Positions 1 to 64,000 of a stretch of DNA of 64,000 bases are shown here, piece after piece. Origin of the DNA: Candidatus Omnitrophota bacterium (GTDB lineage Bacteria > Omnitrophota > Omnitrophia > Omnitrophales > Aquincolibacteriaceae). The notes below the pieces were generated by a model that made no database searches, was not told the origin of the DNA, and worked only from the letters and a program-made list of their open reading frames with translations. Within the stretch, counting starts at the first letter, position 1; each line of letters begins with the position of its first letter. Made by a program: the position numbers and the translations under genes. The DNA is taken from positions 101,536 to 165,535 of the forward strand of contig DAOPYQ010000001.1 of NCBI GenBank assembly GCA_035352955.1. The letters are read 5' to 3'.

Positions 1-291
1 GATGAAGTGATCGTTACTAAGGGAAAAGATAAAGGCAAAAAAGGCCGTGTGATGCGGGTGTTCCCCAAGGAAAGCATGCTCTTGATCGAGAAGATCAATT
101 ACCGGACGTGTTATTTGAGGAAGAGTAAAGATAATCCGAAAGGCGGCATCACGAAGATGGAAGGCAAGCTCCATATTGCCAACGTGAAGCTGGTATGCCC
201 GCGCAGCGGCAAGCCCTCCCGTGTCGGGTATTCGATCCTCGCGGACGGGACCAAGCACCGTATCGTTAAAGCGTCAGGTGAGGTTCTATAA
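1..291 (+). CDS. rplX: 50S ribosomal protein L24, 5'-truncated by the window edge
   Basis: Frame 1 reads from position 1 ([17 protein letters not shown]..., the KOW motif of L24). The stop codon TAA is at 289-291, and rplE follows immediately. Confidence 0.85.
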
Positions 292-296
292 AAGCT

Positions 297-857
297 ATGA
301 ATCAAAAGGTTGCAGTGATGCCACGATTGCTCGAAAAATACCGTCAGGAAGCCCTTCCGGTTCTTATGGAAGAGTTTGGTTATAAAAATCCGATGCAGGC
401 TCCCAGGCTGGTCAAGGTCGTTATCAATATGGGCGTGAAAGAAGGTCAGGAGGATATCAAGATCCTGGATCAGATCGCGATCGAGCTTGGGCGCATTACC
501 GGGCAAAAACCGGTTGTGACGCGAGCCAAGAAATCCATTTCGGCTTTTAAGTTGAGAGAGGGGTCTCCCATTGGTCTTAAGGTGACGCTCCGGAAGATTC
601 GCATGTATGAATTCGTGGACCGGCTTTTTAATGTGGCGATGCCCCGTATTCGCGACTTCCGAGGGTTCTTGGATAAAAGTTTTGACCAGCGTGGGAACTT
701 TTCGATCGGCTTGACTGAACAGACGATTTTTCCGGAAGTCGAGTATGACAAGATTAAAAAGACGCAGGGGATGGATATTACCTTCGTGACTACAGCGGAG
801 AATCATAAAGAAGGAAAGAGACTTCTCGAGCTATTAGGATTTCCTTTTAGGAAATAA
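297..857 (+). CDS. rplE: 50S ribosomal protein L5
   Basis: The 186-aa ORF has typical L5 sequence ([12 protein letters not shown]..., [14 protein letters not shown]). Its position after L24 is conserved. Confidence 0.95.
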
Positions 858-872
858 CCCAGGGACTGATTC

Positions 873-1058
873 ATGGCAAAGAAATGTTTAGTTGTCAAAC
901 AAAGGCTTGAACCGAAATTTAAAGTGCGGAAATACAACCGCTGCCAGCGTTGCGGGCGGCCCCGCGGCTACATCCGGAAATTTTCCATCTGTCGTATTTG
1001 TTTCCGTGAATTAGCGAATACGGGGATGCTTCCCGGCGTGGTCAAATCCAGCTGGTAG
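873..1058 (+). CDS. rpsN: 30S ribosomal protein S14, type Z (zinc-binding)
   Basis: The 61-aa product has the CQRCGR...CRICFRE C4 zinc ribbon typical of short S14 and sits in the conserved position between L5 and S8. Confidence 0.95.
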
Positions 1059-1086
1059 GCTCGCGGACCCAAGAAGGAGTCATAGC

Positions 1087-1488
1087 ATGGCGCGTAGTGA
1101 TTTTATAGCAGATTTTATAACGGCGATCCGGAATGCTTCGAAGGCCAAGAAGGACAAGCTGACCATACCGGCTTCGAAACTGACCGTCCGTTTAGCGGAG
1201 ATCCTGAAGGAAGAGGGTTTCATCGAGAACGTGAAGCCGTTCAGCGAAGGGCAGAAGAATTTTGTGAGGATTCATTTGAAGTATCTTCCCGGGGGGAAGA
1301 AGGCTGCGATCCAGGGATTGCGCCGAATTTCCAAGCCCGGGCTTCGTCGGTATGTTGGTTATCAGGAGATCCCGAAGGTCCTTGGGGGGCTTGGGATCAC
1401 GATCCTTTCGACGCCTCGCGGTGTTTTGGCGGACAAGCAAGCCCGGGAACTCAAAGCGGGCGGCGAAATTCTTTGCACGGTTTGGTAA
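1087..1488 (+). CDS. rpsH: 30S ribosomal protein S8
   Basis: The 133-aa product begins MARSDFIADFITAIRNA..., typical of S8. Operon order is conserved. Confidence 0.95.
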   Translation: MARSDFIADFITAIRNASKAKKDKLTIPASKLTVRLAEILKEEGFIENVKPFSEGQKNFVRIHLKYLPGGKKAAIQGLRRISKPGLRRYVGYQEIPKVLGGLGITILSTPRGVLADKQARELKAGGEILCTVW

Positions 1489-1506
1489 GCAACGGAGTCT
1501 ATTGAA

Positions 1507-2043
1507 ATGTCACGTATCGGAAGAAAACCAGTAACAATCCCGGAAAAAGTTAAAGTGTCTGTTCAGGGCCTTACGGTCCAAGTGCAGGGGCCCAAGGGCT
1601 CTTTGACGATGTCTGTCCATCCCCGTATCAAAGTGGCGGTGGAAGGCAGCGAGGTGAAAGTTTCGCGGCCGACGGACATCCGGACCGACCGCGCGCTTCA
1701 TGGCCTTACGAGGAGTTTGATCCAGAACATGATCCATGGGGTCACTACAGGATACGGCAAAGACCTTGAGATCGTTGGCGTCGGCGCCAAGGCTGCTGTG
1801 AAGGGCAATGTTCTTTCAATGTCGCTCGGTTTCACTCATCCGATCGACTATGCGTTTGGCAAGGATGTTGAGATTAAATGTCCCAAGCCGACCCAGATTT
1901 CGATCACGGGGTTAGATAAGCAGCGGGTCGGTCAGGTTGCGGCAGAGATTCGTGCCTTTGCCAAACCCGAGCCTTATAAGGGCAAGGGGATCCGCTACGT
2001 CGGCGAGTACGTGCGGCGCAAACAAGGCAAAGCCGTCAGTTAA
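1507..2043 (+). CDS. rplF: 50S ribosomal protein L6
   Basis: The 178-aa product begins MSRIGRKPVTIPEKVKV..., typical of L6. Confidence 0.95.
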   Translation: MSRIGRKPVTIPEKVKVSVQGLTVQVQGPKGSLTMSVHPRIKVAVEGSEVKVSRPTDIRTDRALHGLTRSLIQNMIHGVTTGYGKDLEIVGVGAKAAVKGNVLSMSLGFTHPIDYAFGKDVEIKCPKPTQISITGLDKQRVGQVAAEIRAFAKPEPYKGKGIRYVGEYVRRKQGKAVS

Positions 2044-2064
2044 TAATAGAGGAGTTTAGAATTT

Positions 2065-2427
2065 ATGGTTCATGCGACAGAGTGGGGAAGAATTCAGAGG
2101 CATCGCCGGATCCGGAAGAAGATTTTCGGGACCGCCGAAAGGCCCCGCGTGGCAGTTCACCGTTCCCTGAACAATATTTTTGTCCAGGCGATCGATGATG
2201 GCGCCCAGAAGACGCTCGCGTCTTTTTCATCGCGCGACAAGGATTTTTTGAAAGTGGCCCCTAAAAAAGGGAAGACCACGATCGCCCAAGAGCTGGGCAA
2301 GCTTTTTGCCGAAGAGCTCAAGAAAAAAGGCATTGTGAAGATCGCCTTTGATCGCGGCGGCTATCTTTATCACGGACGCGTGAAGGCTTTGGCCGAAGCG
2401 ATCCGTCAGAACGGTATTCAATTTTGA
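2065..2427 (+). CDS. rplR: 50S ribosomal protein L18
   Basis: The 120-aa product ends ...[23 protein letters not shown], a C-terminus typical of L18. Confidence 0.95.
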
Positions 2428-3029
2428 AGAATCCAGCGAAAGGAAATCCAAGTAGCATGCAAAAGCCAGACGCATCGGTAAAAGACGAACCTAAAGATGT
2501 TGTAGCAGCTCCCGCGCCTAAGACGTGGGGGGCTTCTTCCCGGAGGCCTGTGGCGGATGACGCTACGGCGTTCGAGAAAGTCATCCAGGTCAACCGTTGC
2601 GCCAAGGTCGTGAAGGGCGGTAAGCGTTTTAGTTTTAGCGCTCTTGTGGTGATCGGGACCGGAAACGGGGAACTCGGATACGCTCAGGGAAAGGCGAACG
2701 AGGTTGCAGATGCGATTCGTAAGGCGCTCGTTGCGGCCCGCAAGAGCCGTATCAAGATCACTTTAAAAGGGACCACGATCCCCCATGAGATCATCGGACG
2801 CTATGGAGCGGCCAAGGTCCTTCTAAAGCCTGCTTCGCCGGGTACCGGCGTCATTGCCGGCGGCGCGGTCCGTGCGGCTTGCGAAGCTTGTGGGATTAAG
2901 GATATTTTGACAAAAAGTCTCGGCAGCGATAATTCGGTGAACGTGCTTAAGGCCGCCATCGACGGGTTGACTTCTCTGGTCGACCGGAGAATGCGCTACG
3001 ACACGGAAGGTGAGAAGAAAGCGTCATGA
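2424..3029 (+). CDS. rpsE: 30S ribosomal protein S5 with an N-terminal extension of about 35 aa
   Basis: The 201-aa product has a conserved S5 core ([36 protein letters not shown]). Its start overlaps the rplR stop (ATGA), and there is no internal Met that would allow a shorter start. Confidence 0.9.
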
Positions 3030-3463
3030 GAGCCAAATTTCCGTACAAGAAAAAGAGAAAACGTATCGGTTGCGGTATCGGTTCCGGGCATGGGAAGACC
3101 TCGACCAAGGGGCATAAAGGGCAACGCGCCCGTTCCGGCAAACAGGTCCGGCAGGGGTTTGAGGGAGGACAGAATCCTCTTTACCGCCGTCTCCCGAAGC
3201 GTGGTTTCAACCATGATGCTTTCAGAAAGTTTTACTGCATTATCAATCTTCAGCAGCTCGCGCTGCTTAGTGAGAAGGAAATCACACCGGAATTATTGGT
3301 GAAGAAAGGCGTCGTTAAAGAGCTTCTTTCGGGACTTAAAGTCCTCGGTAATGGTGAAGTGAAAAAGGCTCTGACCGTAAAGGCCCATCTTTTCAGCGCT
3401 TCGGCGAAGACAAAGATCGAGGCGGCCGGCGGCCAGGCAGTCGTGATCCCCTTCAAGGGGTAA
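3026..3463 (+). CDS. rplO: 50S ribosomal protein L15
   Basis: The 145-aa product carries [20 protein letters not shown], the glycine-rich L15 signature. It directly follows S5, with no L30 gene in between. Confidence 0.9.
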
Positions 3464-3472
3464 AGGGTTTCG

Positions 3473-4822
3473 ATGCTGCAGGCGTTCGCTAATATTTTAA
3501 AGATTCCGGATCTTCGTAAAAAGATCCTCTTCACGTTCGCGATCATCGCGGTCTACCGGATCGGGACTTATGTGCCGACCCCCGGGATCGACGGTGTCGC
3601 GCTCGCCCGGTTTTTTCAACAGCATATGGCCGGCGGGACGCTCCTCGGATTTATGGGGATGTTCACCGGCGGCGCGCTTCAGAAAGCGACGATCTTCGCG
3701 CTCGGGATCATGCCTTATATTTCGGCGTCGATCATCCTGCAGCTTTTGACGGTAGTGATTCCCGCTCTCGAAAAAATGGCCAAAGAGGGCGAAGAGGGCC
3801 GGAAAAAGATCATTCAGTACACGCGCTATGGCACGATCATCCTGAGCGCACTTCAGACGTTTTTTATCGCTCTTTGGCTTGAAAATCCTGCGGCTTTTCA
3901 GGGCGCGGTGATCGTTCCGAATCCCGGGTGGGGGTTCCGGTTGATGTGTATGCTTACCATGACCACCGGGACGGCGTTTATTATGTGGCTCGGCGAGCAG
4001 ATCGACAATTACGGCATCGGGAACGGTATGTCGATTATCATTACTGCCGGGATCATTGATTCATTGCCGGAAGCGCTGCGGCAGACCTGGGTTCTGCTTT
4101 CACCGCTTGATCCTGCGCGGCAGCAGCTTCCGTGGTGGAAATTTGCGATCATGATCGGATTGTTCGTCGGGGCGATCGTTTTTTTGATCCTGATTATTCA
4201 GGGGCAAAGAAAGATCCCCGTCCAATATGCCAAACAGATCCGGGGGCATAGAATGTACGGCGGGCAGAGCACGTATCTACCGTTAAAGGTGAACCAGGCG
4301 GGCGTGATTCCGATTATCTTTGCGCAGTCGGTGATTTTGTTTCCGGCAACGATAGCGGGGTTTTTCCCGAACGCCGGGGCGTTAACGCGCGTGGCGCAGA
4401 TGATCAGTTACGGGACCGGCGCTTATATGTTGATCGATGCTCTTTTGATCGTGTTCTTTACGTTCTTTTATACAGCGATTACGTTTAATCCGATCGAGGT
4501 GAGCGAGAACCTTCAGAAGTACGGGGGCTTCATCCCGGGGATCCGTCCGGGGCGCAATACGGCCGAGTATCTGGATTATTTGATGACAAGGATCGCGTCT
4601 TCTGGCGCGATCATCCTGGCGTTGATCGCACTTTTCCCGAAGATTGTTTCGGCACCTTGGTTCTTGAACATCCCGTTTTTGATCGCCAGCTTTTTCGGTG
4701 GTACGGGACTTCTCATCATTGTCGGCGTGGTGCTGGACGTGATGAAGTCCGTAGAATCGCAGCTCGTGATGCGTCACTACGACGGTTTTATAAAAAAAGG
4801 CCGTCTTAAGGGGCGCCGCTAA
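3473..4822 (+). CDS. secY: Preprotein translocase subunit SecY
   Basis: The 449-aa product is multi-pass membrane protein with typical SecY motifs (IFALGIMPYISASII, GEQIDNYGIGNGMS). Its position after L15 is conserved. Confidence 0.95.
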   Translation: MLQAFANILKIPDLRKKILFTFAIIAVYRIGTYVPTPGIDGVALARFFQQHMAGGTLLGFMGMFTGGALQKATIFALGIMPYISASIILQLLTVVIPALEKMAKEGEEGRKKIIQYTRYGTIILSALQTFFIALWLENPAAFQGAVIVPNPGWGFRLMCMLTMTTGTAFIMWLGEQIDNYGIGNGMSIIITAGIIDSLPEALRQTWVLLSPLDPARQQLPWWKFAIMIGLFVGAIVFLILIIQGQRKIPVQYAKQIRGHRMYGGQSTYLPLKVNQAGVIPIIFAQSVILFPATIAGFFPNAGALTRVAQMISYGTGAYMLIDALLIVFFTFFYTAITFNPIEVSENLQKYGGFIPGIRPGRNTAEYLDYLMTRIASSGAIILALIALFPKIVSAPWFLNIPFLIASFFGGTGLLIIVGVVLDVMKSVESQLVMRHYDGFIKKGRLKGRR

Positions 4823-4823
4823 T

Positions 4824-5483
4824 ATGAATCTTATTTTTCTCGGGCCTCCGGGGGCGGGGAAGGGAACGCACGCGCAGATGCTTTGTAAGGGGCTTCAGCT
4901 GGCTCATCTCGCGGCCGGTGATATTCTCCGGAAAAACGTCAAGGAAGGCACACCGCTCGGAGTTGAGGCCAAAGGGGTGATGGAGCGCGGAGAGCTCGTC
5001 TCGGACGATCTTGTGAACAAGATGATGTTCGATGCGATCGGTTCGTTGAAAGGATTCAAAGGGTTTGTGCTCGACGGTTATCCCCGGACGATCGGACAAG
5101 CGGAAGCCCTTGAAAAGTTTTTGATTGAGCGGGCGCAGCCGTTGACGGCGGTCATCAATTTCGACGCGTCGGAGCAAGTGGTCGTGGATCGGCTTTCGGG
5201 CCGCCGAGGCTGCCCGAAATGCGGGAAGATCTATCATGTGCGGAACATGCCTCCCAAAAGCGAAGGCGTGTGCGATGTGGACGGGGAAAAACTCACGACC
5301 CGTAAAGATGACGAGCCGGAAACGATCCGCCGGAGACTCAAGGTGTATCATGAGTCCACAAAGCCTTTGATCGATTTTTACAGGAAACGGCGGTTGCTTC
5401 GGGATGTTCCGGCGGATGGCGATGCACCTTCCGTGCAGAAGACTTTAGAGAAACTTTTTGAAAAGATCCGTAAAACTGCATGA
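4824..5483 (+). CDS. adk: Adenylate kinase (zinc-lid type)
   Basis: The 219-aa product has the P-loop GPPGAGKGT and a CPKCG...CDVDG zinc-binding LID. Confidence 0.95.
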   Translation: MNLIFLGPPGAGKGTHAQMLCKGLQLAHLAAGDILRKNVKEGTPLGVEAKGVMERGELVSDDLVNKMMFDAIGSLKGFKGFVLDGYPRTIGQAEALEKFLIERAQPLTAVINFDASEQVVVDRLSGRRGCPKCGKIYHVRNMPPKSEGVCDVDGEKLTTRKDDEPETIRRRLKVYHESTKPLIDFYRKRRLLRDVPADGDAPSVQKTLEKLFEKIRKTA

Positions 5484-6235
5484 TTGAGCTGAAATCGAAC
5501 CGGGAAATTCAGTTAATTCGGGAAGCCGGGGAGATTGCGCAGAAAGTTTTTAAAGCAGTTCAGCCGCGCGTGGTTGAAGGCGTGACCACTGACGAGCTGG
5601 ATGGTGTCGCGGAGAAAATTATCCGCGAGAACGGCGGACAGCCGGCGTTTAAGGGATATCGAGGTTTTCCGAAGACCGCCTGTATTTCGGTTAATGAGGA
5701 AGTTGTGCATGGGATCCCGGACGCAAGACGCCTCCAAGAAGGCGATATTGTTAGTTTTGATATTGGTGTGAAATTTAAAGGTTTTTTTGCGGATGCGGCA
5801 CGGACCTGGCATGTAGGCCGGGTCGGTCAGAAGGACAAAGATCTTATCCGGATCGCGAAAGAGGCTTTTGATCGCGGTCTGGATGGTTACAAACCGGGCT
5901 GGCGGATCGGGGACCTTTCCGAAACCATCCAGAAGTACATCGAGTCCCAAGGCTACCAGGTGGTTCGCGATTATGCAGGTCACGGGATTGGACGTGAGCT
6001 TCATGAAGACCCGCAGGTGCCGAATTACGGGAAGCCCGGGCGGGGCGCCAAGCTAGAACCGGGGCTTGTCCTCGCGATTGAGCCGATGGTGACCGCGGGA
6101 CATTATGCGGTTGAAACCCTCGCAAATGGCTGGACGGTGGTGACCAAGGACGGAAAAAACGCAAGCCATTACGAGGACACGGTCGCTTTTACAGAAAATG
6201 GAATTATCAATCTTACAGGGGATGAGGCTTCTTAA
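5480..6235 (+). CDS. map: Methionine aminopeptidase type I
   Basis: The 251-aa product contains conserved metal-ligand regions (FDIGV, GHGIGRELHEDP, EPMV). Its start overlaps the adk stop (ATGA). Confidence 0.95.
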   Translation: MIELKSNREIQLIREAGEIAQKVFKAVQPRVVEGVTTDELDGVAEKIIRENGGQPAFKGYRGFPKTACISVNEEVVHGIPDARRLQEGDIVSFDIGVKFKGFFADAARTWHVGRVGQKDKDLIRIAKEAFDRGLDGYKPGWRIGDLSETIQKYIESQGYQVVRDYAGHGIGRELHEDPQVPNYGKPGRGAKLEPGLVLAIEPMVTAGHYAVETLANGWTVVTKDGKNASHYEDTVAFTENGIINLTGDEAS

Positions 6236-6238
6236 ACC

Positions 6239-6457
6239 ATGCCGAAGGAAGATGCCATCGAGGTTGAGGGAAAGGTGGTTGAGCCGCTGCCGAACGCGAT
6301 GTTCCGCGTGCAGCTCGAGAACGGGCATTTGGTGTTGGCGCATATCTCTGGCAAAATGAGAATGAATTACATCCGCATCCTTCCGGGTGACAAGGTGAAG
6401 GTGGAGCTCTCGCCCTACGATCTGAACCGGGGCAGAATTACTTTTAGGGTTAAATGA
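6239..6457 (+). CDS. infA: Translation initiation factor IF-1
   Basis: The 72-aa S1-like product reads [20 protein letters not shown]...[16 protein letters not shown]. Confidence 0.95.
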
Positions 6458-6473
6458 TCTTCGAGGTGACAAA

Positions 6474-6587
6474 ATGAAAGTCAGAAGTTCGGTTAGAAGG
6501 ATTTGTGAAAATTGCAAGATCGTACGCCGCAAGGGCTATGTCTATGTGATCTGCTCGAATCCGAAGCATAAGCAGAGACAAGGTTAA
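6474..6587 (+). CDS. rpmJ: 50S ribosomal protein L36
   Basis: A 37-aa ORF that the ORF track does not list, because it falls below the length cutoff. It translates to [37 protein letters not shown] (C-x2-C...C...H zinc ribbon) and lies between infA and rpsM, as in most bacteria. Confidence 0.85.
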
Positions 6588-6616
6588 TTTTTCTTTTTTA
6601 AAGAAAGGATCTTAGT

Positions 6617-7003
6617 ATGCCGCGTTTTTTTGGGGTGGATATCCCGCGAGATAAAAGAGTGGATGTGGCGTTGACCTACCTGTACGGGATCGGGAAGACG
6701 CTTTCCAAGAAGGTTTTGCTGGAAGCCAAGGTGGACCTGGCGAAACGGGCCAAGGACCTGACCGAGGCGGAGATTTCCTCGATCACGAATATTATCCAGC
6801 ACCTGGTGAAGGTGGAAGGGGATCTGCGTCGTGAGATCCAGCAGAACATCAAGCGGTTGATGGATATTCGCAGCTACCGCGGGCAGAGACATTTGAAGGG
6901 CCTTCCGGTCCGGGGACAGCGCACCCACACGAATGCGCGTACCCGTAAAGGCAAACGTAAAACGGTGGGCGGGCTCAACAGGCAGGCGCCCGCACCCAAA
7001 TAA
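6617..7003 (+). CDS. rpsM: 30S ribosomal protein S13
   Basis: The 128-aa product begins [15 protein letters not shown]... and has a basic C-terminus, typical of S13. Confidence 0.95.
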
Positions 7004-7030
7004 TCCTAAGTGAGATAAAGAGGAAATAAA

Positions 7031-7399
7031 ATGGCAAAGAAGAAGGTTAAACATATCACGCGCGGTGTCGCTCATATCGCGGCGAGCTTTAACAACACGA
7101 TCATTACGATCACCGATGCCGGCGGGAACGCGATTTGCTGGGAATCTTCCGGGTCTGCCGGGTTCAAGGGCTCCAAGAAATCTACGCCTTTCGCGGCACA
7201 GATCGCGTCCGAAAAGGCCGCGAAGAAGGCCATGGAGCACGGCATGAAAGAAGTGGAAGTCTATATTAAAGGACCGGGCGCCGGGCGTGAATCGGCGATC
7301 CGGGCATTGCAGGCCGCGGGGCTTACGATCAGCGCGATCCATGACATTACCCCGATTCCGCACAATGGTTGCCGCGCGCCGAAGAAGAGGAGAGTTTAA
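7031..7399 (+). CDS. rpsK: 30S ribosomal protein S11
   Basis: The 122-aa product contains [18 protein letters not shown], a conserved S11 core. Confidence 0.95.
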
Positions 7400-7402
7400 T
7401 TT

Positions 7403-8026
7403 ATGGGAAGATATCGCGGTCCAGTCATCCGGTTGCACCGCCGTGAGGGCGTCAATTTAGGGCTCAAAGGCCGCCGCACGACGGATGAAAAACACGACAA
7501 GCGTTTGAGCAAGCCGCCCGGCCAGCATGGTCTCGCGCGCGTGAAGCTTTCCGACTACGGTGTGCAGCTTCGCGAAAAACAGAAAATGAAAAGGATCTAC
7601 GGCGTCACCGAGAAGCAGTTCCGCGTGTTCTTTCAGCGCGCTGTCCGGACGAAAGGCGTGACCGGCGAAATGCTCATTCAGTTGCTTGAGCGTCGCTTGG
7701 ACAACGTCGTGTACCGGCTTCTTTTTACCGCCTCCCGCCGGGAAGCGCGTCAGATGGTCGGACACGGGCATATCACCGTGGACGGAAAGAAAGTTAACAT
7801 TCCGTCGTACATCCTCAAGATCGGCCAGAAGATCGGCGTGAAGCAGAAGGAAGCGACGATCAAAAGAGGGCAGGCCAGCATGGAGAAGTGGAAGGACCTG
7901 ACCGTGCCGGAATGGTTGAAGCTGGACCGCGAGAAATTGACCGGGGAGGTTCTTCGGTTCCCCACGAAAGCGGAAGCCGGGTTGCCGGTCGAAGAGTCGC
8001 TCATCGTCGAATTGTACTCGAAATAA
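7403..8026 (+). CDS. rpsD: 30S ribosomal protein S4
   Basis: The 207-aa product begins MGRYRGPVIRLHRREG... and carries an S4 RNA-binding domain. Confidence 0.95.
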   Translation: MGRYRGPVIRLHRREGVNLGLKGRRTTDEKHDKRLSKPPGQHGLARVKLSDYGVQLREKQKMKRIYGVTEKQFRVFFQRAVRTKGVTGEMLIQLLERRLDNVVYRLLFTASRREARQMVGHGHITVDGKKVNIPSYILKIGQKIGVKQKEATIKRGQASMEKWKDLTVPEWLKLDREKLTGEVLRFPTKAEAGLPVEESLIVELYSK

Positions 8027-8086
8027 TTCATCCTGACCGGGTGCCCGTTTTTGCGGGACGGCAGGATTCATCGGAGGATAAAGAAA

Positions 8087-9097
8087 ATGGGAATTCGTTG
8101 GAAAACATTTGAAATGCCGAAACGTCTGGAGGCGGAACAGAGCAGTTTGACGCCGACCTTCGGGAAGTTCGTTGCCGAACCGTTCGAACGCGGCTACGGA
8201 ACCACGATCGGGAACGCGCTTCGCCGCGTGCTGATCTCTTCGATCGAAGGGGCGGCTGTTACCAATATCAAGATCGACGGGATGCTGCATGAGTTCTCTA
8301 CGCTGGACGGAGTCCTTGAGGACGGCGCCCAGATCGTTATGAACGTCAAGAAGCTGGTTCTTCGCTATCATGGCAAAGGTCCCAAGAAGATCTATATTGA
8401 TGTGAAGAAGCAGGGTCCGGTGAAGGGTTCTGACATCCAGGCCGATGAGACCGTTGAGATCGTCAATCCCGATCTCGTGCTCTGCACCCTGACCAAAGCC
8501 GTTTCTTTCAAGATGGAAATGGAAGTGGGTCGTGGCCGCGGGTATGTGCCTGCCGAACGCAACAAGCAGGAAGATTCCCCGATCGGCGTCGTGACGGTGG
8601 ATTCGATCTACTCACCCGTGATGAAGGTGAACTTCTACGTCGAAGACACCCGCGTCGGCCAGATCACGGATTATGATCGTCTGATCCTTGAGATCTGGAC
8701 CAACGGATCCATGGGGCCGGAAGAGGCGCTTTTGTACGCGTCCAACATCCTTCAGCGCCATCTCGATATCTTCGTTAATTACGGAGAGCTTCCGGAAGAA
8801 GAAGAAGAAGAGGAAGAGCAGGATAAGGAATTCCTCGATATGGTGAACAAACCCATCAGTGAACTCGAACTCTCCGTCCGCAGCGCGAACTGCCTTGAGG
8901 CCGCCAGCATCAAAACGATCGGCGATCTCGTGCAAAAGACGGAAGCGCAGATGCTCAAATACAAGAATTTCGGGAAGAAATCCCTCAACGAGATCAATGC
9001 CATCCTGACCTCCATGGGGCTTCACCTCGGAATGAATCTTGAGGAGCGTATGCCAAACAAGCCGGCAGCTGTTGTGACTCCTGCTGCGGAGGCATAA
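8087..9097 (+). CDS. rpoA: DNA-directed RNA polymerase subunit alpha
   Basis: The N-terminal domain (NTD) reads ...[20 protein letters not shown].. and aligns with alpha subunits. I take the start at the second in-frame Met (MGIRW...), which is preceded by GGAGG; the track ORF starts 36 nt earlier, at 8051. The linker between the NTD and the C-terminal domain (CTD) contains a poly-Glu run, [10 protein letters not shown]. Confidence 0.9.
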
Positions 9098-9106
9098 GAG
9101 GATCCC

Positions 9107-9673
9107 ATGCGCCATCGTCGACTTCGGAGAAAATTAGGCGTTAGAAGCGAACACCGGGAAGCCCTGTTGCGGAATCTTGTGCGGGCTCTCGTTTTCAAGA
9201 AGAGGATCGTGACCACGTACGCCCAGGCCAAAGAGGCCGGCGCGTTCGCGGACAAAATGGTCACGCTCGCGAAACAGGAAGGGCTTCACGCCCGGCGGTT
9301 GCTTGTTTCGAAAACGCATTCGGATGAGATCGCGAAAATGCTGATCCGTCAGATCGTTCCCCAGTTCAAGGACCGTAAGGGCGGTTACACCCGCGTCCTG
9401 CGCCTCGGGTTCCGTCCCGGTGACGGCGCGCAAAAGGCCCTTCTTGAGTGGACGGCTGTTTTTGAGGCTCCCGCAAAAAAGACCAAGAAAAAGAAGGAAG
9501 AGAAAAAATCTTCTGAAAAGCCGGAAGTGAAAGCCAGCGCCAAGGAAGTTGCCAAAGCGCCTGAGTCTAAGAAGGAGACCGCTAAGGTCGAGCCCGTCGA
9601 AAAGAAAGACTCGGAAAAGAAGGGTGGCTTTCTCAAAAGCCTTCGGAAATTTCTCAAGGGCAGCGAAGACTAA
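9107..9673 (+). CDS. rplQ: 50S ribosomal protein L17 with a Lys/Glu/Ala-rich C-terminal tail of about 70 aa
   Basis: The 188-aa product has an L17 core (MRHRRLRRKLGVRSEHREALLRNL...). The tail reads KKTKKKKEEKKSSEKPEVKASAKEVAKAPESKKETAKVEPVEKKDSEKK... Confidence 0.9.
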   Translation: MRHRRLRRKLGVRSEHREALLRNLVRALVFKKRIVTTYAQAKEAGAFADKMVTLAKQEGLHARRLLVSKTHSDEIAKMLIRQIVPQFKDRKGGYTRVLRLGFRPGDGAQKALLEWTAVFEAPAKKTKKKKEEKKSSEKPEVKASAKEVAKAPESKKETAKVEPVEKKDSEKKGGFLKSLRKFLKGSED

Positions 9674-9688
9674 GGAGATTTTCCCCCC

Positions 9689-10870
9689 ATGGATCTTTCG
9701 CGCAGAGTGCTTGCGGTCAAACCCTCCGTCACGCTTGAGATCGCCGCAAAGGCGAAGGCCATGAAAGCGCAGGGGATCGACGTGATCTCCCTGAGTGCCG
9801 GCGAGCCGGATTTCGATACGCCCTCTTTTATCAAAGAGACCACGATCGAATCCCTCAAGAAAGGGAACACCAAGTACACGCCCGTCCCAGGGACCGTGGA
9901 ACTCCGCCAGGCCGTTTGCCGTAAGCTCAAACGCGATCAAGGTTTGGATTTTGCGATCGATCAGATCGTGGTCGGCTGCGGCGCGAAGCACGTGATCTTC
10001 AATGTTCTTTTCGCGATGCTTAACCCCGGGGATGAAGTGCTCATTCCTTCGCCTTATTGGCTGAGCTATCCCGAGATGGTGACCGTGATCGGTGGGACGA
10101 ATGTTTTCCTTCCGACCTCCGTCAAAACAAGTTTCAAGATCACGCCGGATATTCTCGAAAAATCCCTTACGCCGCGCTCCAAACTTTTGATCCTGAATTC
10201 TCCGTCGAATCCGACCGGTGCGGTTTACACCCGGGAAGAACTGTTGGCGCTCTGCGCGGCGCTCAAAAAACACCCGGATGTTTGGATCCTGAGCGATGAG
10301 ATTTACGAAAAGCTCGTTTTTGACGGCGCCCAACATATTTCGATTGCGTCGTTGGACTCCGAGATCGCGAAACGCACGATCATCGTCAACGGCCACAGTA
10401 AGGCTTATGCCATGACCGGATGGCGGCTCGGATACGCCGCGATCCCCGAAAAGGTCCTCGCCAAAGCCGTGGAAAGCATCCAAAGCCATTCGACGTCGAA
10501 TCCCGTCTCTTTTACGCAGCCCGGTGGCGTGGTCGCCCTCGATCAGGGGGATGAGGAAGCCGCGAAGATGCGCGAGGTTTTCCAGAAACGCCGCGATCTT
10601 TTTATTTCCCTTCTCAAGACCGTTCCTTCCTTCAAACCTTTTAAGCCGGCCGGTGCGTTCTATCTTTTTATCGATATCCAGGATACCGGATTGAGCGCCT
10701 TTGAGGTTGCAAGAAAGCTTCTCGAAGAAGCTCACATTGCCGTTATCCCGTGTGAACCCTTCGGCAGCGCGGCTCATATCCGTACAAGTTTCGCTACCTC
10801 CGAAAAGGATATCGAAAGAGCCGTTGAGCGCATCAGCGCCTGGACCAAAAAACTGGCCGTTTCTGCTTAA
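9689..10870 (+). CDS. Class I/II pyridoxal-phosphate aminotransferase (aspartate aminotransferase-like)
   Basis: The 393-aa product has a PLP-lysine region (IIVNGHSKAYAMTGWRLGYAA) and N-terminal LSAGEPDFDTP, typical of AspC-family enzymes. The ribosome-binding site AAGGAG lies upstream. Confidence 0.85.
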   Translation: MDLSRRVLAVKPSVTLEIAAKAKAMKAQGIDVISLSAGEPDFDTPSFIKETTIESLKKGNTKYTPVPGTVELRQAVCRKLKRDQGLDFAIDQIVVGCGAKHVIFNVLFAMLNPGDEVLIPSPYWLSYPEMVTVIGGTNVFLPTSVKTSFKITPDILEKSLTPRSKLLILNSPSNPTGAVYTREELLALCAALKKHPDVWILSDEIYEKLVFDGAQHISIASLDSEIAKRTIIVNGHSKAYAMTGWRLGYAAIPEKVLAKAVESIQSHSTSNPVSFTQPGGVVALDQGDEEAAKMREVFQKRRDLFISLLKTVPSFKPFKPAGAFYLFIDIQDTGLSAFEVARKLLEEAHIAVIPCEPFGSAAHIRTSFATSEKDIERAVERISAWTKKLAVSA

Positions 10871-10912
10871 CTTTTTTCATATCAGTCGATACCCAGTATT
10901 CCAAGGAGTCCT

Positions 10913-11455
10913 ATGAAAAAGAATTCGAAATCCAAAGATTCTTCTCCGACATCCGCCGGACCGGATTTTTTAGGCTTCATGGCCAAGGTCCAGGAGCAGC
11001 TTTTGGCGTTAGGGCGGAAAATGGACAGTTTGATCACGCGGCTTTCCGTCGGCGAGGACCTTTCCAAGCCGGTCCAGCGTCCCGAACAGCCCCAGCAATC
11101 TTCCCGGCCTCAGGAAACACCGCAGCTGGGCCAGGGCAATCATCATCCCCAAGGGCACCGCGAAAGGATCCTTCATAAAGCGGTTTGCGCGGATTGCAAA
11201 AAGGATTGCGAAGTTCCTTTTAAACCAAGCGGCGACCGTCCGGTCTATTGCAAAGAATGCTTTGCGCAGCGTAAGGCCGCCTATCATCCCAAGGGCAATC
11301 CCGTCCCCCAGAAAGCCCCCGAGCCGCAGCGTCATGTGACTGTTACCAAAAAAGGTGTCGGGAAGGTGACGGTTTCCGAAGTGATCGCTCCCGCGCAACG
11401 GAATCCTACGCCGAAAAAAAAGCCCTCCCGGCCGCCCAAAAGATCCAAGAAATAA
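10913..11455 (+). CDS. Hypothetical small basic protein with a C4 zinc ribbon (CADCKKDC...CKECF) and a Pro/Lys-rich tail
   Basis: The 180-aa ORF has a good ribosome-binding site (AAGGAG). Its sequence is low complexity, Q/P-rich, with two CxxC pairs 21 aa apart, and I recognise no family. Confidence 0.5.
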   Translation: MKKNSKSKDSSPTSAGPDFLGFMAKVQEQLLALGRKMDSLITRLSVGEDLSKPVQRPEQPQQSSRPQETPQLGQGNHHPQGHRERILHKAVCADCKKDCEVPFKPSGDRPVYCKECFAQRKAAYHPKGNPVPQKAPEPQRHVTVTKKGVGKVTVSEVIAPAQRNPTPKKKPSRPPKRSKK

Positions 11456-11522
11456 GATACGCGGCACTTCCCAAGGCTTCCTCGGAGGTTTGCGCGTAAA
11501 GCATGCCCGCATGGTTTTTCTC

Positions 11523-11531
11523 TGCTAAAAT
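11523..11531 (+). promoter_or_regulatory. Extended -10-like element TGCTAAAAT exactly 9 nt upstream of the mfd-like ATG (possible leaderless transcript)
   Basis: This is a TGnTAnAAT match. There is no Shine-Dalgarno between it and the ATG at 11541. The same spacing is seen at the surA-like and polyprenyl synthase genes. Confidence 0.3.
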
Positions 11532-11540
11532 AGCTTCCCC

Positions 11541-13472
11541 ATGGAAATCAAAAGGCTCAGGGTTAATGCTACGATCGGCCCCTCGGGGCTTGAAGAGCTT
11601 CTGAACGGCCTTCATTATCAGAAAAGGGAGTTTGTTGCCCTTCCGGGGGAGTTTGCGGTCCGCGGCGGCGTGATCGATATCTATCCCGTGACCTACCGGC
11701 TTCCCATTCGTGTCCAGTTCCGCGGTGACTTGCCCGTCCAGATCCGTGATTTCTCGCTCGCGACCGGCGAAAGCACGGCTACGTTCGAGGAGGTCTTCCT
11801 CATTCAGGTCTCCGACATGTTCCGCAAAAAGCTCCGGCGCATGGAAGAAAGGCTCGAGACGTTCGAGCCCGTGGAAGGTCCCAGAGATCTCGAACGCGGG
11901 GATCTGGTCGTGCATTTCCAGTACGGGATCGGACGCTTTCTTGGAACGAAGGCGATCCAGATGCAAGGCAAAAAGACCCGGTGCCTCGCCCTGGAGTATG
12001 CGAACAAAGAGATCCTTTATCTTTCTCTCGAAGAACCGCTTGAGCGCTATGTCGGCGGTTCCGGGGTTTTGCCAAAACTTACAAAACTCAATACGAAAGA
12101 GTGGGAGAGGATCAAACAACGGACGCGTATCGCGCTCCACAATGTCGCCAAGGACCTGATCGAGCTTCAGGCGAAGCGGAGCCTTTTGAAAGGACTTGCC
12201 TTTCCCGTGGACACGCCGTGGCAAAAGCAGTTCGAAGATGAGTTTCCGTTCGACGAGACGCCCGGGCAGAAACGGGCGATCGAAGAGGCCAAACGCGATA
12301 TGGAATCCTCCGGGCCGATGGATCGCTTGCTGTGCGGGGACGTTGGTTACGGAAAGACCGAAGTCGCGATGCGGGCCGCTTTCAAAGCCGTTACCGGCGG
12401 AAAACAGGTCGCGTTCCTTGTCCCGACCACCATTCTTGCCGAACAGCATTACATTCTTTTCAAGGAGCGTGCGAAGAATTTTCCTGTGACGGTGGAACTT
12501 CTGTCCCGATTCCAGACGCCGAAGGAACAGCGGGCGATCGTAAAATCTCTTGAGACGGGGGCGACTGACGCTGTGATCGGCACCCACCGGCTTTTGTCCA
12601 AAGATGTGCGGTTCAAGGACCTGGGGCTCGTGATCATTGACGAGGAACAGCGTTTCGGCGTGAGGCATAAGGAAAAACTCAAACACCTTCGCACGCAGGT
12701 CGATGTCCTGACGCTTACCGCGACCCCGATCCCGCGAACGCTTCATATGGCGCTTCTGGGGGTTCGCGATATGTCCGTGATCGATACGCCTCCTGAGAAC
12801 CGCTTGCCGGTCGAGACCTTTGTGATGGAATATCATGAAAATATCGTGAAGCAGGCGGTGGAGCGGGAGCTCGCGCGCGGCGGGCAGGTTTATTTTGTCC
12901 ACAACCGGGTTCAGTCGATCGAGCGGGTCCACGAAAGGATGCGAAAACTTCTCCCGGGCGTGCGGTTCGGCGTGATGCACGGACAGATGAACGTTGAGAT
13001 GCTCGAAGGGGTGCTGAAGGAATTTCTCAAGGGAGAGATCGATTGTCTTATTTCGACCAATATTATCGAGTCCGGGATCGATATCCCGAACGTAAACACC
13101 CTCATTGTGGACCGGGCCGATTGTTTTGGTCTCGCGGATCTTTATCAGCTTCGCGGGCGCGTGGGGCGTTTTAAGCAGAAGCGTCAAGCTTACGCCTATT
13201 TCTTGATCCCGAAGGACTGGGTGATGACGCAGGATGCGCAGAAGCGGCTTGCCGCTATTGAGAAATTCACCCAGCTCGGGTCCGGGTTCCGGATCGCGAT
13301 GGAAGATCTTGAGATCCGCGGCGCGGGAAATCTTCTCGGGCATGAGCAAAGCGGTTTTATCCATGCCGTCGGGTTCGATCTTTACTGTAAAATGCTTAAA
13401 AAGGCAGTGGAGGAACAGCGCCAAGATGCCGGCCCTCGGTCTTCGGTCCTCGATCCCGCGACGGGGGCCTAG
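11541..13472 (+). CDS. mfd: Transcription-repair coupling factor Mfd, compact form that appears to lack domains D1a and D7
   Basis: The 643-aa product has, in order, a UvrB-homology D2/D1b-like N-terminus (EFAVRGGVIDIYP), an RNAP-interacting-domain-like region (GDLVVHFQYGIGRFLG) and a superfamily-2 translocase with the motifs CGDVGYGKTEVA, DEEQRFGV and TATPIPRT, plus the TRG region (LGHEQSGFIHAVGF). The protein ends about 25 aa after the TRG region, and an in-frame stop lies 13 nt upstream of the start. Confidence 0.8.
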   Translation: MEIKRLRVNATIGPSGLEELLNGLHYQKREFVALPGEFAVRGGVIDIYPVTYRLPIRVQFRGDLPVQIRDFSLATGESTATFEEVFLIQVSDMFRKKLRRMEERLETFEPVEGPRDLERGDLVVHFQYGIGRFLGTKAIQMQGKKTRCLALEYANKEILYLSLEEPLERYVGGSGVLPKLTKLNTKEWERIKQRTRIALHNVAKDLIELQAKRSLLKGLAFPVDTPWQKQFEDEFPFDETPGQKRAIEEAKRDMESSGPMDRLLCGDVGYGKTEVAMRAAFKAVTGGKQVAFLVPTTILAEQHYILFKERAKNFPVTVELLSRFQTPKEQRAIVKSLETGATDAVIGTHRLLSKDVRFKDLGLVIIDEEQRFGVRHKEKLKHLRTQVDVLTLTATPIPRTLHMALLGVRDMSVIDTPPENRLPVETFVMEYHENIVKQAVERELARGGQVYFVHNRVQSIERVHERMRKLLPGVRFGVMHGQMNVEMLEGVLKEFLKGEIDCLISTNIIESGIDIPNVNTLIVDRADCFGLADLYQLRGRVGRFKQKRQAYAYFLIPKDWVMTQDAQKRLAAIEKFTQLGSGFRIAMEDLEIRGAGNLLGHEQSGFIHAVGFDLYCKMLKKAVEEQRQDAGPRSSVLDPATGA

Positions 13473-13491
13473 GACCGGAGACCCGGTTTCA

Positions 13492-13500
13492 TGATATAAT
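13492..13500 (+). promoter_or_regulatory. Extended -10 TGATATAAT exactly 9 nt upstream of the surA-like ATG (possible leaderless transcript)
   Basis: The hexamer TATAAT is perfect and carries a TG extension. There is no Shine-Dalgarno before the ATG at 13510. Confidence 0.35.
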
Positions 13501-13509
13501 GCTCGCCTT

Positions 13510-14478
13510 ATGAAAAAGCTTCTTCTGGCCATTTTTATTTTTGGATCATGCCTGCCGTCCTCCCACGCGGCGGACCGGGAGCTTCTCGACCGCGTGGTCG
13601 CTGTCGTCAATGACGAGGTGATCACTCAGGCCGAATTGGATAATTTTCTCCGGCCGGTCTATGAGCAGTACAACAAGGAATATAGTGGCGAAGAACTGAT
13701 GAAGATCGTCCAAGAGGCCCGGCAGAAGATCCTCAACCAGATGATCGAGGACAAGCTGGTCTATCAGGAGGCCGTGCGCGAAGAGATCGTGGTGAAAGAC
13801 GAGGATCTGGAAAAAGAGATGGACCAGTTCAAGAGCAAGATGGAAAAGCCGGAAGAACTGGACTTGATGCTTGAAAAAGAAGGGATGACCCTGAAAGACC
13901 TGCGCGAGCGGTTGCGCAAGCAGGCCATGATCCGCCAGCTCCAGGACCGGGAGATCCGTTCGAAGGTTGTGGTTTCGCCGGCCGAGGCTGAAGATTTTTA
14001 CAAAAAAAACACCGACAAATTCCAGGTGAAAGAACGGGTCCGGGTGCGTTCGCTGACCCTCAAGAAGGGTGACGAATCCCGCCAAAAAGGCATCCCGGAT
14101 GAAGCGGTCCGCAAGAAGATCGAGGAGCTTTATCAGCAGGCCGAAGCGGGCGGAAAATTCGAGGAGATCGTCAAGCGGTTCTCCGAAGACACCCATGCGT
14201 CCCAGGAGGGTACCGGTGACTGGATCGAGCAAGGCGCGATGATCGAGTCGGTCGACAAGGCGATCTTTACGACGCCCGTGGGAAAATTGACGGGGGTGGT
14301 TGAGACGCCGATCGGGTACCATGTTTTCCGGATCGAGGAAAAACAACCCGGCAAGACCGTTCCTTTTGAAGAGGCCAAGGAGCAGATCAACAACTACCTT
14401 TTCCAGCAGAAGAGCAACGCACGTTTCCGTGATTGGATGGAAGAAATCAAAAAAGCCGCCTATATTTCGATACGGTGA
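13510..14478 (+). CDS. surA: Periplasmic chaperone / parvulin-type peptidyl-prolyl isomerase, SurA-like
   Basis: The 322-aa product has a signal peptide (MKKLLLAIFIFGSCLPSSHA), a SurA_N-like region (VAVVNDEVITQAELD) and a single parvulin domain (GYHVFRIEE). Synteny with pdxA and rsmA matches the surA-pdxA-ksgA arrangement. Confidence 0.75.
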   Translation: MKKLLLAIFIFGSCLPSSHAADRELLDRVVAVVNDEVITQAELDNFLRPVYEQYNKEYSGEELMKIVQEARQKILNQMIEDKLVYQEAVREEIVVKDEDLEKEMDQFKSKMEKPEELDLMLEKEGMTLKDLRERLRKQAMIRQLQDREIRSKVVVSPAEAEDFYKKNTDKFQVKERVRVRSLTLKKGDESRQKGIPDEAVRKKIEELYQQAEAGGKFEEIVKRFSEDTHASQEGTGDWIEQGAMIESVDKAIFTTPVGKLTGVVETPIGYHVFRIEEKQPGKTVPFEEAKEQINNYLFQQKSNARFRDWMEEIKKAAYISIR

Positions 14479-14481
14479 AAC

Positions 14482-15438
14482 ATGCCTAAGCAAAAGCCAG
14501 TCCTAGCGATCACGATGGGGGATCCGGGCGGCATCGGTCCCGAGGTTATCTGTAAGGCGCTCAAGGGTCACGTTTTCAAGAAGTCCCTCAATTACGCCGT
14601 CATCGGCTCCCGGGCCGCCTTTAACGCCCTTGAAAGTCACATGAAGCTTAAACTCCCGGCCCGGAGCGTTTCTTTTCATGAGACCGGCGATGAAGATTTC
14701 GATCTTGCCGCGGAAAGCGCATCGAACGGTCGCCTGGCCATCAAGGCCATCGCGATTGCGGCGGACCTTGCTAACCGGGGATTTATCCAGGGCATCGTTA
14801 CAGGGCCGCTTAACAAAGCCTCGGCGCGTCTCGCGGAACCCGGCTTCGTCGGCCACACCGAATTTTTTGCCCGGGCGAGCGGCGCTTCAAAATTCGCCAT
14901 GATGTTCGTTGGGCCGAAACTGAAACTGACGCTTGCGACGATCCACGTGCCTCTGCGGAAAGTGAGCGAACTGCTGACGGCGGACCTTATTTTTGACAAA
15001 ATTTTCCTGACCGACGAAGCCTTGCGTCGCGATCACGGGATCAAAAAACCCCGCATCGCCGTTTGTGCCTTAAATCCGCACGGACGTGAAACCGGAGAAG
15101 AGGAAGATCGCGTGATCCTTCCGGCGATCCATCGCGCTGTCAAAGCGGGGATGAACGTTACGGGTCCGCATCCCGCGGACCAGATCTTCTATCCGGCCTA
15201 CCAGGGGGAATACGACGCGCTGATCGGGATGTACCACGACCAGGCGCTCGCGCCGTTCAAGATGGTTTCCTTTCATGACGGGGTCAATGTGACGCTCGGT
15301 CTTCCTTACGTCCGTACTTCTCCGGACCACGGCACGGCTTTCGATATTGCCTGGCAGAAGAAGGGGAAAGCGGATCCCTCGTCGATGAAGGCTGCGCTGG
15401 TTCTTGCCGAGCGGCTTGTTCTTGCCCGGTATGCTTAG
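14482..15438 (+). CDS. pdxA: 4-hydroxythreonine-4-phosphate dehydrogenase
   Basis: The 318-aa product has the PdxA N-terminal signature (AITMGDPGGIGPEV) and conserved HVPL and SPDHGTAFDIA motifs. Confidence 0.9.
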   Translation: MPKQKPVLAITMGDPGGIGPEVICKALKGHVFKKSLNYAVIGSRAAFNALESHMKLKLPARSVSFHETGDEDFDLAAESASNGRLAIKAIAIAADLANRGFIQGIVTGPLNKASARLAEPGFVGHTEFFARASGASKFAMMFVGPKLKLTLATIHVPLRKVSELLTADLIFDKIFLTDEALRRDHGIKKPRIAVCALNPHGRETGEEEDRVILPAIHRAVKAGMNVTGPHPADQIFYPAYQGEYDALIGMYHDQALAPFKMVSFHDGVNVTLGLPYVRTSPDHGTAFDIAWQKKGKADPSSMKAALVLAERLVLARYA

Positions 15439-16336
15439 TCAGATCGAACTCCTCAAAAAATACGATCTTAAGATCCGCGGTCATCTCGGCCAGCATCTTT
15501 TGATCGATCCCAATACGATCCGAAAGATCGTAGATTCCCTGGACCTTCAGCCGGGCGACCGCGTTTTCGAGATCGGCCCGGGGCTCGGTGCCGTGACCCG
15601 CGAAGTATTGGAACGGGGTTTCGCGGTACTTGCCGTCGAAACCGACAGGAAATTTGTCGAAGTCCTGACCGCCGAACTTTTACCCGAGCACGGAGATCGT
15701 TTCAAGCTGGTCCATGCGGACGTGTTGAAATGCGATCTGACGAAACTTATTACGGGGGCGGAAGCCTTTTCTGATGGGAAAAAAGGAGTTTTACCTTCCG
15801 TCAAAGTGATCGGGAACCTGCCGTATTACATCAGCACGCCGATCCTGTTCCAGCTGATCGATCATGCGGCGGTTTTTTCGAAGGCCGTGCTGATGCTTCA
15901 GAAAGAAGTCGCGCTGCGTTTGACGGCCAAGGCCGGGGACGAAGATTACAGCCGTTTGAGCGTGACGAGCCGGCTTTGCGGGGAGGCGGAGTTTCTTTTT
16001 GACGTGTCGCCCTCCTGTTTTCTTCCGAAACCCCAGGTCATGTCGCGCGTGATCTCGTTTCTGTTCCGTCCGTATCCTTTGGAAGGGCGCGTCAAGAGCC
16101 TGGGATTCCTCTTACAAGTGGTCCGGGTCGCATTTGCTCAGCGCCGCAAGACCCTTCTTTCGGTCCTCGCAAAAAATCTCACGCCGAAGGTAGCCCGCGA
16201 AAACTTGGAGCAGGCCCTCTCGAAGCTCGGTCTTTCGTTGAACGTTCGCGGTGAGGAACTTTCCCTCGAGCAATTTATCGTGCTTACCGGAATGCTGGAG
16301 CGCGGGGCGGGTCACGGAAATATCCCTCAGGCGTAA
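15431..16336 (+). CDS. rsmA: 16S rRNA (adenine1518/1519-N6) dimethyltransferase RsmA/KsgA
   Basis: The product has a GQHLLIDPN motif matching the KsgA QNFL-box region and a SAM-binding EIGPGLGAVT motif. The start at 15431 (MLSQIEL...) overlaps the pdxA stop by 8 nt; an alternative upstream Met lies at 15404. Confidence 0.85.
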   Translation: MLSQIELLKKYDLKIRGHLGQHLLIDPNTIRKIVDSLDLQPGDRVFEIGPGLGAVTREVLERGFAVLAVETDRKFVEVLTAELLPEHGDRFKLVHADVLKCDLTKLITGAEAFSDGKKGVLPSVKVIGNLPYYISTPILFQLIDHAAVFSKAVLMLQKEVALRLTAKAGDEDYSRLSVTSRLCGEAEFLFDVSPSCFLPKPQVMSRVISFLFRPYPLEGRVKSLGFLLQVVRVAFAQRRKTLLSVLAKNLTPKVARENLEQALSKLGLSLNVRGEELSLEQFIVLTGMLERGAGHGNIPQA

Positions 16337-16345
16337 AGACAGTTT

Positions 16346-16354
16346 TGTTATAAT
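16346..16354 (+). promoter_or_regulatory. Extended -10 TGTTATAAT exactly 9 nt upstream of the polyprenyl synthase ATG (possible leaderless transcript)
   Basis: The hexamer TATAAT is perfect and carries a TG extension. No Shine-Dalgarno is present, and the ATG is at 16364. Confidence 0.35.
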
Positions 16355-16363
16355 AAAGCCCTT

Positions 16364-17371
16364 ATGAAAACAACCCTGACCCTGGACGAGATCTACGCGC
16401 CGATAAACGAACCGCTTAAACGGGTTCCGACGCTGATCCTGGAGACGCTGAATACGCCGATCCCGAAGATGCGCGGGATGGTCGATCATTTTTTCTCGAA
16501 AAGCGGGAAGCTTTTGCGTCCCGCCCTGATCTTTTTAGGCGCCGGCCTTTCGAGGTCATCGCAGCCGGGCATGGGGATCCCCTCCGAGCGTAACGAGACC
16601 GCCGAACTTTATCTTGCCGTAGCGGTCGAGATCTTCCACGCCGCGACATTGATCCATGATGACATTATCGACTCCGCGCCGCTCCGGCGCGGCGTGGCGG
16701 CCCTTCATATCAAGGCAGGCCCGCAGGCGGCCGTGCTCGCGGGCGATTTTTTTCATGATCGCGCAGTGGCGGTGGTCTTCCGTCACGGGAATGACAGGAT
16801 CTTCCCGCTTTTTCTCAAAACCGCCGGGGAGATTTGCGAAGGCGAGGTCCAGGAGATCAGTGAGAAAAAGAATATTAACATGACCGAGGAAGCGCATCTG
16901 GAGATCGTCCGCAAGAAAACGGCGTCCCTTCTCGCGTGCGCGCTTCAGACGGGCGCCCTGATCTGGGGGCTCGGGCCGGAGCGATGCGAAGCGCTTAGCC
17001 GTTTCGGGACTTTTTTCGGCATGGCGTTCCAGATCATTGACGATTACCTGGATTTTGCCGGCCAGGAAAGCGAGTTTGGCAAGACGCTCGGCTCCGACCT
17101 GGAAGAGGGGGTTTACACGCTTCCTGTGATCCATTGCCTGGCTTCCGAGGAACGGGACAAAGTGGTCCGTATCCTTTATTCCCGCAGTTATCACAGGCGT
17201 TTTTCCATGCTCCGGGAAGTCCTTGAAAAAAGCGGAGCGCTTGCCTACGCCTTTGCAAAAGCCAGGGCATTGATCGCGATGGCCAAACGCGAGCTCGAGG
17301 TTTTTCCGCCGTCCTGTTTCCGGACAAGCCTTGAGCAGCTTGCCGATTATGTGGTTGAACGGAACCGGTGA
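16364..17371 (+). CDS. Long-chain trans-polyprenyl diphosphate synthase (IspB/HepT-like)
   Basis: The 335-aa product has a first DDxxD motif (LIHDDIIDSAPLRRG) and a second DDYLD motif (FQIIDDYLDF), as in the polyprenyl synthetase family. Confidence 0.85.
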   Translation: MKTTLTLDEIYAPINEPLKRVPTLILETLNTPIPKMRGMVDHFFSKSGKLLRPALIFLGAGLSRSSQPGMGIPSERNETAELYLAVAVEIFHAATLIHDDIIDSAPLRRGVAALHIKAGPQAAVLAGDFFHDRAVAVVFRHGNDRIFPLFLKTAGEICEGEVQEISEKKNINMTEEAHLEIVRKKTASLLACALQTGALIWGLGPERCEALSRFGTFFGMAFQIIDDYLDFAGQESEFGKTLGSDLEEGVYTLPVIHCLASEERDKVVRILYSRSYHRRFSMLREVLEKSGALAYAFAKARALIAMAKRELEVFPPSCFRTSLEQLADYVVERNR

Positions 17372-17377
17372 TCTGAT

Positions 17378-18100
17378 ATGTTGAGCATTGTCCCCACGCC
17401 GATCGGAAATCTCGCGGACATCACGTTGCGGGCGCTCGAGGTCCTGAAACAGGCCGACCTGATCCTTTGCGAAGATACGCGTCGCACCCTGACGCTTCTC
17501 CGGCACTATGAGATCGGCAAACCGCTCCTTAGTTATCATGAGCACAGCTCCGACAGGCGGGCTGAAGAGATCCTGAAGCTCTTGAAGGAGGACAAGCGCG
17601 TCGCGCTCGTCTCAGACGGAGGGATGCCGGTTATTTCAGACCCCGGATTCGAGATCGTCCATGCGGCGCTTAAGGAAAAACTGCCGTTCGAAGTTCTTCC
17701 CGGACCGTCGGCCGTCACCACGGCGCTGGTGATGAGCGGGCTTCCCGTGGACAGTTTCGGGTTTTACGGTTTTCTTTCCAACAAGGGCGCGAAGCGGAAG
17801 AACGAATTGAAGGCGCTCGAAGACCATGAAGAAACGCTGATCTTTTTTGAGTCGCCCTTCCGTGTTCTGAAGGCTCTTCAAGACATGCTCGAAGTGCTCG
17901 GGGATCGCGAGGCCGCCGTTGCCCGGGAAATTTCAAAAAAATTCGAGGAGGTCCTGCGCGGCAACTTGTCGGAACTTATCGCGGAGATGACCCGGAAAGA
18001 ACGGCCGGGGGAGATGGTCGTTCTGGTTGCGGGGAAGGGAAGAAAGCGTATTTTTGAAAAAGGAGATAGCGCGACGCTCAACGCGCAAACCACGACGTAG
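17378..18100 (+). CDS. rsmI: 16S rRNA (cytidine1402-2'-O)-methyltransferase RsmI
   Basis: The 240-aa product belongs to the tetrapyrrole-methylase superfamily and has an N-terminus (LSIVPTPIGNLADITLRALEVLKQADLILCEDTRRT) typical of RsmI. Confidence 0.85.
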   Translation: MLSIVPTPIGNLADITLRALEVLKQADLILCEDTRRTLTLLRHYEIGKPLLSYHEHSSDRRAEEILKLLKEDKRVALVSDGGMPVISDPGFEIVHAALKEKLPFEVLPGPSAVTTALVMSGLPVDSFGFYGFLSNKGAKRKNELKALEDHEETLIFFESPFRVLKALQDMLEVLGDREAAVAREISKKFEEVLRGNLSELIAEMTRKERPGEMVVLVAGKGRKRIFEKGDSATLNAQTTT

Positions 18101-18192
18101 GTTAAGAGTTTTTACGTTGTGCGTTGATCGCTGACCGCCCAATTTTCGCTTTGCGGAAATTGACAGGCATTGAGACCGTTGCGCGAAAAAAA

Positions 18193-18789
18193 ATGAAACG
18201 TATCGCATTTTTAGTGTCGGGTTCCGGAACCAATATGGCCAACCTGGTCGAAAAGATCAAGGCCGGGAAGGTCCATGCCGAGGCGGCGCTTGTGATCTCG
18301 AACAAGCCTGACGTGAAGGCCCTTGAGCGCGCGAAAGAACTGGGCGTGCCGGCCGTCGTCATTTCCCACAGGGATTACGCCACGCGGGCGCTTTTCGACG
18401 AAGCGGTCGCTTCGTGTATTGATTCCCACAAGATCGATTATGTTGTCCTGGCCGGATTCATGAGGGTCCTGACCGAAGGGTTCGTCCGGAAATACTGGGG
18501 ACGTCTTATCAATATCCACCCGGCGCTTTTGCCGGCCTTTCCGGGCGCCCATGGGATTCGGGACGCATGGAATGCGAAGGTTAAAGAGACCGGTGTGACC
18601 GTTCATTTTGTCGATCCCGGTGTCGATACCGGGCCGGTCATTCTCCAGAGAAAAGTTCCGGTATTGCCCGGGGACACGCTCGAGACGCTCGAGGCCAGGG
18701 TCCACGGCGCCGAGTACGAGATCTACCCCGAAGCGCTTGAGCTGGTGGTTTCCGGGAAGGTCAAGGCACCTTCTACGGCGCATCCGTGA
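18193..18789 (+). CDS. purN: Phosphoribosylglycinamide formyltransferase
   Basis: The product begins MKRIAFLVSGSGTNMANL..., with NIHPALLPAFPG and conserved HFVD motifs. The track ORF starts at 18124, but the PurN alignment begins at the Met at 18193. Confidence 0.85.
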   Translation: MKRIAFLVSGSGTNMANLVEKIKAGKVHAEAALVISNKPDVKALERAKELGVPAVVISHRDYATRALFDEAVASCIDSHKIDYVVLAGFMRVLTEGFVRKYWGRLINIHPALLPAFPGAHGIRDAWNAKVKETGVTVHFVDPGVDTGPVILQRKVPVLPGDTLETLEARVHGAEYEIYPEALELVVSGKVKAPSTAHP

Positions 18790-18795
18790 GGAAAC

Positions 18796-18823
18796 TGGAC
18801 ACCTTGGGCGTATTTGCTATAAT
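18796..18823 (+). promoter_or_regulatory. Putative sigma70-type promoter upstream of eno (-35 TGGACA, 16-bp spacer, -10 TATAAT)
   Basis: The -35 element spans 18796-18801 and the -10 element 18818-18823, in the 146-bp intergenic gap between purN and eno. Confidence 0.35.
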
Positions 18824-18884
18824 CAGCCTCTGATTTTCCGGGTTTCTTTCCCTGTTATCCCCGAAAGTTTTCGACCCTCCATAG

Positions 18885-20245
<1,361 letters not shown>

Positions 20246-20246
<1 letters not shown>

Positions 20247-20683
20247 TGCTGAAAAAATTCTTCATCTTCCTCGCGATAGCGCTCGCCATCTTTCTGGTGT
20301 TGTGCTGGATCTACCTGCCGTCGGTCACGCGCTATCGCGAGCTGAAGCTTGAGGAAGAGAAGCTCAATAAGCGGATCCACGATATCGATATGAAGATCAA
20401 GGGTCTCGCCGAGGAGAAGAACCTTCTCCAGACCGATGTCGCCTACCTCGAAAAAGTGATCCGCGAAGAGCTTGGTTTCGTAAAACCCGGCGAGATCGTC
20501 TACGAACTTGTCACGAAAAAAGGTGCGCCGGTCCCAAAGCCGGACGCTCCGGCAGTAGCTCCCGCGCTTGCCTCAAAGACAACGCCTGATGTTGCCCAGG
20601 CATCTGTTGCGGCTACTTCGACGAAAAAAGTCGCGTCCGCGACGGCCGTTTCCAGAAAAAAATCCTCTTCGACGCGCCGCTAG
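20246..20683 (+). CDS. ftsB: Septum formation initiator-like protein (FtsB/DivIC family) with a low-complexity Ala/Ser/Thr-rich tail
   Basis: The 145-aa product has one N-terminal TM segment (FFIFLAIALAIFLVLCWIYL) followed by a coiled coil (ELKLEEEKLNKRIHDIDMKIKGLAEEKNLLQ), the typical FtsB layout. Its start overlaps the eno stop (TAATG). Confidence 0.6.
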
Positions 20684-20705
20684 AAGCGCGTTTGTTGTTT
20701 CTTTG
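20672..20705 (+). terminator. Putative rho-independent terminator after ftsB
   Basis: A stem ACGCGC/GCGCGT with an 8-nt loop (CGCTAGAA) is followed by a T-rich tract (TTGTTGTTTCTTTG). Confidence 0.35.
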
Positions 20706-20739
20706 TCGGAAGGGGATCCCTCTCTGTATTGCCTCCCAA

Positions 20740-20903
20740 TGAAAAATGTCAGAATTCTTTGAAAGTGCAACCTATCAAAAAATATCAATTTATAGCATTC
20801 CTGGCACATCAATAATTCCATAAATCCATGAATTTGCGCGATTTAGATCCGCCTGTTAAATTTCTAAAGACTTTTTAAATACCACAAAGTAAGGGCAGAG
20901 GTC
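20740..20903 (+). promoter_or_regulatory. AT-rich leader and promoter region of giant gene 1
   Basis: The region is markedly AT-rich compared with its GC-rich flanks. It contains TTGAAA at 20759-20764, TTTATAGCATT at 20789-20799 (also present upstream of gene 2) and a ribosome-binding site GGGCAGAGG before the ATG at 20904. Confidence 0.35.
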
Positions 20904-23900
20904 ATGGTAAAAAAAGGCGTATTCCATAGAGAGGACTGTCTCCGGAAAGTGATCGCTTTCCTGACAGTCCTTTTCTTTTTAACGACCGACCTCTTCGGGC
21001 CTAAGGCCTATGCCTTGTCTGCCGTACCCAATTCTGCACGCTCCATGTCTTCCCATGTTCAGGAGGGGAACCTCACCGGCGCTCCTTTGACCTCTGCCAA
21101 GTTTTCGAAGGTCGCCATCCCCTCCGAACATGGAACTATCCTTGAAAGATTTCAGGGAAAAACGGACCGGACCGTAGTCCTGATCCAGGATGCACACGAC
21201 GTTTCAGACGCCCAGGAGAACATCCGGGCGCTGATCGGCTATTTCCGGAAGACGTACGGGATCGGCCTTGTGGCGCTCGAAGGGGCGGCGGGACCGCTTG
21301 ATGCGCGGATCTTCCGGAGTTTTCCTGACAAGGAACTTTTGAAGAGTGTTCTCAAGGAATACCATGAAAAGGGCGAACTGACCGGCGCGGTTTCAGCGGC
21401 CATCCTGGATGAGGAGGCCGGGGATTATTTCGGGATCGAGGACTGGCAGCTTTACGAAGAAGGTCTTGCGCTCTACCGTGCGGCATCGGAAAAAGAGCCG
21501 CAGCTTTTAAAAGCCCTGAATGCCGAGAAGACGAAGAACGACGAGGCCAAGAAGAAACTTTATTCCGCGGACCTTTTTGCGATCGACCGGGGGTGGGGAA
21601 ACTTTTCCAGGGACGGGAAGGGGCTTGCCGAGCTCCTCGGGAAATTGGTTGCCGTCCGGAAACCGGCGCAGGGTTCGGGATTGGCGGCCATCGTCGAAGC
21701 TCTCGGGCAGGGATCATTCGACGGCGCCGCGCTTATTGCCGAAGTCGAAGCGCTTGCGGGGAAGGTCCGGCGCGCGCTTCAAGCGGCATCCGGCAAGGAA
21801 CAGGAAAGGTTCAAGAAGTTCAACGCGCTTTATCAGGATTTCCGCAGCTCAAGAATCACGCCGCAAGCCTTCGCTCTTGCCATGGGGCCCTGGCTTCGGG
21901 AGCACAGGGTCCCTTACAAGGCTTCCGGCGCACTTGAGAGATGGGTCCGCAACCAGAAGATGATCGAATCGATCCGCGGCCCGGAGCTTTTTGCGGAGCT
22001 CAAGGCCTATGTGGCTGAAGTGAAGACCGTTCTCATGAAAACGCCGGAGCAAAGATCGCTCGATGAACAGGGCGAAACGATCCGGATGCTGACAAACCTT
22101 GCCCGCCTCGAATTAAGTGATGAAGAATGGCGGACTTTGTGCGCAACGTCACGGGTCTCTTTGGATGATCGATTTCAGGATCACCGGAAGTTCTATGAGA
22201 ACGCGGAGAGGCGTGACGAGTGTTTTTACCGTAATCTTTCGGAGCGGATCGGTTCTCAGGGCCGAGAAGCGTCCCGGACGGCGCTTTTGGTCGCCGGGGG
22301 GTTCCACACCGAAGGGCTGACGCGCCGGTTCAGGGAGAACGGGATCTCCTATTTTCTTGTCTCGCCTCGCACCGGAGACGCCTCCCTAAAAACGAATTAC
22401 CGCGCCCATATCCGGGGCGACGTTTCCTGGAAGGACCATTTCAAGGTCGAGAATGGCCGCGTCGATCTTTACGCCGCGTTCATTCGCGCGACGCGGGATA
22501 AATTGTTGCAGACGGAACGCGGCAACCGGGGCCCGGAAGTTTTCCCTCCCGTTACTGTCCGGTTACCCTCGTTTGCGGCGAAGGAATGGCGCGATCAGAT
22601 CATTCGCGACCTGGCCCGGGAAGGGAAGATCGCCGAATCGTACCGCTATGTCCGGTTCATGGATGAAACCGCGGAAGGGAGCCGCACCTTTCCGGGGCTT
22701 GAAAAAGTCGACCGTTTTATCGAAGCGCTTCGCCGTCTGGAATCCTCCGGCGCGTTGACGCGGGAAAATATCGTCCATCTTTTAAAGCCGTCGACCATTC
22801 TTTCCGCAGCGGCCGGTAATGCGATCCTCGGCGGGATGACCGTGCCGGCGGCGTTGTTAGTCCGAGAAGGCGGTAAGCGGGACGAGAAACGGGATGAGAA
22901 GCAGGAGATCTCGGCCATGCTTCCTCCCCAAGGCGGGATTGACCTCAGCCGTTATCTATGGTTTCGGTCGCTCCGGGTGCCCGAAATGTACGGGATCCAC
23001 GGGCAGGTGAACGCGCTCAAAGTGAAGGAAGCCGAGTTTTTTGATAGTCGCGAGGACCCGGTGGGCGCGTTCCTGGCTTCAGAGGGTTTTTTGGCGCTCC
23101 CGAACGGCCGTGATCGTCGGGCCGCGCTGACGGCTTTAAGTGAGATCTGGAAAGCTATCAGCAACATCCATTTTGCCAAGGACAGAGTTGTCCGAGGCGA
23201 GAGCGCGTACGATGCGGTACGGGTCCTTGCCGAATATTTAAATCATCCGTTTATCCGGGGGATCAAGGATGATGCGGCTCGCCTTAAATCTATCGAGATC
23301 TTTCGTGAGATTTCGGTCGATACCGTCCTGGAGCTTAACAAGGAAAAGGACTGGCTCGTGAAGCTCTTGGCCGGGGCGGCAACCGCCGGGATCCGGGACG
23401 CCGGGGAAATGGAAGAGTTTTTCGAGATCCTCCACCGGATCCTGAAGAATGTTCTCTTCGATCGGGTTCGCGGCGTAAATGGTCGCGATGATTCTTTCCG
23501 GGACCTCGACGGCATTTTGCGCGATCCCGCGTTTCTCCGGCTGGAAACGTCCGGAGAGCGGAGGGAGGCCCTTGCGATGTTCAAGCGAGTTCTTCCTCTC
23601 GCGCCGCTTTCGCTTATCGGGGTTATCGAATTCAGCGGTGATAGTCGTAGCGCCAGTGTCTTTTTGAAAAGTTTCCTGGCCTCGGACCTTTTTTCGATTC
23701 TCCCGGATTCCCGGGCACGGGAGTACGGTATCGCGCTCATGTCCCGCTTGTATTTTCATAAAGATCCCGAGATCGCCGCGATTGTCAGAAATATTTTTTG
23801 GGAATTCCGCAAAGAAGATGACCGGTTGCAGGAGATTTTCCATAGAGCTATGGCGGACATCGCTTCGCGGAGCGGCCGTGTGGATATAGAACGAGTCGTT

Positions 23901-26900
23901 GACGAAGCGGCTGAAAGTATCCGTCAGATGTTTGCGCAACGTGAAGCCCGTCAGACGCGCGGGGAACAGCAGGACGCGCAACGCGCGACGCAGGGCGCGC
24001 AACGAGAAGCGGAAGGGAAGTTGTGGATTGAAACGGAAAAGCCGGGGGACGGAAAACGGATGACGGATGGAGTAAAGCCTGGTTTTTCGAAATCCGCCAT
24101 CCGTCATCCATTATCCTCCGCCGAAGGCGACGGTCGCGCTGAATTACGGGTCAATCCCGACGAATATCCCTGGTTCAAAAGTCTGGAGCCTCTTGAGAAA
24201 ATCGGAATCCGTGACCAGTTGAATGATCTCAGTGAAAAAGAGAGGAAAAACTTCCCCAAAAGTTTTGGAAGGCTCCGGCGGTTCCTGAACTCGAAGGGAT
24301 TTTCGGCACTCCGCAGCGGACGTGAGCGATGGGAGGCGATCACGGGCCTCCAGAAGTTCTGGACCCGGCTGGTTGACAATTTCGGAGATGATTATTCCCG
24401 CAGCGTTAGAGCGACGAGGTTCGGCCTGTTTTTCGAGGCTTATATGGCAAGTCCGTTCTTTATGGAAATGGAAGGTCCCGCGGAACGTTTGAAAGCCCTT
24501 GCGATCTTTCACGAGATCGATTTCGAGACAGTGAACCATCTGGACAGGTACGAAGGCGGCATCCTGGAGATTTTGAACAAGTCCGTACGCGCAGGGATCA
24601 ACACGGCGCCGGAAAAAGTCGAAGTCGTCGAGATCCTTCGGCGGAGCTTCCAGAATATTCACCAGGACAGCTACAAAGAAAACGTGGATTTAAGGGAGGT
24701 TTTGGCGATCTTTTACGAATTTCTGGATGTGCCGGCGTTTTCCTCGCTTGCGACTCCGGGAGAACGGCAGGCCGCTCTTTCCGTTCTGAAAAACGCTTAT
24801 CCTACGAAGTCCACGCGGTATTCCTCGAAAGAACATTTAAACACGATCCTGGTGACCCGCGCGGCCCTGGTTGCTTTTCTGAAATGGGACTCTTTCAGGA
24901 ATCTTTCGAATCCCCAGGCCCGTCGTTATGGGTTAGCGCTTTTCGGGCGTCTTCTTTTTCCGCCGGAGACCCTTAAACGGGGGTGGATCTGGATCCCCAA
25001 AGGTTTACTGGATACGCGGGCGGCGGTCGCTGAAATTGTCCGGGAGGCTTTCCTTCATCCCGGAAAAAGCAGCGAAGAGGTTCTTAATATTTTTCGTGAG
25101 GTGATGGAACGCATGGACCGGGAGCGGGGGCAGTTCCAGCTCAAGAAGATGGTGGTGGGGGCTGTTCGGGCAGTTCTTCAGGCGTGTGATCATATCCTGG
25201 CCCGGAAAACGCGGGGAGAGCCGCAGGACGCGCAACGCGCAACGGACAACGTACAACGAGAAGCGGAAGGGAAGTTGTGGCTTGAAACGGCAAAGCCGGA
25301 TGAGGGAGAACGGATGACGGATGGAGTAAAGCCTGGTTTTTCGACATCCGACATCCGGCATCCGCAATCCGTAAGCGAAGACGGCGGCCGCGCGGAATTG
25401 CGGGCGAAAGAGCTTATCTTTCTGCCGTCCCTGAGCGTCATTGAACGCAGATTGAAAAAGGATCCGGGGTATGCGACCGAAGCGAATTTCGAACCGTTCC
25501 GCAAGGTCCTGGCCGGGGAAGATGCGGCGTTTAACCGGTTGTTGAACGTTCTGAGATGGCTTCCCCAAAAGACGATCGACGCGGCGGAAGGCGTTTGGAG
25601 ACTTCTCATGAAAGGCGCGATCGCTTTTCTGGCCATTTCCTTGGCGGGCGGACAGATCATTGCCATCCTGCTGGGAAGTTTCGGGGACCCCGTCTTGTTT
25701 TTCTGGCTCAAGAGCATGGGGGTTGCCGGTTTGATAGCCGGGGGAGCAGCGGTTATGATCAGGATTGCCAACGTTTTGCGTGAGAGAGGGTTGCCTTCGA
25801 TCCGCAAAAACATTCACGAGGCCAGGACCGTCAAATCTTTCAAGGCGCTCCGGCTGTTCGCACGGCAGCATTCCGTTTTCCGGTCCGGAAAATATCTGGA
25901 TTATGCCGGAACGCATCTCCGCTCCAGAAGCTTTGTCGTCACAAAAGCGGCATTTGGATTTTTAGATCAGATCCACGGGTGGGGTTTTCCCCCGGCATGG
26001 TATCCGGAGCTTTTTGAGGCCCTGAAGCCGTTCTTTTCCAAAGAGTTTACGGTTGACCGGGGAGTTCTGGCCGTTCTGGATCAAGCGTCTTTCCGGAAGG
26101 ATAAGGCCGAGGCGATCGCATTTGTCCGCCAACAGCTGGAGATGATGGAAGAGCAAGAGCAGGCCAGAAAAGAAAGAGGAACGGTTCAGCCGGTGCCCGC
26201 ATCGCAACGGCGCGGTTCCGGGAACGTGGAAGGCTCCCTGTGGGAAGAAAAATCGTTCCGCGCGGAGGTGCGGGTTGTGTCACAAACTTTTGCGGATGTC
26301 GTGGCGAAGATCCGCCAAACGGGTACTTTTGGGATCAATGTGGGCCTGGGACAGCCGCGCGAATTGTTTTCTGGTCTCGCGAAACAGGCTCCCGGAGAAT
26401 TTAATGAGGCGAACCTGGGAGCGCTGATCGGGGAGATCCTCGACCATTCGGGAGCCGAAGCTGAAGCGTGGTGGACGATCCTGAAAGCCGCGGACCCTTA
26501 TTTCGCGTTGGCTGGCGCCAAGGATCCCGCTTTAAGCCCTTACAGTCCCGCGAATCTTCGCCCGGTCCTGGAACGCGCGATCACGCAGGATCCCCCCGGC
26601 AAATACGTTCTCAACCTTTTGAAACGGTTTTCCATAAGAAACCAGGCCGCCTTTGATGAAGAGAATCTGCGTCATTGCATCGATCTTTTTGATCTGGAAC
26701 GGCGAGAGTTCTTTTTCCGGGTGAAGCCGTTTTTCAGTCATCTGCTGGTCTCCGGCATCTTTTTCACCGAGACGCAGCTGGATCCTTTTCTGGATAAGGT
26801 CATTGAGTTCTTTCTGAGGAGAGAAAGGGAGGTGGATCTGAGCTCGTTCCACGGTTGGATCACGGCAGTCGCCGCGGGAGTGCCGGGCGTTGCCCTTCGG

Positions 26901-29900
26901 GCACTTAGCCTGCTCTTTGCCATTGAGGTCTTTCCGGATTTTAATGACATGAAAACATTCGCTCTGAATCTTTTCTCGATTCTTGAAAAGCGCTACGGGC
27001 CACTGGACCGGGAGGCTATGGTGGACGCGGCAGAGGATCTTTGGAACAGCATGTTCCCGGCACCGCGCGTGCGGAATTTCTGGACTACAAAAACGAAAAG
27101 CGAGTTTGAGGCATTTGACAGCCTTTTCCGGGACTTTGCGGCCTCGCTTGATGCGGCAAGGACGGCAGGAAGTGAGAAGGCTTATAAACAGGCTGTCACA
27201 CAATTCAAATTGCAGCTGCATCATTATGCGGGACAAAGGCAGGCCAGGGTTACACGGGGAGAGCCGCAGGACGCGCAACGCGCGGCACAGGGTACGCAAG
27301 GGGTAACGGAAGGGAAGTTGTGGGCGGAGAGGGCCGAAGACGGTTTGCGTTCGGAACTTCGCGTGACGCATCCTGACATTCGCGAAAGGATGCGTGGCTT
27401 GAGGCAGAAGATAGAAAACCAGGTCGGGGATACCGGAGCGTTCGGAGCTTATGTCCAACTGCTGGATTTGCCCCCTGCCGCCGCGAGGTCCCAAGTCATT
27501 GGCGATATCAGTAAAGAGCTCAAGAAACAAGCGCGAGCGATCGCGGACACGGTTACGGATCCGGACCCCAAAGTCCAGGAAACGAAACAGAAGACTTTGC
27601 TCGCGAATCTGACAGTGCTTGCGGTCCTTCAGACCATCGACCGTAACGCGAGAAAGGCGGCTTCGACGGAGCCTGCGGGCGACAAGTTCTTCGGCCTGTA
27701 TGAGCGGGAAAGTTTCGTCGAAACGGCGTTCTTCACGCACATGACGGTTTCGCTGAGCAGTTTGCTGAAGGACCTTGATCCCGACTATATCGAGGATGAA
27801 GAACTGCGGCTTTTAACTTTCAAGATCCAGACTTACTTCGGGCTGGAAGCGTTTTTTAAAAGTTCGCCGAAGGTCCATTTCCGTCCGTGGTTTAGCAAAT
27901 TCCTGCTCAATTACATTCTCCGTGAACGTCCCGAACTCGCGCAGGCCCTGTATTCTCTGAATCCGGATCAGAGCCTTGTGGGGCTTCTCGAAGACTGGTC
28001 CGTTGAATCCAAGCTCAAATTCCAGGAGTGTCCGGAGATTACGATCCTGCGGGACATCGTGAAGCGCTACCAGTTCACGTTCCGGGATTTTGTCAGCAAG
28101 AAGAGCGGCCAGCCCTTCGATGAGAACGAGGTCTCGGAACAGTACCAGGGCGACCTTGAAATGCTCATGGAAGACGAAACCGTGCGCGGGCTGATCCAAC
28201 GGGATCTCCGGGGGCTCCAGGATATCGTGACGATCATGCTGACGGAAGGCCGGATCGAAGCGGAAAAGGCCAAAAAAGAAAAGGGCGGCAAGGACGACGG
28301 GTACGGCGAAGTTCGGTACATCCTGGAACAGATCATCCCGAAGGCCCTGCCGAAGATCCGGGAGAGGCTGAATAACGCGGACCCTCTCGAGATCCTTGAT
28401 GCGATGGCGAGCATTGTGCAGGTGGCGAACGGGGAATTCTCCGCGTTGATGGGCAAGTTGCTTGGGGCGCACCCGCGGATCGGGGACAAGTATTCCCGTC
28501 TGATCGCGGGCAACGTCCAACGCCTCAAGCAGATCGGACTGATCCTTGTGGCGGTCGGCGAGACCGGATTTGACCAGATCCCGTTCGATAAACTGGTCGC
28601 ACGCTACAAGATCGTAAAAGGGAGCGACGCCGAAGGCCGGCTTCTCGAGATCATCGCGAACATCGCCCGTTCCGCGAAGGAAGGGACCGCCGGACTGATC
28701 GAAGAAACCTTCGATCTTTACAGCCAGGAGGCCGGCGAGACGTTGGACGACCTGAACAAACTGCTCCGCGCGTTCAATTATTTCGTCAGGATCGTCAATT
28801 TTCACTATGAATACGAAAAACTGGTCCTTGCCGGCGAGGTCGGCCAGATCAATAACGAAACTTATTTCGTGAGCTTGCGCGACCTCAAAAAGACCCTGCA
28901 GATCGTACGGCGCAACTTCAACGCAGGCATGGACATCAAGGAAGCTGCGGCCGATGCGGTGAAACGCCGCTATTACAACCGTCTTAGTCCCGAGGACCGC
29001 GACCGCGTGCGGGGCCTTATGATCTCTCACAGGATCATCCATCCCCACGACGAATTGAAGTTCAGTTATGAGGTCCAAGGATACGAGGTCGGCAGCCGCG
29101 AGATCGTGATCACGGAGAAACGGCCGCCGTATCAGATGCAAAAGAAGGACCGGGTGACGGGGCAGCTCTACATGGAAGAGATCCAGGTCGGGAAGCCTCG
29201 AGAGGTCATGCGTATTCAGTTTAAGGAACCGCTGGAACCCGGAGACGTCGATCCGGACATCATCTTCAACGAAACGACCTGCCGGAATCTGTCGGCGGTG
29301 CTTGAGGCGCTGGAGGTCAAAAACGGCGAAAAATTCAATCCCGTGCTGGAATTCGGGACCACGGCCGGCGGCAAAAGCACGATCGCCAAGCTCGCGGCGA
29401 AGGTCCTCAGGGTCGGTTACACCCGCATCCAGATCAACGAACGCACCGACGAGTTCGATCTGTTCGGGTCCTTTCAGCCGTTCGAGATCAACATGGAGCT
29501 GGGCGATGCGATGGAGCGGATCCGGGAAGCTCTCGATCGCGGGGAATACAACGCGCTTGAAGATGTCCTGAGCCGCATGTTGACGGGCGGAGAGGGGAAG
29601 TTCTGGGAACGGTTCTTCAGCGAAGAAGAACGCCGCGAGATCCTTGCGGGACAGGAGGGACTGGACCTTCACGAAGCCAAACGTCTGGCGATCCAGAAAC
29701 GTGTCCTCGCCCGCGTCGAAAATATCCTCGCGCAGGCGCGAGAACTTTTGCCGTTGGAACATGCGCCTGCCCAGGACCCGAAAGCGGCGGAACGGATCCA
29801 ACTCGTCAAGGCCATGGCGTATATGCTCAATCATGAAGTCGGGCTCCGTTACAAGAAAGGGCGTTTTCTCGAAGCTTACGAAAAAGGTGACCTGATCCTT

Positions 29901-32900
29901 CTTGACGAGGTTAACCTTGCGAACGAGGAAATGCTCGGCGTGCTCTACCAGCTTCTGACGATGGGGTATCTCCAGCACGGTGGCAAGGTCGTCGAACCGG
30001 CGTCCGGCCAGAAAGCCCGTATCCTGGCGACGGCGAACCCTTCAAGCTACGGCGGTCGCAACCGGATGAGCGAGGCGTTCATGAACCGGTTCGAGATCAT
30101 TTATATCGATTCGATGACCGATGAGGAAATGGCCGAGATCCTGGAAGGGACCGTTCATAAAGACCTGATCGCTTCCGGCCGGTATGCGGCGGCGGACTTC
30201 AAGAAACGGGAGGGAGAAACCCCTGCCGAGTGCCGGCAGAGGCTTGACCAGATCCTGCTGAAAGAGATCGGAGTGACACGTTACCATCTGACGCTTTTGG
30301 CCCGGGTCCAGGACAAGATCAACGGCGCGCTCCGCGGCGGGAAATTCATCGGGATGGGTGCCGACGCCGATTATGTTTTTACGATCCGCAATTATTTCAA
30401 TTTATACAAGGACCAGATGGCCCGTAAAAAGCAGGGGCAGACGCTTAGTCTCGAGACCTGGCTGCGCGAAGCCTTTATGGAATACGGGAACGTCCTGATG
30501 CGCACGAATACGTATCTCCTGAATCAGCCGGAACTTTTGAAGGAAGAAGCCTCTTACAAGACGCTTCGCAATATTTTCGGGCTCACGATCGGGGATCCGA
30601 TCCTCGACCTTCCGTCGCTTCAGCATCCGCGCGAAGGCCCTGCCGCGGCGGACGGTACCCCAACGGTGCGGTCCACCCTGCGGCCCGAAAATGCCCATGA
30701 AGCCTTTGATGAACTGGTCGCGAACTGGTTCCGCAAGATCGATTACGAATATGACCGGGCGACGCATACGCTCCGGATCGACGGGCTTACGATCACCGGC
30801 CGGACCCTCGAGGAACGGAAACTGATCGAAGAGCTTATCGAAACGGAGTCCACCAAATACAGCCAGATCGCGGTCCTGAAGGCACTGCTCCTGAACGAAC
30901 CGCTTCTGAACGTGGGCCAGTCCGGCGGAGGAAAGACCGAATCGATCGGGGATATTGTCCAGCGCCTCGGCCGCAAGTACGTCACGGTTTCCCTCGGAGA
31001 CGCGACGCTTGAAAGCCTGCTTGGGAACATGGAATGGAATCCGCGGGAAAAACGTTTTGTCTACGTTCCGGGGATCCTCGTCAAAGCGATGCAGGACGGA
31101 TCGGCGCTCGTGCTTGAGGAACTGAACATGGCGAAGTCCGGCGTGATCGAGATTCTGAACGAATATTTTGACGAAGGGACCTTCACCAATCCTTTTACGC
31201 TCGAGAAGATCAGGGTCCATTCTGATTTCCGGTTGTTCGCGACCATGAATCCTGTGCAGGGTATGACGGGGCAGAATGGCGGACGCGTGAGCCTTTCTCC
31301 GGCTCTCCGCAACCGTTTCCGCGAAGTATGGGTGCCGCACGAAAAAACGGATGCGGAAATGCGGGAGATCCTTCAGGGGCGTTTTGCTCAGAAGAATATC
31401 CAGGTCGGGGATGTTTCGATGAAGAAGATCCTCGCGTTCTTCCACGCGTATCAGGAAGCGTTCCGTTTCCGCGGCGAAGCGGCCTACTATACGAGCCCGC
31501 GCGACCTGACGCGTATCGTCCGGATCATGTCCTATCTCATCACCGTCTGCCATATGGATGAAGAAAAAGCCCTCTCCCGAGCGGTGCGGCGCGTGTACTT
31601 TGCCAAGATCGCGAAAGAGGAGGACCGGAACGATGTCCGCAAACTGATCGCCGAGGCAAAGATCCCGTCCGGCGAGATCCGGGCGCCTTCCTACCGGTTT
31701 TCCGAGGACAAACGTTTTCTTGAGGCCTACGATGGCCAGGAACTTGTCGCGCGTTTCGATGTGACCGCCCACCGGTCCCGCCTAGAAAAGATGATCGAGG
31801 ACGAGATCGGTGAAAACGATCCCGGCATTTCCGGAGAGGCGCTCCGCTCGCAAACGAAGTCCAAACTGGAACAGGCACTGAAAGAAGCGACGCTGGTTGA
31901 GAATGCGCACACGATGGAGAATCTGCTCGGGCTCATAGAGGCCGTTGCGATGGACGATCAAGATGTCCGGCAGGGAAAATTCAACCCGGTCCTTCTTCTT
32001 GGCGAAACCGCAGGAGGGAAGACCTCGCTTGTGAAATATCTTGCCGTGGCGATCCTCGGACAGGGGTACACCCGCATTCAGATCAACGAACGCACCGATG
32101 AGCTGGACCTTTTCGGTTCGTATGAACCGCGTGAAATGAAGATCGGAACGGACGATGCGGTCCGGATCGTCCAGAACGCCATCGAAGAAAAAGAGTGGGT
32201 CAAGCTCAAGAAAGCCCTGCAGATGTTGAGAAAGGGGTACGCCGGCGAGGATGAATTCGACCGGTTGCAGGATCCCGAGCGGATTTTCGAGCAGCTTGCG
32301 GCAGAGGAAACGGCCGCCCGTGAAGAGATCTTCCTGTATCTCCGGCAGGCCGTCTCGGATGACGCTGATCCCCAGAGTCGTGACGCGGCGATCCACCGGC
32401 TCAAGGTGATCGCGTATCTCGTGAAAAACGGGGCGATGAGCGTGGAAATGGAGTTCCGGGAAGGGCGGTTCCTTTCCGCCCTGAAACGCGGGGATTTTAT
32501 CGTGCTCGACGAGATCAATCTTGCGAGCGAAGAGTCGATCGCCGTCCTGTACCAGTTCCTCACGCTCGGTTTTGTGGAATATTACAACAAGGACGCCAAA
32601 GATGAGAACGGCAATCCCCACCCGCGCGTCGAGAAGATCTATCCGCCGGCGGGAATGAAACTGGCCGCGACCGCGAACCCGTCCGGTTACGGCGGCCGCA
32701 ACCGTCTCAGCGAAGCGCTCATGAACCGTTTCGAGATCCAGTACCTGCAGAACATGTCGCCGGAACAGATGAGCGAGATCATTATGGGAGAAAGCGCCCG
32801 CAAAAGCGTTTTCGCGAAAAATACGCGGTTGGCCGGCACGGTCCTGAAACTCGCCAAGCTTCAGCGGCAGATCAACTTGACCCTGGGAAGCGACGCTAAT

Positions 32901-35900
32901 CCTTTTCCGTCCGTCGGTTCGGGGCAGACGCAGGGATATCTGTTCACGCTCCGGGACCTGAAGCGGATCATGCGGAGCGCTGAAGAGATCCTTAGCCAGG
33001 GGAGCCGTTCGCCACCCGAGGCCCTGGTGGTCCAGCAGGCGTACCTGGAATATCTCGGCGTGCTCGGCCGAAGCGACGACGAAGTGAAACATCTTCTCCA
33101 GATCTTTAAATTCCCAGAATTTTTCCCGTCGTTCGATCCCGACCAGCTCAATCTCTCGTTCGAGGAAACCCGGAACGCCCGCGGCCGGAAGGTCATCCGG
33201 ATCGGCGGTTTCGAGATCGAAGAGCGCGACTATGACGGCAAAGGACCCTCGAATGAAGCGGACGTCATTGAAGCGCTTGAGGAAGGTCCGCTGACCAATT
33301 TGATCCGCATTGCGATCGTGAAAGGTCTGTTGGACCCACGAAGCCCCGTGATGGCGGTCGGCCAATCCGGCGGCGGGAAAACCGAAATGATCGGGGATGT
33401 CTGCCGGCGGCTCGGATGGAAATACCGGTCTGTGTCGCTCGGGAACGCGTCGCTTGAAAGGTTGATCGGAGGCTATGAGCGGGATCGGGAAACGAAGATC
33501 TTCCGGTATATGGTCGGCGAACTGGTTCGGGCCATGGAGGACGGCGCGGTCTTTGTGCTTGAAGAAGCCAATATGGCGAGTTCGGGGCTCGTGGAAATCC
33601 TGAACGAATATTTCGATGAGGGAACATTCACCAATCCTTTGACGGGGCGGAAGGTTGTGATCCACAAGGATTTCCGCCTGTTCGCCACGATGAATCCGGA
33701 GGTCGGTGTGACCGGGTCGAATGCCGGCCGCGTGGGATTCTCCCCGGCGCTCCGGAGCCGTTTCAAGGAGGTCTGGGTACCGCACGTCAAGACCTCCGAC
33801 GAGACAAAGCGGATCATTCGTAAAAAATTCACAAATCAGAAGATGAAGGTTTCCGACAAGACCGTTGAACAGCTTTATTCGATCTACGAGATGTTCCGAA
33901 CCTACGTGGAAGGATTCAATGATGAGACCGGTCTGTTGCATCCCGCCCGCATCGGCCAGGTGAACAACGAAGGCTACTACACCAGCTTGCGCGATATGGG
34001 AAAGATCGCGGACATCATGGTCCAGGACATGCGGCGTGGCGTTCCAGAATCCGAGGCTCTCCGCTATGCGGTCAAGCGTATCTATTATCTCCGGTTAAAT
34101 TGCGAGGAGGACCGAAAGGTCGTGCGGGAAGAGATCCTTGCCGGTCTGGACATGACGCCGATGGAATACCGATGGAGCCTGGAGGGGGCCGAGTATGTGA
34201 TCCGTCGCGGTCCGATCGAAGTGGCCCGCGTGTCCGCCGAGCTTCTCAAGAAAAAACATTTTGTCCTGACGGGTCCCGCGAAAGAAGAGATGGGTTTTCT
34301 GATCGAAGCGATGAGCCGCGGCCCCGGGTTCAAGCGGTCGTTCAATCCTGTCATGCTTTTCGGTGAAACGAGCGGTGGCAAGTCGACCATGATCGAGATC
34401 GCCGCGCACATTTTCAGGAAGAAGTTCAGACGTATCCAGATCAATCAGCGGACCGACGAATACGATCTCCTCGGAAGCTATCATCCCGTCGAGATGAAGC
34501 TCAGCCTGGCGCGCAGCCTCGAGGTCTTCCAGGAGAACCTCCGGAAGAAGAACTATTCCAAGATCGCGAAAGCGCTCCGGGTCTTGAAGAAGGACGTCCG
34601 GCTCTCGCTTCATCTTACGGAAGATGAGAAAGTGAGCGATGCCGAACTTTTCCAGCGCTTCCTCGACCAATACATCCTGCCCGGCGTGAAGCGAGAAGAC
34701 TCTACCGTCATCGAGGAGGCCCGTAAACTCGCGGTCCTGATCCATAACGGAGTGGCCGGTATCGACCTGGTCCACCAGACGGGATTTTTCCTTGAAGCCG
34801 TCGGGAACCGGGACGAAGGGATCCCGGGCCGGATCGTGCTTCTTGATGAGGTCAACCTTGCCAACGAGGAATCCATCGGGCTTCTTTACCAGATCCTCAC
34901 GCTCGGTTATATGGAATACCAGGGCAAGCGTATCTATCCCGGCGACGGCTTCCAACTCGTGACGAGCGGCAATCCGTTCACCTATTCCGGCCGCAACCGG
35001 ATGAGCGAGGCGTTCATGAACCGGTTCGAGATGCATGTGATCCCGGAGATGACGCCCCAGGAAATGGTCCAGATCCTTTGGGAAGGTTATGATCTGCAGG
35101 CCAAAGGGATCTCGCAGAACGCCTTGCAGGAGATCGTCGCCCTGCAGGTGAGGATCCATGAAGAAAGCATGAAACACTCATTCGATGGGTTCAATCTGGA
35201 CAACACTTACCGTTTCACGCTCCGCAACCTTGAGAGGATCGTCGAAGACGCACTGAAGCGGAAAACCGTCGAATCTTCCCGGAGCGCCGACGAGTGCCTC
35301 TGGGTCGAGGCCTACATCGAATACGCCGGGCTGCTGAGCCAGTCGAACGAGGATGACAACGCCGAAAAGAACAATATCGCGACGCTGAAAGGCCTTTTCC
35401 ACGACACCTTGCTCCGGGAAGGCTATGCCGTGCTGGGCAAGAAGATCGAATCGGGCAAAAAAGAAGAGCTGGAAAAACTTCTCGGCGTGCTCGGGATCCT
35501 GACTGAAAAAAAGACGGTCGACGATATGAAAGCGCAACTTAAGGAGATCCTCGCCTGGTCCCTTGGCGGCAATCTCGGGGCGACCTTGCAGGTCCTGAAG
35601 CTGGTGGAGGCCGTCACGGGCAAGCCTTATCAGCCGTGGTATCCGGACAGGGATCCGCTTTTCATGGAATTCCGGAAGATGGCCGTGACGCAGGAAGGGC
35701 AGACCGAGTGGGCCGAACTCGGAGGGGTCCGTGTCGCGAAACTTTCGGCTTCCGAGATGCTCGAAAGTTTTCTTAAAGAATTCGGGACCGATACGGAAAG
35801 CGGGCTTTTGAAAGGACCGAACGGAGAGGCCTTGGAGGCTTTCGACGGGAACAGCCAGAAGTATATCTTGCAGCAGATCCAAGGTATTGCCGTCCGCCGG

Positions 35901-38900
35901 CTTAAGCAGGAAGGCGGGAATCTCAAGGATCTGTTGCGTCAGGAGGTCCAGAAATGGATCGCCGGGCAGCTGGAAGGTTTCCGTCTGCCGCCCGGTTATA
36001 TCGAAGGGCTCTTGCGCAAACATTTTTACACGCAGGCGGAAAGGATCGAACAACTTGTCGAATTGAGATCGACCCTGATCCCGCGCATGCAGATCATGAA
36101 AGGTTTCCGCGACGGTGGCGTGGTCCAGACGGAGGACACCGAGGGCAATCCGGTCGCGATCCACAAGTCGCGCCCCGTCAATGAGATCGGGCAGTCCGGC
36201 GGAGGGAAGACCGAAATGGTCGCCGACATCGCGCGGGAACTGAACTGGCCGTACATGTCGGTCGCGCTCGGCGCCGCGACCGTGGAATCGCTCGTGGGCG
36301 AATTCGTTCTGAACGACCAGACGGGCGCTTTCGAATTCCGGAAAGGGATCCTTGTTCGCGCGATGGAAGAGGGCGCGGCGCTTGTGCTCGAGGAACTCAA
36401 TATGGCCGAGAGCGGCGTGATCGAGATCCTGAACGAATATTTCGATCGCGGGGTCATGACGATCCAGGGCCGCAAGATCTCGGTGAAGATCCACCGCAAT
36501 TTCCGCCTGTTCGCGACGATGAATCCGACGGAAGGCCGTACCGGGAAGAATGCCGGCCGGATCCCGCTTTCGCCGGCCTTGAGGAGCCGGTTCCGCGAGA
36601 CATGGGTCCGCAGCGAGCGCACGAAAGCGGAGCAGTACCGGATGGCGCTTGGAGGCATTCGCGATCTTGTGAACGGTTTGATGGAACGCGGGATCCCCGA
36701 GGAGTCCGAGGACGCCATGGGGATCCTGGAAGAAAACCTGACGCGGCAGAAGATCGCCGAAAGGTCCGGTCTCCGCAATCTTCCCAAAGGGAGGGACAGT
36801 ATCGAGGACGGGGTCACGGTCGAAGCGGTTCGCCCCGTCACGGCGCGCCCGGCCGCGCGTTCCCCGTCCGCACCTGCCGTGAGCATGGCCGCTCCGGCCG
36901 GCGAGCCTGCCGTCAAGATCCCGACCAAAGGAGAATGGGAACGGCTGCACCTGGAGGAGAGGAAAAAACTTTATGAAGACACGTTCTCGATCATTACCGG
37001 AAAAGCGGACATCAAACTGGTGGCCGGCAAGGGCTGGTCGTGGGCGCCTGCCAGTCATGTTCTGACTTACGATGAAAAAGACATTGAGAACCTGAGCCTG
37101 AATGCTCTTCTCGGCGTCGGGATCCATGAAGCCATGCACCGTATCGGGACGCGGTACCTTTCACTTTTCTGGGAGTTTTTCGACGAGCACGGAATCGAGA
37201 GCCGCGTTTTCAATACGCTCGAGGACGGGCGCATCGAGAACTGGGGGCGTTTCCTTTTCGGCGGGGCCGCCACGCCTTTACGCGCGACTAATGACGAAGT
37301 CGTGTTCGGGAAAGTAAAAGACGTGGACGAAATGGTGGAGCGGTTTGTGTTCCGCCAGAAGGACAAGGAGGGCAACGTTGTCGAACTTTCCTACACGTCC
37401 GCGATCATTAACTTTTTTCTCTATCTCGGCAAACGGGGTTCGGATGCCAACGCTCCCGAAGTCATCGAAAAGTTCCTGAAGGCTTTCGAGAAACGGGACC
37501 CGCAGCTTCGCAGGGACCTCGCGGGGCTGCTTCAGGCAGGGTATTTTGGAGGCGGGCGCGACGAGGATATCCTGAACCCGCCCAACCAGAACCGGGTGTC
37601 GGGCGTTTTCTCTAAACTTCCGATGAAAAGGAACGAATTCGGGACTTACGAGTTCGACGCCAACCCGGCGGGAACGACGGTCGAGAATCTGGCGATCGAA
37701 CAGGGGATCATCATCCGCGAATGCATCATGCCCATTGTTTATAAATGGGCCGTCAAGGATCTTGCGGACGTTCCTTCGGGAAAAGGGAAAAAAGGTAAGG
37801 GCGGAAGGGAAGTTATCCCGCGGAAATCTTCCGGGGGTGGCGGGGAAGATGACAGCGATGGGGACGACGGGGGCGAAAGCGATGGGGAGAGTGAACCCGG
37901 CCAACCGGCTGATGGATCCCCCAAGGATTTCAAGCCTGGAAAGCCGGCAAAGGGCGGTCAGCCCGTGAAGCCGATGACCCCGGCGGAGTGGAAAGCGATC
38001 TGGGACAAGCTCTCCAACGAAGACAAGAAAAAGTTGACGGACAAGATCGACAAGGGCGTCGAGCACAAGGCCCAGGACCGTACGGCCAAGGATTCCAAGG
38101 ATTACCAGAAGGCCCAGCAGGACGCCGAGATCGGAAAGCCGATGAGCGAGCGCGATCGTTTGATGGGACTCCTCGGGCGTATGATCACGGAACTTTCGGG
38201 GTACCTGCGCGACATCATCCAGAATTCCGTCCGTCCGAAAGAGATCACCGGTCTCAAGCGCGGACGTATTGACGTCCGGCGTCTGATCAACTCCATGGCG
38301 CGCGGATTCACGGACATGCGGTTCTATAAGCAGCGGATCCTTCCGCAAAAAAAGAACGTTAAGTTCACGATCATCGTGGACGAGAGCGGCAGTATGTCCG
38401 GCATGGAAGAACCCGGCAAGAAAGTCGAGATCAATACGCCCCAGAAAGGGTACCGGACGCTGATGGGCGTGACGCTTCTCATGGAGGTCCTGGAATCGCT
38501 CGGGATCGATTTCGCCGTCCGCGGTTATCACGACACGACTTGTCTCCACAAACGGTTCAAGAACCAGAGGATCCCTTCGGACAAGAAAGACCAGTACCTG
38601 GAAGCGGGGCAGGATGCCGTTCAGGACGGCTATACGACGAGGCGGGACAAGGAAAGTTTGATCGATCTTCTCCGCCAGAGCATCGGTCGCGGCGGGAACA
38701 ACGAAGGGCCGGCGCTGGAAGCCGCGATCCGGGACGCCGGGGAGGCGGGCGGTGAGCGGCACTATATTATTATCCTGACGGATGGCATGGGCGATGAAGA
38801 GGCGATCAAAAAGCATGTCGCTCAGCTCCGGCAGGCGAATGGTATGGTGAACGGGACCAAGGTGGAATTGATCGCCATCGGCCTCGGGAACGATTGCGAA

Positions 38901-41900
38901 TCGGTGATCAACAATTACGGCGGACGATACTCGATCTGGCTCAAGGATGACGAGGTCCAGAAACTTCCGGCCGAACTCAAACGCATTCTCCAGGAAGTGA
39001 TCCGCGGTGTTTTTCAACCCGGCGCGCCCGGCGCGAACCGTTTTGAGAATATGGCCCGGGGCTTCAGCCTTGCCGGTGTGGCCGGCATGGTCGGCGCATC
39101 CCGCGTCCGTTCGGAACTTCGCGCTTCCGAAAAGGTCCCCTCTCTCTCCGGCGCCGAAGACGAGGGGCTTGGCGAAGATCAGAAAACATGGTTCCGTTCT
39201 TTGCAGTTCAGGAGTCCGGAGGAGCGTTCGGAACTTCTCAAGGTGATCCGGGACAGCCATTTTTATTATGAAGATCTGGTGGGCGAGACCCCGGGGGGAA
39301 GCCCTGATTTTCAATACAAGTTCGGGGATGGTCTGCCGATCCTTCAAACGTTTTGGGAATCGGAATCTTTTACAACACTTCCGGATTCGCGAGAAAGGAT
39401 CCTGGTCTTGAGGCTCTTTGACGGGATTTTGAATACCGGGGATTATTTTATGATCCAGCAGGCTGCCAGGATCCTGGAGCGTTTGGTGGGTCCTGAAATT
39501 CTCGGAAAGGTTACGGACCCTCAGGAAAGGGTCCTCGCCCTGGAAGTGACTGCGGATATCCTGGTCCAATCGAGCGTTTACAGTCCGTGGGGTAATACAA
39601 TATCCCGAAGTGAAACCGTTATGGATTCTTTCCTGTATTTTTTAAGCACCTATTATCCGGAGATAAATAAAAATTTCGAAAAGAACGCGGAAACTTGGGG
39701 CTTTTTCCGGGAAATCATCCGTGCGGGGTATGAGCCCGAGCGAAGGTTTGAAGAAACCAGCAGGGCTTTTGGCATGCTGGGCAAGTTAATGGACTTGGCA
39801 GGTTTTGAGCGGGTTGGCGGACCGGAAGCGAAAAAGAGGGTTCTGGGCGTTGTGAAAGATATCCTGGTTTATTCGCAGCCAGGATCCCAAGAGGCGTTCG
39901 AAGCTTTAAGGACCTTGCTTGGAGGTCAAGGTTTCGGCTCGATCCAGGATCCGGACGAACAGGGAGTGGTGCTTGAGATCCTTTGCGCCGTTCCGTTTCT
40001 GGCCCGCGAGCGGGCGGACGCGTACTTCCAGAGATTCGATCAAATGCTTTCATGGGCTTCCGGTGGGGCCGCGAGCTTTCATGAAAAACGTTTTAGGGAG
40101 ATCCTTCTCGAGTTTTCTTCCCGGCCCCGGTCTGCCGAAGCGGCAGAGAACGCCTGCCAGAAGATCATCCAGCTGGCAGATCAAAGCGCAGCCCGTGAGA
40201 CACGAGGGGAACAAAGCCCGGTTCCCGAGCCTCAAGCCCTGCTTGCCGGCAGGCAAAGTTCTGTTCTTGAGAATAAGGAAGGGAAGTTGTGGTTTGAAAT
40301 TCCAACGACGGATGACGGAGATCGGATGGCGGAGGACGGACGGCTAAAGGCAAAAGGTTTTTCGACATCCGACATCCGTCCTCCGCAATCCGTAAGCGAA
40401 GATGTCAGCCGCGCAGAGCGCAACGCGCAACGCACAACGAAAAACGGAGATTCAACGTTGACCGTTGCGCGTGGCACGTCGAACGCGGACGAAATCCGCC
40501 GTGCCGAGCTCCGCATTTCCGGGATTCCTATGATCCCTCTTGACCGTTACCAATGGTTTAATGCCGATACAAATGAAGAGCATAAGGCCGAGCTTCGCCG
40601 GAAAGTCGCCTTGCTTGAAAACGAACTTCGCCGTTATCAGGGGGATGAACTTAGAGAAGCTCTGCGTTGTTTCAAAGACTGGTTCGCTTCAAAGGATTGG
40701 ACCGCCGCCGGGGTGGATTATGAGCAACGATTAAAGATGCTGGAGATTGCGGTGAACCTGCAAATCCATGTTTATCCGGGAATGGTCTATAGTGATGGAA
40801 GGCCTGCTTTTGACCATGAGAAGCTGAAGCCTTTCTCGGCTTTTCTGAAAAGCGACGCCTTTCGGCAGATCGTCGATCCCGCCGAGCGGCAAAGGGTGTT
40901 CGGCGTGCTCGCGGACATTCCTCCGCGTGCCGGGGATGCTGCGCCTAAAGCTTTCAAGGCCCTGGAAGCGTTTCTTGGCAGAGCAGGGTTTTCCGGAAGG
41001 GTGGACCCTTCGGAAAGAACGCGCATGCTGGAGGTGTTCCGGCAAACGGTGCTGGATATTTCGAATAAAAATGTGAAAGGTGATGCGTTTGCGGGGCTTG
41101 AAGCTCTGAATCGCATCAAGGCCGTTTCGGATCTTGCGGATCCGGCCAGCTTAAAAAAGATATTCGATCTTTTTTGGGAGATCGGCCGCACGCGGGATTA
41201 CTGGAAATGTGACTCTTTCGAACCGTTGGCGCAATTTCTCGCCTCGGATGCAGTACGCGGGATCAAGCATTTCGAGGATCTGTGCGCAATTTTTGACATT
41301 TGCAAAACACTTGTTGATTTAGGGATCAAAAACCGGGCGGCGGCATTCTGGGGTCTCGAAGGGTTTCTCAGAACGCAGGATTTTTCCATGCGGGAGGACG
41401 CGGTTCTTCGGGGGATTCTTTTGAAAGAATTCTCCGGGATATTTGCCCTTGTCGGGAATGTTGGAGGTTACTATTCGGATGAGCGGTCCGGTGCCTTGGT
41501 CGCTTTGGGGGATTTTTTTAACAGAAAATGGGGATTTGAACGGCTCGAGACGAACAGAAAGGTGATCGATCTTTTGGGAATGATCTTGCCCGGTCTGGCG
41601 GATGAAGATGTGCGCGGATGGATCGAAGCGTTTGGCCTGGATATTTCCGCGATCAGCCATACGGAATCCCTGAAGGGAGAGCCTATGGTAAATATCCTTC
41701 AGGAATTTTCTCAAGGAGCGGAAAGCGTTACGGGAGCTGAGGAACGCAAGGCCTTGGCGCAGGCGGCGGCGGAGAAGATCCGGGCGTTGGCAGATCATGC
41801 CCAGGCGCGCGCGGCGCGCGGGGAAGCGCATGACGCGCAACGCGTCGCGAACGGCGCGCAACGAGGAGTCGAAGGGAAGTTGTGGAACCAAACGGCGGAG

Positions 41901-44900
41901 AGACGCAGTGAAGTTCGCTCGGGACAGGGGGAAGAAACTCAGAAAACGATCAATTTGAAGAAAAAAGATTGGTTGGGGCGGTACGACTGGTACAAGCGGA
42001 TCTCTTCGCAGGACGAGAAGAAACGGACCGGGAACCTTGTCCGGGACGTATCCCTTGAGGTCTGGAGATATGCCAGCCGGGAGAAGCCGACCAATTTCGA
42101 TCCTCTGTGGCGGTTGCTTGGGAGCGAAGGATTCGGCCGGATTACGGATTCGAAGGAGCGGGAAGAGCTTCTGAACGTTTTTCTCAAGATCATGAAAGAG
42201 ATCTTCGAAAAACGGTATGTGGACGAAAGAGCGAATCTGGCCTTTCCCAAAGAGAATAAAGATCATGCGCTTGAAGCGTTCGCGTCATTTCTCGGCAGTT
42301 CGGCGTTCAGCCGGACCACGAATCCGAAAGAACGGTTGAGAATGCTGGGCCGTGCCCGGTCGATCCTGATGCGGTTCGCGCAGTATGAGCCGCATGACCG
42401 GACCGTCGCTTTATCAAACCTCGAAGAGTTTTTCAGGAGCAATGGTTTTAACAAGGACCTGAGCCCGGCGGAGCAGGGGAAGGTCCTTCAGCTTCTGGGG
42501 ACGCTTCCTCAATATACCCGGGGAGGCCTTGATCACGCTATTTTGGCTTTGTGGGTGATGATCGAAGGCGCGGGTTTTTCGGGGATCATGGGGTCCGGGG
42601 AGCGGATCATCGCGTTGAAGAAGTTCGGTGCTACTGCGGCCGGATTGCCGCGGTATGAAAAAGCCGGGTGGAACGATGTGACCCGCCGGGGGACGGAATG
42701 GGAGGTTTATGCGGCTTTGCGGGAATTGCTTTCCAGCGGGTATTTTAACCGGATCAAGGACTCTGCGGAACGGATAAAAGTGTTCGACGATTTTGCCGCG
42801 CTGGTCAATATCGCTGCGGTGGGTAAAGAGGAACGGCCGGACCTTGTGCTGGAGGTTTTTCGACATATTTTTCAGGGCGCCTTGTTTACAGAGACTGCAG
42901 ATCCCGGTGAACAGAGGATCGTCTGGGGAATCCTCCGGAAGCTCGCGGCGTACCGGAACGCTTACCAGGTAACGGATGATTTGGCGGATCTGCTGAACGG
43001 TGACGGGCTGAAGGCCGTGGTCCTTCGCGAAGAAAGAGCTTTGATCTGGGAGATCATTAAACCGCTCGCACAGGATGCCGAAAAAGACGGCGGTTGCAAT
43101 TTCTTCCGGGCTCTCAACACGCTGCTTTCCGGAAAAGGATTTCAACAGACGAAGGCCCCGTCCGAACGGTTGGGGGTCCTTCGTCTTGCCGGCCTGCTTT
43201 TAGATCCGGAAGATGACGAGATCGATCATAAGATGAAAGATCTGTCGGAGGCGCTGGTAGAACTTCAGGACGCATTGCAGGAGGGCGTAAGAACGGCAGA
43301 CCTTCCGGCGCTCTTGTCGGATCTTTTTGAAAATGCGGCGTACGTTCGTAGCAGGAAAGAAAAACTAGCGTTGGCGGTGAGCGCATGGCGGCAGATCATC
43401 CAGAGCGCATCTCAGGGCTTATCCCGTATCGATCGCGGGGAACCGCAGGCCGCGCAACGCGCAACGCACACCCCACAGGGGCTGGGCACAGGACGCCCTG
43501 GCGCGCAACGAGAAGAGGAAGGGAAGTTGTGGCTTGAAACGGCAAAACCGGAGGACGGAAAACGGATGACGGATGGAGTAAAGCCTGGTTTTTCGACATT
43601 CGACATCCGTCCTCCGAAATCCGTAAGCGAAGATGCCAGCCGCGCGGAGCGCAACGCGCAACGCACAACGAAAAACGGAGATTCAACGTTGACCGTTGCG
43701 CGTGCCGAGGTCCGGGGCGGGCGGATGCCAAAAGAAAAAGCTTTCGATCAAGTCAAGCGGATCGCGGCGATGTATCAAATGATGCAGTCCAGTTCGGAGA
43801 ACAAGGTTCCCGGGACCCTTTCGCCGGATAATCGCTACTATATTCCTTATCTGTCGGAGCGGGTGATCGATATCCTGACGGGGCAGGAACTTCCGCTTTC
43901 CAAACAGCTTTCATTTGCCCGTGCGAGCGAAACGGTCTTTTCGAAGGACGGGCGTTTTCTGGCCGCAGTCGATTGTTCATCCCCGCTATTTCCATTGAGA
44001 AAGCCGGGGATCGCGGAGATCTACGATCTTGAGACCCTGCAAACATCGGTCGCCCGGCTCCAGAGCAAGCCGCTACGAGAGGATGGGCGCCCCGTGTGGA
44101 TCTCCCGGGAGAACCGTTACCTGGTCGTCCACTACCTTGATTCCACCACAGAAGTATTCAGGATCGAACCCGGCGCGGCAGAACTCACGAAGGTTGAGGG
44201 CCTTGGTGAGAATGTGTATGAGATGGATATCTCAGAGGATGGTACCTGGTTTCACATGCCTTATTTTTTAAGGGACAACAAAGCGCGCTCGATCGATCTA
44301 TTGAACGGTAAGGAATATCCGGTTGCGGCGGGGCGGACAGCCGAAATCGTTCCGTGGCGGTACGGAAGCGCGGTCGTCTTCCTCCCTAAGGAACACGGAA
44401 ATCCGATGCGGCTTCTTGACCGGAAAACCGGGAAGGATATTGCCGATCAGGTCGGTCCTTATTCGGGCGTGGTTGTTCACTCGCCGGACGGCAGGAAGCT
44501 ACTTCTCCGCGGAACGGGGCATGCGCTCAACCTGGTCGTGAATGAGAACGGCGTCTGGAAGAAGACAGCGCTTGCACTGAAGACGAGATCGTCGACGGAG
44601 CCGGTCGCGGTCTTTTCGGAAGACGGGCGCCGGCTTGCCGTCGCGGACATCGAACCCGGTTTTATTCTTGTCTACGATGCGGACAAGACGGACAAAAATC
44701 CGGAGCGTTACTCGATCTGTCCGACCCCGAACGAGATCTTTTTCCCGGAGCGGATCGTTTTTGTGGCGGGGCAAAAAAGACTGCTCATAAAGATCGGCGT
44801 CAAGGGGGCCATCCGGAGCCCGCAGTGGCTGTACGCGTCTCTTTCACGGGAGAACGTCGCGTCCTCCTTTTGGATTACCGATAAAACTCATGACGGTGTT

Positions 44901-47900
44901 TACGGAGAACCTGCGCCGGACGGGTCCTGGATCACGCTGCAAAATCACTCACGCGATCCTTTTGAGGTGTACGACGTCAGGCGGGAGGTCAGCCTCAAGC
45001 TTCCGTTTGAAAGCCGATACGTCAGCGATGTCCGTTTTTCCCCGGACAGCCGGCGTATATCATTCGAATCCCGGGATCCGGATGATCTTGGGCGCCGTCA
45101 GGTTATTGACCTTGAAGCGTTCCGTGAGAACGGTTTTCTTAACAAATTATCGCAGACGGAGGAAGGCCCGAGTCTCCTGTTCCTGCTCTTCCGGAACGGG
45201 TTCTTTCAGCGCCAGGAGGCGGAGCCGTTCTTCGAATTAATGAAGGGGCTTCATCGGCCGAGGTTGGTCACACTGCCTCTCATGAAGTTCTTCACGACCT
45301 ATTATTACGAGAAAGAAGTGCCTGCCTATGTGGTCCGGGCGCCAGGAGTCCCTTTTGCCGACATTGCGGAAGCAATCGGGAGATTTTCGGAGGAAGCGCT
45401 TCGGGTGAAGGCAGAGTCAGGCGAACAAGCCGCAGTCCGGAATTTTGCGGCGCGTCTGGATCAATTCGAAGAACAGACCCTGGCCCGTCAGACGCGAGGG
45501 GAAGCGCAGTTGGTTTCCGGTCCTCAGGTCCCGAAGGTGGAGAGTGAAGGGAAATTGTGGTTTGAAACTCCAACGACGGATGACGGAGGTCGGATAGCGG
45601 AGGACGGAAGGCAAAAGGCAAAGGGTTTGACGTCCTCCGTCCTCCGTCCTCCGAAATCCGTAAGCGAAGATGGCAGCCGCGCCGAGCTTCGCAAGCTTCT
45701 GGAGGATCTCCGCGCGTTGGGGATCCGTGTTAAGGACTGGATCCTTTACCAAACGGTCTATCGATGGGTTTATTTTCATCCGATCATCAGGATCCGGGCC
45801 CTGTGGGCCGGGATTCTGAGCCTGGGAACGCGGGAAGGGCAGCTAAGGATTCTTTATCGATTCAAATACCGCCGGCAGATCCGCGAGATCCGGAAAGAGA
45901 TCTTACAATACGCGAAGGCGACGCACATGTTCAAACAGGACAAGGACCTGGCTCTCGGGGGATTCCGCCGGTTCGTGAAATACGGATTGGTCCTGGTGAA
46001 GGATGCCGCGGAGCGGGAAGAGCTTTTGGCGCTTTGCGCGCGGCTCCCCGGGCATTCCGGAAGCCAGATTTCCGTCGTTTGTATGCTTTTGGCCAGGGCG
46101 ATGGATCCCATCCTGATCCTTTTCCCTGGGCGTTCCGACCGGCATCGGGTCTTTCAACTGATCGAGAACCTTTCCCGGTACAGCGATCGTTCCTGGGGAT
46201 TTATGTCGGTAGCGCATTTGATAGAAGCTTTGGAAACGATCGTGGAATCTCAAAATCGGGACCGGAGAGAAGCGCTGATGCGGTACATGGAAGAATTCGG
46301 TCAAGAGACTGCCGGGATTCAGGATCCCGAGGCGCTGGAGAAGACATCTTTGCGCACTTGTCAAAATATCCTTCAGCTGGCCGATCAGGCCGATGCCCGT
46401 CAGACGCGGGGGGAGCCGCAAGGAACGGGACTCGAACCTTCCGCCCCAGGAGCGTCGGCGGACAGGCAGAATCCGGGACTCGGAGAAAAAGAAGGGAAGT
46501 TGTGGTTTGAAACGGCAAAACCGGATGACGGAAAACGGATAACGGATGGCGTAAAGCCTGGTTTTTCGCCATCCGAAAGCCTTCATCCTTCTTCCAAAGA
46601 TGACGGACGGCTCAAGGCAAAGGTTTTGACGTCCTCCGACATCCGTCCTCCGTTATCCTCCGCCGACGGCGGCGAACGGGCGGAGATCCGTAGCGCGGTG
46701 CAACGATCTACGGAGAAAGCGGTATTAGAAGCGAAGATCTTGTCCGCTCGGAGCAAGATTTATCGTTATTCAAGGGAGCATTTTAATTATGCCGGGGAGA
46801 AGGAATCCCAACTGGTGCGGATGGATGACGAGATCCGAAAATTTTTGATGGCTTTCAACGGCGCGGCGGAACGGAAAGCCCTGTTGGAAATATTGCAGAG
46901 CCTTTTTCGCTGTTGGAAAAAGGATGAAACTATGAATCCCTTTGCTTTATGGAGTGTGATCGCCACCTGGAATGCGGCATTGTCGGTCTATCCCGAAGGC
47001 GTGCTGCGGGGCATGATCGCAAGATTCATAGAAATCTTTTCGCAATATTTAGAAGAGGTGTCGGGGATGGATCTGGATATTACCGGATTTAAAGATGCTT
47101 TGATCTCTATTCATGGCGCAGCTGCCGATGGCAATGGTCCCTTGATGGCGGGTGTTTTTTCCGAGTTTTCTGAGGATGCGGGAGGGTTTTCCGATGCTCC
47201 GACAGCCGCAAAGGCTGTGAAAAGGGTGTATCAAGAAGTTTTCCGTGTGCTTGATCAAATAAGCTCCCGTGCGGCGCGGGGAGAAGCGCAGCCGGTTCCA
47301 AGTTCCCAGTCCCAGGCCCGTGAGGACAAGGAAGGGAAGTTGTGGCTTGAAATTCCAACGACGGATGACGGATCCCACGGGACTGCTTCGCCGGATCGGA
47401 GGACGGAGGACGGAAGGCTAAAGGCAAAGGGTTTTCCGACATCCGACATCCGTCCTCCGAAATCCGTAAGCGAAGATGGCAGCCGCGCAGAGCTTAAAGC
47501 GCAGCGCACAACGAAAAACGGAGCCCCAACGTTGACCGTTTCGCGTAGTACGTCGAACGCGGACGAAGTCCGCCGCGCCGAGCGGCGTTTCAGTGACGCG
47601 GAATATGCGACGGCGTATGAGAAACTCAAGTATTTCACTTCGATGGGGTTTGGGGCGCAGCAAGTCGCGGTCTCGGAGCACCTTAGGCGGGGAGTTGTGG
47701 AATACCGAGATGGGAGCGTCAGGGTTTTTGATCTTGAGACCGGGAAGGAGGGCGCGAAGCTCAACCTTGGCCCGGAGAGGGATCACTTGAAGATCGCGCC
47801 TAACGGTCGCTCCATCGCGGTCAAGTATAAGGACAACCGGTGGAAGATAGTCAGTTTGGAGACCGGTGCCGTAGTCTTCAATTTTACACCGGAAGATAAT

Positions 47901-50315
47901 GTCTGGTTCAATCATGCATCCGGAGACCTTTGGCTTAGTGAACCCACGGCCGGAACAAGAAGAACTCCGAGGATCTTTGATGTGGGTACCGGCCAAGAGA
48001 GGAAAGAATTCACTCCCGAGAAGGATGTGGAGGATGCCGAATTTTTGCCGGGGGACAAGCTCCTGACGCGTCGAGTCGGCGGCGTCCTGAAAGTGATGGA
48101 CCGTTCCACCGGGAAGGAGAAATGGAGCCGTTCCTTTCCGGAAGGGACGCTTGACAGTTTCAAGGTTTCACCGGACGGGCGCGTCTTGTACGTCGTGACG
48201 CGCGTCGGTGATGAAAGACAGCATCAGTTCTTTGACCTGGGAACGGGTGAGATGACTTTAAGTTTTTCACCGGGAGAGGCTCTCGTGTCCCGTCTTGATT
48301 TTGTCTTTGGTAGCGGGCACTGGATCTTCGTGACGTTCAGAGGAGAGAAGGGACCGGCGTTCTTCAACACGGTTTCGAACCCGCCTCAAAAAGAAATCCC
48401 GCTCCCTGACAATCATGTTTATGGCATGAGAGCCTTCGCCGGCGGGAAGTTCCTGAGTCTTGAGCCCTATTGCCCGCCGGACGGGCCTTCGATGGAACGA
48501 AGCCGTCTGGTGCTTGCGGAAACCATGAAGACGCCGGAGGCTTTTAATTTGGGTAAAAAGGATTCATGGCAGTTCTTTGACCAGGACCGCAAGATCATGA
48601 TCCAGAGCCCGGACAATACTTTCAGGATCCTGGAGGTGGATTCCGGAAGAGAACTCGGACGTCTTTCGTTGCCGGGAACGCGGGAGATGCGGTTCTGGAT
48701 TATCCAGGGCGACCGCTGGTTCGAAGCGAGCGTTAACGTTCCGGACCGGCACGAATATTGGGACCTTCGCTCGCCGGACTTTTCCCGGAAGCTGTCGTTG
48801 GGAGACAACCTGGATAGTTTCTGGACGTACGGGTCGCCGTCCATTGTTGTACGTTATTCGAACGAATTGCCGGGGTTGATCGACATGGATCGGTTCATCG
48901 AAGATCCGCTGTTTCTCGAATTAATGAATGAAAAGGGCGGGGTGTCTCTGCGTGTTCTTGCGATGCTGGAGATCTTCGGAGCGCTTGGGAGCAAGGGATC
49001 GTTTAAGGCTGCGGAGGAGCTGTTGCGGCAAGCTCCCGAGACGGAGTTGGAAGAACTTGAAAAGGCCCTTTTCGGATTTGGCAAGTTCCAGCCGGGTGTT
49101 TTACCCGGCACGAAGACGCCGGCGTTCAATGAATTGAGCCACTTATTGGAAGGGGTGCTTGCGGGGGTAGCGTCTGGAATGGAAAATGCCGGGCCCGGGA
49201 TTTCGGCACTAGTTCGTGGAATCTCGCAAATGGTCAAACAGGCGGGCGCCCGTCAGACGCGGGGGGAACCGCAGGACGTGCAACGCGCAACGCAGCGCCC
49301 TGACGTGCAACAGGGAGAGGAAGGGAAGTTGTGGCTTGAAACTCCAACGACGGATGACGGGGGTCGGATGGCGGAGGACGGAAGGCAAAAGGCAAAGGCT
49401 TCTTCGACATCCGATATCCGTCATCCGTTATCCTCCGCCGAAAGCGGCAGCCGTGCGGAAAAGCGTGCGCCGGTCGAGGTGACGGCGGAAGATCAAGTTG
49501 TCGCGCGGGATACGGTCGCGGTTTTGCTTGGCGCCGGGGCGAAGGACCGTGAACTCGGAGCTCTTGCGGAAAAAGTGCAGAAGACCGTGACGCGCATGCC
49601 TTTGGAGATCTTCGCGAAACTTCTGCGCCGGGAAGCGCTCCGGGTGTTGCATGCTGCCGGAATGGCCCCAACCGCGGCTTCCGTCAAGGTTAGCCAGGAA
49701 AAAGCGGAGCTCCTTGTGAAGTGGTTCGTCAAAGTATTGGAAACAAGCCATCGGAAGGGAAATCTCGCCATCGGTTTTGATATGGAGCCGGGGCAGAATT
49801 TTCTGGAAGCTTTAGCGAAACTTCGCGCCGGGATCGGGATCGCTGTTTTCAGCAAAGAGATGGCCCGCGCGATGCCGGGGGATGTTCTGAAAGGTCTCAG
49901 GACCCAGACCGTGACCAGTTTTACGAGTTACAAACCGCGGGCCGCGGAGAATACGGCGGTGCCTTTGCTTGCTTCGGATCTCGCGTCCGAGGAGCTGACC
50001 GCCAATCTCGCTCTCTTCGGTGTGGGGGTCGAGACGGAGGGTATCGAAGGTGAGCCGTTCCTTGAAGTGGTGGAGAACGTGGTCCGGATCGTGGGCGGTC
50101 TTTTAATGGCGGACCGGCTCAAATCTCCTGCGGATCTCAAGAATTCCGTGAAAATGGAAGAGATCAGGGCCGAGCTTTTGAAGGCTCTCTTCAAGCTGGA
50201 TGTCGATTCCGGCGTGCTTTCGATCCAGGGGCGAAACCTTATCGTGCACCGCGGTCTTCTCCAGAAATTTATCCTCGAATATCAGGCCCAATCGACGGTC
50301 CGTACCGCCGCGTAA
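20904..50315 (+). CDS. Giant gene 1: 9803-aa midasin-like megaprotein combining a signal anchor, a conserved N-domain, transmembrane segments, six AAA_5-type AAA+ domains, an HExxH motif, an acidic stretch, a VWA(MIDAS) domain, helical repeats, beta-propellers and 11 linker modules
   Basis: There is a single uninterrupted reading frame of 29,412 nt. It contains six in-frame Walker A motifs, sensor/Arg-finger signatures, a DxSxS MIDAS motif, and repeated in-frame modules. Confidence 0.85.
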   Translation: MVKKGVFHREDCLRKVIAFLTVLFFLTTDLFGPKAYALSAVPNSARSMSSHVQEGNLTGAPLTSAKFSKVAIPSEHGTILERFQGKTDRTVVLIQDAHDVSDAQENIRALIGYFRKTYGIGLVALEGAAGPLDARIFRSFPDKELLKSVLKEYHEKGELTGAVSAAILDEEAGDYFGIEDWQLYEEGLALYRAASEKEPQLLKALNAEKTKNDEAKKKLYSADLFAIDRGWGNFSRDGKGLAELLGKLVAVRKPAQGSGLAAIVEALGQGSFDGAALIAEVEALAGKVRRALQAASGKEQERFKKFNALYQDFRSSRITPQAFALAMGPWLREHRVPYKASGALERWVRNQKMIESIRGPELFAELKAYVAEVKTVLMKTPEQRSLDEQGETIRMLTNLARLELSDEEWRTLCATSRVSLDDRFQDHRKFYENAERRDECFYRNLSERIGSQGREASRTALLVAGGFHTEGLTRRFRENGISYFLVSPRTGDASLKTNYRAHIRGDVSWKDHFKVENGRVDLYAAFIRATRDKLLQTERGNRGPEVFPPVTVRLPSFAAKEWRDQIIRDLAREGKIAESYRYVRFMDETAEGSRTFPGLEKVDRFIEALRRLESSGALTRENIVHLLKPSTILSAAAGNAILGGMTVPAALLVREGGKRDEKRDEKQEISAMLPPQGGIDLSRYLWFRSLRVPEMYGIHGQVNALKVKEAEFFDSREDPVGAFLASEGFLALPNGRDRRAALTALSEIWKAISNIHFAKDRVVRGESAYDAVRVLAEYLNHPFIRGIKDDAARLKSIEIFREISVDTVLELNKEKDWLVKLLAGAATAGIRDAGEMEEFFEILHRILKNVLFDRVRGVNGRDDSFRDLDGILRDPAFLRLETSGERREALAMFKRVLPLAPLSLIGVIEFSGDSRSASVFLKSFLASDLFSILPDSRAREYGIALMSRLYFHKDPEIAAIVRNIFWEFRKEDDRLQEIFHRAMADIASRSGRVDIERVVDEAAESIRQMFAQREARQTRGEQQDAQRATQGAQREAEGKLWIETEKPGDGKRMTDGVKPGFSKSAIRHPLSSAEGDGRAELRVNPDEYPWFKSLEPLEKIGIRDQLNDLSEKERKNFPKSFGRLRRFLNSKGFSALRSGRERWEAITGLQKFWTRLVDNFGDDYSRSVRATRFGLFFEAYMASPFFMEMEGPAERLKALAIFHEIDFETVNHLDRYEGGILEILNKSVRAGINTAPEKVEVVEILRRSFQNIHQDSYKENVDLREVLAIFYEFLDVPAFSSLATPGERQAALSVLKNAYPTKSTRYSSKEHLNTILVTRAALVAFLKWDSFRNLSNPQARRYGLALFGRLLFPPETLKRGWIWIPKGLLDTRAAVAEIVREAFLHPGKSSEEVLNIFREVMERMDRERGQFQLKKMVVGAVRAVLQACDHILARKTRGEPQDAQRATDNVQREAEGKLWLETAKPDEGERMTDGVKPGFSTSDIRHPQSVSEDGGRAELRAKELIFLPSLSVIERRLKKDPGYATEANFEPFRKVLAGEDAAFNRLLNVLRWLPQKTIDAAEGVWRLLMKGAIAFLAISLAGGQIIAILLGSFGDPVLFFWLKSMGVAGLIAGGAAVMIRIANVLRERGLPSIRKNIHEARTVKSFKALRLFARQHSVFRSGKYLDYAGTHLRSRSFVVTKAAFGFLDQIHGWGFPPAWYPELFEALKPFFSKEFTVDRGVLAVLDQASFRKDKAEAIAFVRQQLEMMEEQEQARKERGTVQPVPASQRRGSGNVEGSLWEEKSFRAEVRVVSQTFADVVAKIRQTGTFGINVGLGQPRELFSGLAKQAPGEFNEANLGALIGEILDHSGAEAEAWWTILKAADPYFALAGAKDPALSPYSPANLRPVLERAITQDPPGKYVLNLLKRFSIRNQAAFDEENLRHCIDLFDLERREFFFRVKPFFSHLLVSGIFFTETQLDPFLDKVIEFFLRREREVDLSSFHGWITAVAAGVPGVALRALSLLFAIEVFPDFNDMKTFALNLFSILEKRYGPLDREAMVDAAEDLWNSMFPAPRVRNFWTTKTKSEFEAFDSLFRDFAASLDAARTAGSEKAYKQAVTQFKLQLHHYAGQRQARVTRGEPQDAQRAAQGTQGVTEGKLWAERAEDGLRSELRVTHPDIRERMRGLRQKIENQVGDTGAFGAYVQLLDLPPAAARSQVIGDISKELKKQARAIADTVTDPDPKVQETKQKTLLANLTVLAVLQTIDRNARKAASTEPAGDKFFGLYERESFVETAFFTHMTVSLSSLLKDLDPDYIEDEELRLLTFKIQTYFGLEAFFKSSPKVHFRPWFSKFLLNYILRERPELAQALYSLNPDQSLVGLLEDWSVESKLKFQECPEITILRDIVKRYQFTFRDFVSKKSGQPFDENEVSEQYQGDLEMLMEDETVRGLIQRDLRGLQDIVTIMLTEGRIEAEKAKKEKGGKDDGYGEVRYILEQIIPKALPKIRERLNNADPLEILDAMASIVQVANGEFSALMGKLLGAHPRIGDKYSRLIAGNVQRLKQIGLILVAVGETGFDQIPFDKLVARYKIVKGSDAEGRLLEIIANIARSAKEGTAGLIEETFDLYSQEAGETLDDLNKLLRAFNYFVRIVNFHYEYEKLVLAGEVGQINNETYFVSLRDLKKTLQIVRRNFNAGMDIKEAAADAVKRRYYNRLSPEDRDRVRGLMISHRIIHPHDELKFSYEVQGYEVGSREIVITEKRPPYQMQKKDRVTGQLYMEEIQVGKPREVMRIQFKEPLEPGDVDPDIIFNETTCRNLSAVLEALEVKNGEKFNPVLEFGTTAGGKSTIAKLAAKVLRVGYTRIQINERTDEFDLFGSFQPFEINMELGDAMERIREALDRGEYNALEDVLSRMLTGGEGKFWERFFSEEERREILAGQEGLDLHEAKRLAIQKRVLARVENILAQARELLPLEHAPAQDPKAAERIQLVKAMAYMLNHEVGLRYKKGRFLEAYEKGDLILLDEVNLANEEMLGVLYQLLTMGYLQHGGKVVEPASGQKARILATANPSSYGGRNRMSEAFMNRFEIIYIDSMTDEEMAEILEGTVHKDLIASGRYAAADFKKREGETPAECRQRLDQILLKEIGVTRYHLTLLARVQDKINGALRGGKFIGMGADADYVFTIRNYFNLYKDQMARKKQGQTLSLETWLREAFMEYGNVLMRTNTYLLNQPELLKEEASYKTLRNIFGLTIGDPILDLPSLQHPREGPAAADGTPTVRSTLRPENAHEAFDELVANWFRKIDYEYDRATHTLRIDGLTITGRTLEERKLIEELIETESTKYSQIAVLKALLLNEPLLNVGQSGGGKTESIGDIVQRLGRKYVTVSLGDATLESLLGNMEWNPREKRFVYVPGILVKAMQDGSALVLEELNMAKSGVIEILNEYFDEGTFTNPFTLEKIRVHSDFRLFATMNPVQGMTGQNGGRVSLSPALRNRFREVWVPHEKTDAEMREILQGRFAQKNIQVGDVSMKKILAFFHAYQEAFRFRGEAAYYTSPRDLTRIVRIMSYLITVCHMDEEKALSRAVRRVYFAKIAKEEDRNDVRKLIAEAKIPSGEIRAPSYRFSEDKRFLEAYDGQELVARFDVTAHRSRLEKMIEDEIGENDPGISGEALRSQTKSKLEQALKEATLVENAHTMENLLGLIEAVAMDDQDVRQGKFNPVLLLGETAGGKTSLVKYLAVAILGQGYTRIQINERTDELDLFGSYEPREMKIGTDDAVRIVQNAIEEKEWVKLKKALQMLRKGYAGEDEFDRLQDPERIFEQLAAEETAAREEIFLYLRQAVSDDADPQSRDAAIHRLKVIAYLVKNGAMSVEMEFREGRFLSALKRGDFIVLDEINLASEESIAVLYQFLTLGFVEYYNKDAKDENGNPHPRVEKIYPPAGMKLAATANPSGYGGRNRLSEALMNRFEIQYLQNMSPEQMSEIIMGESARKSVFAKNTRLAGTVLKLAKLQRQINLTLGSDANPFPSVGSGQTQGYLFTLRDLKRIMRSAEEILSQGSRSPPEALVVQQAYLEYLGVLGRSDDEVKHLLQIFKFPEFFPSFDPDQLNLSFEETRNARGRKVIRIGGFEIEERDYDGKGPSNEADVIEALEEGPLTNLIRIAIVKGLLDPRSPVMAVGQSGGGKTEMIGDVCRRLGWKYRSVSLGNASLERLIGGYERDRETKIFRYMVGELVRAMEDGAVFVLEEANMASSGLVEILNEYFDEGTFTNPLTGRKVVIHKDFRLFATMNPEVGVTGSNAGRVGFSPALRSRFKEVWVPHVKTSDETKRIIRKKFTNQKMKVSDKTVEQLYSIYEMFRTYVEGFNDETGLLHPARIGQVNNEGYYTSLRDMGKIADIMVQDMRRGVPESEALRYAVKRIYYLRLNCEEDRKVVREEILAGLDMTPMEYRWSLEGAEYVIRRGPIEVARVSAELLKKKHFVLTGPAKEEMGFLIEAMSRGPGFKRSFNPVMLFGETSGGKSTMIEIAAHIFRKKFRRIQINQRTDEYDLLGSYHPVEMKLSLARSLEVFQENLRKKNYSKIAKALRVLKKDVRLSLHLTEDEKVSDAELFQRFLDQYILPGVKREDSTVIEEARKLAVLIHNGVAGIDLVHQTGFFLEAVGNRDEGIPGRIVLLDEVNLANEESIGLLYQILTLGYMEYQGKRIYPGDGFQLVTSGNPFTYSGRNRMSEAFMNRFEMHVIPEMTPQEMVQILWEGYDLQAKGISQNALQEIVALQVRIHEESMKHSFDGFNLDNTYRFTLRNLERIVEDALKRKTVESSRSADECLWVEAYIEYAGLLSQSNEDDNAEKNNIATLKGLFHDTLLREGYAVLGKKIESGKKEELEKLLGVLGILTEKKTVDDMKAQLKEILAWSLGGNLGATLQVLKLVEAVTGKPYQPWYPDRDPLFMEFRKMAVTQEGQTEWAELGGVRVAKLSASEMLESFLKEFGTDTESGLLKGPNGEALEAFDGNSQKYILQQIQGIAVRRLKQEGGNLKDLLRQEVQKWIAGQLEGFRLPPGYIEGLLRKHFYTQAERIEQLVELRSTLIPRMQIMKGFRDGGVVQTEDTEGNPVAIHKSRPVNEIGQSGGGKTEMVADIARELNWPYMSVALGAATVESLVGEFVLNDQTGAFEFRKGILVRAMEEGAALVLEELNMAESGVIEILNEYFDRGVMTIQGRKISVKIHRNFRLFATMNPTEGRTGKNAGRIPLSPALRSRFRETWVRSERTKAEQYRMALGGIRDLVNGLMERGIPEESEDAMGILEENLTRQKIAERSGLRNLPKGRDSIEDGVTVEAVRPVTARPAARSPSAPAVSMAAPAGEPAVKIPTKGEWERLHLEERKKLYEDTFSIITGKADIKLVAGKGWSWAPASHVLTYDEKDIENLSLNALLGVGIHEAMHRIGTRYLSLFWEFFDEHGIESRVFNTLEDGRIENWGRFLFGGAATPLRATNDEVVFGKVKDVDEMVERFVFRQKDKEGNVVELSYTSAIINFFLYLGKRGSDANAPEVIEKFLKAFEKRDPQLRRDLAGLLQAGYFGGGRDEDILNPPNQNRVSGVFSKLPMKRNEFGTYEFDANPAGTTVENLAIEQGIIIRECIMPIVYKWAVKDLADVPSGKGKKGKGGREVIPRKSSGGGGEDDSDGDDGGESDGESEPGQPADGSPKDFKPGKPAKGGQPVKPMTPAEWKAIWDKLSNEDKKKLTDKIDKGVEHKAQDRTAKDSKDYQKAQQDAEIGKPMSERDRLMGLLGRMITELSGYLRDIIQNSVRPKEITGLKRGRIDVRRLINSMARGFTDMRFYKQRILPQKKNVKFTIIVDESGSMSGMEEPGKKVEINTPQKGYRTLMGVTLLMEVLESLGIDFAVRGYHDTTCLHKRFKNQRIPSDKKDQYLEAGQDAVQDGYTTRRDKESLIDLLRQSIGRGGNNEGPALEAAIRDAGEAGGERHYIIILTDGMGDEEAIKKHVAQLRQANGMVNGTKVELIAIGLGNDCESVINNYGGRYSIWLKDDEVQKLPAELKRILQEVIRGVFQPGAPGANRFENMARGFSLAGVAGMVGASRVRSELRASEKVPSLSGAEDEGLGEDQKTWFRSLQFRSPEERSELLKVIRDSHFYYEDLVGETPGGSPDFQYKFGDGLPILQTFWESESFTTLPDSRERILVLRLFDGILNTGDYFMIQQAARILERLVGPEILGKVTDPQERVLALEVTADILVQSSVYSPWGNTISRSETVMDSFLYFLSTYYPEINKNFEKNAETWGFFREIIRAGYEPERRFEETSRAFGMLGKLMDLAGFERVGGPEAKKRVLGVVKDILVYSQPGSQEAFEALRTLLGGQGFGSIQDPDEQGVVLEILCAVPFLARERADAYFQRFDQMLSWASGGAASFHEKRFREILLEFSSRPRSAEAAENACQKIIQLADQSAARETRGEQSPVPEPQALLAGRQSSVLENKEGKLWFEIPTTDDGDRMAEDGRLKAKGFSTSDIRPPQSVSEDVSRAERNAQRTTKNGDSTLTVARGTSNADEIRRAELRISGIPMIPLDRYQWFNADTNEEHKAELRRKVALLENELRRYQGDELREALRCFKDWFASKDWTAAGVDYEQRLKMLEIAVNLQIHVYPGMVYSDGRPAFDHEKLKPFSAFLKSDAFRQIVDPAERQRVFGVLADIPPRAGDAAPKAFKALEAFLGRAGFSGRVDPSERTRMLEVFRQTVLDISNKNVKGDAFAGLEALNRIKAVSDLADPASLKKIFDLFWEIGRTRDYWKCDSFEPLAQFLASDAVRGIKHFEDLCAIFDICKTLVDLGIKNRAAAFWGLEGFLRTQDFSMREDAVLRGILLKEFSGIFALVGNVGGYYSDERSGALVALGDFFNRKWGFERLETNRKVIDLLGMILPGLADEDVRGWIEAFGLDISAISHTESLKGEPMVNILQEFSQGAESVTGAEERKALAQAAAEKIRALADHAQARAARGEAHDAQRVANGAQRGVEGKLWNQTAERRSEVRSGQGEETQKTINLKKKDWLGRYDWYKRISSQDEKKRTGNLVRDVSLEVWRYASREKPTNFDPLWRLLGSEGFGRITDSKEREELLNVFLKIMKEIFEKRYVDERANLAFPKENKDHALEAFASFLGSSAFSRTTNPKERLRMLGRARSILMRFAQYEPHDRTVALSNLEEFFRSNGFNKDLSPAEQGKVLQLLGTLPQYTRGGLDHAILALWVMIEGAGFSGIMGSGERIIALKKFGATAAGLPRYEKAGWNDVTRRGTEWEVYAALRELLSSGYFNRIKDSAERIKVFDDFAALVNIAAVGKEERPDLVLEVFRHIFQGALFTETADPGEQRIVWGILRKLAAYRNAYQVTDDLADLLNGDGLKAVVLREERALIWEIIKPLAQDAEKDGGCNFFRALNTLLSGKGFQQTKAPSERLGVLRLAGLLLDPEDDEIDHKMKDLSEALVELQDALQEGVRTADLPALLSDLFENAAYVRSRKEKLALAVSAWRQIIQSASQGLSRIDRGEPQAAQRATHTPQGLGTGRPGAQREEEGKLWLETAKPEDGKRMTDGVKPGFSTFDIRPPKSVSEDASRAERNAQRTTKNGDSTLTVARAEVRGGRMPKEKAFDQVKRIAAMYQMMQSSSENKVPGTLSPDNRYYIPYLSERVIDILTGQELPLSKQLSFARASETVFSKDGRFLAAVDCSSPLFPLRKPGIAEIYDLETLQTSVARLQSKPLREDGRPVWISRENRYLVVHYLDSTTEVFRIEPGAAELTKVEGLGENVYEMDISEDGTWFHMPYFLRDNKARSIDLLNGKEYPVAAGRTAEIVPWRYGSAVVFLPKEHGNPMRLLDRKTGKDIADQVGPYSGVVVHSPDGRKLLLRGTGHALNLVVNENGVWKKTALALKTRSSTEPVAVFSEDGRRLAVADIEPGFILVYDADKTDKNPERYSICPTPNEIFFPERIVFVAGQKRLLIKIGVKGAIRSPQWLYASLSRENVASSFWITDKTHDGVYGEPAPDGSWITLQNHSRDPFEVYDVRREVSLKLPFESRYVSDVRFSPDSRRISFESRDPDDLGRRQVIDLEAFRENGFLNKLSQTEEGPSLLFLLFRNGFFQRQEAEPFFELMKGLHRPRLVTLPLMKFFTTYYYEKEVPAYVVRAPGVPFADIAEAIGRFSEEALRVKAESGEQAAVRNFAARLDQFEEQTLARQTRGEAQLVSGPQVPKVESEGKLWFETPTTDDGGRIAEDGRQKAKGLTSSVLRPPKSVSEDGSRAELRKLLEDLRALGIRVKDWILYQTVYRWVYFHPIIRIRALWAGILSLGTREGQLRILYRFKYRRQIREIRKEILQYAKATHMFKQDKDLALGGFRRFVKYGLVLVKDAAEREELLALCARLPGHSGSQISVVCMLLARAMDPILILFPGRSDRHRVFQLIENLSRYSDRSWGFMSVAHLIEALETIVESQNRDRREALMRYMEEFGQETAGIQDPEALEKTSLRTCQNILQLADQADARQTRGEPQGTGLEPSAPGASADRQNPGLGEKEGKLWFETAKPDDGKRITDGVKPGFSPSESLHPSSKDDGRLKAKVLTSSDIRPPLSSADGGERAEIRSAVQRSTEKAVLEAKILSARSKIYRYSREHFNYAGEKESQLVRMDDEIRKFLMAFNGAAERKALLEILQSLFRCWKKDETMNPFALWSVIATWNAALSVYPEGVLRGMIARFIEIFSQYLEEVSGMDLDITGFKDALISIHGAAADGNGPLMAGVFSEFSEDAGGFSDAPTAAKAVKRVYQEVFRVLDQISSRAARGEAQPVPSSQSQAREDKEGKLWLEIPTTDDGSHGTASPDRRTEDGRLKAKGFPTSDIRPPKSVSEDGSRAELKAQRTTKNGAPTLTVSRSTSNADEVRRAERRFSDAEYATAYEKLKYFTSMGFGAQQVAVSEHLRRGVVEYRDGSVRVFDLETGKEGAKLNLGPERDHLKIAPNGRSIAVKYKDNRWKIVSLETGAVVFNFTPEDNVWFNHASGDLWLSEPTAGTRRTPRIFDVGTGQERKEFTPEKDVEDAEFLPGDKLLTRRVGGVLKVMDRSTGKEKWSRSFPEGTLDSFKVSPDGRVLYVVTRVGDERQHQFFDLGTGEMTLSFSPGEALVSRLDFVFGSGHWIFVTFRGEKGPAFFNTVSNPPQKEIPLPDNHVYGMRAFAGGKFLSLEPYCPPDGPSMERSRLVLAETMKTPEAFNLGKKDSWQFFDQDRKIMIQSPDNTFRILEVDSGRELGRLSLPGTREMRFWIIQGDRWFEASVNVPDRHEYWDLRSPDFSRKLSLGDNLDSFWTYGSPSIVVRYSNELPGLIDMDRFIEDPLFLELMNEKGGVSLRVLAMLEIFGALGSKGSFKAAEELLRQAPETELEELEKALFGFGKFQPGVLPGTKTPAFNELSHLLEGVLAGVASGMENAGPGISALVRGISQMVKQAGARQTRGEPQDVQRATQRPDVQQGEEGKLWLETPTTDDGGRMAEDGRQKAKASSTSDIRHPLSSAESGSRAEKRAPVEVTAEDQVVARDTVAVLLGAGAKDRELGALAEKVQKTVTRMPLEIFAKLLRREALRVLHAAGMAPTAASVKVSQEKAELLVKWFVKVLETSHRKGNLAIGFDMEPGQNFLEALAKLRAGIGIAVFSKEMARAMPGDVLKGLRTQTVTSFTSYKPRAAENTAVPLLASDLASEELTANLALFGVGVETEGIEGEPFLEVVENVVRIVGGLLMADRLKSPADLKNSVKMEEIRAELLKALFKLDVDSGVLSIQGRNLIVHRGLLQKFILEYQAQSTVRTAA
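20946..21008 (+). other. N-terminal signal peptide / signal anchor of giant protein 1
   Basis: The sequence MVKKGVFHREDCLRKVIAFLTVLFFLTTDLFGPKAYALSA has a positive n-region, a hydrophobic core and an AYA-type cleavage site. Confidence 0.6.
21100..22860 (+). other. Conserved N-terminal domain of about 590 aa, paralogous to gene 2 50690..52410, with possible TraB/GumN/TIKI-like GxxH motifs (tentative)
   Basis: Shared blocks include VVLIQDAHD.., ENIR.LI.YF, LLVAGGFHT.GL, W+D.F...+GRVD and AWRDQIIRDLA....AAAGNAILG. Both LIQDAH and GGFH are invariant between the two genes. Confidence 0.5.
23944..24148 (+). repeat. Linker module copy 1 (RQTRGE..EGKLW..ETxKPxDGKRMTDGVKPGFS..IRHP..RAELR)
   Basis: In frame. 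It contains the inverted repeat CGGATGACGGATGG / CCATCCGTCATCCA. Confidence 0.7.
25204..25402 (+). repeat. Linker module copy 2
   Basis: Reads RKTRGEPQDAQRATDNVQREAEGKLWLETAKPDEGERMTDGVKPGFSTSDIRHPQSVSEDGGRAELR. Confidence 0.7.
25461..25490 (+). other. Conserved DPGYATEANF motif preceding the internal transmembrane module, with a paralog in gene 2 at 61238..61267
   Basis: LKKDPGYATEANFEPFRKVLAGEDAAF in gene 1 matches LRRDPGYATEANFKPFRKVLTGKDAAF in gene 2. Confidence 0.6.
25600..25775 (+). other. Internal predicted transmembrane segments of giant protein 1 (2-3 helices)
   Basis: The hydrophobic segments are AIAFLAISLAGGQIIAILLGSF and VLFFWLKSMGVAGLIAGGAAVMIRIANVL. Confidence 0.55.
26170..26275 (+). 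repeat. Degenerate linker module copy 3
   Basis: Reads ERGTVQPVPASQRRGSGNVEGSLWEEKSFRAEVR; only the ends of the module are retained. Confidence 0.4.
27241..27372 (+). repeat. Truncated linker module copy 4
   Basis: Reads ARVTRGEPQDAQRAAQGTQGVTEGKLWAERAEDGLRSELR. Confidence 0.55.
29330..30330 (+). other. AAA+ domain 1 (A-type, AAA_5 MoxR/dynein/midasin-like)
   Basis: The motifs are Walker A GTTAGGKST at 29355-29381, Walker B LILLDEVN with DE at 29904-29909, and sensor/Arg region ATANPSSYGGRNRMSEAFMNRFE. Confidence 0.8.
30880..31700 (+). other. AAA+ domain 2 (B-type)
   Basis: The motifs are Walker A GQSGGGKT at 30915-30938, Walker B-like LVLEELN (Glu-Glu variant), and sensor FATMNP..GRVSLSPALRNRFRE. 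Confidence 0.8.
31970..32960 (+). other. AAA+ domain 3 (A-type)
   Basis: The motifs are Walker A GETAGGKTS at 32001-32027, Walker B FIVLDEINLASEE, and sensor ATANPSGYGGRNRLSEALMNRFE. Confidence 0.8.
33330..34120 (+). other. AAA+ domain 4 (B-type)
   Basis: The motifs are Walker A GQSGGGKT at 33360-33383, Walker B-like FVLEEANMASSG, and sensor FATMNP..GRVGFSPALRSRFKE. Confidence 0.8.
34330..35290 (+). other. AAA+ domain 5 (A-type)
   Basis: The motifs are Walker A GETSGGKST at 34362-34388, Walker B IVLLDEVNLANEE, and sensor TSGNPFTYSGRNRMSEAFMNRFE. Confidence 0.8.
36170..36650 (+). other. AAA+ domain 6 (B-type)
   Basis: The motifs are Walker A GQSGGGKT at 36189-36212, Walker B-like LVLEELNMAESG, and sensor FATMNP..GRIPLSPALRSRFRE. 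Confidence 0.8.
37000..37700 (+). other. Putative zinc-metallopeptidase-like region carrying HEAMH, between the AAA ring and the VWA domain
   Basis: The HExxH motif (HEAMH) is encoded at 37125-37139, followed by NTLEDGRIENWG about 30 aa later, which could supply a third Glu ligand. Confidence 0.45.
37780..37925 (+). other. Acidic Gly/Asp/Glu/Ser-rich stretch preceding the VWA domain
   Basis: The sequence GKGKKGKGGREVIPRKSSGGGGEDDSDGDDGGESDGESEPGQPADG sits in the same relative position as the D/E-rich region that precedes the MIDAS domain in eukaryotic midasin. Confidence 0.7.
38350..38990 (+). other. von Willebrand factor A domain with an intact MIDAS motif
   Basis: The DxSxS motif DESGS is encoded at 38379-38393, in the context KFTIIVDESGSMSG. 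Downstream lie ..IIILTDGMGDEE and VELIAIGLGND, as expected for a VWA domain. Confidence 0.8.
40190..40525 (+). repeat. Linker module copy 5 (long form with the RAERNAQRTTKNGDSTLTVAR extension)
   Basis: About 97 % identical in DNA to copy 7 over roughly 117 bp. It has the second palindrome GCGCAACG...CGTTGCGC. Confidence 0.75.
40560..43380 (+). repeat. Array of about 55-aa alpha-helical repeats with a DPxER-type core (gene 1, main block)
   Basis: Units include FSGRVDPSERTRMLEVF, FSRTTNPKERLRMLGRA, FNKDLSPAEQGKVLQLL, FNRIKDSAERIKVFDDF, FTETADPGEQRIVWGIL and FQQTKAPSERLGVLRLA. Further units occur at 23000-25200 and 39300-40100. Confidence 0.6.
41805..41925 (+). repeat. Truncated linker module copy 6
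   Basis: Reads ARAARGEAHDAQRVANGAQRGVEGKLWNQTAERRSEVR. Confidence 0.55.
43425..43715 (+). repeat. Linker module copy 7 (long form)
   Basis: Reads RGEPQAAQRATHT..EEEGKLWLETAKPEDGKRMTDGVKPGFSTFDIRPPKSVSEDASRAERNAQRTTKNGDSTLTVAR. Confidence 0.75.
43740..45100 (+). other. PD40/WD40-like beta-propeller block 1 of giant protein 1
   Basis: Blade-like units with SPDGR/SEDGR signatures recur: FSKDGRFLAAVD, VHSPDGRKLLL, FSEDGRRLAVADIEPGFILVYD, FSPDSRRISFESRD. Confidence 0.55.
45484..45695 (+). repeat. Linker module copy 8 (variant B, ETPTTDDGGRIAEDGRQKAKG..)
   Basis: It has the inverted repeat GGAGGACGGAAGG / CGTCCTCCGTCCTCC. Confidence 0.7.
46395..46700 (+). repeat. Linker module copy 9 (composite of variants A and B)
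   Basis: Reads ARQTRGEPQGTG...EGKLWFETAKPDDGKRITDGVKPGFSPSESLHPSSKDDGRLKAKVLTSSDIRPPLSSADGGERAEIR. Confidence 0.7.
47266..47590 (+). repeat. Linker module copy 10 (variant B, long form)
   Basis: Reads RAARGEAQPVPSS..EGKLWLEIPTTDDG..EDGRLKAKGFPTSDIRPPKSVSEDGSRAELKAQRTTKNGAPTLTVSR. Confidence 0.75.
47590..48900 (+). other. Beta-propeller block 2 of giant protein 1
   Basis: Units include FDLETGKEGAKLNL, IAPNGRSIAVKY, VSPDGRVLYVVTRVGDERQHQFFDLGTGE and ILEVDSGRELGRLSL. Confidence 0.5.
49247..49462 (+). repeat. Linker module copy 11
   Basis: Reads ARQTRGEPQDVQRATQRPDVQQGEEGKLWLETPTTDDGGRMAEDGRQKAKASSTSDIRHPLSSAESGSRAEKR. Confidence 0.7.
49440..50315 (+). other. C-terminal domain of giant protein 1 (about 290 aa), function unknown
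   Basis: This is a non-repetitive segment after the last linker module and ends at the TAA at 50313-50315. I recognise no family. Confidence 0.4.
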
Positions 50316-50380
50316 GCCTCGGTTCATTTTTGTCAATTCCCTCACAGGGAAATCCAGTTTTCGGGTCATTTTCAGCGCCT

Positions 50381-50409
50381 ATTTATAGCAATATATAGCA
50401 TTAAATTCC
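50381..50409 (+). promoter_or_regulatory. AT-rich leader motif ATTTATAGCAATATATAGCATTAAATTCC upstream of giant gene 2, sharing TTTATAGCA(T) with the gene 1 leader
   Basis: The motif lies in the 167-bp AT-rich gap between the two giant genes. The same TATAGCATT core is found at 20791-20799, upstream of gene 1. Confidence 0.35.
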
Positions 50410-50482
50410 CCCGATTTGCTTTTTAAGGAAAATGGGTTATTTTTTATTAGTAAAATCATTTAAAAAGATTTAGAGGACAAGG

Positions 50483-53400
50483 ATGCCGTCTAACTTAAGT
50501 CAAACAAATATAACGGTTTATCGAAGATTTATTGCTGCGTTAACCGTCTGTTTTTTTATATTCTCAGACCTCCTGTTTTTTCCGTCCCAAGGCTTTGCCG
50601 GAACCCAGGATATGAGGACGAACAAGACAAGTATTTCCGCCAATATTTCTTTTCCCGCGCAAGTTGAGAAAGTCGAAATCCCTTCCGTGCTTGGCAGCAT
50701 TGAGGAGCGTTTCCGGGGCAACGGTTCGAAGGCTGTGGTGCTGATCCAGGACGCCCACGCCATTCCAACGGCTCAGGAGAACATCAGGAAACTTATCGCT
50801 TATTTCCAGGAACAGTACGGAGTCCGGCTTGTGGCGGCCGAAGGCGCTGCGACGCGACTTGACCCGCAGCTCTTCCGCAGTTTTCCCGATAAGGAACGTT
50901 TGGCGAAAGCGCTGGAACCTTACGCCGGTGAAGGCCATTTGACGGGCGTTGTGGAAGCGGCGCTCCTGAATTCCGTAGCCGGTGATTTCTGGGGGATCGA
51001 AGACGCCGGATTGTATGAGGAAGGGCTGGGTTTTTATCGCCGGGCCATGACCGTTTCTCCGTCGTTGGCTATCGAGATCCAACGAACGGAATTGAGGAAC
51101 TCCGGGCTCAAGGCGGCGATCTATCCTCCGGAACTTTTCGCGGTCGAAAAAGCGCTCGACGCTTTTTATGAGAATAAACTCGGTTTTGCGGAAGCGCTCA
51201 AGACGCTGGTGGTGGTTCGTCCTCCGGCGCGCGGGACCGCACTGGCGCTTATCGCTGAAGAGATCGTCCGTTCCCCGGCGTCTCCGGTGAAAGATCCGGG
51301 GATCGGAAGCGAGACCGGCCGGCTTGCGGAGCGGATGAACGACGCCCTGAAGCAGCGTTTGGTTTCGAGTTCTTCCGAGATGAAGGAATGGAATCAGAAA
51401 TACCAGTCGTTCCGGACGGGGGCCCTGGAAGACGGGGACTACGCGGCCTATCTGAAAGACGTGGCCCGTACGCAGCAGATCCCGATCACCGTCAGCGCTA
51501 CGCTCGATGCGAAAATTTCCCGGCACGAGAAATTCAGGGATATCGAAGGGGGCCTGCTTGTCCGGGAATTCGAATCTTATGTCCGGGAGGTCTCCAGGGA
51601 GCTTTTGAAAAAAAGTTCCGATGCGGACAAGGCGCTACGCCTTTACGAAAGCACGAACCGGCTGCGGCTTCTCAAAAGGCTCGCGCGGCTCGAGCTCGGG
51701 TGGGAAGAATGGGAGATCCTGAAAAAAGACATCGGACAAGTGTCCGCGGGGCTGCTTCAGACGTCGGAACTCCACCGGAATTTTTACAAGAACGCGGAAA
51801 AACGCGACGGCGCTTTTTTGAAAAACCTGGCACGGTTGGACCGCGAGGGTCCGACCCTTCTTGTCGCGGGAGGTTTCCACACCCGGGGGCTTGCGAACGG
51901 ACTGAAGGCCGCGAACATTCCTTACGTCGTCATTCGTCCCGCGATGGGCGCGGTTCCGGAGAAAAGTGTCTATCAGGAGCAGATGTCGGGGAACGTTCCC
52001 TGGAAAGATTATTTTGAAGAGCGGGACGGACGTGTTGATGTCCGTGACGCGTTTACCCGCGCGATGAGCGACAAATTGTTGCAGCCTGCAGGGCCAAAAG
52101 ATTTTGCGTCATCCTTCACCCTTTCGCCGTCCTCTGTGGCGAAAGCCTGGCGCGACCAGATCATCCGTGATCTTGCGGCGCAGGGGAGGATCGAACGGGC
52201 CGGGGAGTACACGCGGTCGCTGGACCGTCTTGCCGGACGTCGTGTTCCGAAGATCGAAAATTTTATCCGGGCTCTTCAGGCGCTTGAAACCTCGGGCGGG
52301 TTGAATCGCGATAACATCCTGGGCCTTTTGAAAGGCGCGCACATTCTTCCCGCTGCGGCGGGCAACGCGATCCTGGGAAACACGACTCTCCCGGTATCGT
52401 TGCTCACTCCGTTCTCATTACCCACAACAACCTCCGAGGTTAAATCTGGCGGCATCCCAACTCAAACCTCGGGGGTTGAGCCCGGCCGTCGTGCGGGCGA
52501 TGAGGATTTTCAAAAATCCCACAGTACGGAATTGGTGGAGAGGCCGACAAGTGATGCTCCCATCCGATCGGAATCACGAATCGAGGCGACAGATGCGGAG
52601 TGGGAGAAGACGCTTGCGTTCTTGAAATCCGCTGTGATGGGGGATTGGAACAGGGAGATCGAGGGATTTACCGAGTATAGTTTGTCCCGCGATGGGCGGT
52701 GGTTCTTTGCCCAATATGATAGTGGGCGGTCGGGAAAGCTGATCGATCTTTCGACGGGTGAAGAGATGCGGCTTGCCGATGGGCGGACGTTTTCGGAGGT
52801 CTACGGGACCAGCGTTAGGCTCGAATTTTCAAAAAATAGCCGTTATGTTCTAGATCGACACAGTGGGATGGTGATCGACCTGATGACCCGTGAGGAAAAA
52901 ACGACCGACGAGGGTGTGCCGTTGTCGCGAGTGATGGATCTCTCCAAGATAGTTTTAAGGGACTTCGAAGCGGATTATCTTGAAGGGACGGTCCGTGGGA
53001 AAAAGGGAGTGATCGTTTTTGATATGGGCACGGGAAAAGAGCTTGTGAGCGCCGCAGGAAAACCGCTTTCGGAGCTGACGGGTCCCGATGTGAAAGCAGT
53101 CCATATTTCACCGGATAAGAGGTGGTGTTTTGTCGGCTATCAAGATCTCGGCCTGAAGTTGATCGATCTTAAGACGGGGCGCCTGGGCCTATCCGGTAAG
53201 GGCAGTCCCGGAAAGGGAGGAGACCCGATGGGAACCTTTTCATCCGATAGTCGTCTTTTTGTGCTGCAGGGGAAAAAGGCAAAAGTCATAGATCTCAGGA
53301 CGGGGAAGCCCCGCATGACAGATTCCGGGCAGAAACTTTCTGACGTGATTGGGAAGACCATCGGCTTTGCTCAGTACCCAGCTTTCGGGAGCAGATTGAT

Positions 53401-56400
53401 CCAAATGGTGTGCTACGCGGAGGAGACAAGTGTCTTCAGATTGTTCGATACAAAGACCGGCCGGGAGCCGATGATCGAGTCCGGCAAGGCGCTTGCCCGG
53501 TTGAAGGGTGCCATCATTGAAAAAGTATCGGAATCTCCGGATGGCCGGTATTTTTGTGTGACCTATCGACGAGCTTCAAAGGGGTTGAAATTCCTGTTGA
53601 TCGACGCTGAAACCGGGAAAGAGAAACTTCTGCGTGACGGGAGGCGGTTTTCTCAGGTTGCCGGGAATGCCGGGAAATGGGTTTTCCCGGAGAATGTCGG
53701 GCTGCTTTGGAGCGTTGAACGCGGGCAAATGTTCGATATCGAGACGGGGGAGAAATATGAAGTGGCCCCGAAATTGATGGGCTCCGGGGCTTGGGCGATC
53801 CCTCGAAATATCACGGGGGCTTCTCTGATCGGGCCAGCGTATGGGATTCTTTTCTCCGTGGATGTTCTTGAAGCTGAAAAAGATCGCATTCTCAGGGCGA
53901 TGGATCCGGGAGCTTTTCAGTCGCTCGCTCTTTTGAGTCGGATGGGGATGATCCGGGACGCTCGGGAATTGAAAGCTCTGACGGCGCTTTTCCAGGGTGT
54001 TTCGGAGAAAATGAACAACGTCTGGCCGGTTGCGGTGGCCAAATTGTGGGAACAGTGGACGGGGAATGAAAAACAAGAGCAGGAATTACGCGGTATGCTG
54101 GAGGAGGCCCGTAGCCTTTTTGAAAGCAAAACTACCGAAAGTGAAAAATTTGAAGTTCAGCAGGATCTTGGATTGAGTTTGGATCAATGGGCCGGCCAGA
54201 TCGCTTCACGCAAGTCGCGGGGAGAACAGCAACGTGCGCAACGCGTCGCGAACGGCGCGCAACGGGGAGAGGAAGGGAAATTGTGGCTTGAAACTCCAAC
54301 AACGGATGACGGAGGTCGGATGACGGATGGCGTAAAGCCCGGTTTTTCGACATCCGCCATCCGCCATCCGTTATCCTCCGCCAAAGGCGGCGGCCGGTCC
54401 GAACTCAGGGAGGGCGACAAGTTTCAAGAAGACGGCGGGTTGCCGGCGGCGATCCGTACCGCTCAGGACAAGATCGCGCAATTGCTCCCCGAAACATTTG
54501 AAGTAGATAACGGTGGCGATTATGAAAGAGAAACACCGGACTATACGATCTATCCCAGGCAGGAAGCTTTGGCGAATTTCTCGGCGATGATGCGGACGGC
54601 GGAATTCACGGCGCTCACAGACGATGAAAAGAAGGTTTTTCTGAAGGCCCTCAGCGGACAATTTTACTCCTGGAGCGGGCTTGATTTTCGGGCTCAGCTT
54701 GAGGTCGTGAAACAACTTCTGTCTTCAGCCGATTTTCAGGCTTTGACGGATCCCGCGGAACGGGAACTGATCTTAAAATGGCTTGCGGATAAGCGTTTGT
54801 GGTTCCCCGGGAAAGGTTCTTTTTTAACCGGATTTCTCCAGACCCGGGCGTTCAGTCTCTCCCGGGATCAAAACGAACGGCTCTTGAACCTCGAAGTTTT
54901 TATCTTGCTGCACACGGAAGGTTTCCGCTTTTTCGGGGATTCGTGGAAGACCTTTCTGGATGCGGCGGAGGGATACCAAGGGATGGGGAGAGAACAGCGC
55001 CTCCGCGTTCTCAAGTTCGCGCGGGCCCTTCTTCTTCGGGAACAACGTTCCCGGAAAATACTCGAAATGGATGATTTCGGGGGTCGTTCGGGCCACCGCT
55101 CGCGGCTGGAAGCGCTTTTGAAATCGGGAATGGAATCTGTCCTGAGCCGGAAAGATGAGGCGCATCTGATTGCCGTAGCGGAGAAAGTTTATGAGCAGAT
55201 CGTTTTATTGAAAAAACAGGTTGTTGCCCGCAAAACGCGCGGGGAGGCACAGCCGGTCCCCGGTCCCCGGTCCCCGGTCTTTGGGAATAAGGAAGGGAAG
55301 TTGTGGCTTGAAACGGCAAAGCCGGAGGACGGGAAACGGATGACGGATGAAGTAAAGCCTGGTTTTTCGACATTCGACATCCGTCATCCGTTATCCTCCG
55401 CCGACGGCGACGGCCGGGCGGAACGGCGGGAAGACAAGGATCCCGCGCAGGCGGAGTTCAGGAAATTCGTGGAGTTTTTCGGATTCTGGAACGTGATGCG
55501 GGGGCAGGAGGGCAGTCAATGGATCGTGACGGAGAACGGACGGTACGCCCTGATCCATCAGAATCGGCGTTCTATCATTCGCCCTAATGAAGGATATTTT
55601 TTGATCAGGGATCTTGTGGCAGGCACGGAACGGATGTTCGAACCGGCTCCGGACACGCTGCCCTTGGCCGATGAGATCCGGCTTTCCGAAGACGGGGCGT
55701 GGATCTTCGCTACGGCATTCGGAGAGACTCAGGACCGGGGCCGGCTTTTCCGGGTGGGAGAGCCCGTGCCGTACAAGATGAAATTCGGTGAGGGTCTGCG
55801 GGACGGATTTTTTTCTCCGGACAGCCGGTATTTGCTTGCGGAATACAAGGATCATCACTTCCGTTTGTCCGCGACTGACCGTACGCCGGCGCCAAAATTG
55901 CAGCTGCCGGAGCGGATCCAGCGCTGGAAATTCTCCGCGGACAGCCGCTGGCTTTCCGTTGTCTCCGGCGGCCGGCTTTTCGTTTATGACCTGGTTGAAG
56001 GCGGGGAGCATTTCCGCTCCTCATTTCTGACCCGCTTCCGGGAGCCTTCTTTTTCCGCCGACGGGCAGTTCTTTTTCGGCCTGACCTCTTCGGCCACTGC
56101 GGTGCGGATCAGCGTTGCGGGAGACTCTCCCGCGGTTCGTCTCTTTTCCCGGGAAGGGATCTGCGGCGGCGGTTTTATCGGGGAAGGGAACAGGATCTGG
56201 ACGCAAGGCCGGATCAAACAAGATTCAACCTCCCTGGTCACGGTCTGGAGCGATCTCGGGAAAGAAGACCGGAATTTTACGCTGGACCGCGGGCTGTTGA
56301 ATCACGGTTTTTCTCCCGATGAACGATGGTTCGTCGCGAGTTATCCTGCCGAATCCGGTACGACGGCTCGTATTGTTCCCACGGGGCTCGGACCTTCCGG

Positions 56401-59400
56401 AGTTCATGCCGGTTATGAAGTCGCGGGGCAGTATTTTCTTTCATTGCCGCCGTTCTTTTTGGATCCCGAAGGCCGGGTCTCCGCGACGCTTAACAAAGGA
56501 GTCCCTCGAAAAAAACAGAATTACTTCGATCCTGCGACCGGTCTTCCTATTTTCCCTAAAAAAGAATATTTGTTTTACACCTTTCACGTGGAGAATCCGG
56601 GATTCTGGTCATTTTTGGGTGATCCGGAAAGAGGCCGTGAGCTGGATCTCCGGTCGCTGAGGGCCGTGAGCGCGCCGCTTGCGGAACTCGCGCAGGCCAC
56701 CGGCCCGCAGTTTGTGAACGTGCTGGGTCTTCTGGGCTATATCGTTCATCTCGGGCTTTTTAGTGAAGAAGATTTTTCCGTAATCCAGGAATGGGCCCGG
56801 CAGAGGAAAGACCCGAAAAATCTGTATGATGTTCTCCAGAAGACTTTGGGAACGGTCCTGACCCATTATCCGGATGCGCAATGGAACGGGACGCTTCTTC
56901 GGGATATTTTCCTTTTGGATGATGAAAAACAGATGGAAAAACGGCTGGAACAATACGCCCAACAGGTCATGGTCCGCCACGAACGCGGCGAAGAACAGCC
57001 CCTGGCCGGTCCTTCTCAACCTTCCGCGGTAAAGGAATCAGAAGAAGGGAAGCTGTGGTTTGAAACTCCAACGACGGATGACGGAGGACGGATGACGGAG
57101 GACGGACGGCTAAAGCCTGGTTTTTCGACATCCGAAATCCTTCATCCTTCTTCCAAAGATGACGGACGGCTAAAGACAAAGGGTTTTTCGTCATCCGCCA
57201 TCCGCCATCCGTTATCCTCCGCCAAAGGCGGCGAACGTGCGGAAAAGCGTGAAGGGGAATTGTCGGCAGAACAACAGGCGTGGGTGGATTCGCTGTCACT
57301 CCGGGATCCGGAAGAACGGGCGCTACTGGTGTCGCTGCTTGGGCGGCTCGGGCGGTTTTCGGGTCTCAGTGTTGAACCCTATGAATATGAAGAGAATCCT
57401 CTTGTTAAACGTCCGCGGGAAATTCAGGAACTGCCGGTCCAAACGTCACTGATGGAATTGTTTGACCCGAAAGTGTATCCGAATCCGTTCACAGACCGTG
57501 AAAAGATCATAGCGCTCCGGATCTTTCATGCCGTTCTGGACAATCTGGACGCCATTTTCCCTTATTTTGAAGAGGCGCGCCGGTCGTTTTTTACTTACTT
57601 GCAGTTTTTGTACGTCAATTCTGCGGTCCGCGGGATCCTCGGTCTTAAGGTTTTTACCAAGCTCAAAACTCCGGAGGAGAGAACGCTGGCCCTGGAGACC
57701 GTTCTGGAGATCCCGGAAAATGTCCGGAAAAATTTCGGAGACGCCGTTAATCACTGGGCTTCCTGGATCATCGGGAGCGCTTTTGACATGATCAAAGACC
57801 TTCCGGACCGGATCGCCCTGCTCGAGGTCGCCCGCCGGACCGTTCCCGCGGCGAAGGAAATGACCGCGCAAAAATTCCGGGACATTGCCGAAGCGACCGT
57901 ATCGATCGATCTTCTCCGCATCCTCCGGGAGTTTTCGTCCCGGGCGGCTGATACCGCGGAGGAAAGCGTCAAGGATCATTTTGCGGAACAGGCGATGGAG
58001 AAGATCAGCCGCGTGGCACAGCGGATCCGGTCCGAGGAAGTTTCGGGCGAGGAACTCCGGGAGTGGCTCGACGGATTACCTTTTAAGAGCCCTGAAGAGC
58101 GGGAGGCATTTGCGGAGATGGTTGCAAAGTCCAATCGCGAGAAGAATGTCCTGACCTACGAATTTGCGACGGGGGAGAATTCCGCAGGCAATACCGAATA
58201 TGAGGACCGTACCGAAGCGATCCTTCCGTATCTTGAAAAACTCTGGCTTTTAGAACCCTATACCTCGCTTCAGGCTCCGCAGGAGCGGGTTCTTGCCTTA
58301 AAACTTTTTGGCGCAATTTTATTCGGGAATTCTGCGCTTTTTCTGGAGGTCATTCCCCATCTCAACAAGATCCTGGGTCCGGAAGTTCTTGGCCCGAGCA
58401 ACGATCCGGCGGAGAGGAGGACTATTCTGGAAATGGCCCGGCAGATCGCGGAACGCGCTACAGGCTCCAGCGAGGACGTTCTCGAAGAAAAATTATCCAA
58501 CTTCGGTCAGTTGCTCGCTCTCAAAGAGGTCCGCGGTCTTGGGATCGCGCAGAGGAGGACGGTCTTTGAAATCATCGGGGAGATCCTCCGTCACGCTGAT
58601 TCTTGGAGGACTTATCAGGGAAGTAAAATGGCCCTCATTACCTTTTGGGAGCTCCTCAGTTCTGACGGATTCAAAAGGCTTCCGGATCCGCTAAAAAAGA
58701 AATCTCTTGAGATCGCGAAGGGATTGCCGGCTTACGCGAAGGGGAAGAGTGATGATGGTATCCAGGCGTTTAGCCAGCTGATCGGTTCGGCAGGAGTTGG
58801 CGGCATTACGGATCCCGTCGAACAGGAAGAATATCTGGACGCGTTCGACAAAACCGCCCGTGTTTTTGCACTCTATGACGAGCCCTTCTCGAGCGGCTCC
58901 GACGCGCCTGACATTTTGTCGGCTTTCGGAAAGTTTTTTGAAAAAGGAAGCATGGATTCTTTCCGGGATCCCGCGGAGCGGAGGGAGATCTTCCGGCTCC
59001 TTGGAGATATCCCGCAACACACGAAAGAAAGAACCGGAGCGGCCCTGGATGTTCTTGGCGGATTGCTTCGGAGCAAGGGGTTCAGAAGTCTTCCGGACGC
59101 GGCCGGGCGGAAAAAGTTCCTGGATAAATTTACGGAGATCGCTTCTGCGCCTTTATTTCGATGGTTTTTCAAGCTCAGCCGCTTGATCGAAAGGCCTGGC
59201 TTTTCGGGGGTTTTTGGCTCTGACAAACAGAGGCGGGTTCTGGAGACCGTTAACGGGATGCCGGAACTTTTGGGTGACAATACCCCTGAGGCGATATCGG
59301 CTCTCGCATCGCTGCTCGATGAGCATGAGTTCCGTGGCGTCGATTTCACAGAAGAGGCGGAGGAGTATCTCACGAAATTTGAGGAGATTCTCAAAGAGCT

Positions 59401-62400
59401 CCCGCAGTATGCCGGAAAGAATGTGAGCCTAGCGTTGAGAGTCCTCGAGGAATTTTTCAAGGAAGGCCTTCCCTGGATCCCGGATCCCGGGCTGCGAAGG
59501 ACAGCGTTGCAGATCGTGAGGTTTTCGCTCAGGCGCTTTACGGAAGGGTCGCATTCTCATCCGGCCCTCGGCTTTTCCAGGGTGATGAAAGATGTCGGGC
59601 GTTCCGTGTACTTGAGTGGCGTGTTGAAGGATTTTTCCCTTCAGCTTGAAGCGGCACCCGACGACGAAACAAGGGTCGCCGAGGCGGAACAGGTTTGCCG
59701 GAACATTGTTTTGATGGCGCCGCAGGTGAGAGCGCGTGAAGTGCGGGGCGAATCGCATCCCGCGCAACGCGCAGTAAACGGCACGCAACGGGAAGTGGAA
59801 GGGAAGTTGTGGTTTGAAACGGCAAAGACGGAAGACGGAAGACGGAAGACGGATGGGGTAAAGCCTGGTTTTTCGACATCCGAAATCCGTCCTCCGCAAT
59901 CCGTAAGCGACGGCGGTGAACGGGCGGAGATCCGCACGGGGCAACAGGAGCGGAAGTACGGTTGGTTCTGGAAAGCCGGACTCTCGGAGAAGGTCGCCGC
60001 GCTTTATTGGGGGTTTCGTTTGTTCGATTATTTCCGCTTGGGTGACCCGCTGGTGCGCGAGGCGTTGTGGGATTTTCTCGGTTCGGAAGGGTTCGGGCAT
60101 CTGTCCCGTGCGGAACGGAATGTGATCTGGCGGTTGTTGGACCTGGTTTTTTGCAGCAACAGCGGGTTGAAGTGGGAAGGTTACCAGCGGGCGCCGGAGT
60201 ATTTCAAGGAACTGGACGCGCTATTGAAATCTCGCGCGTTTGCCGAGATGTCGTTCCCCTGGCGGATGGAATTGTTGACCGCCCTTAAGGCATGGCTCCA
60301 TAAAGGATTCGATCCGAACATTGGAAGGTCCATGGCTGCCGGTTGGGAAGTTCCGCAGATGACCGTTCTTCTCAACACTGAAGTGCTTGGAAGGGTCAGT
60401 CCGGAAACGCGGGAGAAGTTCTGGGAATATCTTTTTCCGAAAGAGACTGTGGGACAGGCGATCCGTCCCGTGCATGATAGCTCGTTACTGAGGTCGTTCT
60501 TGGAAAGCAACGGGGTCAAAGCCTTGACGGTTGAAGAACTCGAAACGATGTTCGGAATGTTCCGGGTTGAAGATGTCAAAATACCCGGCAGCAAGGAACA
60601 AGAACTCCGCCTAAGTATTTCCGTCAGCCCGTCTGTTTTAATCTTTGCCCGGAAGCTTTATGCTTCCCCGCAATGGAAAGCGATGACCGATCCCTCCGAG
60701 AGGTTGGCGATGATCCGGCTCGTGAACGCGGATCCTTTCAACTTGTCCATGGCGGCTCCGGTTGGCGCGACTTTTCGTTCCATGACCATACGCATGCGGC
60801 GGTCACTGATGGATTGGAAAGCTCCCGCGTTGTTCAAAAGAGCGTTTGCGGTGTTGCGCGATGCGGCCCAGGAGCTTGACGCGTCGAAAGACGCCGGATC
60901 TTTCGAGTCGATCCTCGACCGGTCCCGGCAAAAGATCAAACAGATCCTTGAACAGGTCAATGCCCGTCTGGATCGCGGCGAGGCGCAGTCCGATGCCGGA
61001 TCCAGTCCTCAGACCTCGAAGCCGGACAGCGAGGGGAAGTTGTGGTTTGGAACGGAAAACCCGGAAGACGGTAGACGGATGACGGATGGAGTAAAACCTG
61101 GTTTTTCGACATCCGACATCCGCCATCCATTATCCTCCGCCGAAGGCGGCGAACGCGCCGAAGTGCGGGAAAAACAGAGCGAAGAGAAAGCGATCTTTTT
61201 ACCGGCGCTCGATTTGCTCGAGCAACGGCTCAGGCGGGATCCCGGTTATGCTACGGAAGCGAACTTTAAGCCGTTCCGGAAGGTTTTGACCGGGAAAGAT
61301 GCGGCCTTTACTTGGTTTTCAAACATCGTGATTCTTGCTGGGGTTTTATGCTGGGGCTTAGGCTTTTTAGGGTTTTCAAGTGTTGGGGCAGGACTTTTTG
61401 GATTTTTCTTTCTTTCCCGTTCTGAGGATGTTACCGGTTTCAAGATCGCTTGTCTTGTCGCGGGAGGATTTTCGGCATTTGTTTTAGGTATGTCGATTGC
61501 CGAATCCAGCGTGCTGGACACCGGGAAGATGAAGCTCCGGAGAACGAAGGCGGCTTTTCGGGCTCTTGCCATGTTTAAAAATTTCAACGCGGATTTTGAT
61601 TTCGAAACCTACTTACCTTATGTCTACCGGGGGATTTCTTCGCCGTTGTCCGAGGAAGCGTTTGAAACATTGAAGGAACTCTTCGGGTGGGAGCTTCCGG
61701 AGGGCGTTCGCCGGCTGTTTATTTCCGGGGAGCATCGCGAGCGATTTTTCTTTGATGCCCCCGAAGAAATTCTTTCTATTCTTGGCGAAGCTTCTCGGCG
61801 CTATCGTGTGAATGGAAACGAAGCGGAGTGTTGTTCCTTGATCCGGAACGGGATCGAACTGATCGGAGCGCAAGCGATGGCCCGCAAAGCTCGCGGGGAA
61901 CTTAACCCGGTTCCGGGTTCGCGGCCCAAGACTCTTGAGGATCAGGAAGGGAAGTTGTGGTTTGAAACGGCAAAACCGGAGGACGGAAAACGGATGACGG
62001 ATGGAGTAAAGCCTGGTTTTTCGACATCCGACATCCGTCCTCCGAAATCCGTAAGCGAAGGCGGCGGGCGTGCCGAGTTCCGCAGTGAATTGCGGGAGAA
62101 GGCAGGGATGTCCGGTCTGGAGCATGTGGCCCGCGGTGATTACGCCCAACGTTTCTCCGATCTTCTCGACCGGGCTGAGCAAAAAATTTCGCCCCGGGAA
62201 TTCGGGAAGACGGTTGATGTGTTCCGTAGGTTGCTGTCCCGGGAAAGATTTGAGGAGTTTGAAAAACACCGTGAGATAGCGCCTCTTTTTGTGGTTTTGG
62301 AGAATGTCATTCAATATTCATGGCTGAACGCTCCGGAAGCTTTCGAGGCGCTTGCGGCGCTTCTGGATTCGGACGGGTTCAGGAAACTTTCAGCGGGGGA

Positions 62401-64000
62401 ACGGAAACGATTGTTTGAGATTTTTCAGGTCACTCCGAAAAATGCGAGTTTTGCGGCTTATCGCGCGTTTGAGGCACTTTCCGAGCTGATCAATACCCGG
62501 TCGTTGCCGTCTTCCAGATCTCCCGAGCTTCGGCGTCCGGTGTGGGACCTTCTTCAAAAGCTGTCGGCAGAAAATAATCCGCCGGTCCATGCGGCTTACC
62601 GCGCGGCCGGAATCCTGGTGCGGCATTTGTCCGCGTCCGGGTCCGCTTACCGCACGTACGATACGGCCCCTGAACACTGGAAAAATGTGATGGAAACGTT
62701 TGGGGAAACCCTCGAAGCGATTCGCAAGCATGACGGGATCAATGCCATGCAGTCTTACGAAGCGCTCACTTCGCTGATCGCGTCTCCGGGATTTTCGGGA
62801 TTACTTCTGGAGGAGCGGCAGGTGTTTTTGCGACTGCTTCGGTTGATCCCGGAAGGCAGCACTTCGCGGACGGCGAACGTGTTCTCGAAGCTCCGGCAAT
62901 TGATCGAATCGGAAGATTTCACGACGGCCTGGCCGTTGCGGCGGAGTCAGCGTTTGATGTTGTTAAGTAATCTGACAGGGGACTTGTCCCGCTTTTTTGC
63001 GTATCAAGGGATCTTTCTCCCGGCCATATTGAGAGAAGAAGAAAACGCGGCTTTCCAGGTCGCCCGGATACTCTTTCTGGTGCTTTCGTCTTCAGAGAGG
63101 TTCTATCGAGTGTTCAACCATATTGCCAGACAACCTGATTTCAGGATCGCGCTTCTATTTAACGGGATCGGGGATATCCTTGCAAGAGTGGTCGGCAGCG
63201 AGCATTTTAAAAACAACCAAGACCTTGAACAAATGATGCGGGCCTTGGAAGATCCCCAGGCGTACAAGAGGGTTCTGGATTGTTTCGACGAAATAGCCCG
63301 GAGATTTCATGCCAAGAAAAAGGAAGATCGCAAAACAAAGCTGCTGGAAGCGTTCAGTCAAGGTCTTAGGGAATTACTTCCTCAGATCGAGGCCCGCAAA
63401 ACACGCGGGGAAGCGCAGACGGTTTCCGGTTTCCGGCCGCCGGTTTCAGGGGAAAAGGAAGGGAAGTTGTGGTTTGAAACTCCAACGACGGATGACGGAG
63501 GTCGGATGGCGGAGGACGGAAAACGGATGACGGATGGCGTAAAGCCCGGTTTTTCGCCATCCGACATCCGTCATCCATTATCCTCCGCCGACGGCGGCGA
63601 ACGTGCGGAGATCCGCGCGGGGCAACAGGACCGGAAGTACGGTTGGTTCTGGAAAGCCGGGCTCCCGGAGAAGGTCGCCGCGCTTTATTGGGTATTCCGT
63701 TTGTTTAATTATTTCCGTTCGTCCAAATATTTCCGCTTGGACGATTCGCCGGTCCGCGAGACGTTATGGGATTTTCTCGGTTCGGAAGGGTTCGGGCATC
63801 TGTCTCGTGCGGAACGGGATGTGATCTGGCGGTTGTTGGACCTGGTTTTTTGCTTCAAAAGCGGGTTGGAGTGGGAAGATTACCAACGGGCGTCCAAGTA
63901 TTTAAGGGAACTGGACGCGCTGCTGAAGTCCCGCGCGGTTACCGATATGCCGTCCCCCTGGCGGATGGAATTGTTGGTCGCTTTAAAAGCGTTGTTCCAC
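50483..64000 (+). CDS. Giant gene 2, 3'-truncated by the window (at least 4506 aa): paralogous signal anchor and N-domain, beta-propeller blocks, helical DPxER repeats, an internal transmembrane module, 7 linker modules, and no AAA+ domain within the window
   Basis: The ATG at 50483 is preceded by an in-frame TAG at 50471 and by a ribosome-binding site AGGACAAGG. Frame 2 stays open to the window end, all repeat modules translate in frame 2, and the ORF track shows no + strand ORF in frame 2 in this region. The N-terminus is MPSNLSQTNITVYRRFIAALTVCFFIFSDLLFFPSQGFAGT, a signal-like sequence. Confidence 0.8.
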   Translation, partial: MPSNLSQTNITVYRRFIAALTVCFFIFSDLLFFPSQGFAGTQDMRTNKTSISANISFPAQVEKVEIPSVLGSIEERFRGNGSKAVVLIQDAHAIPTAQENIRKLIAYFQEQYGVRLVAAEGAATRLDPQLFRSFPDKERLAKALEPYAGEGHLTGVVEAALLNSVAGDFWGIEDAGLYEEGLGFYRRAMTVSPSLAIEIQRTELRNSGLKAAIYPPELFAVEKALDAFYENKLGFAEALKTLVVVRPPARGTALALIAEEIVRSPASPVKDPGIGSETGRLAERMNDALKQRLVSSSSEMKEWNQKYQSFRTGALEDGDYAAYLKDVARTQQIPITVSATLDAKISRHEKFRDIEGGLLVREFESYVREVSRELLKKSSDADKALRLYESTNRLRLLKRLARLELGWEEWEILKKDIGQVSAGLLQTSELHRNFYKNAEKRDGAFLKNLARLDREGPTLLVAGGFHTRGLANGLKAANIPYVVIRPAMGAVPEKSVYQEQMSGNVPWKDYFEERDGRVDVRDAFTRAMSDKLLQPAGPKDFASSFTLSPSSVAKAWRDQIIRDLAAQGRIERAGEYTRSLDRLAGRRVPKIENFIRALQALETSGGLNRDNILGLLKGAHILPAAAGNAILGNTTLPVSLLTPFSLPTTTSEVKSGGIPTQTSGVEPGRRAGDEDFQKSHSTELVERPTSDAPIRSESRIEATDAEWEKTLAFLKSAVMGDWNREIEGFTEYSLSRDGRWFFAQYDSGRSGKLIDLSTGEEMRLADGRTFSEVYGTSVRLEFSKNSRYVLDRHSGMVIDLMTREEKTTDEGVPLSRVMDLSKIVLRDFEADYLEGTVRGKKGVIVFDMGTGKELVSAAGKPLSELTGPDVKAVHISPDKRWCFVGYQDLGLKLIDLKTGRLGLSGKGSPGKGGDPMGTFSSDSRLFVLQGKKAKVIDLRTGKPRMTDSGQKLSDVIGKTIGFAQYPAFGSRLIQMVCYAEETSVFRLFDTKTGREPMIESGKALARLKGAIIEKVSESPDGRYFCVTYRRASKGLKFLLIDAETGKEKLLRDGRRFSQVAGNAGKWVFPENVGLLWSVERGQMFDIETGEKYEVAPKLMGSGAWAIPRNITGASLIGPAYGILFSVDVLEAEKDRILRAMDPGAFQSLALLSRMGMIRDARELKALTALFQGVSEKMNNVWPVAVAKLWEQWTGNEKQEQELRGMLEEARSLFESKTTESEKFEVQQDLGLSLDQWAGQIASRKSRGEQQRAQRVANGAQRGEEGKLWLETPTTDDGGRMTDGVKPGFSTSAIRHPLSSAKGGGRSELREGDKFQEDGGLPAAIRTAQDKIAQLLPETFEVDNGGDYERETPDYTIYPRQEALANFSAMMRTAEFTALTDDEKKVFLKALSGQFYSWSGLDFRAQLEVVKQLLSSADFQALTDPAERELILKWLADKRLWFPGKGSFLTGFLQTRAFSLSRDQNERLLNLEVFILLHTEGFRFFGDSWKTFLDAAEGYQGMGREQRLRVLKFARALLLREQRSRKILEMDDFGGRSGHRSRLEALLKSGMESVLSRKDEAHLIAVAEKVYEQIVLLKKQVVARKTRGEAQPVPGPRSPVFGNKEGKLWLETAKPEDGKRMTDEVKPGFSTFDIRHPLSSADGDGRAERREDKDPAQAEFRKFVEFFGFWNVMRGQEGSQWIVTENGRYALIHQNRRSIIRPNEGYFLIRDLVAGTERMFEPAPDTLPLADEIRLSEDGAWIFATAFGETQDRGRLFRVGEPVPYKMKFGEGLRDGFFSPDSRYLLAEYKDHHFRLSATDRTPAPKLQLPERIQRWKFSADSRWLSVVSGGRLFVYDLVEGGEHFRSSFLTRFREPSFSADGQFFFGLTSSATAVRISVAGDSPAVRLFSREGICGGGFIGEGNRIWTQGRIKQDSTSLVTVWSDLGKEDRNFTLDRGLLNHGFSPDERWFVASYPAESGTTARIVPTGLGPSGVHAGYEVAGQYFLSLPPFFLDPEGRVSATLNKGVPRKKQNYFDPATGLPIFPKKEYLFYTFHVENPGFWSFLGDPERGRELDLRSLRAVSAPLAELAQATGPQFVNVLGLLGYIVHLGLFSEEDFSVIQEWARQRKDPKNLYDVLQKTLGTVLTHYPDAQWNGTLLRDIFLLDDEKQMEKRLEQYAQQVMVRHERGEEQPLAGPSQPSAVKESEEGKLWFETPTTDDGGRMTEDGRLKPGFSTSEILHPSSKDDGRLKTKGFSSSAIRHPLSSAKGGERAEKREGELSAEQQAWVDSLSLRDPEERALLVSLLGRLGRFSGLSVEPYEYEENPLVKRPREIQELPVQTSLMELFDPKVYPNPFTDREKIIALRIFHAVLDNLDAIFPYFEEARRSFFTYLQFLYVNSAVRGILGLKVFTKLKTPEERTLALETVLEIPENVRKNFGDAVNHWASWIIGSAFDMIKDLPDRIALLEVARRTVPAAKEMTAQKFRDIAEATVSIDLLRILREFSSRAADTAEESVKDHFAEQAMEKISRVAQRIRSEEVSGEELREWLDGLPFKSPEEREAFAEMVAKSNREKNVLTYEFATGENSAGNTEYEDRTEAILPYLEKLWLLEPYTSLQAPQERVLALKLFGAILFGNSALFLEVIPHLNKILGPEVLGPSNDPAERRTILEMARQIAERATGSSEDVLEEKLSNFGQLLALKEVRGLGIAQRRTVFEIIGEILRHADSWRTYQGSKMALITFWELLSSDGFKRLPDPLKKKSLEIAKGLPAYAKGKSDDGIQAFSQLIGSAGVGGITDPVEQEEYLDAFDKTARVFALYDEPFSSGSDAPDILSAFGKFFEKGSMDSFRDPAERREIFRLLGDIPQHTKERTGAALDVLGGLLRSKGFRSLPDAAGRKKFLDKFTEIASAPLFRWFFKLSRLIERPGFSGVFGSDKQRRVLETVNGMPELLGDNTPEAISALASLLDEHEFRGVDFTEEAEEYLTKFEEILKELPQYAGKNVSLALRVLEEFFKEGLPWIPDPGLRRTALQIVRFSLRRFTEGSHSHPALGFSRVMKDVGRSVYLSGVLKDFSLQLEAAPDDETRVAEAEQVCRNIVLMAPQVRAREVRGESHPAQRAVNGTQREVEGKLWFETAKTEDGRRKTDGVKPGFSTSEIRPPQSVSDGGERAEIRTGQQERKYGWFWKAGLSEKVAALYWGFRLFDYFRLGDPLVREALWDFLGSEGFGHLSRAERNVIWRLLDLVFCSNSGLKWEGYQRAPEYFKELDALLKSRAFAEMSFPWRMELLTALKAWLHKGFDPNIGRSMAAGWEVPQMTVLLNTEVLGRVSPETREKFWEYLFPKETVGQAIRPVHDSSLLRSFLESNGVKALTVEELETMFGMFRVEDVKIPGSKEQELRLSISVSPSVLIFARKLYASPQWKAMTDPSERLAMIRLVNADPFNLSMAAPVGATFRSMTIRMRRSLMDWKAPALFKRAFAVLRDAAQELDASKDAGSFESILDRSRQKIKQILEQVNARLDRGEAQSDAGSSPQTSKPDSEGKLWFGTENPEDGRRMTDGVKPGFSTSDIRHPLSSAEGGERAEVREKQSEEKAIFLPALDLLEQRLRRDPGYATEANFKPFRKVLTGKDAAFTWFSNIVILAGVLCWGLGFLGFSSVGAGLFGFFFLSRSEDVTGFKIACLVAGGFSAFVLGMSIAESSVLDTGKMKLRRTKAAFRALAMFKNFNADFDFETYLPYVYRGISSPLSEEAFETLKELFGWELPEGVRRLFISGEHRERFFFDAPEEILSILGEASRRYRVNGNEAECCSLIRNGIELIGAQAMARKARGELNPVPGSRPKTLEDQEGKLWFETAKPEDGKRMTDGVKPGFSTSDIRPPKSVSEGGGRAEFRSELREKAGMSGLEHVARGDYAQRFSDLLDRAEQKISPREFGKTVDVFRRLLSRERFEEFEKHREIAPLFVVLENVIQYSWLNAPEAFEALAALLDSDGFRKLSAGERKRLFEIFQVTPKNASFAAYRAFEALSELINTRSLPSSRSPELRRPVWDLLQKLSAENNPPVHAAYRAAGILVRHLSASGSAYRTYDTAPEHWKNVMETFGETLEAIRKHDGINAMQSYEALTSLIASPGFSGLLLEERQVFLRLLRLIPEGSTSRTANVFSKLRQLIESEDFTTAWPLRRSQRLMLLSNLTGDLSRFFAYQGIFLPAILREEENAAFQVARILFLVLSSSERFYRVFNHIARQPDFRIALLFNGIGDILARVVGSEHFKNNQDLEQMMRALEDPQAYKRVLDCFDEIARRFHAKKKEDRKTKLLEAFSQGLRELLPQIEARKTRGEAQTVSGFRPPVSGEKEGKLWFETPTTDDGGRMAEDGKRMTDGVKPGFSPSDIRHPLSSADGGERAEIRAGQQDRKYGWFWKAGLPEKVAALYWVFRLFNYFRSSKYFRLDDSPVRETLWDFLGSEGFGHLSRAERDVIWRLLDLVFCFKSGLEWEDYQRASKYLRELDALLKSRAVTDMPSPWRMELLVALKALFH
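50690..52410 (+). other. N-terminal conserved domain of giant protein 2 (paralog of 21100..22860)
   Basis: It contains AVVLIQDAHAIPTAQENIRKLIAYF, LLVAGGFHTRGLANGLKAANIPYVVIRP, WKDYFEERDGRVDV and AWRDQIIRDLAAQGRIE...AAAGNAILGNTTLP. Confidence 0.6.
52560..53900 (+). other. Beta-propeller-like repeat block in giant protein 2
   Basis: Units of about 45 aa recur with the pattern [IV]DL.TG.E (LIDLSTGEEMRL, VIDLMTREEKT, VFDMGTGKELV, LIDLKTGRLGL, VIDLRTGKPRM, LFDTKTGREPM, LIDAETGKEKLL). Confidence 0.45.
54216..54408 (+). repeat. Linker module copy 12 (gene 2)
   Basis: Reads SRGEQQRAQRVANGAQRGEEGKLWLETPTTDDGGRMTDGVKPGFSTSAIRHPLSSAKGGGRSELR. Confidence 0.7.
55231..55428 (+). repeat. Linker module copy 13 (gene 2) with a perfect 13-bp inverted repeat
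   Basis: CGGATGACGGATG at 55337-55349 and CATCCGTCATCCG at 55378-55390 flank a 28-nt loop. The translation is ..KRMTDEVKPGFSTFDIRHPLSS... Confidence 0.75.
55440..56600 (+). other. PD40/WD40-like beta-propeller block in giant protein 2
   Basis: Units include FSPDSRYLLAEY, FSADSRWLSVVSGGRLFVYDLVEGGE, FSADGQFFFGLTS and FSPDERWFVASY. Confidence 0.5.
56985..57252 (+). repeat. Linker module copy 14 (gene 2, composite)
   Basis: Reads HERGEEQPLAGPSQ..EGKLWFETPTTDDGGRMTEDGRLKPGFSTSEILHPSSKDDGRLKTKGFSSSAIRHPLSSAKGGERAEKR. Confidence 0.7.
57280..59700 (+). repeat. Array of about 55-aa alpha-helical DPxER-type repeats in giant protein 2
   Basis: Units include FTDREKIIALRIF, LKTPEERTLALETV, SLQAPQERVLALKLF, SNDPAERRTILEMA, ITDPVEQEEYLDAF, FRDPAERREIFRLL, LPDAAGRKKFLDKF, FGSDKQRRVLETV and IPDPGLRRTALQIV. 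Confidence 0.6.
59740..59932 (+). repeat. Linker module copy 15 (gene 2)
   Basis: Reads REVRGESHPAQRAVNGTQREVEGKLWFETAKTEDGRRKTDGVKPGFSTSEIRPPQSVSDGGERAEIR. Confidence 0.7.
60966..61170 (+). repeat. Linker module copy 16 (gene 2)
   Basis: Reads DRGEAQSDAGSSPQTSKPDSEGKLWFGTENPEDGRRMTDGVKPGFSTSDIRHPLSSAEGGERAEVR. Confidence 0.7.
61300..61500 (+). other. Internal predicted transmembrane segments of giant protein 2, downstream of a DPGYATEANF motif at 61238..61267
   Basis: The hydrophobic segments are FSNIVILAGVLCWGLGFLGFSSVGAGLFGFFFLS and FKIACLVAGGFSAFVLGMSIAESSVL. Confidence 0.55.
61888..62082 (+). repeat. Linker module copy 17 (gene 2)
   Basis: Reads ARGELNPVPGSRPKTLEDQEGKLWFETAKPEDGKRMTDGVKPGFSTSDIRPPKSVSEGGGRAEFR. 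Confidence 0.7.
63393..63615 (+). repeat. Linker module copy 18 (gene 2, composite)
   Basis: Reads KTRGEAQTVSGFRPPVSGEKEGKLWFETPTTDDGGRMAEDGKRMTDGVKPGFSPSDIRHPLSSADGGERAEIR. Confidence 0.7.

Follow-up and report, generated by a model that had tools for sequence, protein, structure and literature searches.

The giant gene A of a Candidatus Omnitrophota bacterium, carried on the 64,000-nucleotide stretch of DNA that was analysed (the window, to which all coordinates refer and on which all features described lie on the + strand), encodes a modular protein whose conserved core is of the midasin/MoxR-VWA kind but not a midasin orthologue: it has neither the 1,700-aa linker nor a true D/E-rich region and carries an extra HExxH domain; its function we infer. 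Gene A (20904..50315) starts with ATG and runs for 9,803 aa without an internal stop, confirming to the base the single 29.4-kb ORF described in an earlier note on this DNA, and the same 9,803-aa gene is also called on the 103-kb JGI contig Ga0116171_10000061. The core (27363..39107; aa 2154-6068, 3,915 aa) comprises, in order, a pre-ring region, six AAA modules, the HExxH domain, a low-complexity tether and a MIDAS domain, and is the only widely conserved part of the gene A product.

This core is conserved in at least 17 other genomes (17 loci), with differing flanking modules, and is collinear at 42-53% identity in L004, L005, L009, L010, L011, L014 and L015, the flanks not being conserved. 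The relatives are in Omnitrophota MAGs, and in Omnitrophota the core always sits within giant modular ORFs. The Walker A, Walker B, sensor-1 and Arg motifs of all six modules are kept, together with HExxH, EDGRIEN and D-x-S-G-S, in eight relatives of 42-53% identity. In addition, a cassette with the same hexa-AAA, HExxH and MIDAS parts is carried by single proteins from MAGs with the labels Elusimicrobiota and Thermoproteota archaeon, and two prokaryotic proteins of 4,000-4,500 aa (P0020, from Thermoproteota, and P0089) hold little beyond the hexa-AAA, HExxH and VWA cassette; two-module forms, P0040 among them, occur as well. When 1.84 billion proteins (representatives) were searched exhaustively, the core's own family came first and eukaryotic midasins directly next, with no other prokaryotic family ranked between the two. 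Homologous-protein searches against a database seemingly without these giants returned one 870-aa fragment plus generic MoxR/HEAT proteins for aa 5050-6050 and zero matches for aa 5318-6076, and the pre-ring region had no counterpart among solved structures. The idea that gene A belongs to a defence system was dropped when PADLOC gave a single marginal AAA match. No description of a prokaryotic single-chain midasin homologue was found in the literature searched; midasin, dynein, MoxR and VWA go unmentioned in three studies of Omnitrophota giants (Seymour 2023; West-Roberts 2023; the 2026 complete-genome survey), and 'von Willebrand' is absent from the two of these that were searched for it.

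The six tandem AAA_5 modules (29241..36773; Pfam, PDB and motif alignment) are arranged as three repeats of an insert-bearing GET-type module and a compact GQS-type module. Pfam AAA_5 matched at 3.6e-77, with six stretches in aa 1-5000 and the last module at 6.6e-20, while AAA_lid_7, the midasin lid, was above the Pfam cut-off and AAA_3 was also matched. The Walker A motifs, at aa 2818, 3338, 3700, 4153, 4487 and 5096, are encoded at exactly the bases given in the earlier note (29355, 30915, 32001, 33360, 34362 and 36189), and Walker B, the sensor-1 NP and GR..(L/M)S.A..NRF come after each of them, in line with the note's sensor/Arg claim. That note had also placed the modules in the AAA_5/midasin clade and offered profile searches as a way to refute it; the placement held, since midasins were the best matches among solved structures (3e-84 to 8e-81), about 75 orders of magnitude ahead of CobS (1e-7), NorQ (5e-7) and CbbQ (6e-4), and AAA_lid_7 passed its cut-off. 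Its further description of a dynein-class motor did not hold: no dynein chain was among the PDB matches at E up to 1e-3, dynein Pfam models gave short P-loop matches only, and the structure matches place the modules in the midasin/MoxR clade, for which reason the dynein assignment was rejected.

The two kinds of module also recall midasin. The distance from Walker A to Walker B runs 178/62/164/62/156/62 over the six modules here, as against 62-66/167/63/119-125/66/154-157 over those of midasins, and in both proteins the modules fall by similarity into two classes, odd and even; insert-bearing and compact modules thus alternate as in midasin (where the inserts are in AAA2, AAA4 and AAA6), with the phase shifted by one and one lid permuted. 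The three AAA units are 37-43% identical and more alike mutually than to midasin modules. A compact-type lid, or small subdomain, lies ahead of module 1 (28734..29018; BLASTP and alignment) and matches the module 4 lid at E=5e-13 with 36% identity (BLASTP), while module 6 is without a lid of its own. Together, the front-placed lid and the one-module shift look like a circular permutation, and they argue that the ring is closed. Conservation extends to all six ATP sites, and the compact modules carry a Walker B 'EE' in place of 'DE'.

Between ring and tether is a gap of about 350 aa that contains the HExxH motif, and outside the AAA and MIDAS parts there was no match to midasin. The conserved domain here (36921..37823) carries HEAMH (37125-37139), a zincin-like motif, and NTLEDGRIEN; the HEAMH/EDGRIEN domain is invariant in nine of nine and eight of eight relatives and is present in other prokaryotic relatives too. 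It matched no family in Pfam, NCBIfam or PDB, its FN.LEDGRIE segment has a weak, non-significant similarity to the CobT N-terminal region (score -3.5), and it could be a structural metal site. The tether that follows (37833..37919; aa 5644-5672) is a Gly/Asp/Glu low-complexity stretch, GGGGEDDSDGDDGGESDGESEPGQPADGS, which begins about 1.06 kb past the ring end; in relatives this segment, likewise of low complexity, is composed of G/K/E/Q and varies in length and charge, acidity not being conserved, and D/E density is at most 25 per 100 aa here versus 38-58 in the midasins scanned. The acidic stretch previously placed about 1.1 kb after the ring is present but only 29 aa long, and there is no truly D/E-rich region. 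The MIDAS-type VWA domain with its N-terminal extension (38136..39053; family profile and invariant motif) has DESGS at aa 5826-5830, precisely at the previously assigned 38379-38393, and D-x-S-G-S is invariant in relatives. On the single sequence, Pfam VWA scored 20.6 bits, under its cut-off of 23.8, but the assignment is supported by the invariant motif and by the family profile, which was closest to the midasin MIDAS domain (6qt8, E=1e-4; CobT, 0.046). A predicted model of the post-ring region from the single sequence reached a pLDDT of 34.7 and was unusable.

The earlier note had likened the order of these parts to that of midasin, and this holds only coarsely. Like midasin (Rea1/Mdn1/MDN1), which is both the best solved-structure match and the next-best family among the 1.84 billion representatives, the core carries on one chain six AAA_5 modules with a midasin-type lid, compact modules alternating with modules that bear an insert between Walker A and Walker B, and a C-terminal MIDAS domain that contains D-x-S-x-S and shares midasin's N-terminal extension. 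However, it differs in the shifted module order and the lid permuted to the front, in the absence of the roughly 1,700-aa helical linker that produces force in midasin and of the roughly 600-aa D/E-rich region (PMC11603028), in its extra invariant HExxH domain, in having all six ATP sites intact, and in sitting within a membrane-associated modular giant of a bacterium, without a pre-60S pathway.

The explanation that we favour, and to which we would give about an even chance, is that the core is a single-chain midasin-type machine whose MIDAS hook and ring would remodel a ligand, and whose HExxH domain would perhaps cut it, at a motif found at module boundaries. The six modules would form a single closed ring, module 6 being completed by the N-terminal lid, and the tethered MIDAS domain would grip an acidic side chain of a protein ligand via a metal ion and dock on the ring, as the midasin MIDAS domain, which binds its ligand through a metal ion, does in published models (PMC11603028). 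ATP hydrolysis by the ring would then pull or remodel the captured ligand, as in midasin and the MoxR-VWA chaperones, and the HExxH domain, if catalytic, might cut the captured chain. A comparable scheme has been proposed for MoxR-VWA systems, in which the vWA protein recruits the substrate, MoxR unwinds it and a peptidase cleaves it (PMC3495828). FtsH-type AAA+ zinc proteases, being membrane-associated and combining an AAA+ ring with an HExxH (zincin) domain, offer a functional analogy for such pulling and cutting, although FtsH is of another AAA+ clade and the putatively catalytic HExxH domain here matches no peptidase family. Most speculatively, the ligand, and possibly the cleavage site, would be R-[AS]-E-[LVI]-R with its invariant Glu, in which case the core might work at the membrane, processing the modules of the giant to which it belongs and those of the paralogue, or assembling them. 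Two features of the core speak against the favoured machine, the Walker B 'EE' of the compact modules and the missing force-producing linker.

That motif is bound up with the linkers of gene A and its paralogue, gene B, which are 17 dispersed palindromic DNA repeats of about 140-330 bp translated in frame. All copies lie at domain boundaries of the two paralogues, in a single strand and a single frame, and none is inside the core. In gene A, linker repeats 1 (23916..24149; AR.TRGE...EGKLW...RMTDGVKPGFS..IRHP...RAELR) and 2 (25170..25403) contain the hairpin, as do those at 40182..40514, 43422..43715, 45450..45692 (-54 kcal/mol), 47235..47588 (-56 kcal/mol) and 49224..49466; the copy at 46395..46691 has its middle part duplicated, and short variants are found at 26133..26273 (EGSLW...RAEVR, without the hairpin part), 27213..27362 (EGKLW...RSELR, directly ahead of the core) and 41775..41918 (EGKLW...RSEVR). 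No further copies were found in the rest of the window, neither the exact DNA pattern nor the peptide profile found any in the metagenome contig collection, and the relatives have analogous linkers of different sequence. There was no Rfam family match in the window, and the hairpin has nearly no covariation because the copies are too alike, so that an RNA function and DNA-level homogenisation are inseparable here.

The motif RSELR stands immediately before the core (27348..27362) and immediately after it (39108..39122), and at the post-core position L004, L005 and L010 have a related motif, that of L011 being looser. In gene A, R[AS]E[LVI]R is found 10 times against 0.18 expected; it brackets the core and ends most linkers, and it is also enriched in eight other loci whose linkers are otherwise different, with the Glu invariant. 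It is absent, though the core is present, from L003, L009, L012-L015, L017 and L018, and its absence from these more divergent relatives that keep the core speaks against the motif step of the proposed mechanism. The motif is not reported in Seymour 2023, West-Roberts 2023 or the 2026 complete-genome survey. The family context, the gene B paralogue, the palindromic in-frame linkers and the boundary motif all go beyond the content of the earlier note.

The same motif gives rise to the alternative that survives best, namely that the ORF encodes a polyprotein cut at R-[AS]-E-[LVI]-R into about 15 proteins, whereby the core would be freed as a bacterial midasin of about 3,900 aa with other cell components, rather than the giant itself, as its substrates. 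The exact placement of the motif at both core ends and at most linker ends, the constancy of the core while modules vary among relatives, and the existence of P0020 and P0089 as near-bare cassettes are all consistent with this, and cleavage of Omnitrophota giant proteins has been proposed in the literature, where the cleavage points are not known. However, cleavage is hypothetical here, several relatives are missing the motif, and the unclassified HExxH domain is the only candidate for a dedicated protease; we therefore consider this reading unlikely, if still worth serious attention, and it overlaps with the single-chain machine acting on boundary motifs rather than excluding it.

The core must also be weighed against the MoxR-VWA pairs themselves (NorQ-NorD, CbbQ-CbbO, CobS-CobT, RavA-ViaA), since it shares their AAA+ clade, CobS, NorQ and CbbQ are its next-best ATPase structural relatives, and CobT comes second among the relatives of its VWA region, both having a low-complexity segment besides the N-terminal extension of the VWA/MIDAS domain. 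MoxR-VWA pairing is a general theme (PMC7159879), and gene A could accordingly be an ordinary maturation chaperone of this type fused into a scaffold, serving metal insertion or reactivation of one enzyme complex while the other modules localise it. However, in the known systems copies of a one-module subunit form a homo-hexamer and the VWA protein is a separate chain, whereas gene A joins two types of module, six in all, to the VWA domain in one polypeptide; the matches are at least 75 orders of magnitude weaker than those to midasin; the Omnitrophota core is always found inside giant modular ORFs; and the neighbourhood of gene A consists of housekeeping genes, with no client enzyme encoded among those examined. 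An ordinary chaperone is thus a distinctly unlikely account of the core.

The N-terminus raises a separate question of topology. The basic and hydrophobic segment at aa 1-38 (20904..21017; hydropathy scan), with ...VIAFLTVLFFLTTDLFGPKAYA/LS, is either a signal peptide or a membrane anchor, and gene B, L010 and L014 have similar segments with A-x-A-type ends. A hydrophobic cluster at aa 1556-1625 (25569..25778) may form two or three transmembrane helices. The secretion signal and transmembrane segments proposed in the earlier note were therefore seen as hydrophobic stretches, by hydropathy scan only. Were the N-terminal signal genuine, export would take the ATPase ring away from ATP, and a Sec-signal-like N-terminus conflicts with the ATP-using ring of the favoured machine. 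It could then be considered whether the product is an exported predation or adhesion protein, secreted or displayed on the surface, with a ring that acts outside the cell or in prey or serves as a non-catalytic scaffold. The signal-like N-termini of the four genes would agree with export, as would the lack, by hydropathy, of any hydrophobic segment between the N-terminal domain and the AAA core in L010 and L014, and attachment and predation roles have been proposed in the literature for Omnitrophota giant ORFs. However, strong purifying selection on all six ATP sites speaks for catalysis, which would need access to ATP, and adhesin, dockerin, lectin and glycoside-hydrolase domains were all missing from the Pfam results, which makes export very unlikely in our estimation.

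Behind the N-terminal segment lies a domain (aa ~60-650; 21081..22853; alignments) with invariant D-x-H, E-G-A, R and G-G-F-H that shares 40% identity with its counterpart in gene B and 32% with the beginning of the L010 giant ORF, and is also found in L014 and L009. It had no match in Pfam, PDB, NCBIfam or PADLOC, and a predicted model from the two window paralogues (pLDDT 43.9) was unusable. A likeness by eye to the TIKI/TraB/ChaN superfamily (D-x-H...E...R...G-x-x-H) was unsupported and was set aside.

The size of gene A, which the earlier note had stressed, is real and in itself unremarkable, because the host, whose SecY is 100% identical to that of an Omnitrophota MAG, is an Omnitrophota bacterium, from a phylum with known giant genes in which ORFs >20 kb are common (PMC10066038) and AAA_5 is one of the frequent domains of giant proteins (bioRxiv 10.1101/2023.11.21.568195). 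At 29.4 kb in such a host, gene A belongs among the giant ORFs as defined by Seymour 2023 (>20 kb), and it shares with the giants of Seymour 2023, West-Roberts 2023 and the 2026 complete-genome survey the phylum, the ORF length, hydrophobic segments and few annotated domains, AAA_5 among them. It is unlike the Archaeovorin/dockerin-type giants (West-Roberts 2023), being 9,803 aa rather than >30,000 aa, and SecA-DEAD, dockerin, C39 and S8 domains were not found by Pfam in its product. That gene A should be an artefact, either a chimera assembled from collapsed repeats or a pseudogene in decay taken as a single frame, is scarcely credible: 17 dispersed linker repeats might mislead short-read assembly and the giant frame is in two pieces in L003, L007 and L008, but the longest exact DNA repeat within genes A and B is just 66 bp, making repeat collapse unlikely, the three AAA units are merely 37-43% identical, the core is stop-free and collinear with at least seven independent genomes over 3,400-3,700 aligned residues, and the flanking enolase gene recurs on six contigs, with two more places that have mostly the same neighbouring proteins.

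A single-chain six-AAA+ ring with a MIDAS hook has so far been treated as a eukaryotic invention, the six-module ring of midasin and dynein being said in a review to have derived from MoxR 'early in eukaryotic evolution' (PMC3495828), and the core described here is, in all databases searched, closest to eukaryotic midasins. Among the prokaryotic proteins found, its family comes nearest to midasin. The family shares with midasin the alternating two-module unit and the tethered MIDAS domain, and offers an outgroup with which the evolution of midasin and dynein can be rooted, as well as a simpler system, without the 1,700-aa linker, in which to study a ring pulling on a MIDAS hook. For Omnitrophota, one conserved enzymatic core can now be named within an otherwise unannotated class of giant proteins, and the motif is a concrete, testable candidate for their module boundaries or cleavage sites. 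A bolder idea, which we offer as a long shot, is that the cassette stands for a prokaryotic lineage that was either ancestral or sister to eukaryotic midasin, and that in Omnitrophota it reads the boundary motif via its MIDAS ion and processes or assembles giant polyproteins. If true, researchers on giant proteins would have the cleavage points that they call missing, and the six-module ring on one chain, made from a two-module unit, would be older than eukaryotes.

Further along the giant frames, two beta-propeller-like modules were seen in gene A, as claimed before, through matches that are weak at 43713..45083 and, at 47589..48893, weak apart from one to ANAPC4_WD40 (31.7 bits, above cut-off). 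Gene B (50483..64000) is a giant paralogue of at least 4,506 aa that runs past the window end; the part inside the window has no AAA module. BLAST comparison of genes A and B gave HSPs dominated by the linkers, in which no clean start of paralogous blocks at the motif could be seen. Gene B otherwise has the same N-terminal domain, linkers, propeller-like modules and transmembrane module as gene A. Rickettsia palindromic elements are palindromic repeats that lie in frame inside genes, and the linkers resemble them in being dispersed palindromic repeats read as peptide, but, unlike them, are confined to the domain boundaries of two paralogous genes.

Gene A, a single open reading frame at 20904-50315 (+ strand) that opens with ATG and runs for 9,803 codons with zero internal stops, as the earlier note had reported, encodes a protein of a midasin-related prokaryotic family that is so far undescribed, and the midasin-like reading which that note proposed is largely right. 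Motif content and conservation establish a single-chain array of six midasin-type AAA_5 modules, catalytically complete as judged by motif, together with a HExxH domain, a flexible tether and a complete MIDAS motif, a finding that bears on AAA+ evolution and on the biology of giant bacterial proteins and is of high interest for both fields. The 9,803-aa product is also called on JGI metagenome contig Ga0116171_10000061 (103 kb, with an exact enolase match), and repeat collapse is an unlikely source of the reading frame since no exact DNA repeat within the giant genes exceeds 66 bp and identity among the three AAA units is only 37-43%. The giant size is normal for the phylum Omnitrophota, where ORFs >20 kb are already known (PMC10066038) and AAA_5 is among the 20 most frequent domains in giant proteins (bioRxiv 10.1101/2023.11.21.568195).

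The surroundings are those of an ordinary bacterial chromosome, with upstream genes running from rplE to secY-adk-map-rpsD-rpoA-rplQ, then an aminotransferase, an mfd-like gene, surA, pdxA, ksgA, a polyprenyl synthase, a formyltransferase, eno and a DivIC-family gene. The SecY encoded in this stretch shares 100% identity with SecY of a MAG labelled 'Candidatus Omnitrophota bacterium'. The mfd-like gene (11541-13472, +) encodes only 643 aa with UvrB_inter, CarD/TRCF RID, DEAD and Helicase_C domains and no match to the TRCF C-terminal domain, the usual Mfd being much longer at ~1,150 aa. Ahead of gene A are a hairpin resembling a terminator (20671-20692) and a site resembling a promoter (20789-20816), and nothing comparable to either lies between it and a second giant frame, gene B (50483-64000, +), which starts 167 nt after gene A, continues past the window end and encodes at least 4,506 aa. 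The earlier note did not mention gene B, a paralogue whose N-terminal domain is 40% identical to that of gene A; it shares the linkers of gene A, also has propeller-like segments and a TM module, and shows no AAA module in the part within the window.

The gene A protein is a chain of modules spaced by a repeated ~70-aa linker and consists, from N to C terminus, of a basic plus hydrophobic segment, a conserved ~600-aa domain, helical-repeat modules, a hydrophobic cluster (aa 1556-1625), a large module (aa 2154-6068) to which all recognisable enzymology is confined, further helical-repeat modules, two beta-propeller-like modules and a C-terminal domain. Most of these modules matched no Pfam or NCBIfam family. 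The ~600-aa domain (21081-22853 in gene A and 50600-52432 in gene B; L010:3050-4873 and L014:1253-2860 in two related loci of other genomes) is always first in its giant ORF, after a hydrophobic segment with a conserved Asp, and has invariant D-x-H, E-G-A, R and G-G-F-H, and it is without a match in Pfam, PDB and NCBIfam. The helical-repeat signature (S/G)xxF..(L/I).(D/S)..ER...L occurs at least 14 times in gene A (22971-25178 and 39081-43418) and also in gene B, and it too matched no Pfam repeat family.

Within the large module, the coordinates of the earlier note are exact throughout: the six Walker A motifs lie at nt 29355, 30915, 32001, 33360, 34362 and 36189 (aa 2818, 3338, 3700, 4153, 4487 and 5096), and downstream of each come Walker B, the NP of sensor-1 and GR..(L/M)S.A..NRF. 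Pfam recognises the predicted six AAA_5 modules (3.6e-77 over six stretches, 6.6e-20 for the sixth module), and AAA_lid_7, the 'midasin AAA lid', scores 27.7 bits, over the Pfam cut-off. The six modules are a two-module unit repeated three times, in which the first type combines the Walker A G-E/T-T-x-G-G-K with a ~100-115-aa helical insert ahead of Walker B, and the second is compact with the Walker A G-Q-S-G-G-G-K-T; the spacing from Walker A to Walker B over modules 1-6 is 178, 62, 164, 62, 156 and 62 residues, as compared to 62-66, 167, 63, 119-125, 66 and 154-157 in the midasins P0021 and P0069 of our protein search. In midasin, AAA2 and AAA4, both of them long modules, carry the GET/GDT signature (as does AAA6 in one of the two midasins), and since the odd modules fall into one similarity class and the even modules into another in both proteins, the window protein has a midasin-like alternating design offset by one module. 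In the compact even modules (30915-31200, 33360-33650 and 36189-36480), Walker B reads 'EE' (VLEELNMA) in place of the usual 'DE', a feature kept in nearly all relatives and also present in the prokaryotic protein P0089. Furthermore, a compact-type lid precedes module 1 (aa 2611-2705, window 28734-29018; BLASTP E=5e-13 against the module 4 lid), and module 6 (36189-36773) has no lid at its end, so that the modules run lid-long-short-long-short-long-short (large part only), as expected if the midasin order had been circularly permuted with the break falling inside its first module, between the large half and the small one; because of this order we infer that the ends of the ring would meet and the six-module ring would close.

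The relation to midasin was also apparent from database searches, in which the best matches of the ring among all solved structures are midasins (3e-84 to 8e-81), then CobS (1e-7), NorQ (5e-7) and CbbQ (6e-4), and no dynein appears, so the 'dynein-class' label of the earlier note should be dropped. Similarly, an exhaustive phmmer search with one two-module unit against 1.84 billion representatives (E up to 1e-30) returned 494 proteins, of which the first dozen or so are the window protein's own family (where NCBI gives a name, it is no more than 'AAA family ATPase [Candidatus Omnitrophota bacterium]'), followed by proteins of 4,700-5,500 aa with 8-10 matched stretches; two of these, P0021 and P0086, were looked up and bear the name of fungal midasins, 91 of the phmmer-listed proteins contain a midasin-like acidic region, and no other prokaryotic family ranked between the own family and the midasins. 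After the ring, a profile of nine family members matches the Rea1 MIDAS domain (6qt8, E=1e-4; CobT 0.046), with the alignment passing through the extension that precedes D-x-S-x-S. The ATPases thus fall within the AAA_5/midasin clade, and the refuting outcome that the earlier note had set for profile searches, a placement outside this clade, did not occur.

However, the family relation does not extend to the full eukaryotic architecture implied by a 'bacterial midasin'. In midasin the linker spans ~1,700 aa, the D/E-rich region ~600 aa and the MIDAS domain ~300 aa (PMC11603028), whereas only ~350 aa separate the ring of the window protein from its Gly/Asp/Glu stretch. This stretch (nt 37833-37919) and the DESGS motif (nt 38379-38393) are where the earlier note placed them, but the stretch is 29 aa long, D/E density nowhere in the whole protein exceeds 25 per 100 aa (38-58 in the scanned midasins), and in relatives the 'acidic stretch' becomes variable low-complexity sequence, such as KGMKGMKGM in L010. 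Between ring and MIDAS domain lies an invariant HExxH...EDGRIEN domain (36921-37823, HEAMH at 37125-37139) that is present in every prokaryotic relative examined, matched no known family and has no counterpart upstream of the MIDAS domain in any midasin inspected. In addition, the three units score 175-254 bits against each other and up to 85 bits against any midasin module, a likeness that would fit either independent triplication or concerted evolution. Given these differences in linker, D/E region, HExxH and unit similarity, the window protein is not a midasin orthologue but a prokaryotic sister kind to midasin.

With the three internal AAA units, aligned, as the query, a scan in which each GTDB species was represented by a single genome identified 17 loci (33-73% identity), all within giant stop-free frames and labelled as about eleven Omnitrophota/Omnitrophica or named Candidatus taxa, five 'uncultured bacterium' MAGs and one Chlamydiae. 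In whole-protein BLAST against these frames, aa ~2170-6080 are collinear and conserved, and outside this range nothing is except the N-terminal domain, which recurs in L010, at the giant ORF start, and in L014, whose ORF is complete at 6,885 aa. Across eight aligned cores (42-53% identity over 3,400-3,700 residues), all six Walker A, sensor-1 and Arg motifs are kept, as are the six Walker B motifs ('DE' in odd and 'EE' in even modules, except for 'DE' in module 4 of L010) and G(V/I)HE(A/S)MHR...N.(L/I)(E/D)DGRIEN, and D-x-S-G-S is found in seven of the eight, with D-A-S-E-S in L014. The giant frame is split in two within or near the AAA region of L003 (15705-15817), L007 (11866-11870) and L008 (10001-10127) by overlap, a single stop or a frameshift, which may reflect an error of assembly, a gene that is truly split, or recoding.

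The cassette of several AAA_5, HE..H, ~400 aa and D.SGSM is found in about a dozen prokaryotic representatives. It includes hexa-AAA_5 versions in P0020 (4,005 aa, labelled Thermoproteota archaeon) and P0089 (4,471 aa), in both of which Pfam finds six AAA_5 modules together with midasin lids and, at the C terminus, a VWA domain (40-56 bits); against fungal midasin modules, P0020 reaches 131 bits and the window protein 85. Single chains with six alternating GET/GPT AAA_5 modules, HExxH and a VWA domain at the C terminus are thus found beyond Omnitrophota (P0020, P0089, P0157 and P0040); in P0040, a partial Elusimicrobiota protein, the Walker A pattern finds only two modules before the HExxH and VWA domain. 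The six-tandem-AAA protein has been said to derive from MoxR 'early in eukaryotic evolution' (PMC3495828) and midasin is counted among eukaryotic inventions (PMC2837639); no description of a prokaryotic single-chain midasin homologue was found in the literature searched, which did not extend to Iyer et al. 2004 or Garbarino and Gibbons 2002.

As to where this machine would work, the gene A N-terminus resembles a Sec signal, and if it were a real export signal the ATPase would lie outside the cytoplasm. The hydrophobic cluster at aa 1556-1625, as a predicted two-helix hairpin, would keep the parts on either side of it on the same side of the membrane, and L010 and L014 have no hydrophobic segment between the signal-like part and the core. 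The strong conservation of all six ATP sites nevertheless argues for a cytoplasmic core.

The linker AR.TRGE...EGKLW.ET...DG.RMTDGVKPGFSTSDIRHP...G.RAELR has 11 copies in gene A and seven or more in the part of gene B within the window, and was found neither inside the core nor outside the two giant genes nor in the metagenome collection. Seventeen copies span 23916-49466 and 54176-63600, with EGKLW codons at 24012, 25266, 27309, 40278, 41871, 43518, 45546, 46491, 47331 and 49320 in gene A and at 54272, 55292, 57044, 59798, 61031, 61946 and 63458 in gene B. Twelve of the 17 carry the 15-mer GAAGGGAAGTTGTGG without a mismatch (0.17 matches expected by chance), and where residues are identical the codons differ in only 18% of cases. 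The arms that encode RMTDG and DIRHP are reverse complements of each other, forming in-frame palindromic DNA repeats with predicted hairpins in ten copies (-36 to -56 kcal/mol, z-scores -2.6 to -5.3); the copies are too alike for covariation to show, and the palindrome may have an mRNA role, serve module recombination or be a selfish element. The linkers of relatives are analogous yet different: DEIFKAEAKSLG in L003, EQAPSSNLRGLINQTPEVR.SRAEVR in L010, GNREQGTGIRSQD in L011 and PDAIVGDLE in L014.

One linker element is common to several lineages whose linkers are otherwise unrelated, the pentapeptide R-[AS]-E-[LVI]-R, observed ten times in gene A (0.18 expected from shuffles), five times in visible gene B (0.11) and 11 times in L004 (0.12), enriched also in L002, L005, L007, L008, L010, L011 and L016, and absent in the most divergent loci. 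At module boundaries it is 50- to 100-fold above shuffles. Its 15-nt sites in gene A are at 24135, 25389, 26259, 27348, 39108, 40500, 41904, 43701, 45678 and 46677. The DNA copies listed for comparison encode it by different codons, for which reason the motif looks like a protein-level signal; it flanks the conserved core exactly at aa 2149-2153 and 6069-6073, and L004, L005 and L010 have a related motif after the VWA domain, L011 a looser one. By analogy with midasin (PMC11603028) and MoxR-VWA systems (PMC3495828, PMC7159879), the MIDAS ion would bind an acidic residue on a protein ligand, the MIDAS domain would then dock onto the ring, and ATP hydrolysis would remodel or extract the ligand, to which the HExxH domain may contribute cleavage, as in AAA-zincin proteases. 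The most speculative step would take R-[AS]-E-[LVI]-R, with its invariant Glu, as a candidate MIDAS ligand or cut/processing site. Finally, unusually long minus-strand ORFs overlap the core (within 26532-39569), at 27813-29978 (721 aa), 31782-33941 (719 aa), 35178-37139 (653 aa) and 37278-39569 (763 aa), and are probably a by-product of sense-frame codon usage.

Follow-up and report, generated by a model that had tools for sequence, protein, structure and literature searches.

Palindromic heptamer-armed repeats evolve in concert within a conserved linker of two Omnitrophota giant genes

The 18 linkers scattered through two giant genes of an Omnitrophota bacterium are composites of two layers, namely, an old protein frame and an insert that is nearly identical between copies at the DNA level. 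Most of these inserts form hairpins, the hairpins belong to families that are dispersed to other contexts and other genomes, and the copies in the giant genes evolve in concert, probably via gene conversion. Taken together, these observations make it probable that the inserts are REP/RPE-like in-frame palindromic repeats that reside in a conserved linker, evolve in concert, and form families dispersed across contexts. While a preliminary description of this DNA had posed an in-frame element resembling the Rickettsia palindromic elements (RPEs) and a linker homogenized by gene conversion as alternatives, we obtained evidence for each, a dispersed family on the one hand and concerted copies on the other, so that a combination of the two is supported rather than a choice between them.

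The window that we analyzed is a 64,000-nt stretch of an Omnitrophota contig, and the enolase of its source genome is 70 to 87% identical to those of Omnitrophota MAGs. Giant gene 1 encodes an N-terminal membrane anchor, seven dynein/midasin-type AAA_5 modules, a WD40-like region, and a weak VWA match. Giant gene 2 runs past the end of the window and is 40% identical to gene 1 across its N-terminal 650 residues. A protein profile of the linker module recovered 18 copies, of which gene 1 contains 11 and gene 2 contains 7, the same counts as originally described, plus a degenerate 19th linker in gene 2 at about 52433-52621. All copies lie on the plus strand in a single reading frame and span 111 to 324 bp, and nhmmer found no linker copy in positions 1-20900 of the window. 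An inverted repeat had been ascribed to every module; a palindromic core was present in 15 of the 18, while three short linkers (26163-26273, 27243-27362, and 41805-41918) are without it. The features are as follows.

13425..13490, + strand: heptamer-armed hairpin of another family (CGGTCTT/CGGTCCT...GGACCGG), spanning the mfd stop codon
20904..50315, + strand: giant gene 1, 9803 aa, 11 linkers
23946..24149, + strand: linker 1, slot A holding a GCGCAAC heptamer array (DAQRATQGAQRE), slot B an F1 hairpin
25200..25403, + strand: linker 2, slot A of the QR type, slot B an F1 hairpin
26163..26273, + strand: linker 3, empty and not homogenized (ARKERG...EGSLWEEKSFRAEVR; codons GAA GGC TCC CTG TGG)
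27243..27362, + strand: linker 4, empty, without hairpin (EGKLW followed by AERAEDGLRSELR)
40191..40514, + strand: linker 5, F1 hairpin (GGAGGACGGA/TCCGTCCTCC variant), second hairpin of F3 (RNAQRTTKNGDSTLTVAR), and a small third hairpin
41805..41918, + strand: linker 6, empty (EGKLWNQTAERRSEVR)
43422..43715, + strand: linker 7, F1 hairpin and a 60-nt F3 hairpin between CGCGCGGAG and CGTGCCGAG
45483..45692, + strand: linker 8, the most stable F1 hairpin (-52.7 kcal/mol, z = -6.7)
46395..46691, + strand: linker 9, F1 core duplicated in tandem
47265..47588, + strand: linker 10, F1 hairpin with an extended 5' arm, and an F3 hairpin
49248..49466, + strand: linker 11, the last of gene 1, F1 hairpin; positional orthologue of the last linker of P0001
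50483..64000 (start at about 50474/50483), + strand: giant gene 2, >4500 aa, 7 linkers and 1 degenerate
54206..54409, + strand: linker 12, F1 hairpin, z = -6.4
55226..55429, + strand: linker 13, slot A holding CCGGTCC x 3.9 (PVPGPRSPV); F1 hairpin with perfect 13-nt arms at 55337-55390
56972..57250, + strand: linker 14, F1 core duplicated in tandem
59732..59935, + strand: linker 15, F1 hairpin; a DNA tract that recurs with 80% identity at 63450-63999 begins exactly at EGKLW
60962..61168, + strand: linker 16, F1 hairpin
61880..62083, + strand: linker 17, F1 hairpin; 98.3% identical to linker 7 of gene 1 over 117 nt (61944-62060 versus 43516-43632)
63392..63616, + strand: linker 18, F1 hairpin, seven heptamers in the 5' arm

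Outside the giant genes, we found no element of this kind in the window apart from the hairpin that spans the end of mfd.

The linker copies are 70 to 98% identical to one another as DNA, whereas their flanks can be aligned only as protein, at 23 to 40% identity. The pair chosen earlier to illustrate this near identity shows its 4 mismatches once one copy is shifted by 19 nt (40359-40459 versus 43590-43690). Within the module, three motifs ([A/S]R-x-x-RGE, G-[K/E]-LW, and R-[A/S]-E-x-R) are fixed at the amino acid level while their synonymous codons vary freely, with three to four synonymous codons per column at RGE and RAExR. From EGKLW to just before RAExR, in contrast, there is essentially one codon per column, and from EGKLW through SSAEGG, a single codon is used even where it is rare in the giant genes: TTG in 16/17 copies versus 19% usage (P = 4e-11), GTA in 10/10 copies versus 6%, and GGT in 14/14 copies versus 16%. 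Codon bias was rejected as the source of these identical codons, since the codons used are the minor ones. Pooled pS was 0.26 in the insert and 0.70 to 0.79 in the flanks, with a dN/dS of 0.64 for the insert. Contrary to the preliminary description, the ARQTRGE and RAE[LI]R motifs do not belong to the DNA-conserved unit, being protein motifs with free synonymous codons.

These two patterns suggest an old inter-domain linker frame in which a putative amphipathic helix ending in [A/S]R-x-x-RGE would be followed by G-[K/E]-L-W and then R-[A/S]-E-x-R. The frame is common to the giant proteins of other Omnitrophota and is maintained by selection on the protein. The palindromic repeats occupy two in-frame slots within it, one from RGE to LW and the other from LW to RAExR. 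The frame occurs without a hairpin in three linkers of the window and in one linker of a second giant-gene contig, L084 (GELWTEKPARSETR), and the core is duplicated in 3 linkers. An AF2 model of the linker had a pLDDT of 61 and a pTM of 0.15 and was almost without secondary structure (one three-residue helical turn), and the repeats may be tolerated because the linker is disordered.

Since RGE, LW, and R-[A/S]-E-x-R are invariant despite saturated synonymous sites and are common to P0001, the protein frame is under selection. The same invariance would fit a module conserved because a protease recognizes or cleaves it to divide the megaprotein into its parts, a reading that we regard as very improbable. 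Selection on a peptide cannot account for identical synonymous codons or for a palindrome, the peptide encoded by the hairpin has a dN/dS of 0.64 and can be replaced by unrelated families, and no result implicated a protease. Proteolytic processing, if it occurs, would concern the protein frame and not the palindrome.

The F1 insert is a hairpin of 75 to 100 nt whose arms consist of tandem heptamers, CGGATGA and TCATCCG, read in frame around the loop GTAAAGCCTGGTTTTTCG; because the arms are tandem heptamers, three units equal 21 nt, or 7 codons. Heptamer arrays differ in copy number between linkers. The hairpin at 55337-55390 has the perfect 13-nt arms and the 28-nt loop originally reported, and the second hairpin of the long forms (GCGCAACG...CGTTGCGC) is present in three copies. 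F3 is a second hairpin family, with GCGCAAC arms; its 60-nt insert at 43649-43708 is bordered by CGCGCGGAG and CGTGCCGAG, which are identical at 7/9 positions and may represent either a duplication or sequence that belongs to the insert. A DNA model of the linker matched its own reverse strand at positions 128-206 (E = 1e-9 to 1e-16). Rfam gave no match in the window at gathering scores, and a tRNA scan was likewise negative.

When 11 cores were folded, their energies ranged from -29 to -53 kcal/mol, and they were more stable than dinucleotide shuffles (z = -2.8 to -6.7). Against synonymous recoding, z was only -0.1 to -3.2, so much of the stability is a consequence of the peptide sequence alone. 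RNAalifold on the same number of cores found compensatory change in 1/25 pairs of F1, with the rest almost all invariant (covariation term, +0.37). Covariation therefore lends no support to the functional RNA structure suggested in the preliminary description, and the invariant pairs are uninformative on RNA structure either way. Two conventional functions were considered and rejected. Internal translation starts, for which a GGAGG lies 4 to 10 nt ahead of the in-frame ATG of RMTDG, are at odds with the absence of the ATG from 4/15 copies and with the irregular spacing, and an intrinsic terminator is at odds with a T-run that lies in the loop rather than 3' of the stem.

These measurements bear on a reading that we consider rather unlikely, in which the host selects the structure: a stable mRNA or DNA hairpin would be needed at every giant-gene domain junction, with interchangeable repeat families supplying it. 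Such hairpins might pause ribosomes for domain folding, provide sites for RNase III or other processing or protection in a transcript of 30 kb or more, or serve as a recombination joint. The strength of the stems speaks for this reading, while the lack of compensatory change in F1, the share of stability that the peptide explains, and the one mismatch per heptamer in the F1 stems of L084 speak against it.

The pattern of occupancy can be read in the same two ways. L084 encodes the same protein frame in about 26 linkers, about 25 of which are occupied, and each of its at least five unrelated families forms a hairpin in the one slot that follows GELW. Near-universal filling of the slot in both genomes, the diversity of families that fill it, and the uniform orientation of the copies are what a selected structure would predict. 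So is the conservation of F1 between genomes whose flanks are 23 to 38% identical, and an apparently orthologous linker, judged by position and downstream sequence, holds F1 in the window and F2 in P0001, the slot staying filled. On the other hand, there are empty linkers in both genomes, and the same elements are found between genes and in ordinary genes, where there is no domain junction. Given that the 15 copies agree in orientation and frame and that occupancy is nearly full, random insertion is not a sufficient account of the REP/RPE-like repeats, and conversion-driven spread, site preference, or host selection is needed in addition. Filtering by reading frame was rejected as the cause of the uniform orientation, since three of the six frames are open. 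That F1 is recognizable across genomes despite flank identities of 28 to 38% is likewise not expected of neutral filler.

Several observations establish that the linker copies evolve in concert. F1 identity was 0.79 within the window and 0.92 within L084 but 0.67 between the two, and F1 is present in both genomes at four positionally orthologous, collinear linkers. It is thus 67% identical as DNA between genomes whose flanking domains share only 28 to 38% protein identity. The linker copies are mosaic, with all four combinations found for most pairs of sub-blocks (four-gamete violations). The tract shared by linker 15, whether it arose by conversion or by duplication, begins exactly at EGKLW. 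When L084 was compared with L085, a contig that differs from it only at the strain level, over 43,232 nt, there were only 5 base differences, all inside a single 21-nt segment (21354-21374) of one linker, and no perfect donor for the change was found in the 43 kb. A similar comparison of L086 with L087 was uninformative on hairpins, their sole difference falling at a repeat-rearrangement edge in the neighboring 1382-aa gene. Copies within a genome likely stay similar through short-tract gene conversion or template switching, and such exchange between linkers would explain why near-identical codons lie beside saturated flanks. The main effect of the repeats may be to supply in-frame tracts of identical DNA that promote recombination and the shuffling of modules within and between giant genes.

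F1 and F3 are also dispersed in other Omnitrophota contigs, where they lie between genes, at the 3' ends of genes, in a UvrD helicase gene, and in loops of other giant proteins. In L083, F1 occupies the stretch that separates rsfS from argS as well as the 3' end of miaA, and in L086, a gene for an M48 peptidase has F1 at its 3' end. F1 is also found in two different loops within the N-terminal domains of P0005 and P0003, sites at which gene 1 has no insert. F3 lies in frame inside the UvrD helicase gene of L086. Four of the approximately 35 copies are between genes or at gene ends, and most are translated inside giant genes. One gene caller ran argS on through an F1 copy. The intergenic and gene-end copies in L083 and L086 have the arms, loop, and length of the linker copies (nhmmer E = 1e-9 to 1e-14), lie in no linker frame, and in some cases are in the opposite orientation.

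This dispersal weighs against a purely local origin, which we judge improbable. By that account, slippage of heptamers and fold-back template switching created the palindromes within a low-complexity linker, and gene conversion and segment duplication among linkers were their sole means of spread, nothing being mobile and similar sequences elsewhere being independent. The strong evidence for gene conversion, the uniform orientation and frame, and the heptamer copy numbers, which vary as slippage products would, all agree with it, as does the finding of 0 F1 copies in the 29.5 kb of the source genome outside the giant genes. It is harder to reconcile with F1 copies that match over arms, loop, and length at sites in L083 and L086, with F1 in two separate loops of P0003 and P0005, or with F3 inside a UvrD gene. 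That a matching sequence of approximately 80 nt arose independently is very unlikely, and conversion requires homologous flanks, which the non-linker sites do not have. Since F1 is confined to the giant genes in the source DNA examined, mobility of the REP/RPE-like repeats in that genome is deduced from other genomes. The independent genomes number three or four, as a single sample yielded both L084 and L086, which may belong to the same organism.

The sequences examined gave no direct view of an insertion event. Neither a transposase nor another mobilizing enzyme was seen in approximately 190 kb (the window plus L083-L088), and none of the genes called there was a RAYT (IS200/IS605-type Y1) gene. 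Word-indexed protein searches with the module alignment, residues 765 to 1782 of gene 1, and the F1 peptide alignment gave no matches; because an exhaustive profile search did recover relatives, these three negatives reflect the method and not absence. Two hits of the profile search, P0002 and P0004, look like unrelated low-complexity or tandem-repeat matches. An exact DNA pattern of the loop and 3' arm had 0 matches in genome_contigs, and its single match in metagenome_contigs was attributed to chance, being a CCATCCG run adjoining hisI; the latter scan missed the source contig itself (JGI Ga0116171_10000061). The nearest Omnitrophota MAG (L002) has no giant gene after enolase, and the module was absent from all 80 enolase loci checked.

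Parts of this behavior are familiar from other repeats. The STRR heptanucleotide sequences of heterocystous cyanobacteria consist of tandem 7-nt units in several families per genome and are described as intergenic direct arrays. The elements described here share the tandem 7-nt building block and the several sequence families per genome, but they are inverted pairs read in frame, and they fold into hairpins within genes. Repeats in large surface and adhesin genes undergo concerted evolution by gene conversion as a general phenomenon, being, like the linkers, more alike within than between genomes, with mosaic variants and clustered strain substitutions. In the giant genes, a linker insert of approximately 130 nt is homogenized, and not the domains, which are saturated with change.

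The closest parallel in behavior is with RPEs, which are palindromic families of about 100 to 150 bp found in frame in genes or between them (Ogata et al. 2000, as cited in PMC10969869 and PMC3733652). Like RPEs, the repeats are short palindromes in several families and many copies (15 hairpins in the window), many of which add a conserved peptide in frame without destroying the host protein while others are intergenic. The combination by which RPEs are recognized, in-frame copies in unrelated genes together with intergenic ones, was found in other genomes; in the genome of the window, only the other-family hairpin at the mfd stop codon is comparable. The resemblance is behavioral only, given that there is no sequence relation and no Rfam match and that the source belongs to a different phylum (Omnitrophota) and not to the Rickettsiales. 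Unlike RPEs, moreover, the elements measure 75 to 100 nt, have arms of tandem heptamers, are concentrated in a single orientation in one linker slot of paralogous giant genes, and are visibly homogenized by gene conversion.

REP/BIME sequences, which are associated with RAYT transposases, have units of 20 to 40 bp with a terminal GTAG or CGTC tag and have been reported in PVC-group phyla (PMC3733652, PMC8266576). They resemble our elements in being imperfect dispersed palindromes, often just downstream of genes and sometimes inside them, repair genes included, and in forming genome-specific families. Our elements are longer than REPs, are mostly translated rather than extragenic, and come without a RAYT in the DNA examined. 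CGTC/GACG occurs inside the F1 arms of the window, but neither F3 and F4 nor the F1 3' arms in L083 and L084 contain it, and there is no GTAG tag. MITEs have terminal inverted repeats between target-site duplications and derive from an IS; here, the whole element is one hairpin, the borders of the F3 insert at 43649-43708 may or may not be such a duplication, and no parent IS is known. The giant genes themselves resemble those described in the same phylum, which encode multidomain proteins of approximately 10,000 aa with AAA_5 domains and a membrane anchor (West-Roberts et al. 2023, bioRxiv 10.1101/2023.11.21.568195; bioRxiv 10.64898/2026.06.07.730766); neither linkers, palindromes, nor gene conversion came up in term searches of these two preprints.

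Rickettsia is the main group from which palindromic repeats read in frame are known, and similar behavior is now seen in an unrelated uncultured phylum, where the heptamer-built architecture and the strong preference for one giant-gene linker slot are distinctive. In practical terms, such repeats will fragment assemblies and lead gene callers astray. Now that the RGE, LW, and RAExR motifs have been told apart from the DNA repeat, a role of these motifs in processing or docking can be tested. Near-identical in-frame linker DNA may contribute to the growth and reshuffling of giant genes; one conversion or duplication tract begins exactly at a linker, and the only strain differences over 43 kb lie in one.

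A further possibility, which we raise tentatively and regard as doubtful, is that hairpin cassettes, rather than being passengers, are required in building or expressing Omnitrophota giant genes, with an exchangeable heptamer-built stem-loop at each domain junction. If so, the stem-loops could time translation or mRNA processing of a message of 30 kb or more. They could also provide a standard in-frame recombination joint at which giant genes might exchange, duplicate, or lose domains with the reading frame intact, and would constitute a genetic "connector" system behind the growth of the largest known bacterial genes.

The window opens with ordinary chromosomal genes, downstream of which two giant genes form a tandem pair:

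1-20.2 kb: secY, rpoA, an aminotransferase gene, mfd, surA, pdxA, ksgA, ispB, rsmI and eno; ordinary chromosomal genes
20904-50315, + strand: giant gene 1, 9803 aa
~50483 to beyond the window end, + strand: giant gene 2, >4500 aa within the window

The enolase was 70 to 87% identical to those of Candidatus Omnitrophota MAGs, and the same DNA appears at JGI as the 103-kb metagenome contig Ga0116171_10000061. Judged by its domains, gene 1 encodes a predicted midasin/MoxR-like ATPase ring inside a 9803-aa membrane-anchored bacterial protein, with seven dynein/midasin-type AAA_5 modules and a midasin-type lid (29300-36700, aa ~2800-5230) followed by a weak VWA match (~38600-38900). Giant genes are already known for Omnitrophota (bioRxiv 10.1101/2023.11.21.568195; bioRxiv 10.64898/2026.06.07.730766); a term search of these two papers found no mention of linkers or palindromes. 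The identified genes in the window all lie on the + strand, fitting a leading-strand segment, and GC skew is positive across 1-64000, with the cumulative skew climbing steadily. Numerous long ORFs (up to 763 aa) run antisense to the giant genes on the minus strand (23238-62314) and are probably a by-product of codon composition. The mfd product (11541-13472) has only 643 aa and matches positions 277 to 822 of the 907-position Mfd model; since the match starts at position 277, it lacks the usual N-terminal region.

A profile search recovered the 18 linker modules of the preliminary description, 11 in gene 1 and 7 in gene 2, all on a single strand and in a single frame, and found none in the first 20.9 kb of the window. 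Their reported near-identity held up, with copies 70 to 98% identical in DNA, whereas the more diverged intervening domains could be aligned only as protein (23 to 40%). The modules are real and no artefact. The inverted repeat is present in 15 of them; the other three lack a hairpin:

26163-26273, + strand: linker without hairpin
27243-27362, + strand: linker without hairpin
41805-41918, + strand: linker without hairpin

Despite their young-looking DNA the linkers are old, since two old duplicates (gene 1 aa 765-1782 and gene 2 aa 2808-3831, 28.7% identity) carry two modules each at matching positions. A degenerate linker without the LW motif or hairpin also follows the N-terminal domain of gene 2 (52433-52621, aa 654-716); it ends in IRSESR, after which comes IEATDAEW, a junction also seen in P0001, a related giant protein, as RSEARIKATDAQW.

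A codon-by-codon profile told two regimes apart within the module. In amino acids the anchors [A/S]R-x-x-RGE and R-[A/S]-E-x-R do not vary, with each residue using three or four synonymous codons in gene-typical proportions; they are old sequences kept by selection on the protein. In contrast, the insert, which begins at EGKLW and stops short of RAExR, uses one codon in nearly every column, often a rare one (TTG in 16/17 versus 19% in the genes, GTA in 10/10 versus 6%, GGT in 14/14 versus 16%; P = 1e-8 to 1e-13 for these columns). The proposed synonymous/nonsynonymous comparison agreed: the pooled synonymous difference was 0.26 in the insert (dN/dS = 0.64) versus a saturated 0.70 to 0.79 in four flank comparisons. 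Together, these observations point to a DNA-level unit of ~130 nt. The suggested entry (ARQTRGE) and exit (RAE[LI]R) motifs fall outside this unit and are protein motifs, their synonymous codons being variable. AlphaFold predicted almost no secondary structure for the 17-sequence alignment (one three-residue helical turn; pLDDT 61, pTM 0.15), consistent with a disordered linker.

The arms of the main hairpin family, F1, are tandem heptamers: a 5' arm of (A)CGGATG / CGGAGGN repeated three to seven times, the loop GTAAAGCCTGGTTTTTCG, and a 3' arm of complementary CATCCG(N) units. The inverted repeat at 55337-55390 has exact 13-nt arms, as described, and the arms are in frame, so that codon pairs with codon and RMTDG with DIRHP. 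Period-7 arrays (TRF) are almost confined to the modules. Slot A, between RGE and EGKLW, is likewise a heptamer array, of GCGCAAC (DAQRATQGAQR) or CCGGTCC (PVPGPRSPV), and a second hairpin, its arms of the GCGCAAC type, makes up the optional extension. Eleven cores folded more stably than dinucleotide shuffles (z = -2.8 to -6.7). Against synonymous recoding, z was only -0.1 to -3.2, which indicates that much of the stability is set by the peptide. Since F1 pairs hardly vary, covariation within the family gave no signal for or against a selected structure.

Word-indexed protein searches for module relatives returned no matches, whereas searching 1.84 billion representatives exhaustively with a profile returned five. 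One, P0001 (7743 aa, 18 matching stretches), is the second member of a tandem pair of giant genes on the Omnitrophota contig L084, and its N-terminal domain is 54% identical to that of gene 1. Its ~26 linkers keep the frame seen in the window (AR-x-x-RG[ED] ... GELW ... R[SR]E-x-R). At least five unrelated families, each a hairpin with heptamer arms, occupy the slot that follows GELW, among them:

L084, slot after GELW: F1, TQDDGRRMADGAKPAFTPSALLHPIS
L084, slot after GELW: F3, GNGQRTTKEKTLTVDRR, GGGCAAC x 3 arms
L084, slot after GELW: F4, GTACGGR arms

One L084 linker is empty (GELWTEKPARSETR).

Hairpins also occur outside linkers. On the Logan contig L083, which encodes the related protein P0005, two F1 copies sit within the conserved N-terminal domain at sites that carry no insert in gene 1, and F1 lies in the opposite orientation between rsfS and argS (16653-16735) and at the miaA 3' end. 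Through the intergenic copy the argS call is lengthened by 22 codons (MEEGGGRKTELHPPSVIHHPYF); a GGAGG-rich F1 arm with ATG after it looks like a ribosome-binding site, so such elements yield false N-termini in annotations. On contig L086, the giant protein P0003 has F1 in its N-terminal domain and an M48 peptidase gene has it at its 3' end, and F3 lies in frame within a UvrD helicase, reading ATRNAQRVTENGIEKSL. In the window, a heptamer-armed hairpin of another family (CGGTCTT/CGGTCCT ... GGACCGG) spans the mfd stop codon (13425-13490) and encodes the protein's C-terminal end, ...GPRSSVLDPATGA*; the heptamer of this hairpin is similar to the CCGGTCC arrays that fill slot A in several linkers. 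The 29.5 kb examined outside the giant genes of this genome yielded no F1 copy, so the case for movement comes from the other genomes. No mobilising enzyme was seen in the ~190 kb of DNA examined. Separately, a 1382-aa gene without a Pfam match, with internal repeats 82 to 96% identical, differs in repeat arrangement between L086 (7303-8277) and L087 (1-1207), the next 35 kb being identical.

F1 identity was 79% within the window (up to 99%) and 92% within L084 versus 67% between them, with genome-specific loop and arm variants. Gene 1 and P0001 are collinear over two stretches (aa 7500-8681 with 4072-5184, 28.6% identity; aa 9440-9803 with 7379-7743, 38%). All four linkers that fall within them hold F1 in one genome and in the other, so occupancy is old and within-genome similarity secondary. 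Cargo can change as well: the linker that comes first after the N-terminal domain, taken as equivalent from its position and following sequence, holds F1 here versus F2 in P0001. Most pairs of module sub-blocks show all four combinations. No DNA repeat in the region is longer than that shared by 59790-60300 and 63450-63999 (80% identity, 550 nt), which has its start precisely at EGKLW and runs into the next domain as far as the window end. Its pS is 0.24 downstream of the linker, and it reflects either the recent duplication of a segment or a long tract of conversion. The strain-level contigs L084 and L085 (samples 3300077324 and 3300077325) match across 43,232 nt at all but five bases (21354-21374), all inside 21 nt of one linker insert, and these changes make that copy more like the other linkers. 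Locally, each of the two alleles is a palindrome (GGGGCCCC versus GGCGCCGCGGCGCC).

The hairpin families resemble REPs, dispersed bacterial palindromes, in their dispersal among sites, and RPEs (Rickettsia palindromic elements), for which in-frame copies are described, in occurring in frame within coding genes (PMC3733652, PMC10969869). However, they lack the defining terminal GTAG/CGTC tag and 20-40 bp size of REPs and have no sequence relation to RPEs. Given these differences, we file them by behavior, as apparently working like REP/RPE families rather than as members of them.

The repeats are best described as REP/RPE-like, heptamer-built, in-frame palindromes in a conserved giant-gene linker, homogenised by gene conversion. 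All 15 hairpin copies in the window share one orientation and one frame, with three frames open, and nearly all linkers are filled with a hairpin; conversion-driven spread would produce both this uniformity and this near-complete occupancy. F1 remains recognisable between genomes whose flanking domains are at 23 to 38% identity, a persistence that would need some constraint, imposed either by the host or by how the element propagates itself. Because of this need, we give some weight to a hairpin selected by the host, although we consider it unlikely. These homogenised palindromes plausibly have a part in how the giant genes of Omnitrophota evolve as modules.

Follow-up and report, generated by a model that had tools for sequence, protein, structure and literature searches.

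A two-helix membrane cassette in giant proteins of an Omnitrophota bacterium as a possible hairpin tether

Two giant reading frames of Candidatus Omnitrophota share a cassette of about 290 residues that is self-contained and has an R[SA]E[LVIM]R delimiter at either end. It is made up of a juxtamembrane motif, a two-helix hairpin and a helical domain some 150 residues long. In our judgement there is an even chance that this cassette is an optional, topologically neutral hairpin tether and not an outside/inside switch. We infer its membrane insertion, its N-in/C-in orientation and its tether function. Both ends of the hairpin would be located on one side, in the cytoplasm, where the AAA_5 ring of the first giant must work, and the far side would see only an acidic turn of 4–12 residues. 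The chain would thus be tethered to the inner membrane and not carried across, and if the giant is cut at the delimiters, the tethered piece would be a fragment of about 290 residues. This topological neutrality would explain why the hairpin is present in both giants and absent from close relatives. The initial annotation had instead regarded the cassette as an odd number of membrane passes between an exported N-domain and a cytoplasmic motor; this interpretation was partly supported.

The window, i.e. the whole stretch of 64,000 nucleotides that was analysed, contains both reading frames on its forward strand, as it does all features given below. Giant gene 1 (g1, 20904..50315) is a single ORF of 9,803 amino acids with Pfam domain matches to AAA_5 repeats, AAA_lid_7 and a beta-propeller, and a weak VWA match. 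Giant gene 2 (g2) is an ORF which begins with an ATG (50483..64000), runs off the window end and comprises at least 4,505 amino acids; this visible part has zero Pfam matches. Both giants consist largely of helical repeats. An antisense ORF (25005-25916) without a family match was treated as spurious.

Giant proteins of Omnitrophota have been described as ORFs of many modules that begin with a signal peptide and contain membrane helices further along the chain, with AAA_5 among the listed domains (West-Roberts et al. 2023, 10.1101/2023.11.21.568195; 10.64898/2026.06.07.730766; Seymour et al. 2023, PMC10066038). Both genes fit this group, as all homologues with a taxonomic label stem from this phylum and the frames are modular with a signal peptide and/or membrane helices. 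The number of helices differs: g1 has two membrane helices in 9,803 residues, while the published giants have dozens. The cassette, its DPGYATEANF motif and the R[SA]E[LVIM]R delimiter are not mentioned in these three reports (10.1101/2023.11.21.568195, 10.64898/2026.06.07.730766, PMC10066038).

It had been proposed that both giants begin with secretion-type signals, and this was confirmed. In g1 a Sec-type signal peptide with a K/R-rich n-region, a hydrophobic core of 13 residues and an AXA site covers residues 1–37 (20904..21014), with predicted cleavage after AYA. The sequence layout of g2 gives a signal peptide in residues 1–39 (50483..50599), with predicted cleavage after GFA. Judged by their sequences, both are canonical Sec (SPase I) signal peptides with a basic n-region, an apolar h-region of 10–16 residues and small residues at positions −3/−1. 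A hydrophobic N-terminal core was found in 73 of 78 relatives, and the listed sequences have a basic n-region and AXA-type sites. In three relatives the signal is preceded by a DNA-binding HTH_17 domain, which is cytoplasmic, and this shows that the signal is oriented N-in/C-out.

The signal of g1 is followed by a conserved N-domain (residues about 60–627, 21081..22784), which was delineated by homology between g1, g2 and relatives. It represents an orphan family that heads many large Omnitrophota proteins and is 40% identical between g1 and g2. Seven database homologues were found, of which the three with a source name (P0003, P0004 and P0008) are all from Omnitrophica/Omnitrophota, together with 241 relatives in metagenomes. 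The motifs QDAH..AQ, EG, SFP and GGFHT are invariant, the AlphaFold pLDDT is 80–96 over g1 residues 60–530, and no match was obtained in Pfam or the PDB. A likeness of the N-domain to the ChaN/Tiki/erythromycin-esterase fold is not claimed here, as 3b55 was found at rank 11 with a probability of 0.18, i.e. at chance level.

An AAA ring had been attributed to both giants. This holds for g1, where Pfam and Walker A motifs define a single-chain AAA_5 ring in residues about 2790–5250 (29271..36653), and not for the visible part of g2. Pfam reports AAA_5 with an E-value of 3e-77 in six stretches plus one more, AAA_lid_7 with 4e-6, and dynein-lid matches. Walker A motifs were located at g1 residues 2818, 3338, 3700, 4153, 4487 and 5096, and these six alternate between two types. 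The combination of six AAA_5 modules and a midasin-type lid on one polypeptide is shown for g1 only. The VWA match at g1 residues ~5911–5998 (E 0.005, 17.4 bits) is below the Pfam cut-off of 23.8. Outside Omnitrophota the best match is a cockroach multi-AAA protein of 2,040 amino acids with the AAA_5 and midasin AAA-lid Pfam families. The g1 ring should need cytoplasmic ATP.

In g1 the cassette begins after the delimiter RAELR (residues 1496–1500, 25389..25403) and ends before the delimiter RAEVR (residues 1786–1790, 26259..26273), both found with the pattern R[SA]E[LVIMF]R. The juxtamembrane motif, defined by conservation, reads IFLPSL..IE.RL..DPGYATEANFEPFRKVLAGEDAAF (residues 1505–1543, 25416..25532). 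Its part DPGYATEANF.PFRKVL.G.DAAF starts at residue 1520 (nucleotide 25461) with DPGYATEANFEPFRKVLAGEDAAF in g1 and at residue 3586 (nucleotide 61238) with DPGYATEANFKPFRKVLTGKDAAF in g2; the motif is therefore present in both giants, and its supposed location about 1500 residues into the chain is correct for g1 only. The first hydrophobic helix of g1, TM-A, covers residues 1571–1594 (GAIAFLAISLAGGQIIAILLGSFG, 25614..25685, KD19 2.34). A turn (DP) leads to the weaker, Gly-rich TM-B in residues 1597–1625 (VLFFWLKSMGVAGLIAGGAAVMIRIANVL, turn and helix 25686..25778, KD19 1.86), which is followed by a K/R-rich flank and a helical post-membrane domain (residues 1626–1775, 25779..26228, pLDDT 80–91). 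In g2 the alignment places the delimiter RAEVR (residues 3558–3562) and the conserved motif (residues 3571–3609) at 61154..61309. The hairpin follows at about 61310..61501 with TM-A in residues 3610–3643, the loop LSRSEDVTGFK and TM-B in residues 3655–3673 (KD19 2.02 and 2.07), and the post-membrane helical domain (residues 3674–3835, 61502..61987) aligns with g1 residues 1626–1775. Hydrophobic helices were thus observed where they had been annotated (25614-25778 in g1, about 61310-61501 in g2). Their number, given as two or three, is two, and the 55 residues in g1 are too short for three spans.

Further copies of the cassette are rare. While a word-indexed homologue search with the cassette and a metagenome scan with the motif gave zero matches, a full HMMER scan of 1.84 billion representatives found a single one, a distant Omnitrophota giant (P0001) without a recovered N-terminus, whose contig is ORF throughout. 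A genome scan likewise returned a single locus (L001), which is located in a Candidatus Omnitrophota MAG and encodes the same protein. Comparison of the cassette to Pfam, NCBIfam and PDB sequences yielded nothing meaningful, and the cassette is an orphan. There is one cassette per protein, in every case directly after a delimiter, and the distant giant possesses a partial second copy of the post-membrane domain. In the alignment of the three copies 25 of 39 motif positions are invariant, compared to 21 of ~237 elsewhere, and the three proteins share only 31–36% identity.

In all three copies the hydrophobic segments are homologous in position. There are two of them each time, both apolar over about 17–25 residues or more (31 and 22 residues in P0001), and the hydrophobic stretch of ~55 residues in g1 has a GDP turn midway. 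The loops in between are short and turn-forming (GSFGDP in g1, SRSEDVTG in g2 and ELVSLNGHEVP in P0001). The 15-residue N-flank contains 3–4 positively charged residues (Lys, Arg), the loop 0–2 in addition to 1–2 Asp or Glu, and the 30-residue C-flank 4–8, with eight in the first 30 residues of the C-flank of g1. A positive-inside bias is therefore seen for both flanks and not for the loop. The even helix count, the acidic turn and the K/R-rich flanks together are the signature of an N-in/C-in hairpin. The odd number of passes on which the proposed switch depended was not found in any of the three copies.

The strength of the hydrophobic signal requires a closer look. In a Hessa-type scan the cassette contains the only strongly membrane-like segment of the 9,803 residues of g1, and TM-A contains the only 19-mer of g1 with a sum below 2.5 (−0.29). 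For g2 the sums are 0.26 (TM-A) and 0.55 (TM-B). A Wimley-White octanol scan gave too many positives and did not discriminate. The hydropathy maximum of g1 is not exceptional for a protein of such length, since shuffled g1 sequences reach a mean maximum KD19 of 2.18 compared to the 2.34 observed; the signal of the cassette is thus its conservation and not the height of its peak. The two helices might instead lie outside any membrane and form the hydrophobic interior of a soluble helical domain, all the more so as the giants are rich in helical repeats and contain other apolar helices, e.g. g1 residues 8389–8407 with a KD19 of 2.07. We consider this highly improbable. Two adjacent, nearly charge-free apolar helices of 19–35 residues have stayed hydrophobic in three proteins of low identity, and a Gly-rich face of small residues together with flanking Lys and Arg is typical for membrane helix pairs; AGG is kept in TM-B of g1 and g2, with only the first of its two Gly invariant in all three copies. 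The AlphaFold model of the cassette (pTM 0.60) is confident in the flanks, with pLDDT 86–92 over motif residues 1510–1539 and 80–91 in the post-membrane domain, and does not pack the helices with confidence. It breaks the helix at LGSFGD (1590–1595) and continues with a helix from 1596 to 1655, where one must keep in mind that only three sequences stand behind the model and that the pLDDT is ~50 across both helices.

Some observations speak against the hairpin. Nothing strongly hydrophobic was found between the signal and TM-A, a distance of 1,535 amino acids in g1 and 3,570 in g2, and on the Hessa-type scale the hydrophobicity of TM-B in g1 is marginal, its sum being about +3.5. With a real signal oriented N-in/C-out and nothing hydrophobic before TM-A, plain Sec logic would have the intervening chain translocated and TM-A act as a stop-transfer segment. 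The signal would then export everything up to the cassette, TM-A alone would span the membrane (N-out, C-in), and TM-B would stay at the cytoplasmic interface because the very basic C-flank cannot cross. The giant would be a membrane-spanning protein with an outer part of 1,500–3,500 amino acids and a cytoplasmic AAA ring. The canonical and conserved signal peptide is in agreement with this, past the signal TM-A comes first among the hydrophobic segments and is the strongest of them, the marginal TM-B of g1 has many Gly and Ala residues, the Trp-rich TM-B of P0001 would suit an interfacial helix, and the K/R cluster past TM-B would keep the C-side cytoplasmic. We nevertheless regard such a single span as unlikely. 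In all three copies TM-A has Lys and Arg on its N-side and an acidic or neutral C-side, which is the opposite of a stop-transfer segment; TM-B of g2 is fully membrane-grade (KD19 2.07, Hessa-type sum 0.55); and an apolar stretch of 50 residues with a central GDP is typical for a hairpin. Homologous modules also occur on either side of the cassette. Modules upstream of it are homologous to those downstream of the ring, as for g2 residues 2518–2781 and g1 residues 6086–6353 (E 2e-23), and g1 residues 722–1040 are homologous to g1 residues 6689–6993 and 1998–2139. Amino-acid and cysteine composition did not differ between the regions before and after the cassette, with cysteine at 0–0.5% throughout.

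A further argument arises from relatives without the cassette. If the cassette was the switch, it should be present wherever the N-domain and the ring share a chain. One relative (L078) has a ring 69% identical to that of g1, the same N-domain, five delimiters and a linker of ~2,100 amino acids, and this N-domain-to-ring linker has no hydrophobic segment (maximum KD19 1.37, lowest Hessa-type sum +7.4); its sequence (contig Ga0074199_1000520) stops inside the N-domain at the 5' end. A second one (L053) possesses signal peptide, N-domain and AAA_5 with zero membrane helices, and in a third (L003) the 2,550 amino acids upstream of the ring do not contain the cassette. In other relatives the signal-bearing N-domain is fused directly to HATPase_c, ABC1 kinase, RelA/SpoT, NUDIX, HD or PPDK without a membrane helix. 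The majority of the complete members of the family have a signal peptide, no further membrane helix and ATP- or nucleotide-dependent modules. The cassette is therefore optional in the family, and membrane passes are not the family's way to reconcile the signal with ATP-dependent modules. L078 and L053 join N-domain and AAA_5 without any membrane helix, and the inference that the cassette places the N-domain outside and the motor inside does not hold. Formally the switch is not refuted, as refutation had been tied to an even number of passes in combination with a missing N-terminal signal, and here an even number of passes occurs together with a real signal.

The return of the chain to the cytoplasm could also take place elsewhere. 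One candidate is a cryptic third span where the N-domain ends (g1 residues 632–653, ILSAAAGNAILGGMTVPAALLV then REGGKRDEKRDEK; g2 residues about 620–647), which would leave the cassette as a neutral hairpin downstream. Signal peptide, hairpin and cytoplasmic ring could then all be accommodated at once. Both g1 and g2 retain the segment, its hydrophobicity is moderate (KD19 1.58 and 1.28), in g1 a dense charged cluster follows, and P0003 and P0005 show a clear hydrophobic segment after the N-domain. We still hold it for very unlikely: summed by hand, the Hessa-type score of the g1 segment is about +4.4 over 22 residues that include Pro and Asn, which makes insertion on its own unexpected, AlphaFold predicts a coil with a pLDDT of ~30, and the matching tail is non-hydrophobic in L078 and in P0003–P0005.

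The hairpin tether leaves one conflict untouched. An exported N-domain and an ATP-dependent ring on one frame is a family-wide conflict for which the cassette offers no explanation and another mechanism is needed; more likely it has to do with the delimiters, which are candidates for sites of processing, or with export of the entire chain. In g1 there are 10 copies of the pattern R[SA]E[LVIMF]R compared to 0.4 expected, and across the family 351 delimiters were observed versus 6 expected, a ~58-fold enrichment. Their median spacing is 285 amino acids, with small residues on either side. In relatives, signal-peptide-like segments were noticed right after some junctions. That the delimiter is an internal ribosome-binding site with start codon was rejected, as its codons vary synonymously and include non-start codons.

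In the case of whole-chain export the giant would be a multi-effector polyprotein (cf. MARTX) which is cut at R[SA]E[LVIM]R. Its ATP-dependent modules, including the midasin-like ring, would act where ATP exists, e.g. in a prey cell, and the hairpin would insert into the target membrane. This has, in our opinion, a rather small chance of being correct. It would accommodate the signal-bearing members that lack any other membrane helix and yet possess ATP- or nucleotide-dependent modules, and it would give a role to the enriched and regularly spaced delimiters with their small flanking residues. A predatory or parasitic way of life has been suggested for Omnitrophota, as has cleavage of their giants, although at sites that are not known (10.1101/2023.11.21.568195; PMC10066038), which we count in its favor. 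The best Foldseek matches of the cassette model are alpha-pore-forming toxins, although these are non-significant (E 0.56) and at chance level. To our knowledge there is no precedent for Sec export of folded ATPase arrays of several thousand residues. The charge distribution of the hairpin, with its positive-inside bias, is also in agreement with insertion from the cytoplasm of the producing cell itself. In a weaker form of this idea, cytoplasmic cutting at the delimiters may free the N-domain for export and leave a stand-alone hairpin protein of ~290 residues.

With regard to known systems, g1 resembles Midasin/Rea1 and dynein in having six AAA_5 modules on one chain, AAA_lid_7, dynein-lid matches, a weak downstream VWA and alternating Walker A types. 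It differs from them in being bacterial, in its signal peptide and membrane hairpin, and in the thousands of flanking residues of delimiter-separated helical and propeller modules. A functional analogy might be drawn to FtsH, where two membrane helices precede a cytoplasmic AAA+ ATPase and their flanks are cytoplasmic, an arrangement that is predicted here. FtsH is a homohexamer without a signal peptide, and its two helices are separated by a periplasmic domain of ~70 residues. The cassette loop has 4–12 residues instead, and no relationship in sequence or fold exists. As in MARTX toxins and viral polyproteins with internal signal sequences, arrays of enzymatic modules stand on one frame with short recurring junction motifs; unlike in these, the junction motif bears no relation to any cleavage site that is known.

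The topology of Omnitrophota giants is acknowledged as ambiguous, with cytoplasm-type enzymes predicted outside (10.1101/2023.11.21.568195; 10.64898/2026.06.07.730766; PMC10066038), and their cleavage points were stated to be unknown by West-Roberts et al. (10.1101/2023.11.21.568195). Their mix of signal peptides, membrane helices and cytoplasm-type enzymes is an open topology problem to which the cassette is not the solution. The comparison presented here sharpens this problem, as one and the same exported head occurs in fusion with ATP-dependent modules without a single membrane pass. With a sharply defined pentapeptide at every module boundary, the processing of the giants and the destination of the pieces become directly testable.

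The two giant genes lie in tandem on the forward strand: g1 (20904-50315) is a single gene encoding 9,803 aa, and g2 starts at 50483 and runs past the window end, with 4,505 aa inside. Upstream of them lies a housekeeping stretch (SecY, RpoA, Mfd, SurA-like PPIase, PdxA, enolase, FtsB), in which the PPIase possesses Rotamase_2/3 domains (13510-14478); West-Roberts et al (10.1101/2023.11.21.568195) report that a Rotamase_2 PPIase is conserved in the neighbourhood of giant genes. The secretion-type N-terminal signals claimed in the initial annotation were confirmed as a canonical Sec signal peptide, and 73 of the 78 metagenomic relatives whose 5' ends are intact possess a hydrophobic N-terminal core, their sequences showing a K/R n-region and AXA-type sites. 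An AAA ring had been assigned to both giants. This holds for g1, which encodes a single-chain AAA_5 ring (seven Pfam stretches, AAA_lid_7, six Walker A motifs) of the same type as midasin/dynein; in the 4,505 aa of g2 within the window no ring is visible. The Walker A motifs (29355-36200, residues 2818-5104) alternate between the types GxTxGGKS/T (residues 2818, 3700, 4487) and GQSGGGKTE (residues 3338, 4153, 5096), so that the ring has the look of one AAA_5 pair repeated three times. As signal peptide and ring occur together, the localisation conflict is real for g1. A ring relative 47-55% identical was found on an ENA scaffold (L003, SUTE22-1...13058); a stop codon splits it into three gene calls, and between its HEAT-like modules it has a recurring junction EEPEDEIFKAEAKSLG, unlike the giants.

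Both giants contain the motif exactly as reported previously, DPGYATEANFEPFRKVLAGEDAAF in g1 (from residue 1520, nt 25461) and DPGYATEANFKPFRKVLTGKDAAF in g2 (from residue 3586, nt 61238), so that the proposed depth of about 1500 residues applies to g1 and not to g2. Hydrophobic helices follow directly at the places claimed, in g1 at residues 1571-1594 and 1597-1625 (25614-25778) and in g2 at residues 3610-3643 and 3655-3673 (61310-61501). We refer to the helices as TM-A and TM-B, and to the unit of motif, helices and helical post-membrane domain as the cassette. Of the "two or three" helices suggested, two are found in all three known copies, with apolar lengths of 34 and 19 residues in g2 and of 31 and 22 residues in P0001, a distant Omnitrophota giant. 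The apolar stretch of g1 spans only about 55 residues and is broken by GSFGDP, and hence cannot fit three spans. By Hessa-type sums, TM-A of g1 (−0.29) is the sole 19-mer below 2.5 in the whole protein; its TM-B is Gly-rich and weaker (about +3.5), while TM-B of g2 is membrane-grade (0.55). The cassette hydropathy peaks do not exceed the maxima of shuffled sequences of equal length, so that the argument for membrane helices is drawn from conservation and context rather than from the height of the peaks. That both helices lie outside any membrane is the least probable of the readings considered. A 303 aa antisense ORF overlaps the cassette (25005-25916, minus strand); a family search gave no match, and it is probably spurious. 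Composition of g1 and g2 is uniform before and after the cassette, and cysteine accounts for 0.0-0.5% of every region over their whole length.

The cassette is rare. The region 3060-3830 of g2 is colinear with 994-1784 of g1 (31% identity, E 7e-76), and the first ~640 residues of both giants are 40% identical. Neither a word-indexed search through 5.8 billion proteins nor a search of JGI metagenomes returned a cassette match. When 1.84 billion representatives were scanned in full with HMMER, one protein was obtained, P0001 (7,699 aa), and among 185,579 species genomes one locus matched, in a Candidatus Omnitrophota MAG (L001), which encodes the same protein. Thus three copies are known, one per protein. 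In their alignment 25 of 39 motif positions are invariant (IFLPSL..IE.RL..DP.YATE.NF.PFRKVL.G.D..F) versus only ~21 of 237 elsewhere. No relatives were found in Pfam, NCBIfam or PDB, and the best Foldseek match to the cassette model reached E 0.56. Membrane helices and signal peptides of Omnitrophota giants have been described, with their topology acknowledged as ambiguous (10.1101/2023.11.21.568195; 10.64898/2026.06.07.730766; PMC10066038); the cassette is an orphan and a new addition to these helices.

In all three copies Lys and Arg are found on both flanks of the helix pair (3-4 per 15 residues on the N-flank, 4-8 per 30 on the C-flank), and the loop between TM-A and TM-B is acidic or neutral. 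Judged from sequence, this is the charge pattern that would be expected for an N-in/C-in hairpin. An AlphaFold model built on the three-sequence alignment (pTM 0.60) gives helices at residues 1555-1589 and 1596-1655, separated by a break at LGSFGD. The helices have a pLDDT of ~50, against 86-92 for the motif and 80-91 for the post-membrane domain, which hints that motif and post-membrane domain may form one body. We favor, with confidence and doubt about equally weighted, an optional tether formed by the hairpin, both of whose flanks would lie on the side of the ring: TM-A and TM-B would insert N-in/C-in and tether the chain, leaving the topology unchanged. Such a hairpin-plus-AAA arrangement would work like the anchor of FtsH, to which it is unrelated. 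The main argument against the tether is plain Sec logic, as a working signal peptide and no hydrophobic segment before TM-A lead one to expect that TM-A alone acts as a stop-transfer. This single-span form of the original proposal is unlikely; the charge pattern of all three copies runs opposite to it. A cryptic span at the tail of the N-domain (g1 residues 632-653), where KD19, the hydropathy score of a 19-residue stretch, reaches 1.58, is very improbable, AlphaFold giving coil there with pLDDT ~30.

The premises of the initial annotation were thus right, while its topology switch by an odd number of passes is unsupported: the spans are even in 3/3 copies, modules before the cassette are homologous to modules after the ring, and two family members, L078 and L053, do without a membrane helix. 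L078 contains in one uninterrupted frame the N-domain, five delimiters (see below), a pre-ring region that shares 47% identity with g1, a ring that shares 69%, and no hydrophobic segment in the sequenced part, which excludes the signal-peptide region as the contig end cuts its 5' end (maximum KD19 1.37; lowest Hessa-type sum +7.4). L053, with a complete 5' end, combines signal peptide, N-domain and AAA_5 domain and lacks a membrane helix throughout 3,000 aa; in L003 the 2,550 aa before the ring are free of hydrophobic segments. Complete family members mostly show a signal peptide alone, or no hydrophobic segment above threshold. ATP- or nucleotide-dependent modules occur in L066 (Response_reg, HATPase_c), L011 (M48, ABC1 kinase), L040 (HAD, RelA_SpoT, NUDIX, HD), L075 (PPDK_N, PEP-utilizers) and L063 (GlnD_UR_UTase, FHA), the latter with a sole, weak hydrophobic peak at residue 2206, downstream of these modules. 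A signal-bearing N-domain joined to such modules, mostly without a membrane helix, is a family-wide localisation paradox. Export of the whole chain in the manner of a multi-effector toxin, which would place these modules outside together with the N-domain, is quite improbable. The hairpin would be topologically neutral, as is to be expected of a cassette whose gain or loss leaves the remainder of the chain unaffected.

The N-domain itself (21081-22784 in g1, 50660-52400 in g2) is an orphan family without matches in Pfam and PDB. It has seven database homologues (three with a source name, all Omnitrophica or Omnitrophota) and 241 metagenomic relatives (L004-L083 among them), at times several on one contig, and forms the N-terminal part of large multi-module proteins (1,400 to >4,000 aa). 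Its invariant motifs are QDAH..AQ, EG, SFP and GGFHT, and AlphaFold is confident for residues 60-530. Three loci, L035, L036 and L057, have an HTH_17 DNA-binding domain directly before the hydrophobic segment (E 1e-13 and 4e-14 in the two sequences scanned), which fixes the segment as N-in/C-out and places the N-domain outside the cytoplasm. There HTH_17 sits in the first ~60 residues of the ORF, before hydrophobic segment and N-domain, a layout like that of a one-component transmembrane regulator.

The cassette begins 3-9 residues downstream of the pentapeptide R[SA]E[LVIM]R, the delimiter, and stops at the next one (in g1 residues 1496 and 1786; 25389-25403 and 26259-26273). Among 77 non-redundant Omnitrophota family proteins (213,561 aa) it was observed 351 times versus 6 expected, with a median spacing of 285 aa and small residues on either side; its codons vary synonymously, so the constraint acts on the protein sequence. 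Delimiters occur in g1 at residues 1078, 1496, 1786, 2149, 6069, 6533, 7001, 7600, 8259 and 8592, with none in 2150-6068 (pre-ring, ring, to a weak VWA match), in g2 at 1305, 3147, 3558, 3863 and 4374, and also in P0001 and loci L004-L083. We read the pentapeptide as marking module boundaries. A linker of ~48-70 residues, EGKLWLETAKPEDGKRMTDGVKPGFSTSDIRHPLSSAEGGERAELR, occurs in at least 11 copies before and after the cassette (g1: 24012-24155, 25266-25409, 43518-43661, 46491-46634; g2 starts: 54272, 55292, 57050, 59798, 61031, 61946, 63479). Identity between copies is 72% for protein and 81% for DNA, with identical codons at 80% of identical residues, which suggests recent spread or gene conversion.

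The 35 residues downstream of delimiters are enriched in hydrophobic clusters ~2.4- to 2.9-fold, and in L041 (~1300), L047 (~3385), P0004 (~690) and P0005 (~700) a signal-peptide-like segment with basic residues, apolar core and AXA-like site directly follows one. We consider the delimiter a candidate for a processing site or for a signal at module boundaries. West-Roberts et al (10.1101/2023.11.21.568195) proposed that the giants are cleaved, and stated the cleavage points as unknown. If delimiters were processing sites, the conflict between signal peptide and ATPase would vanish, and the cassette would form a separate N-in/C-in membrane protein, ~290 residues long.
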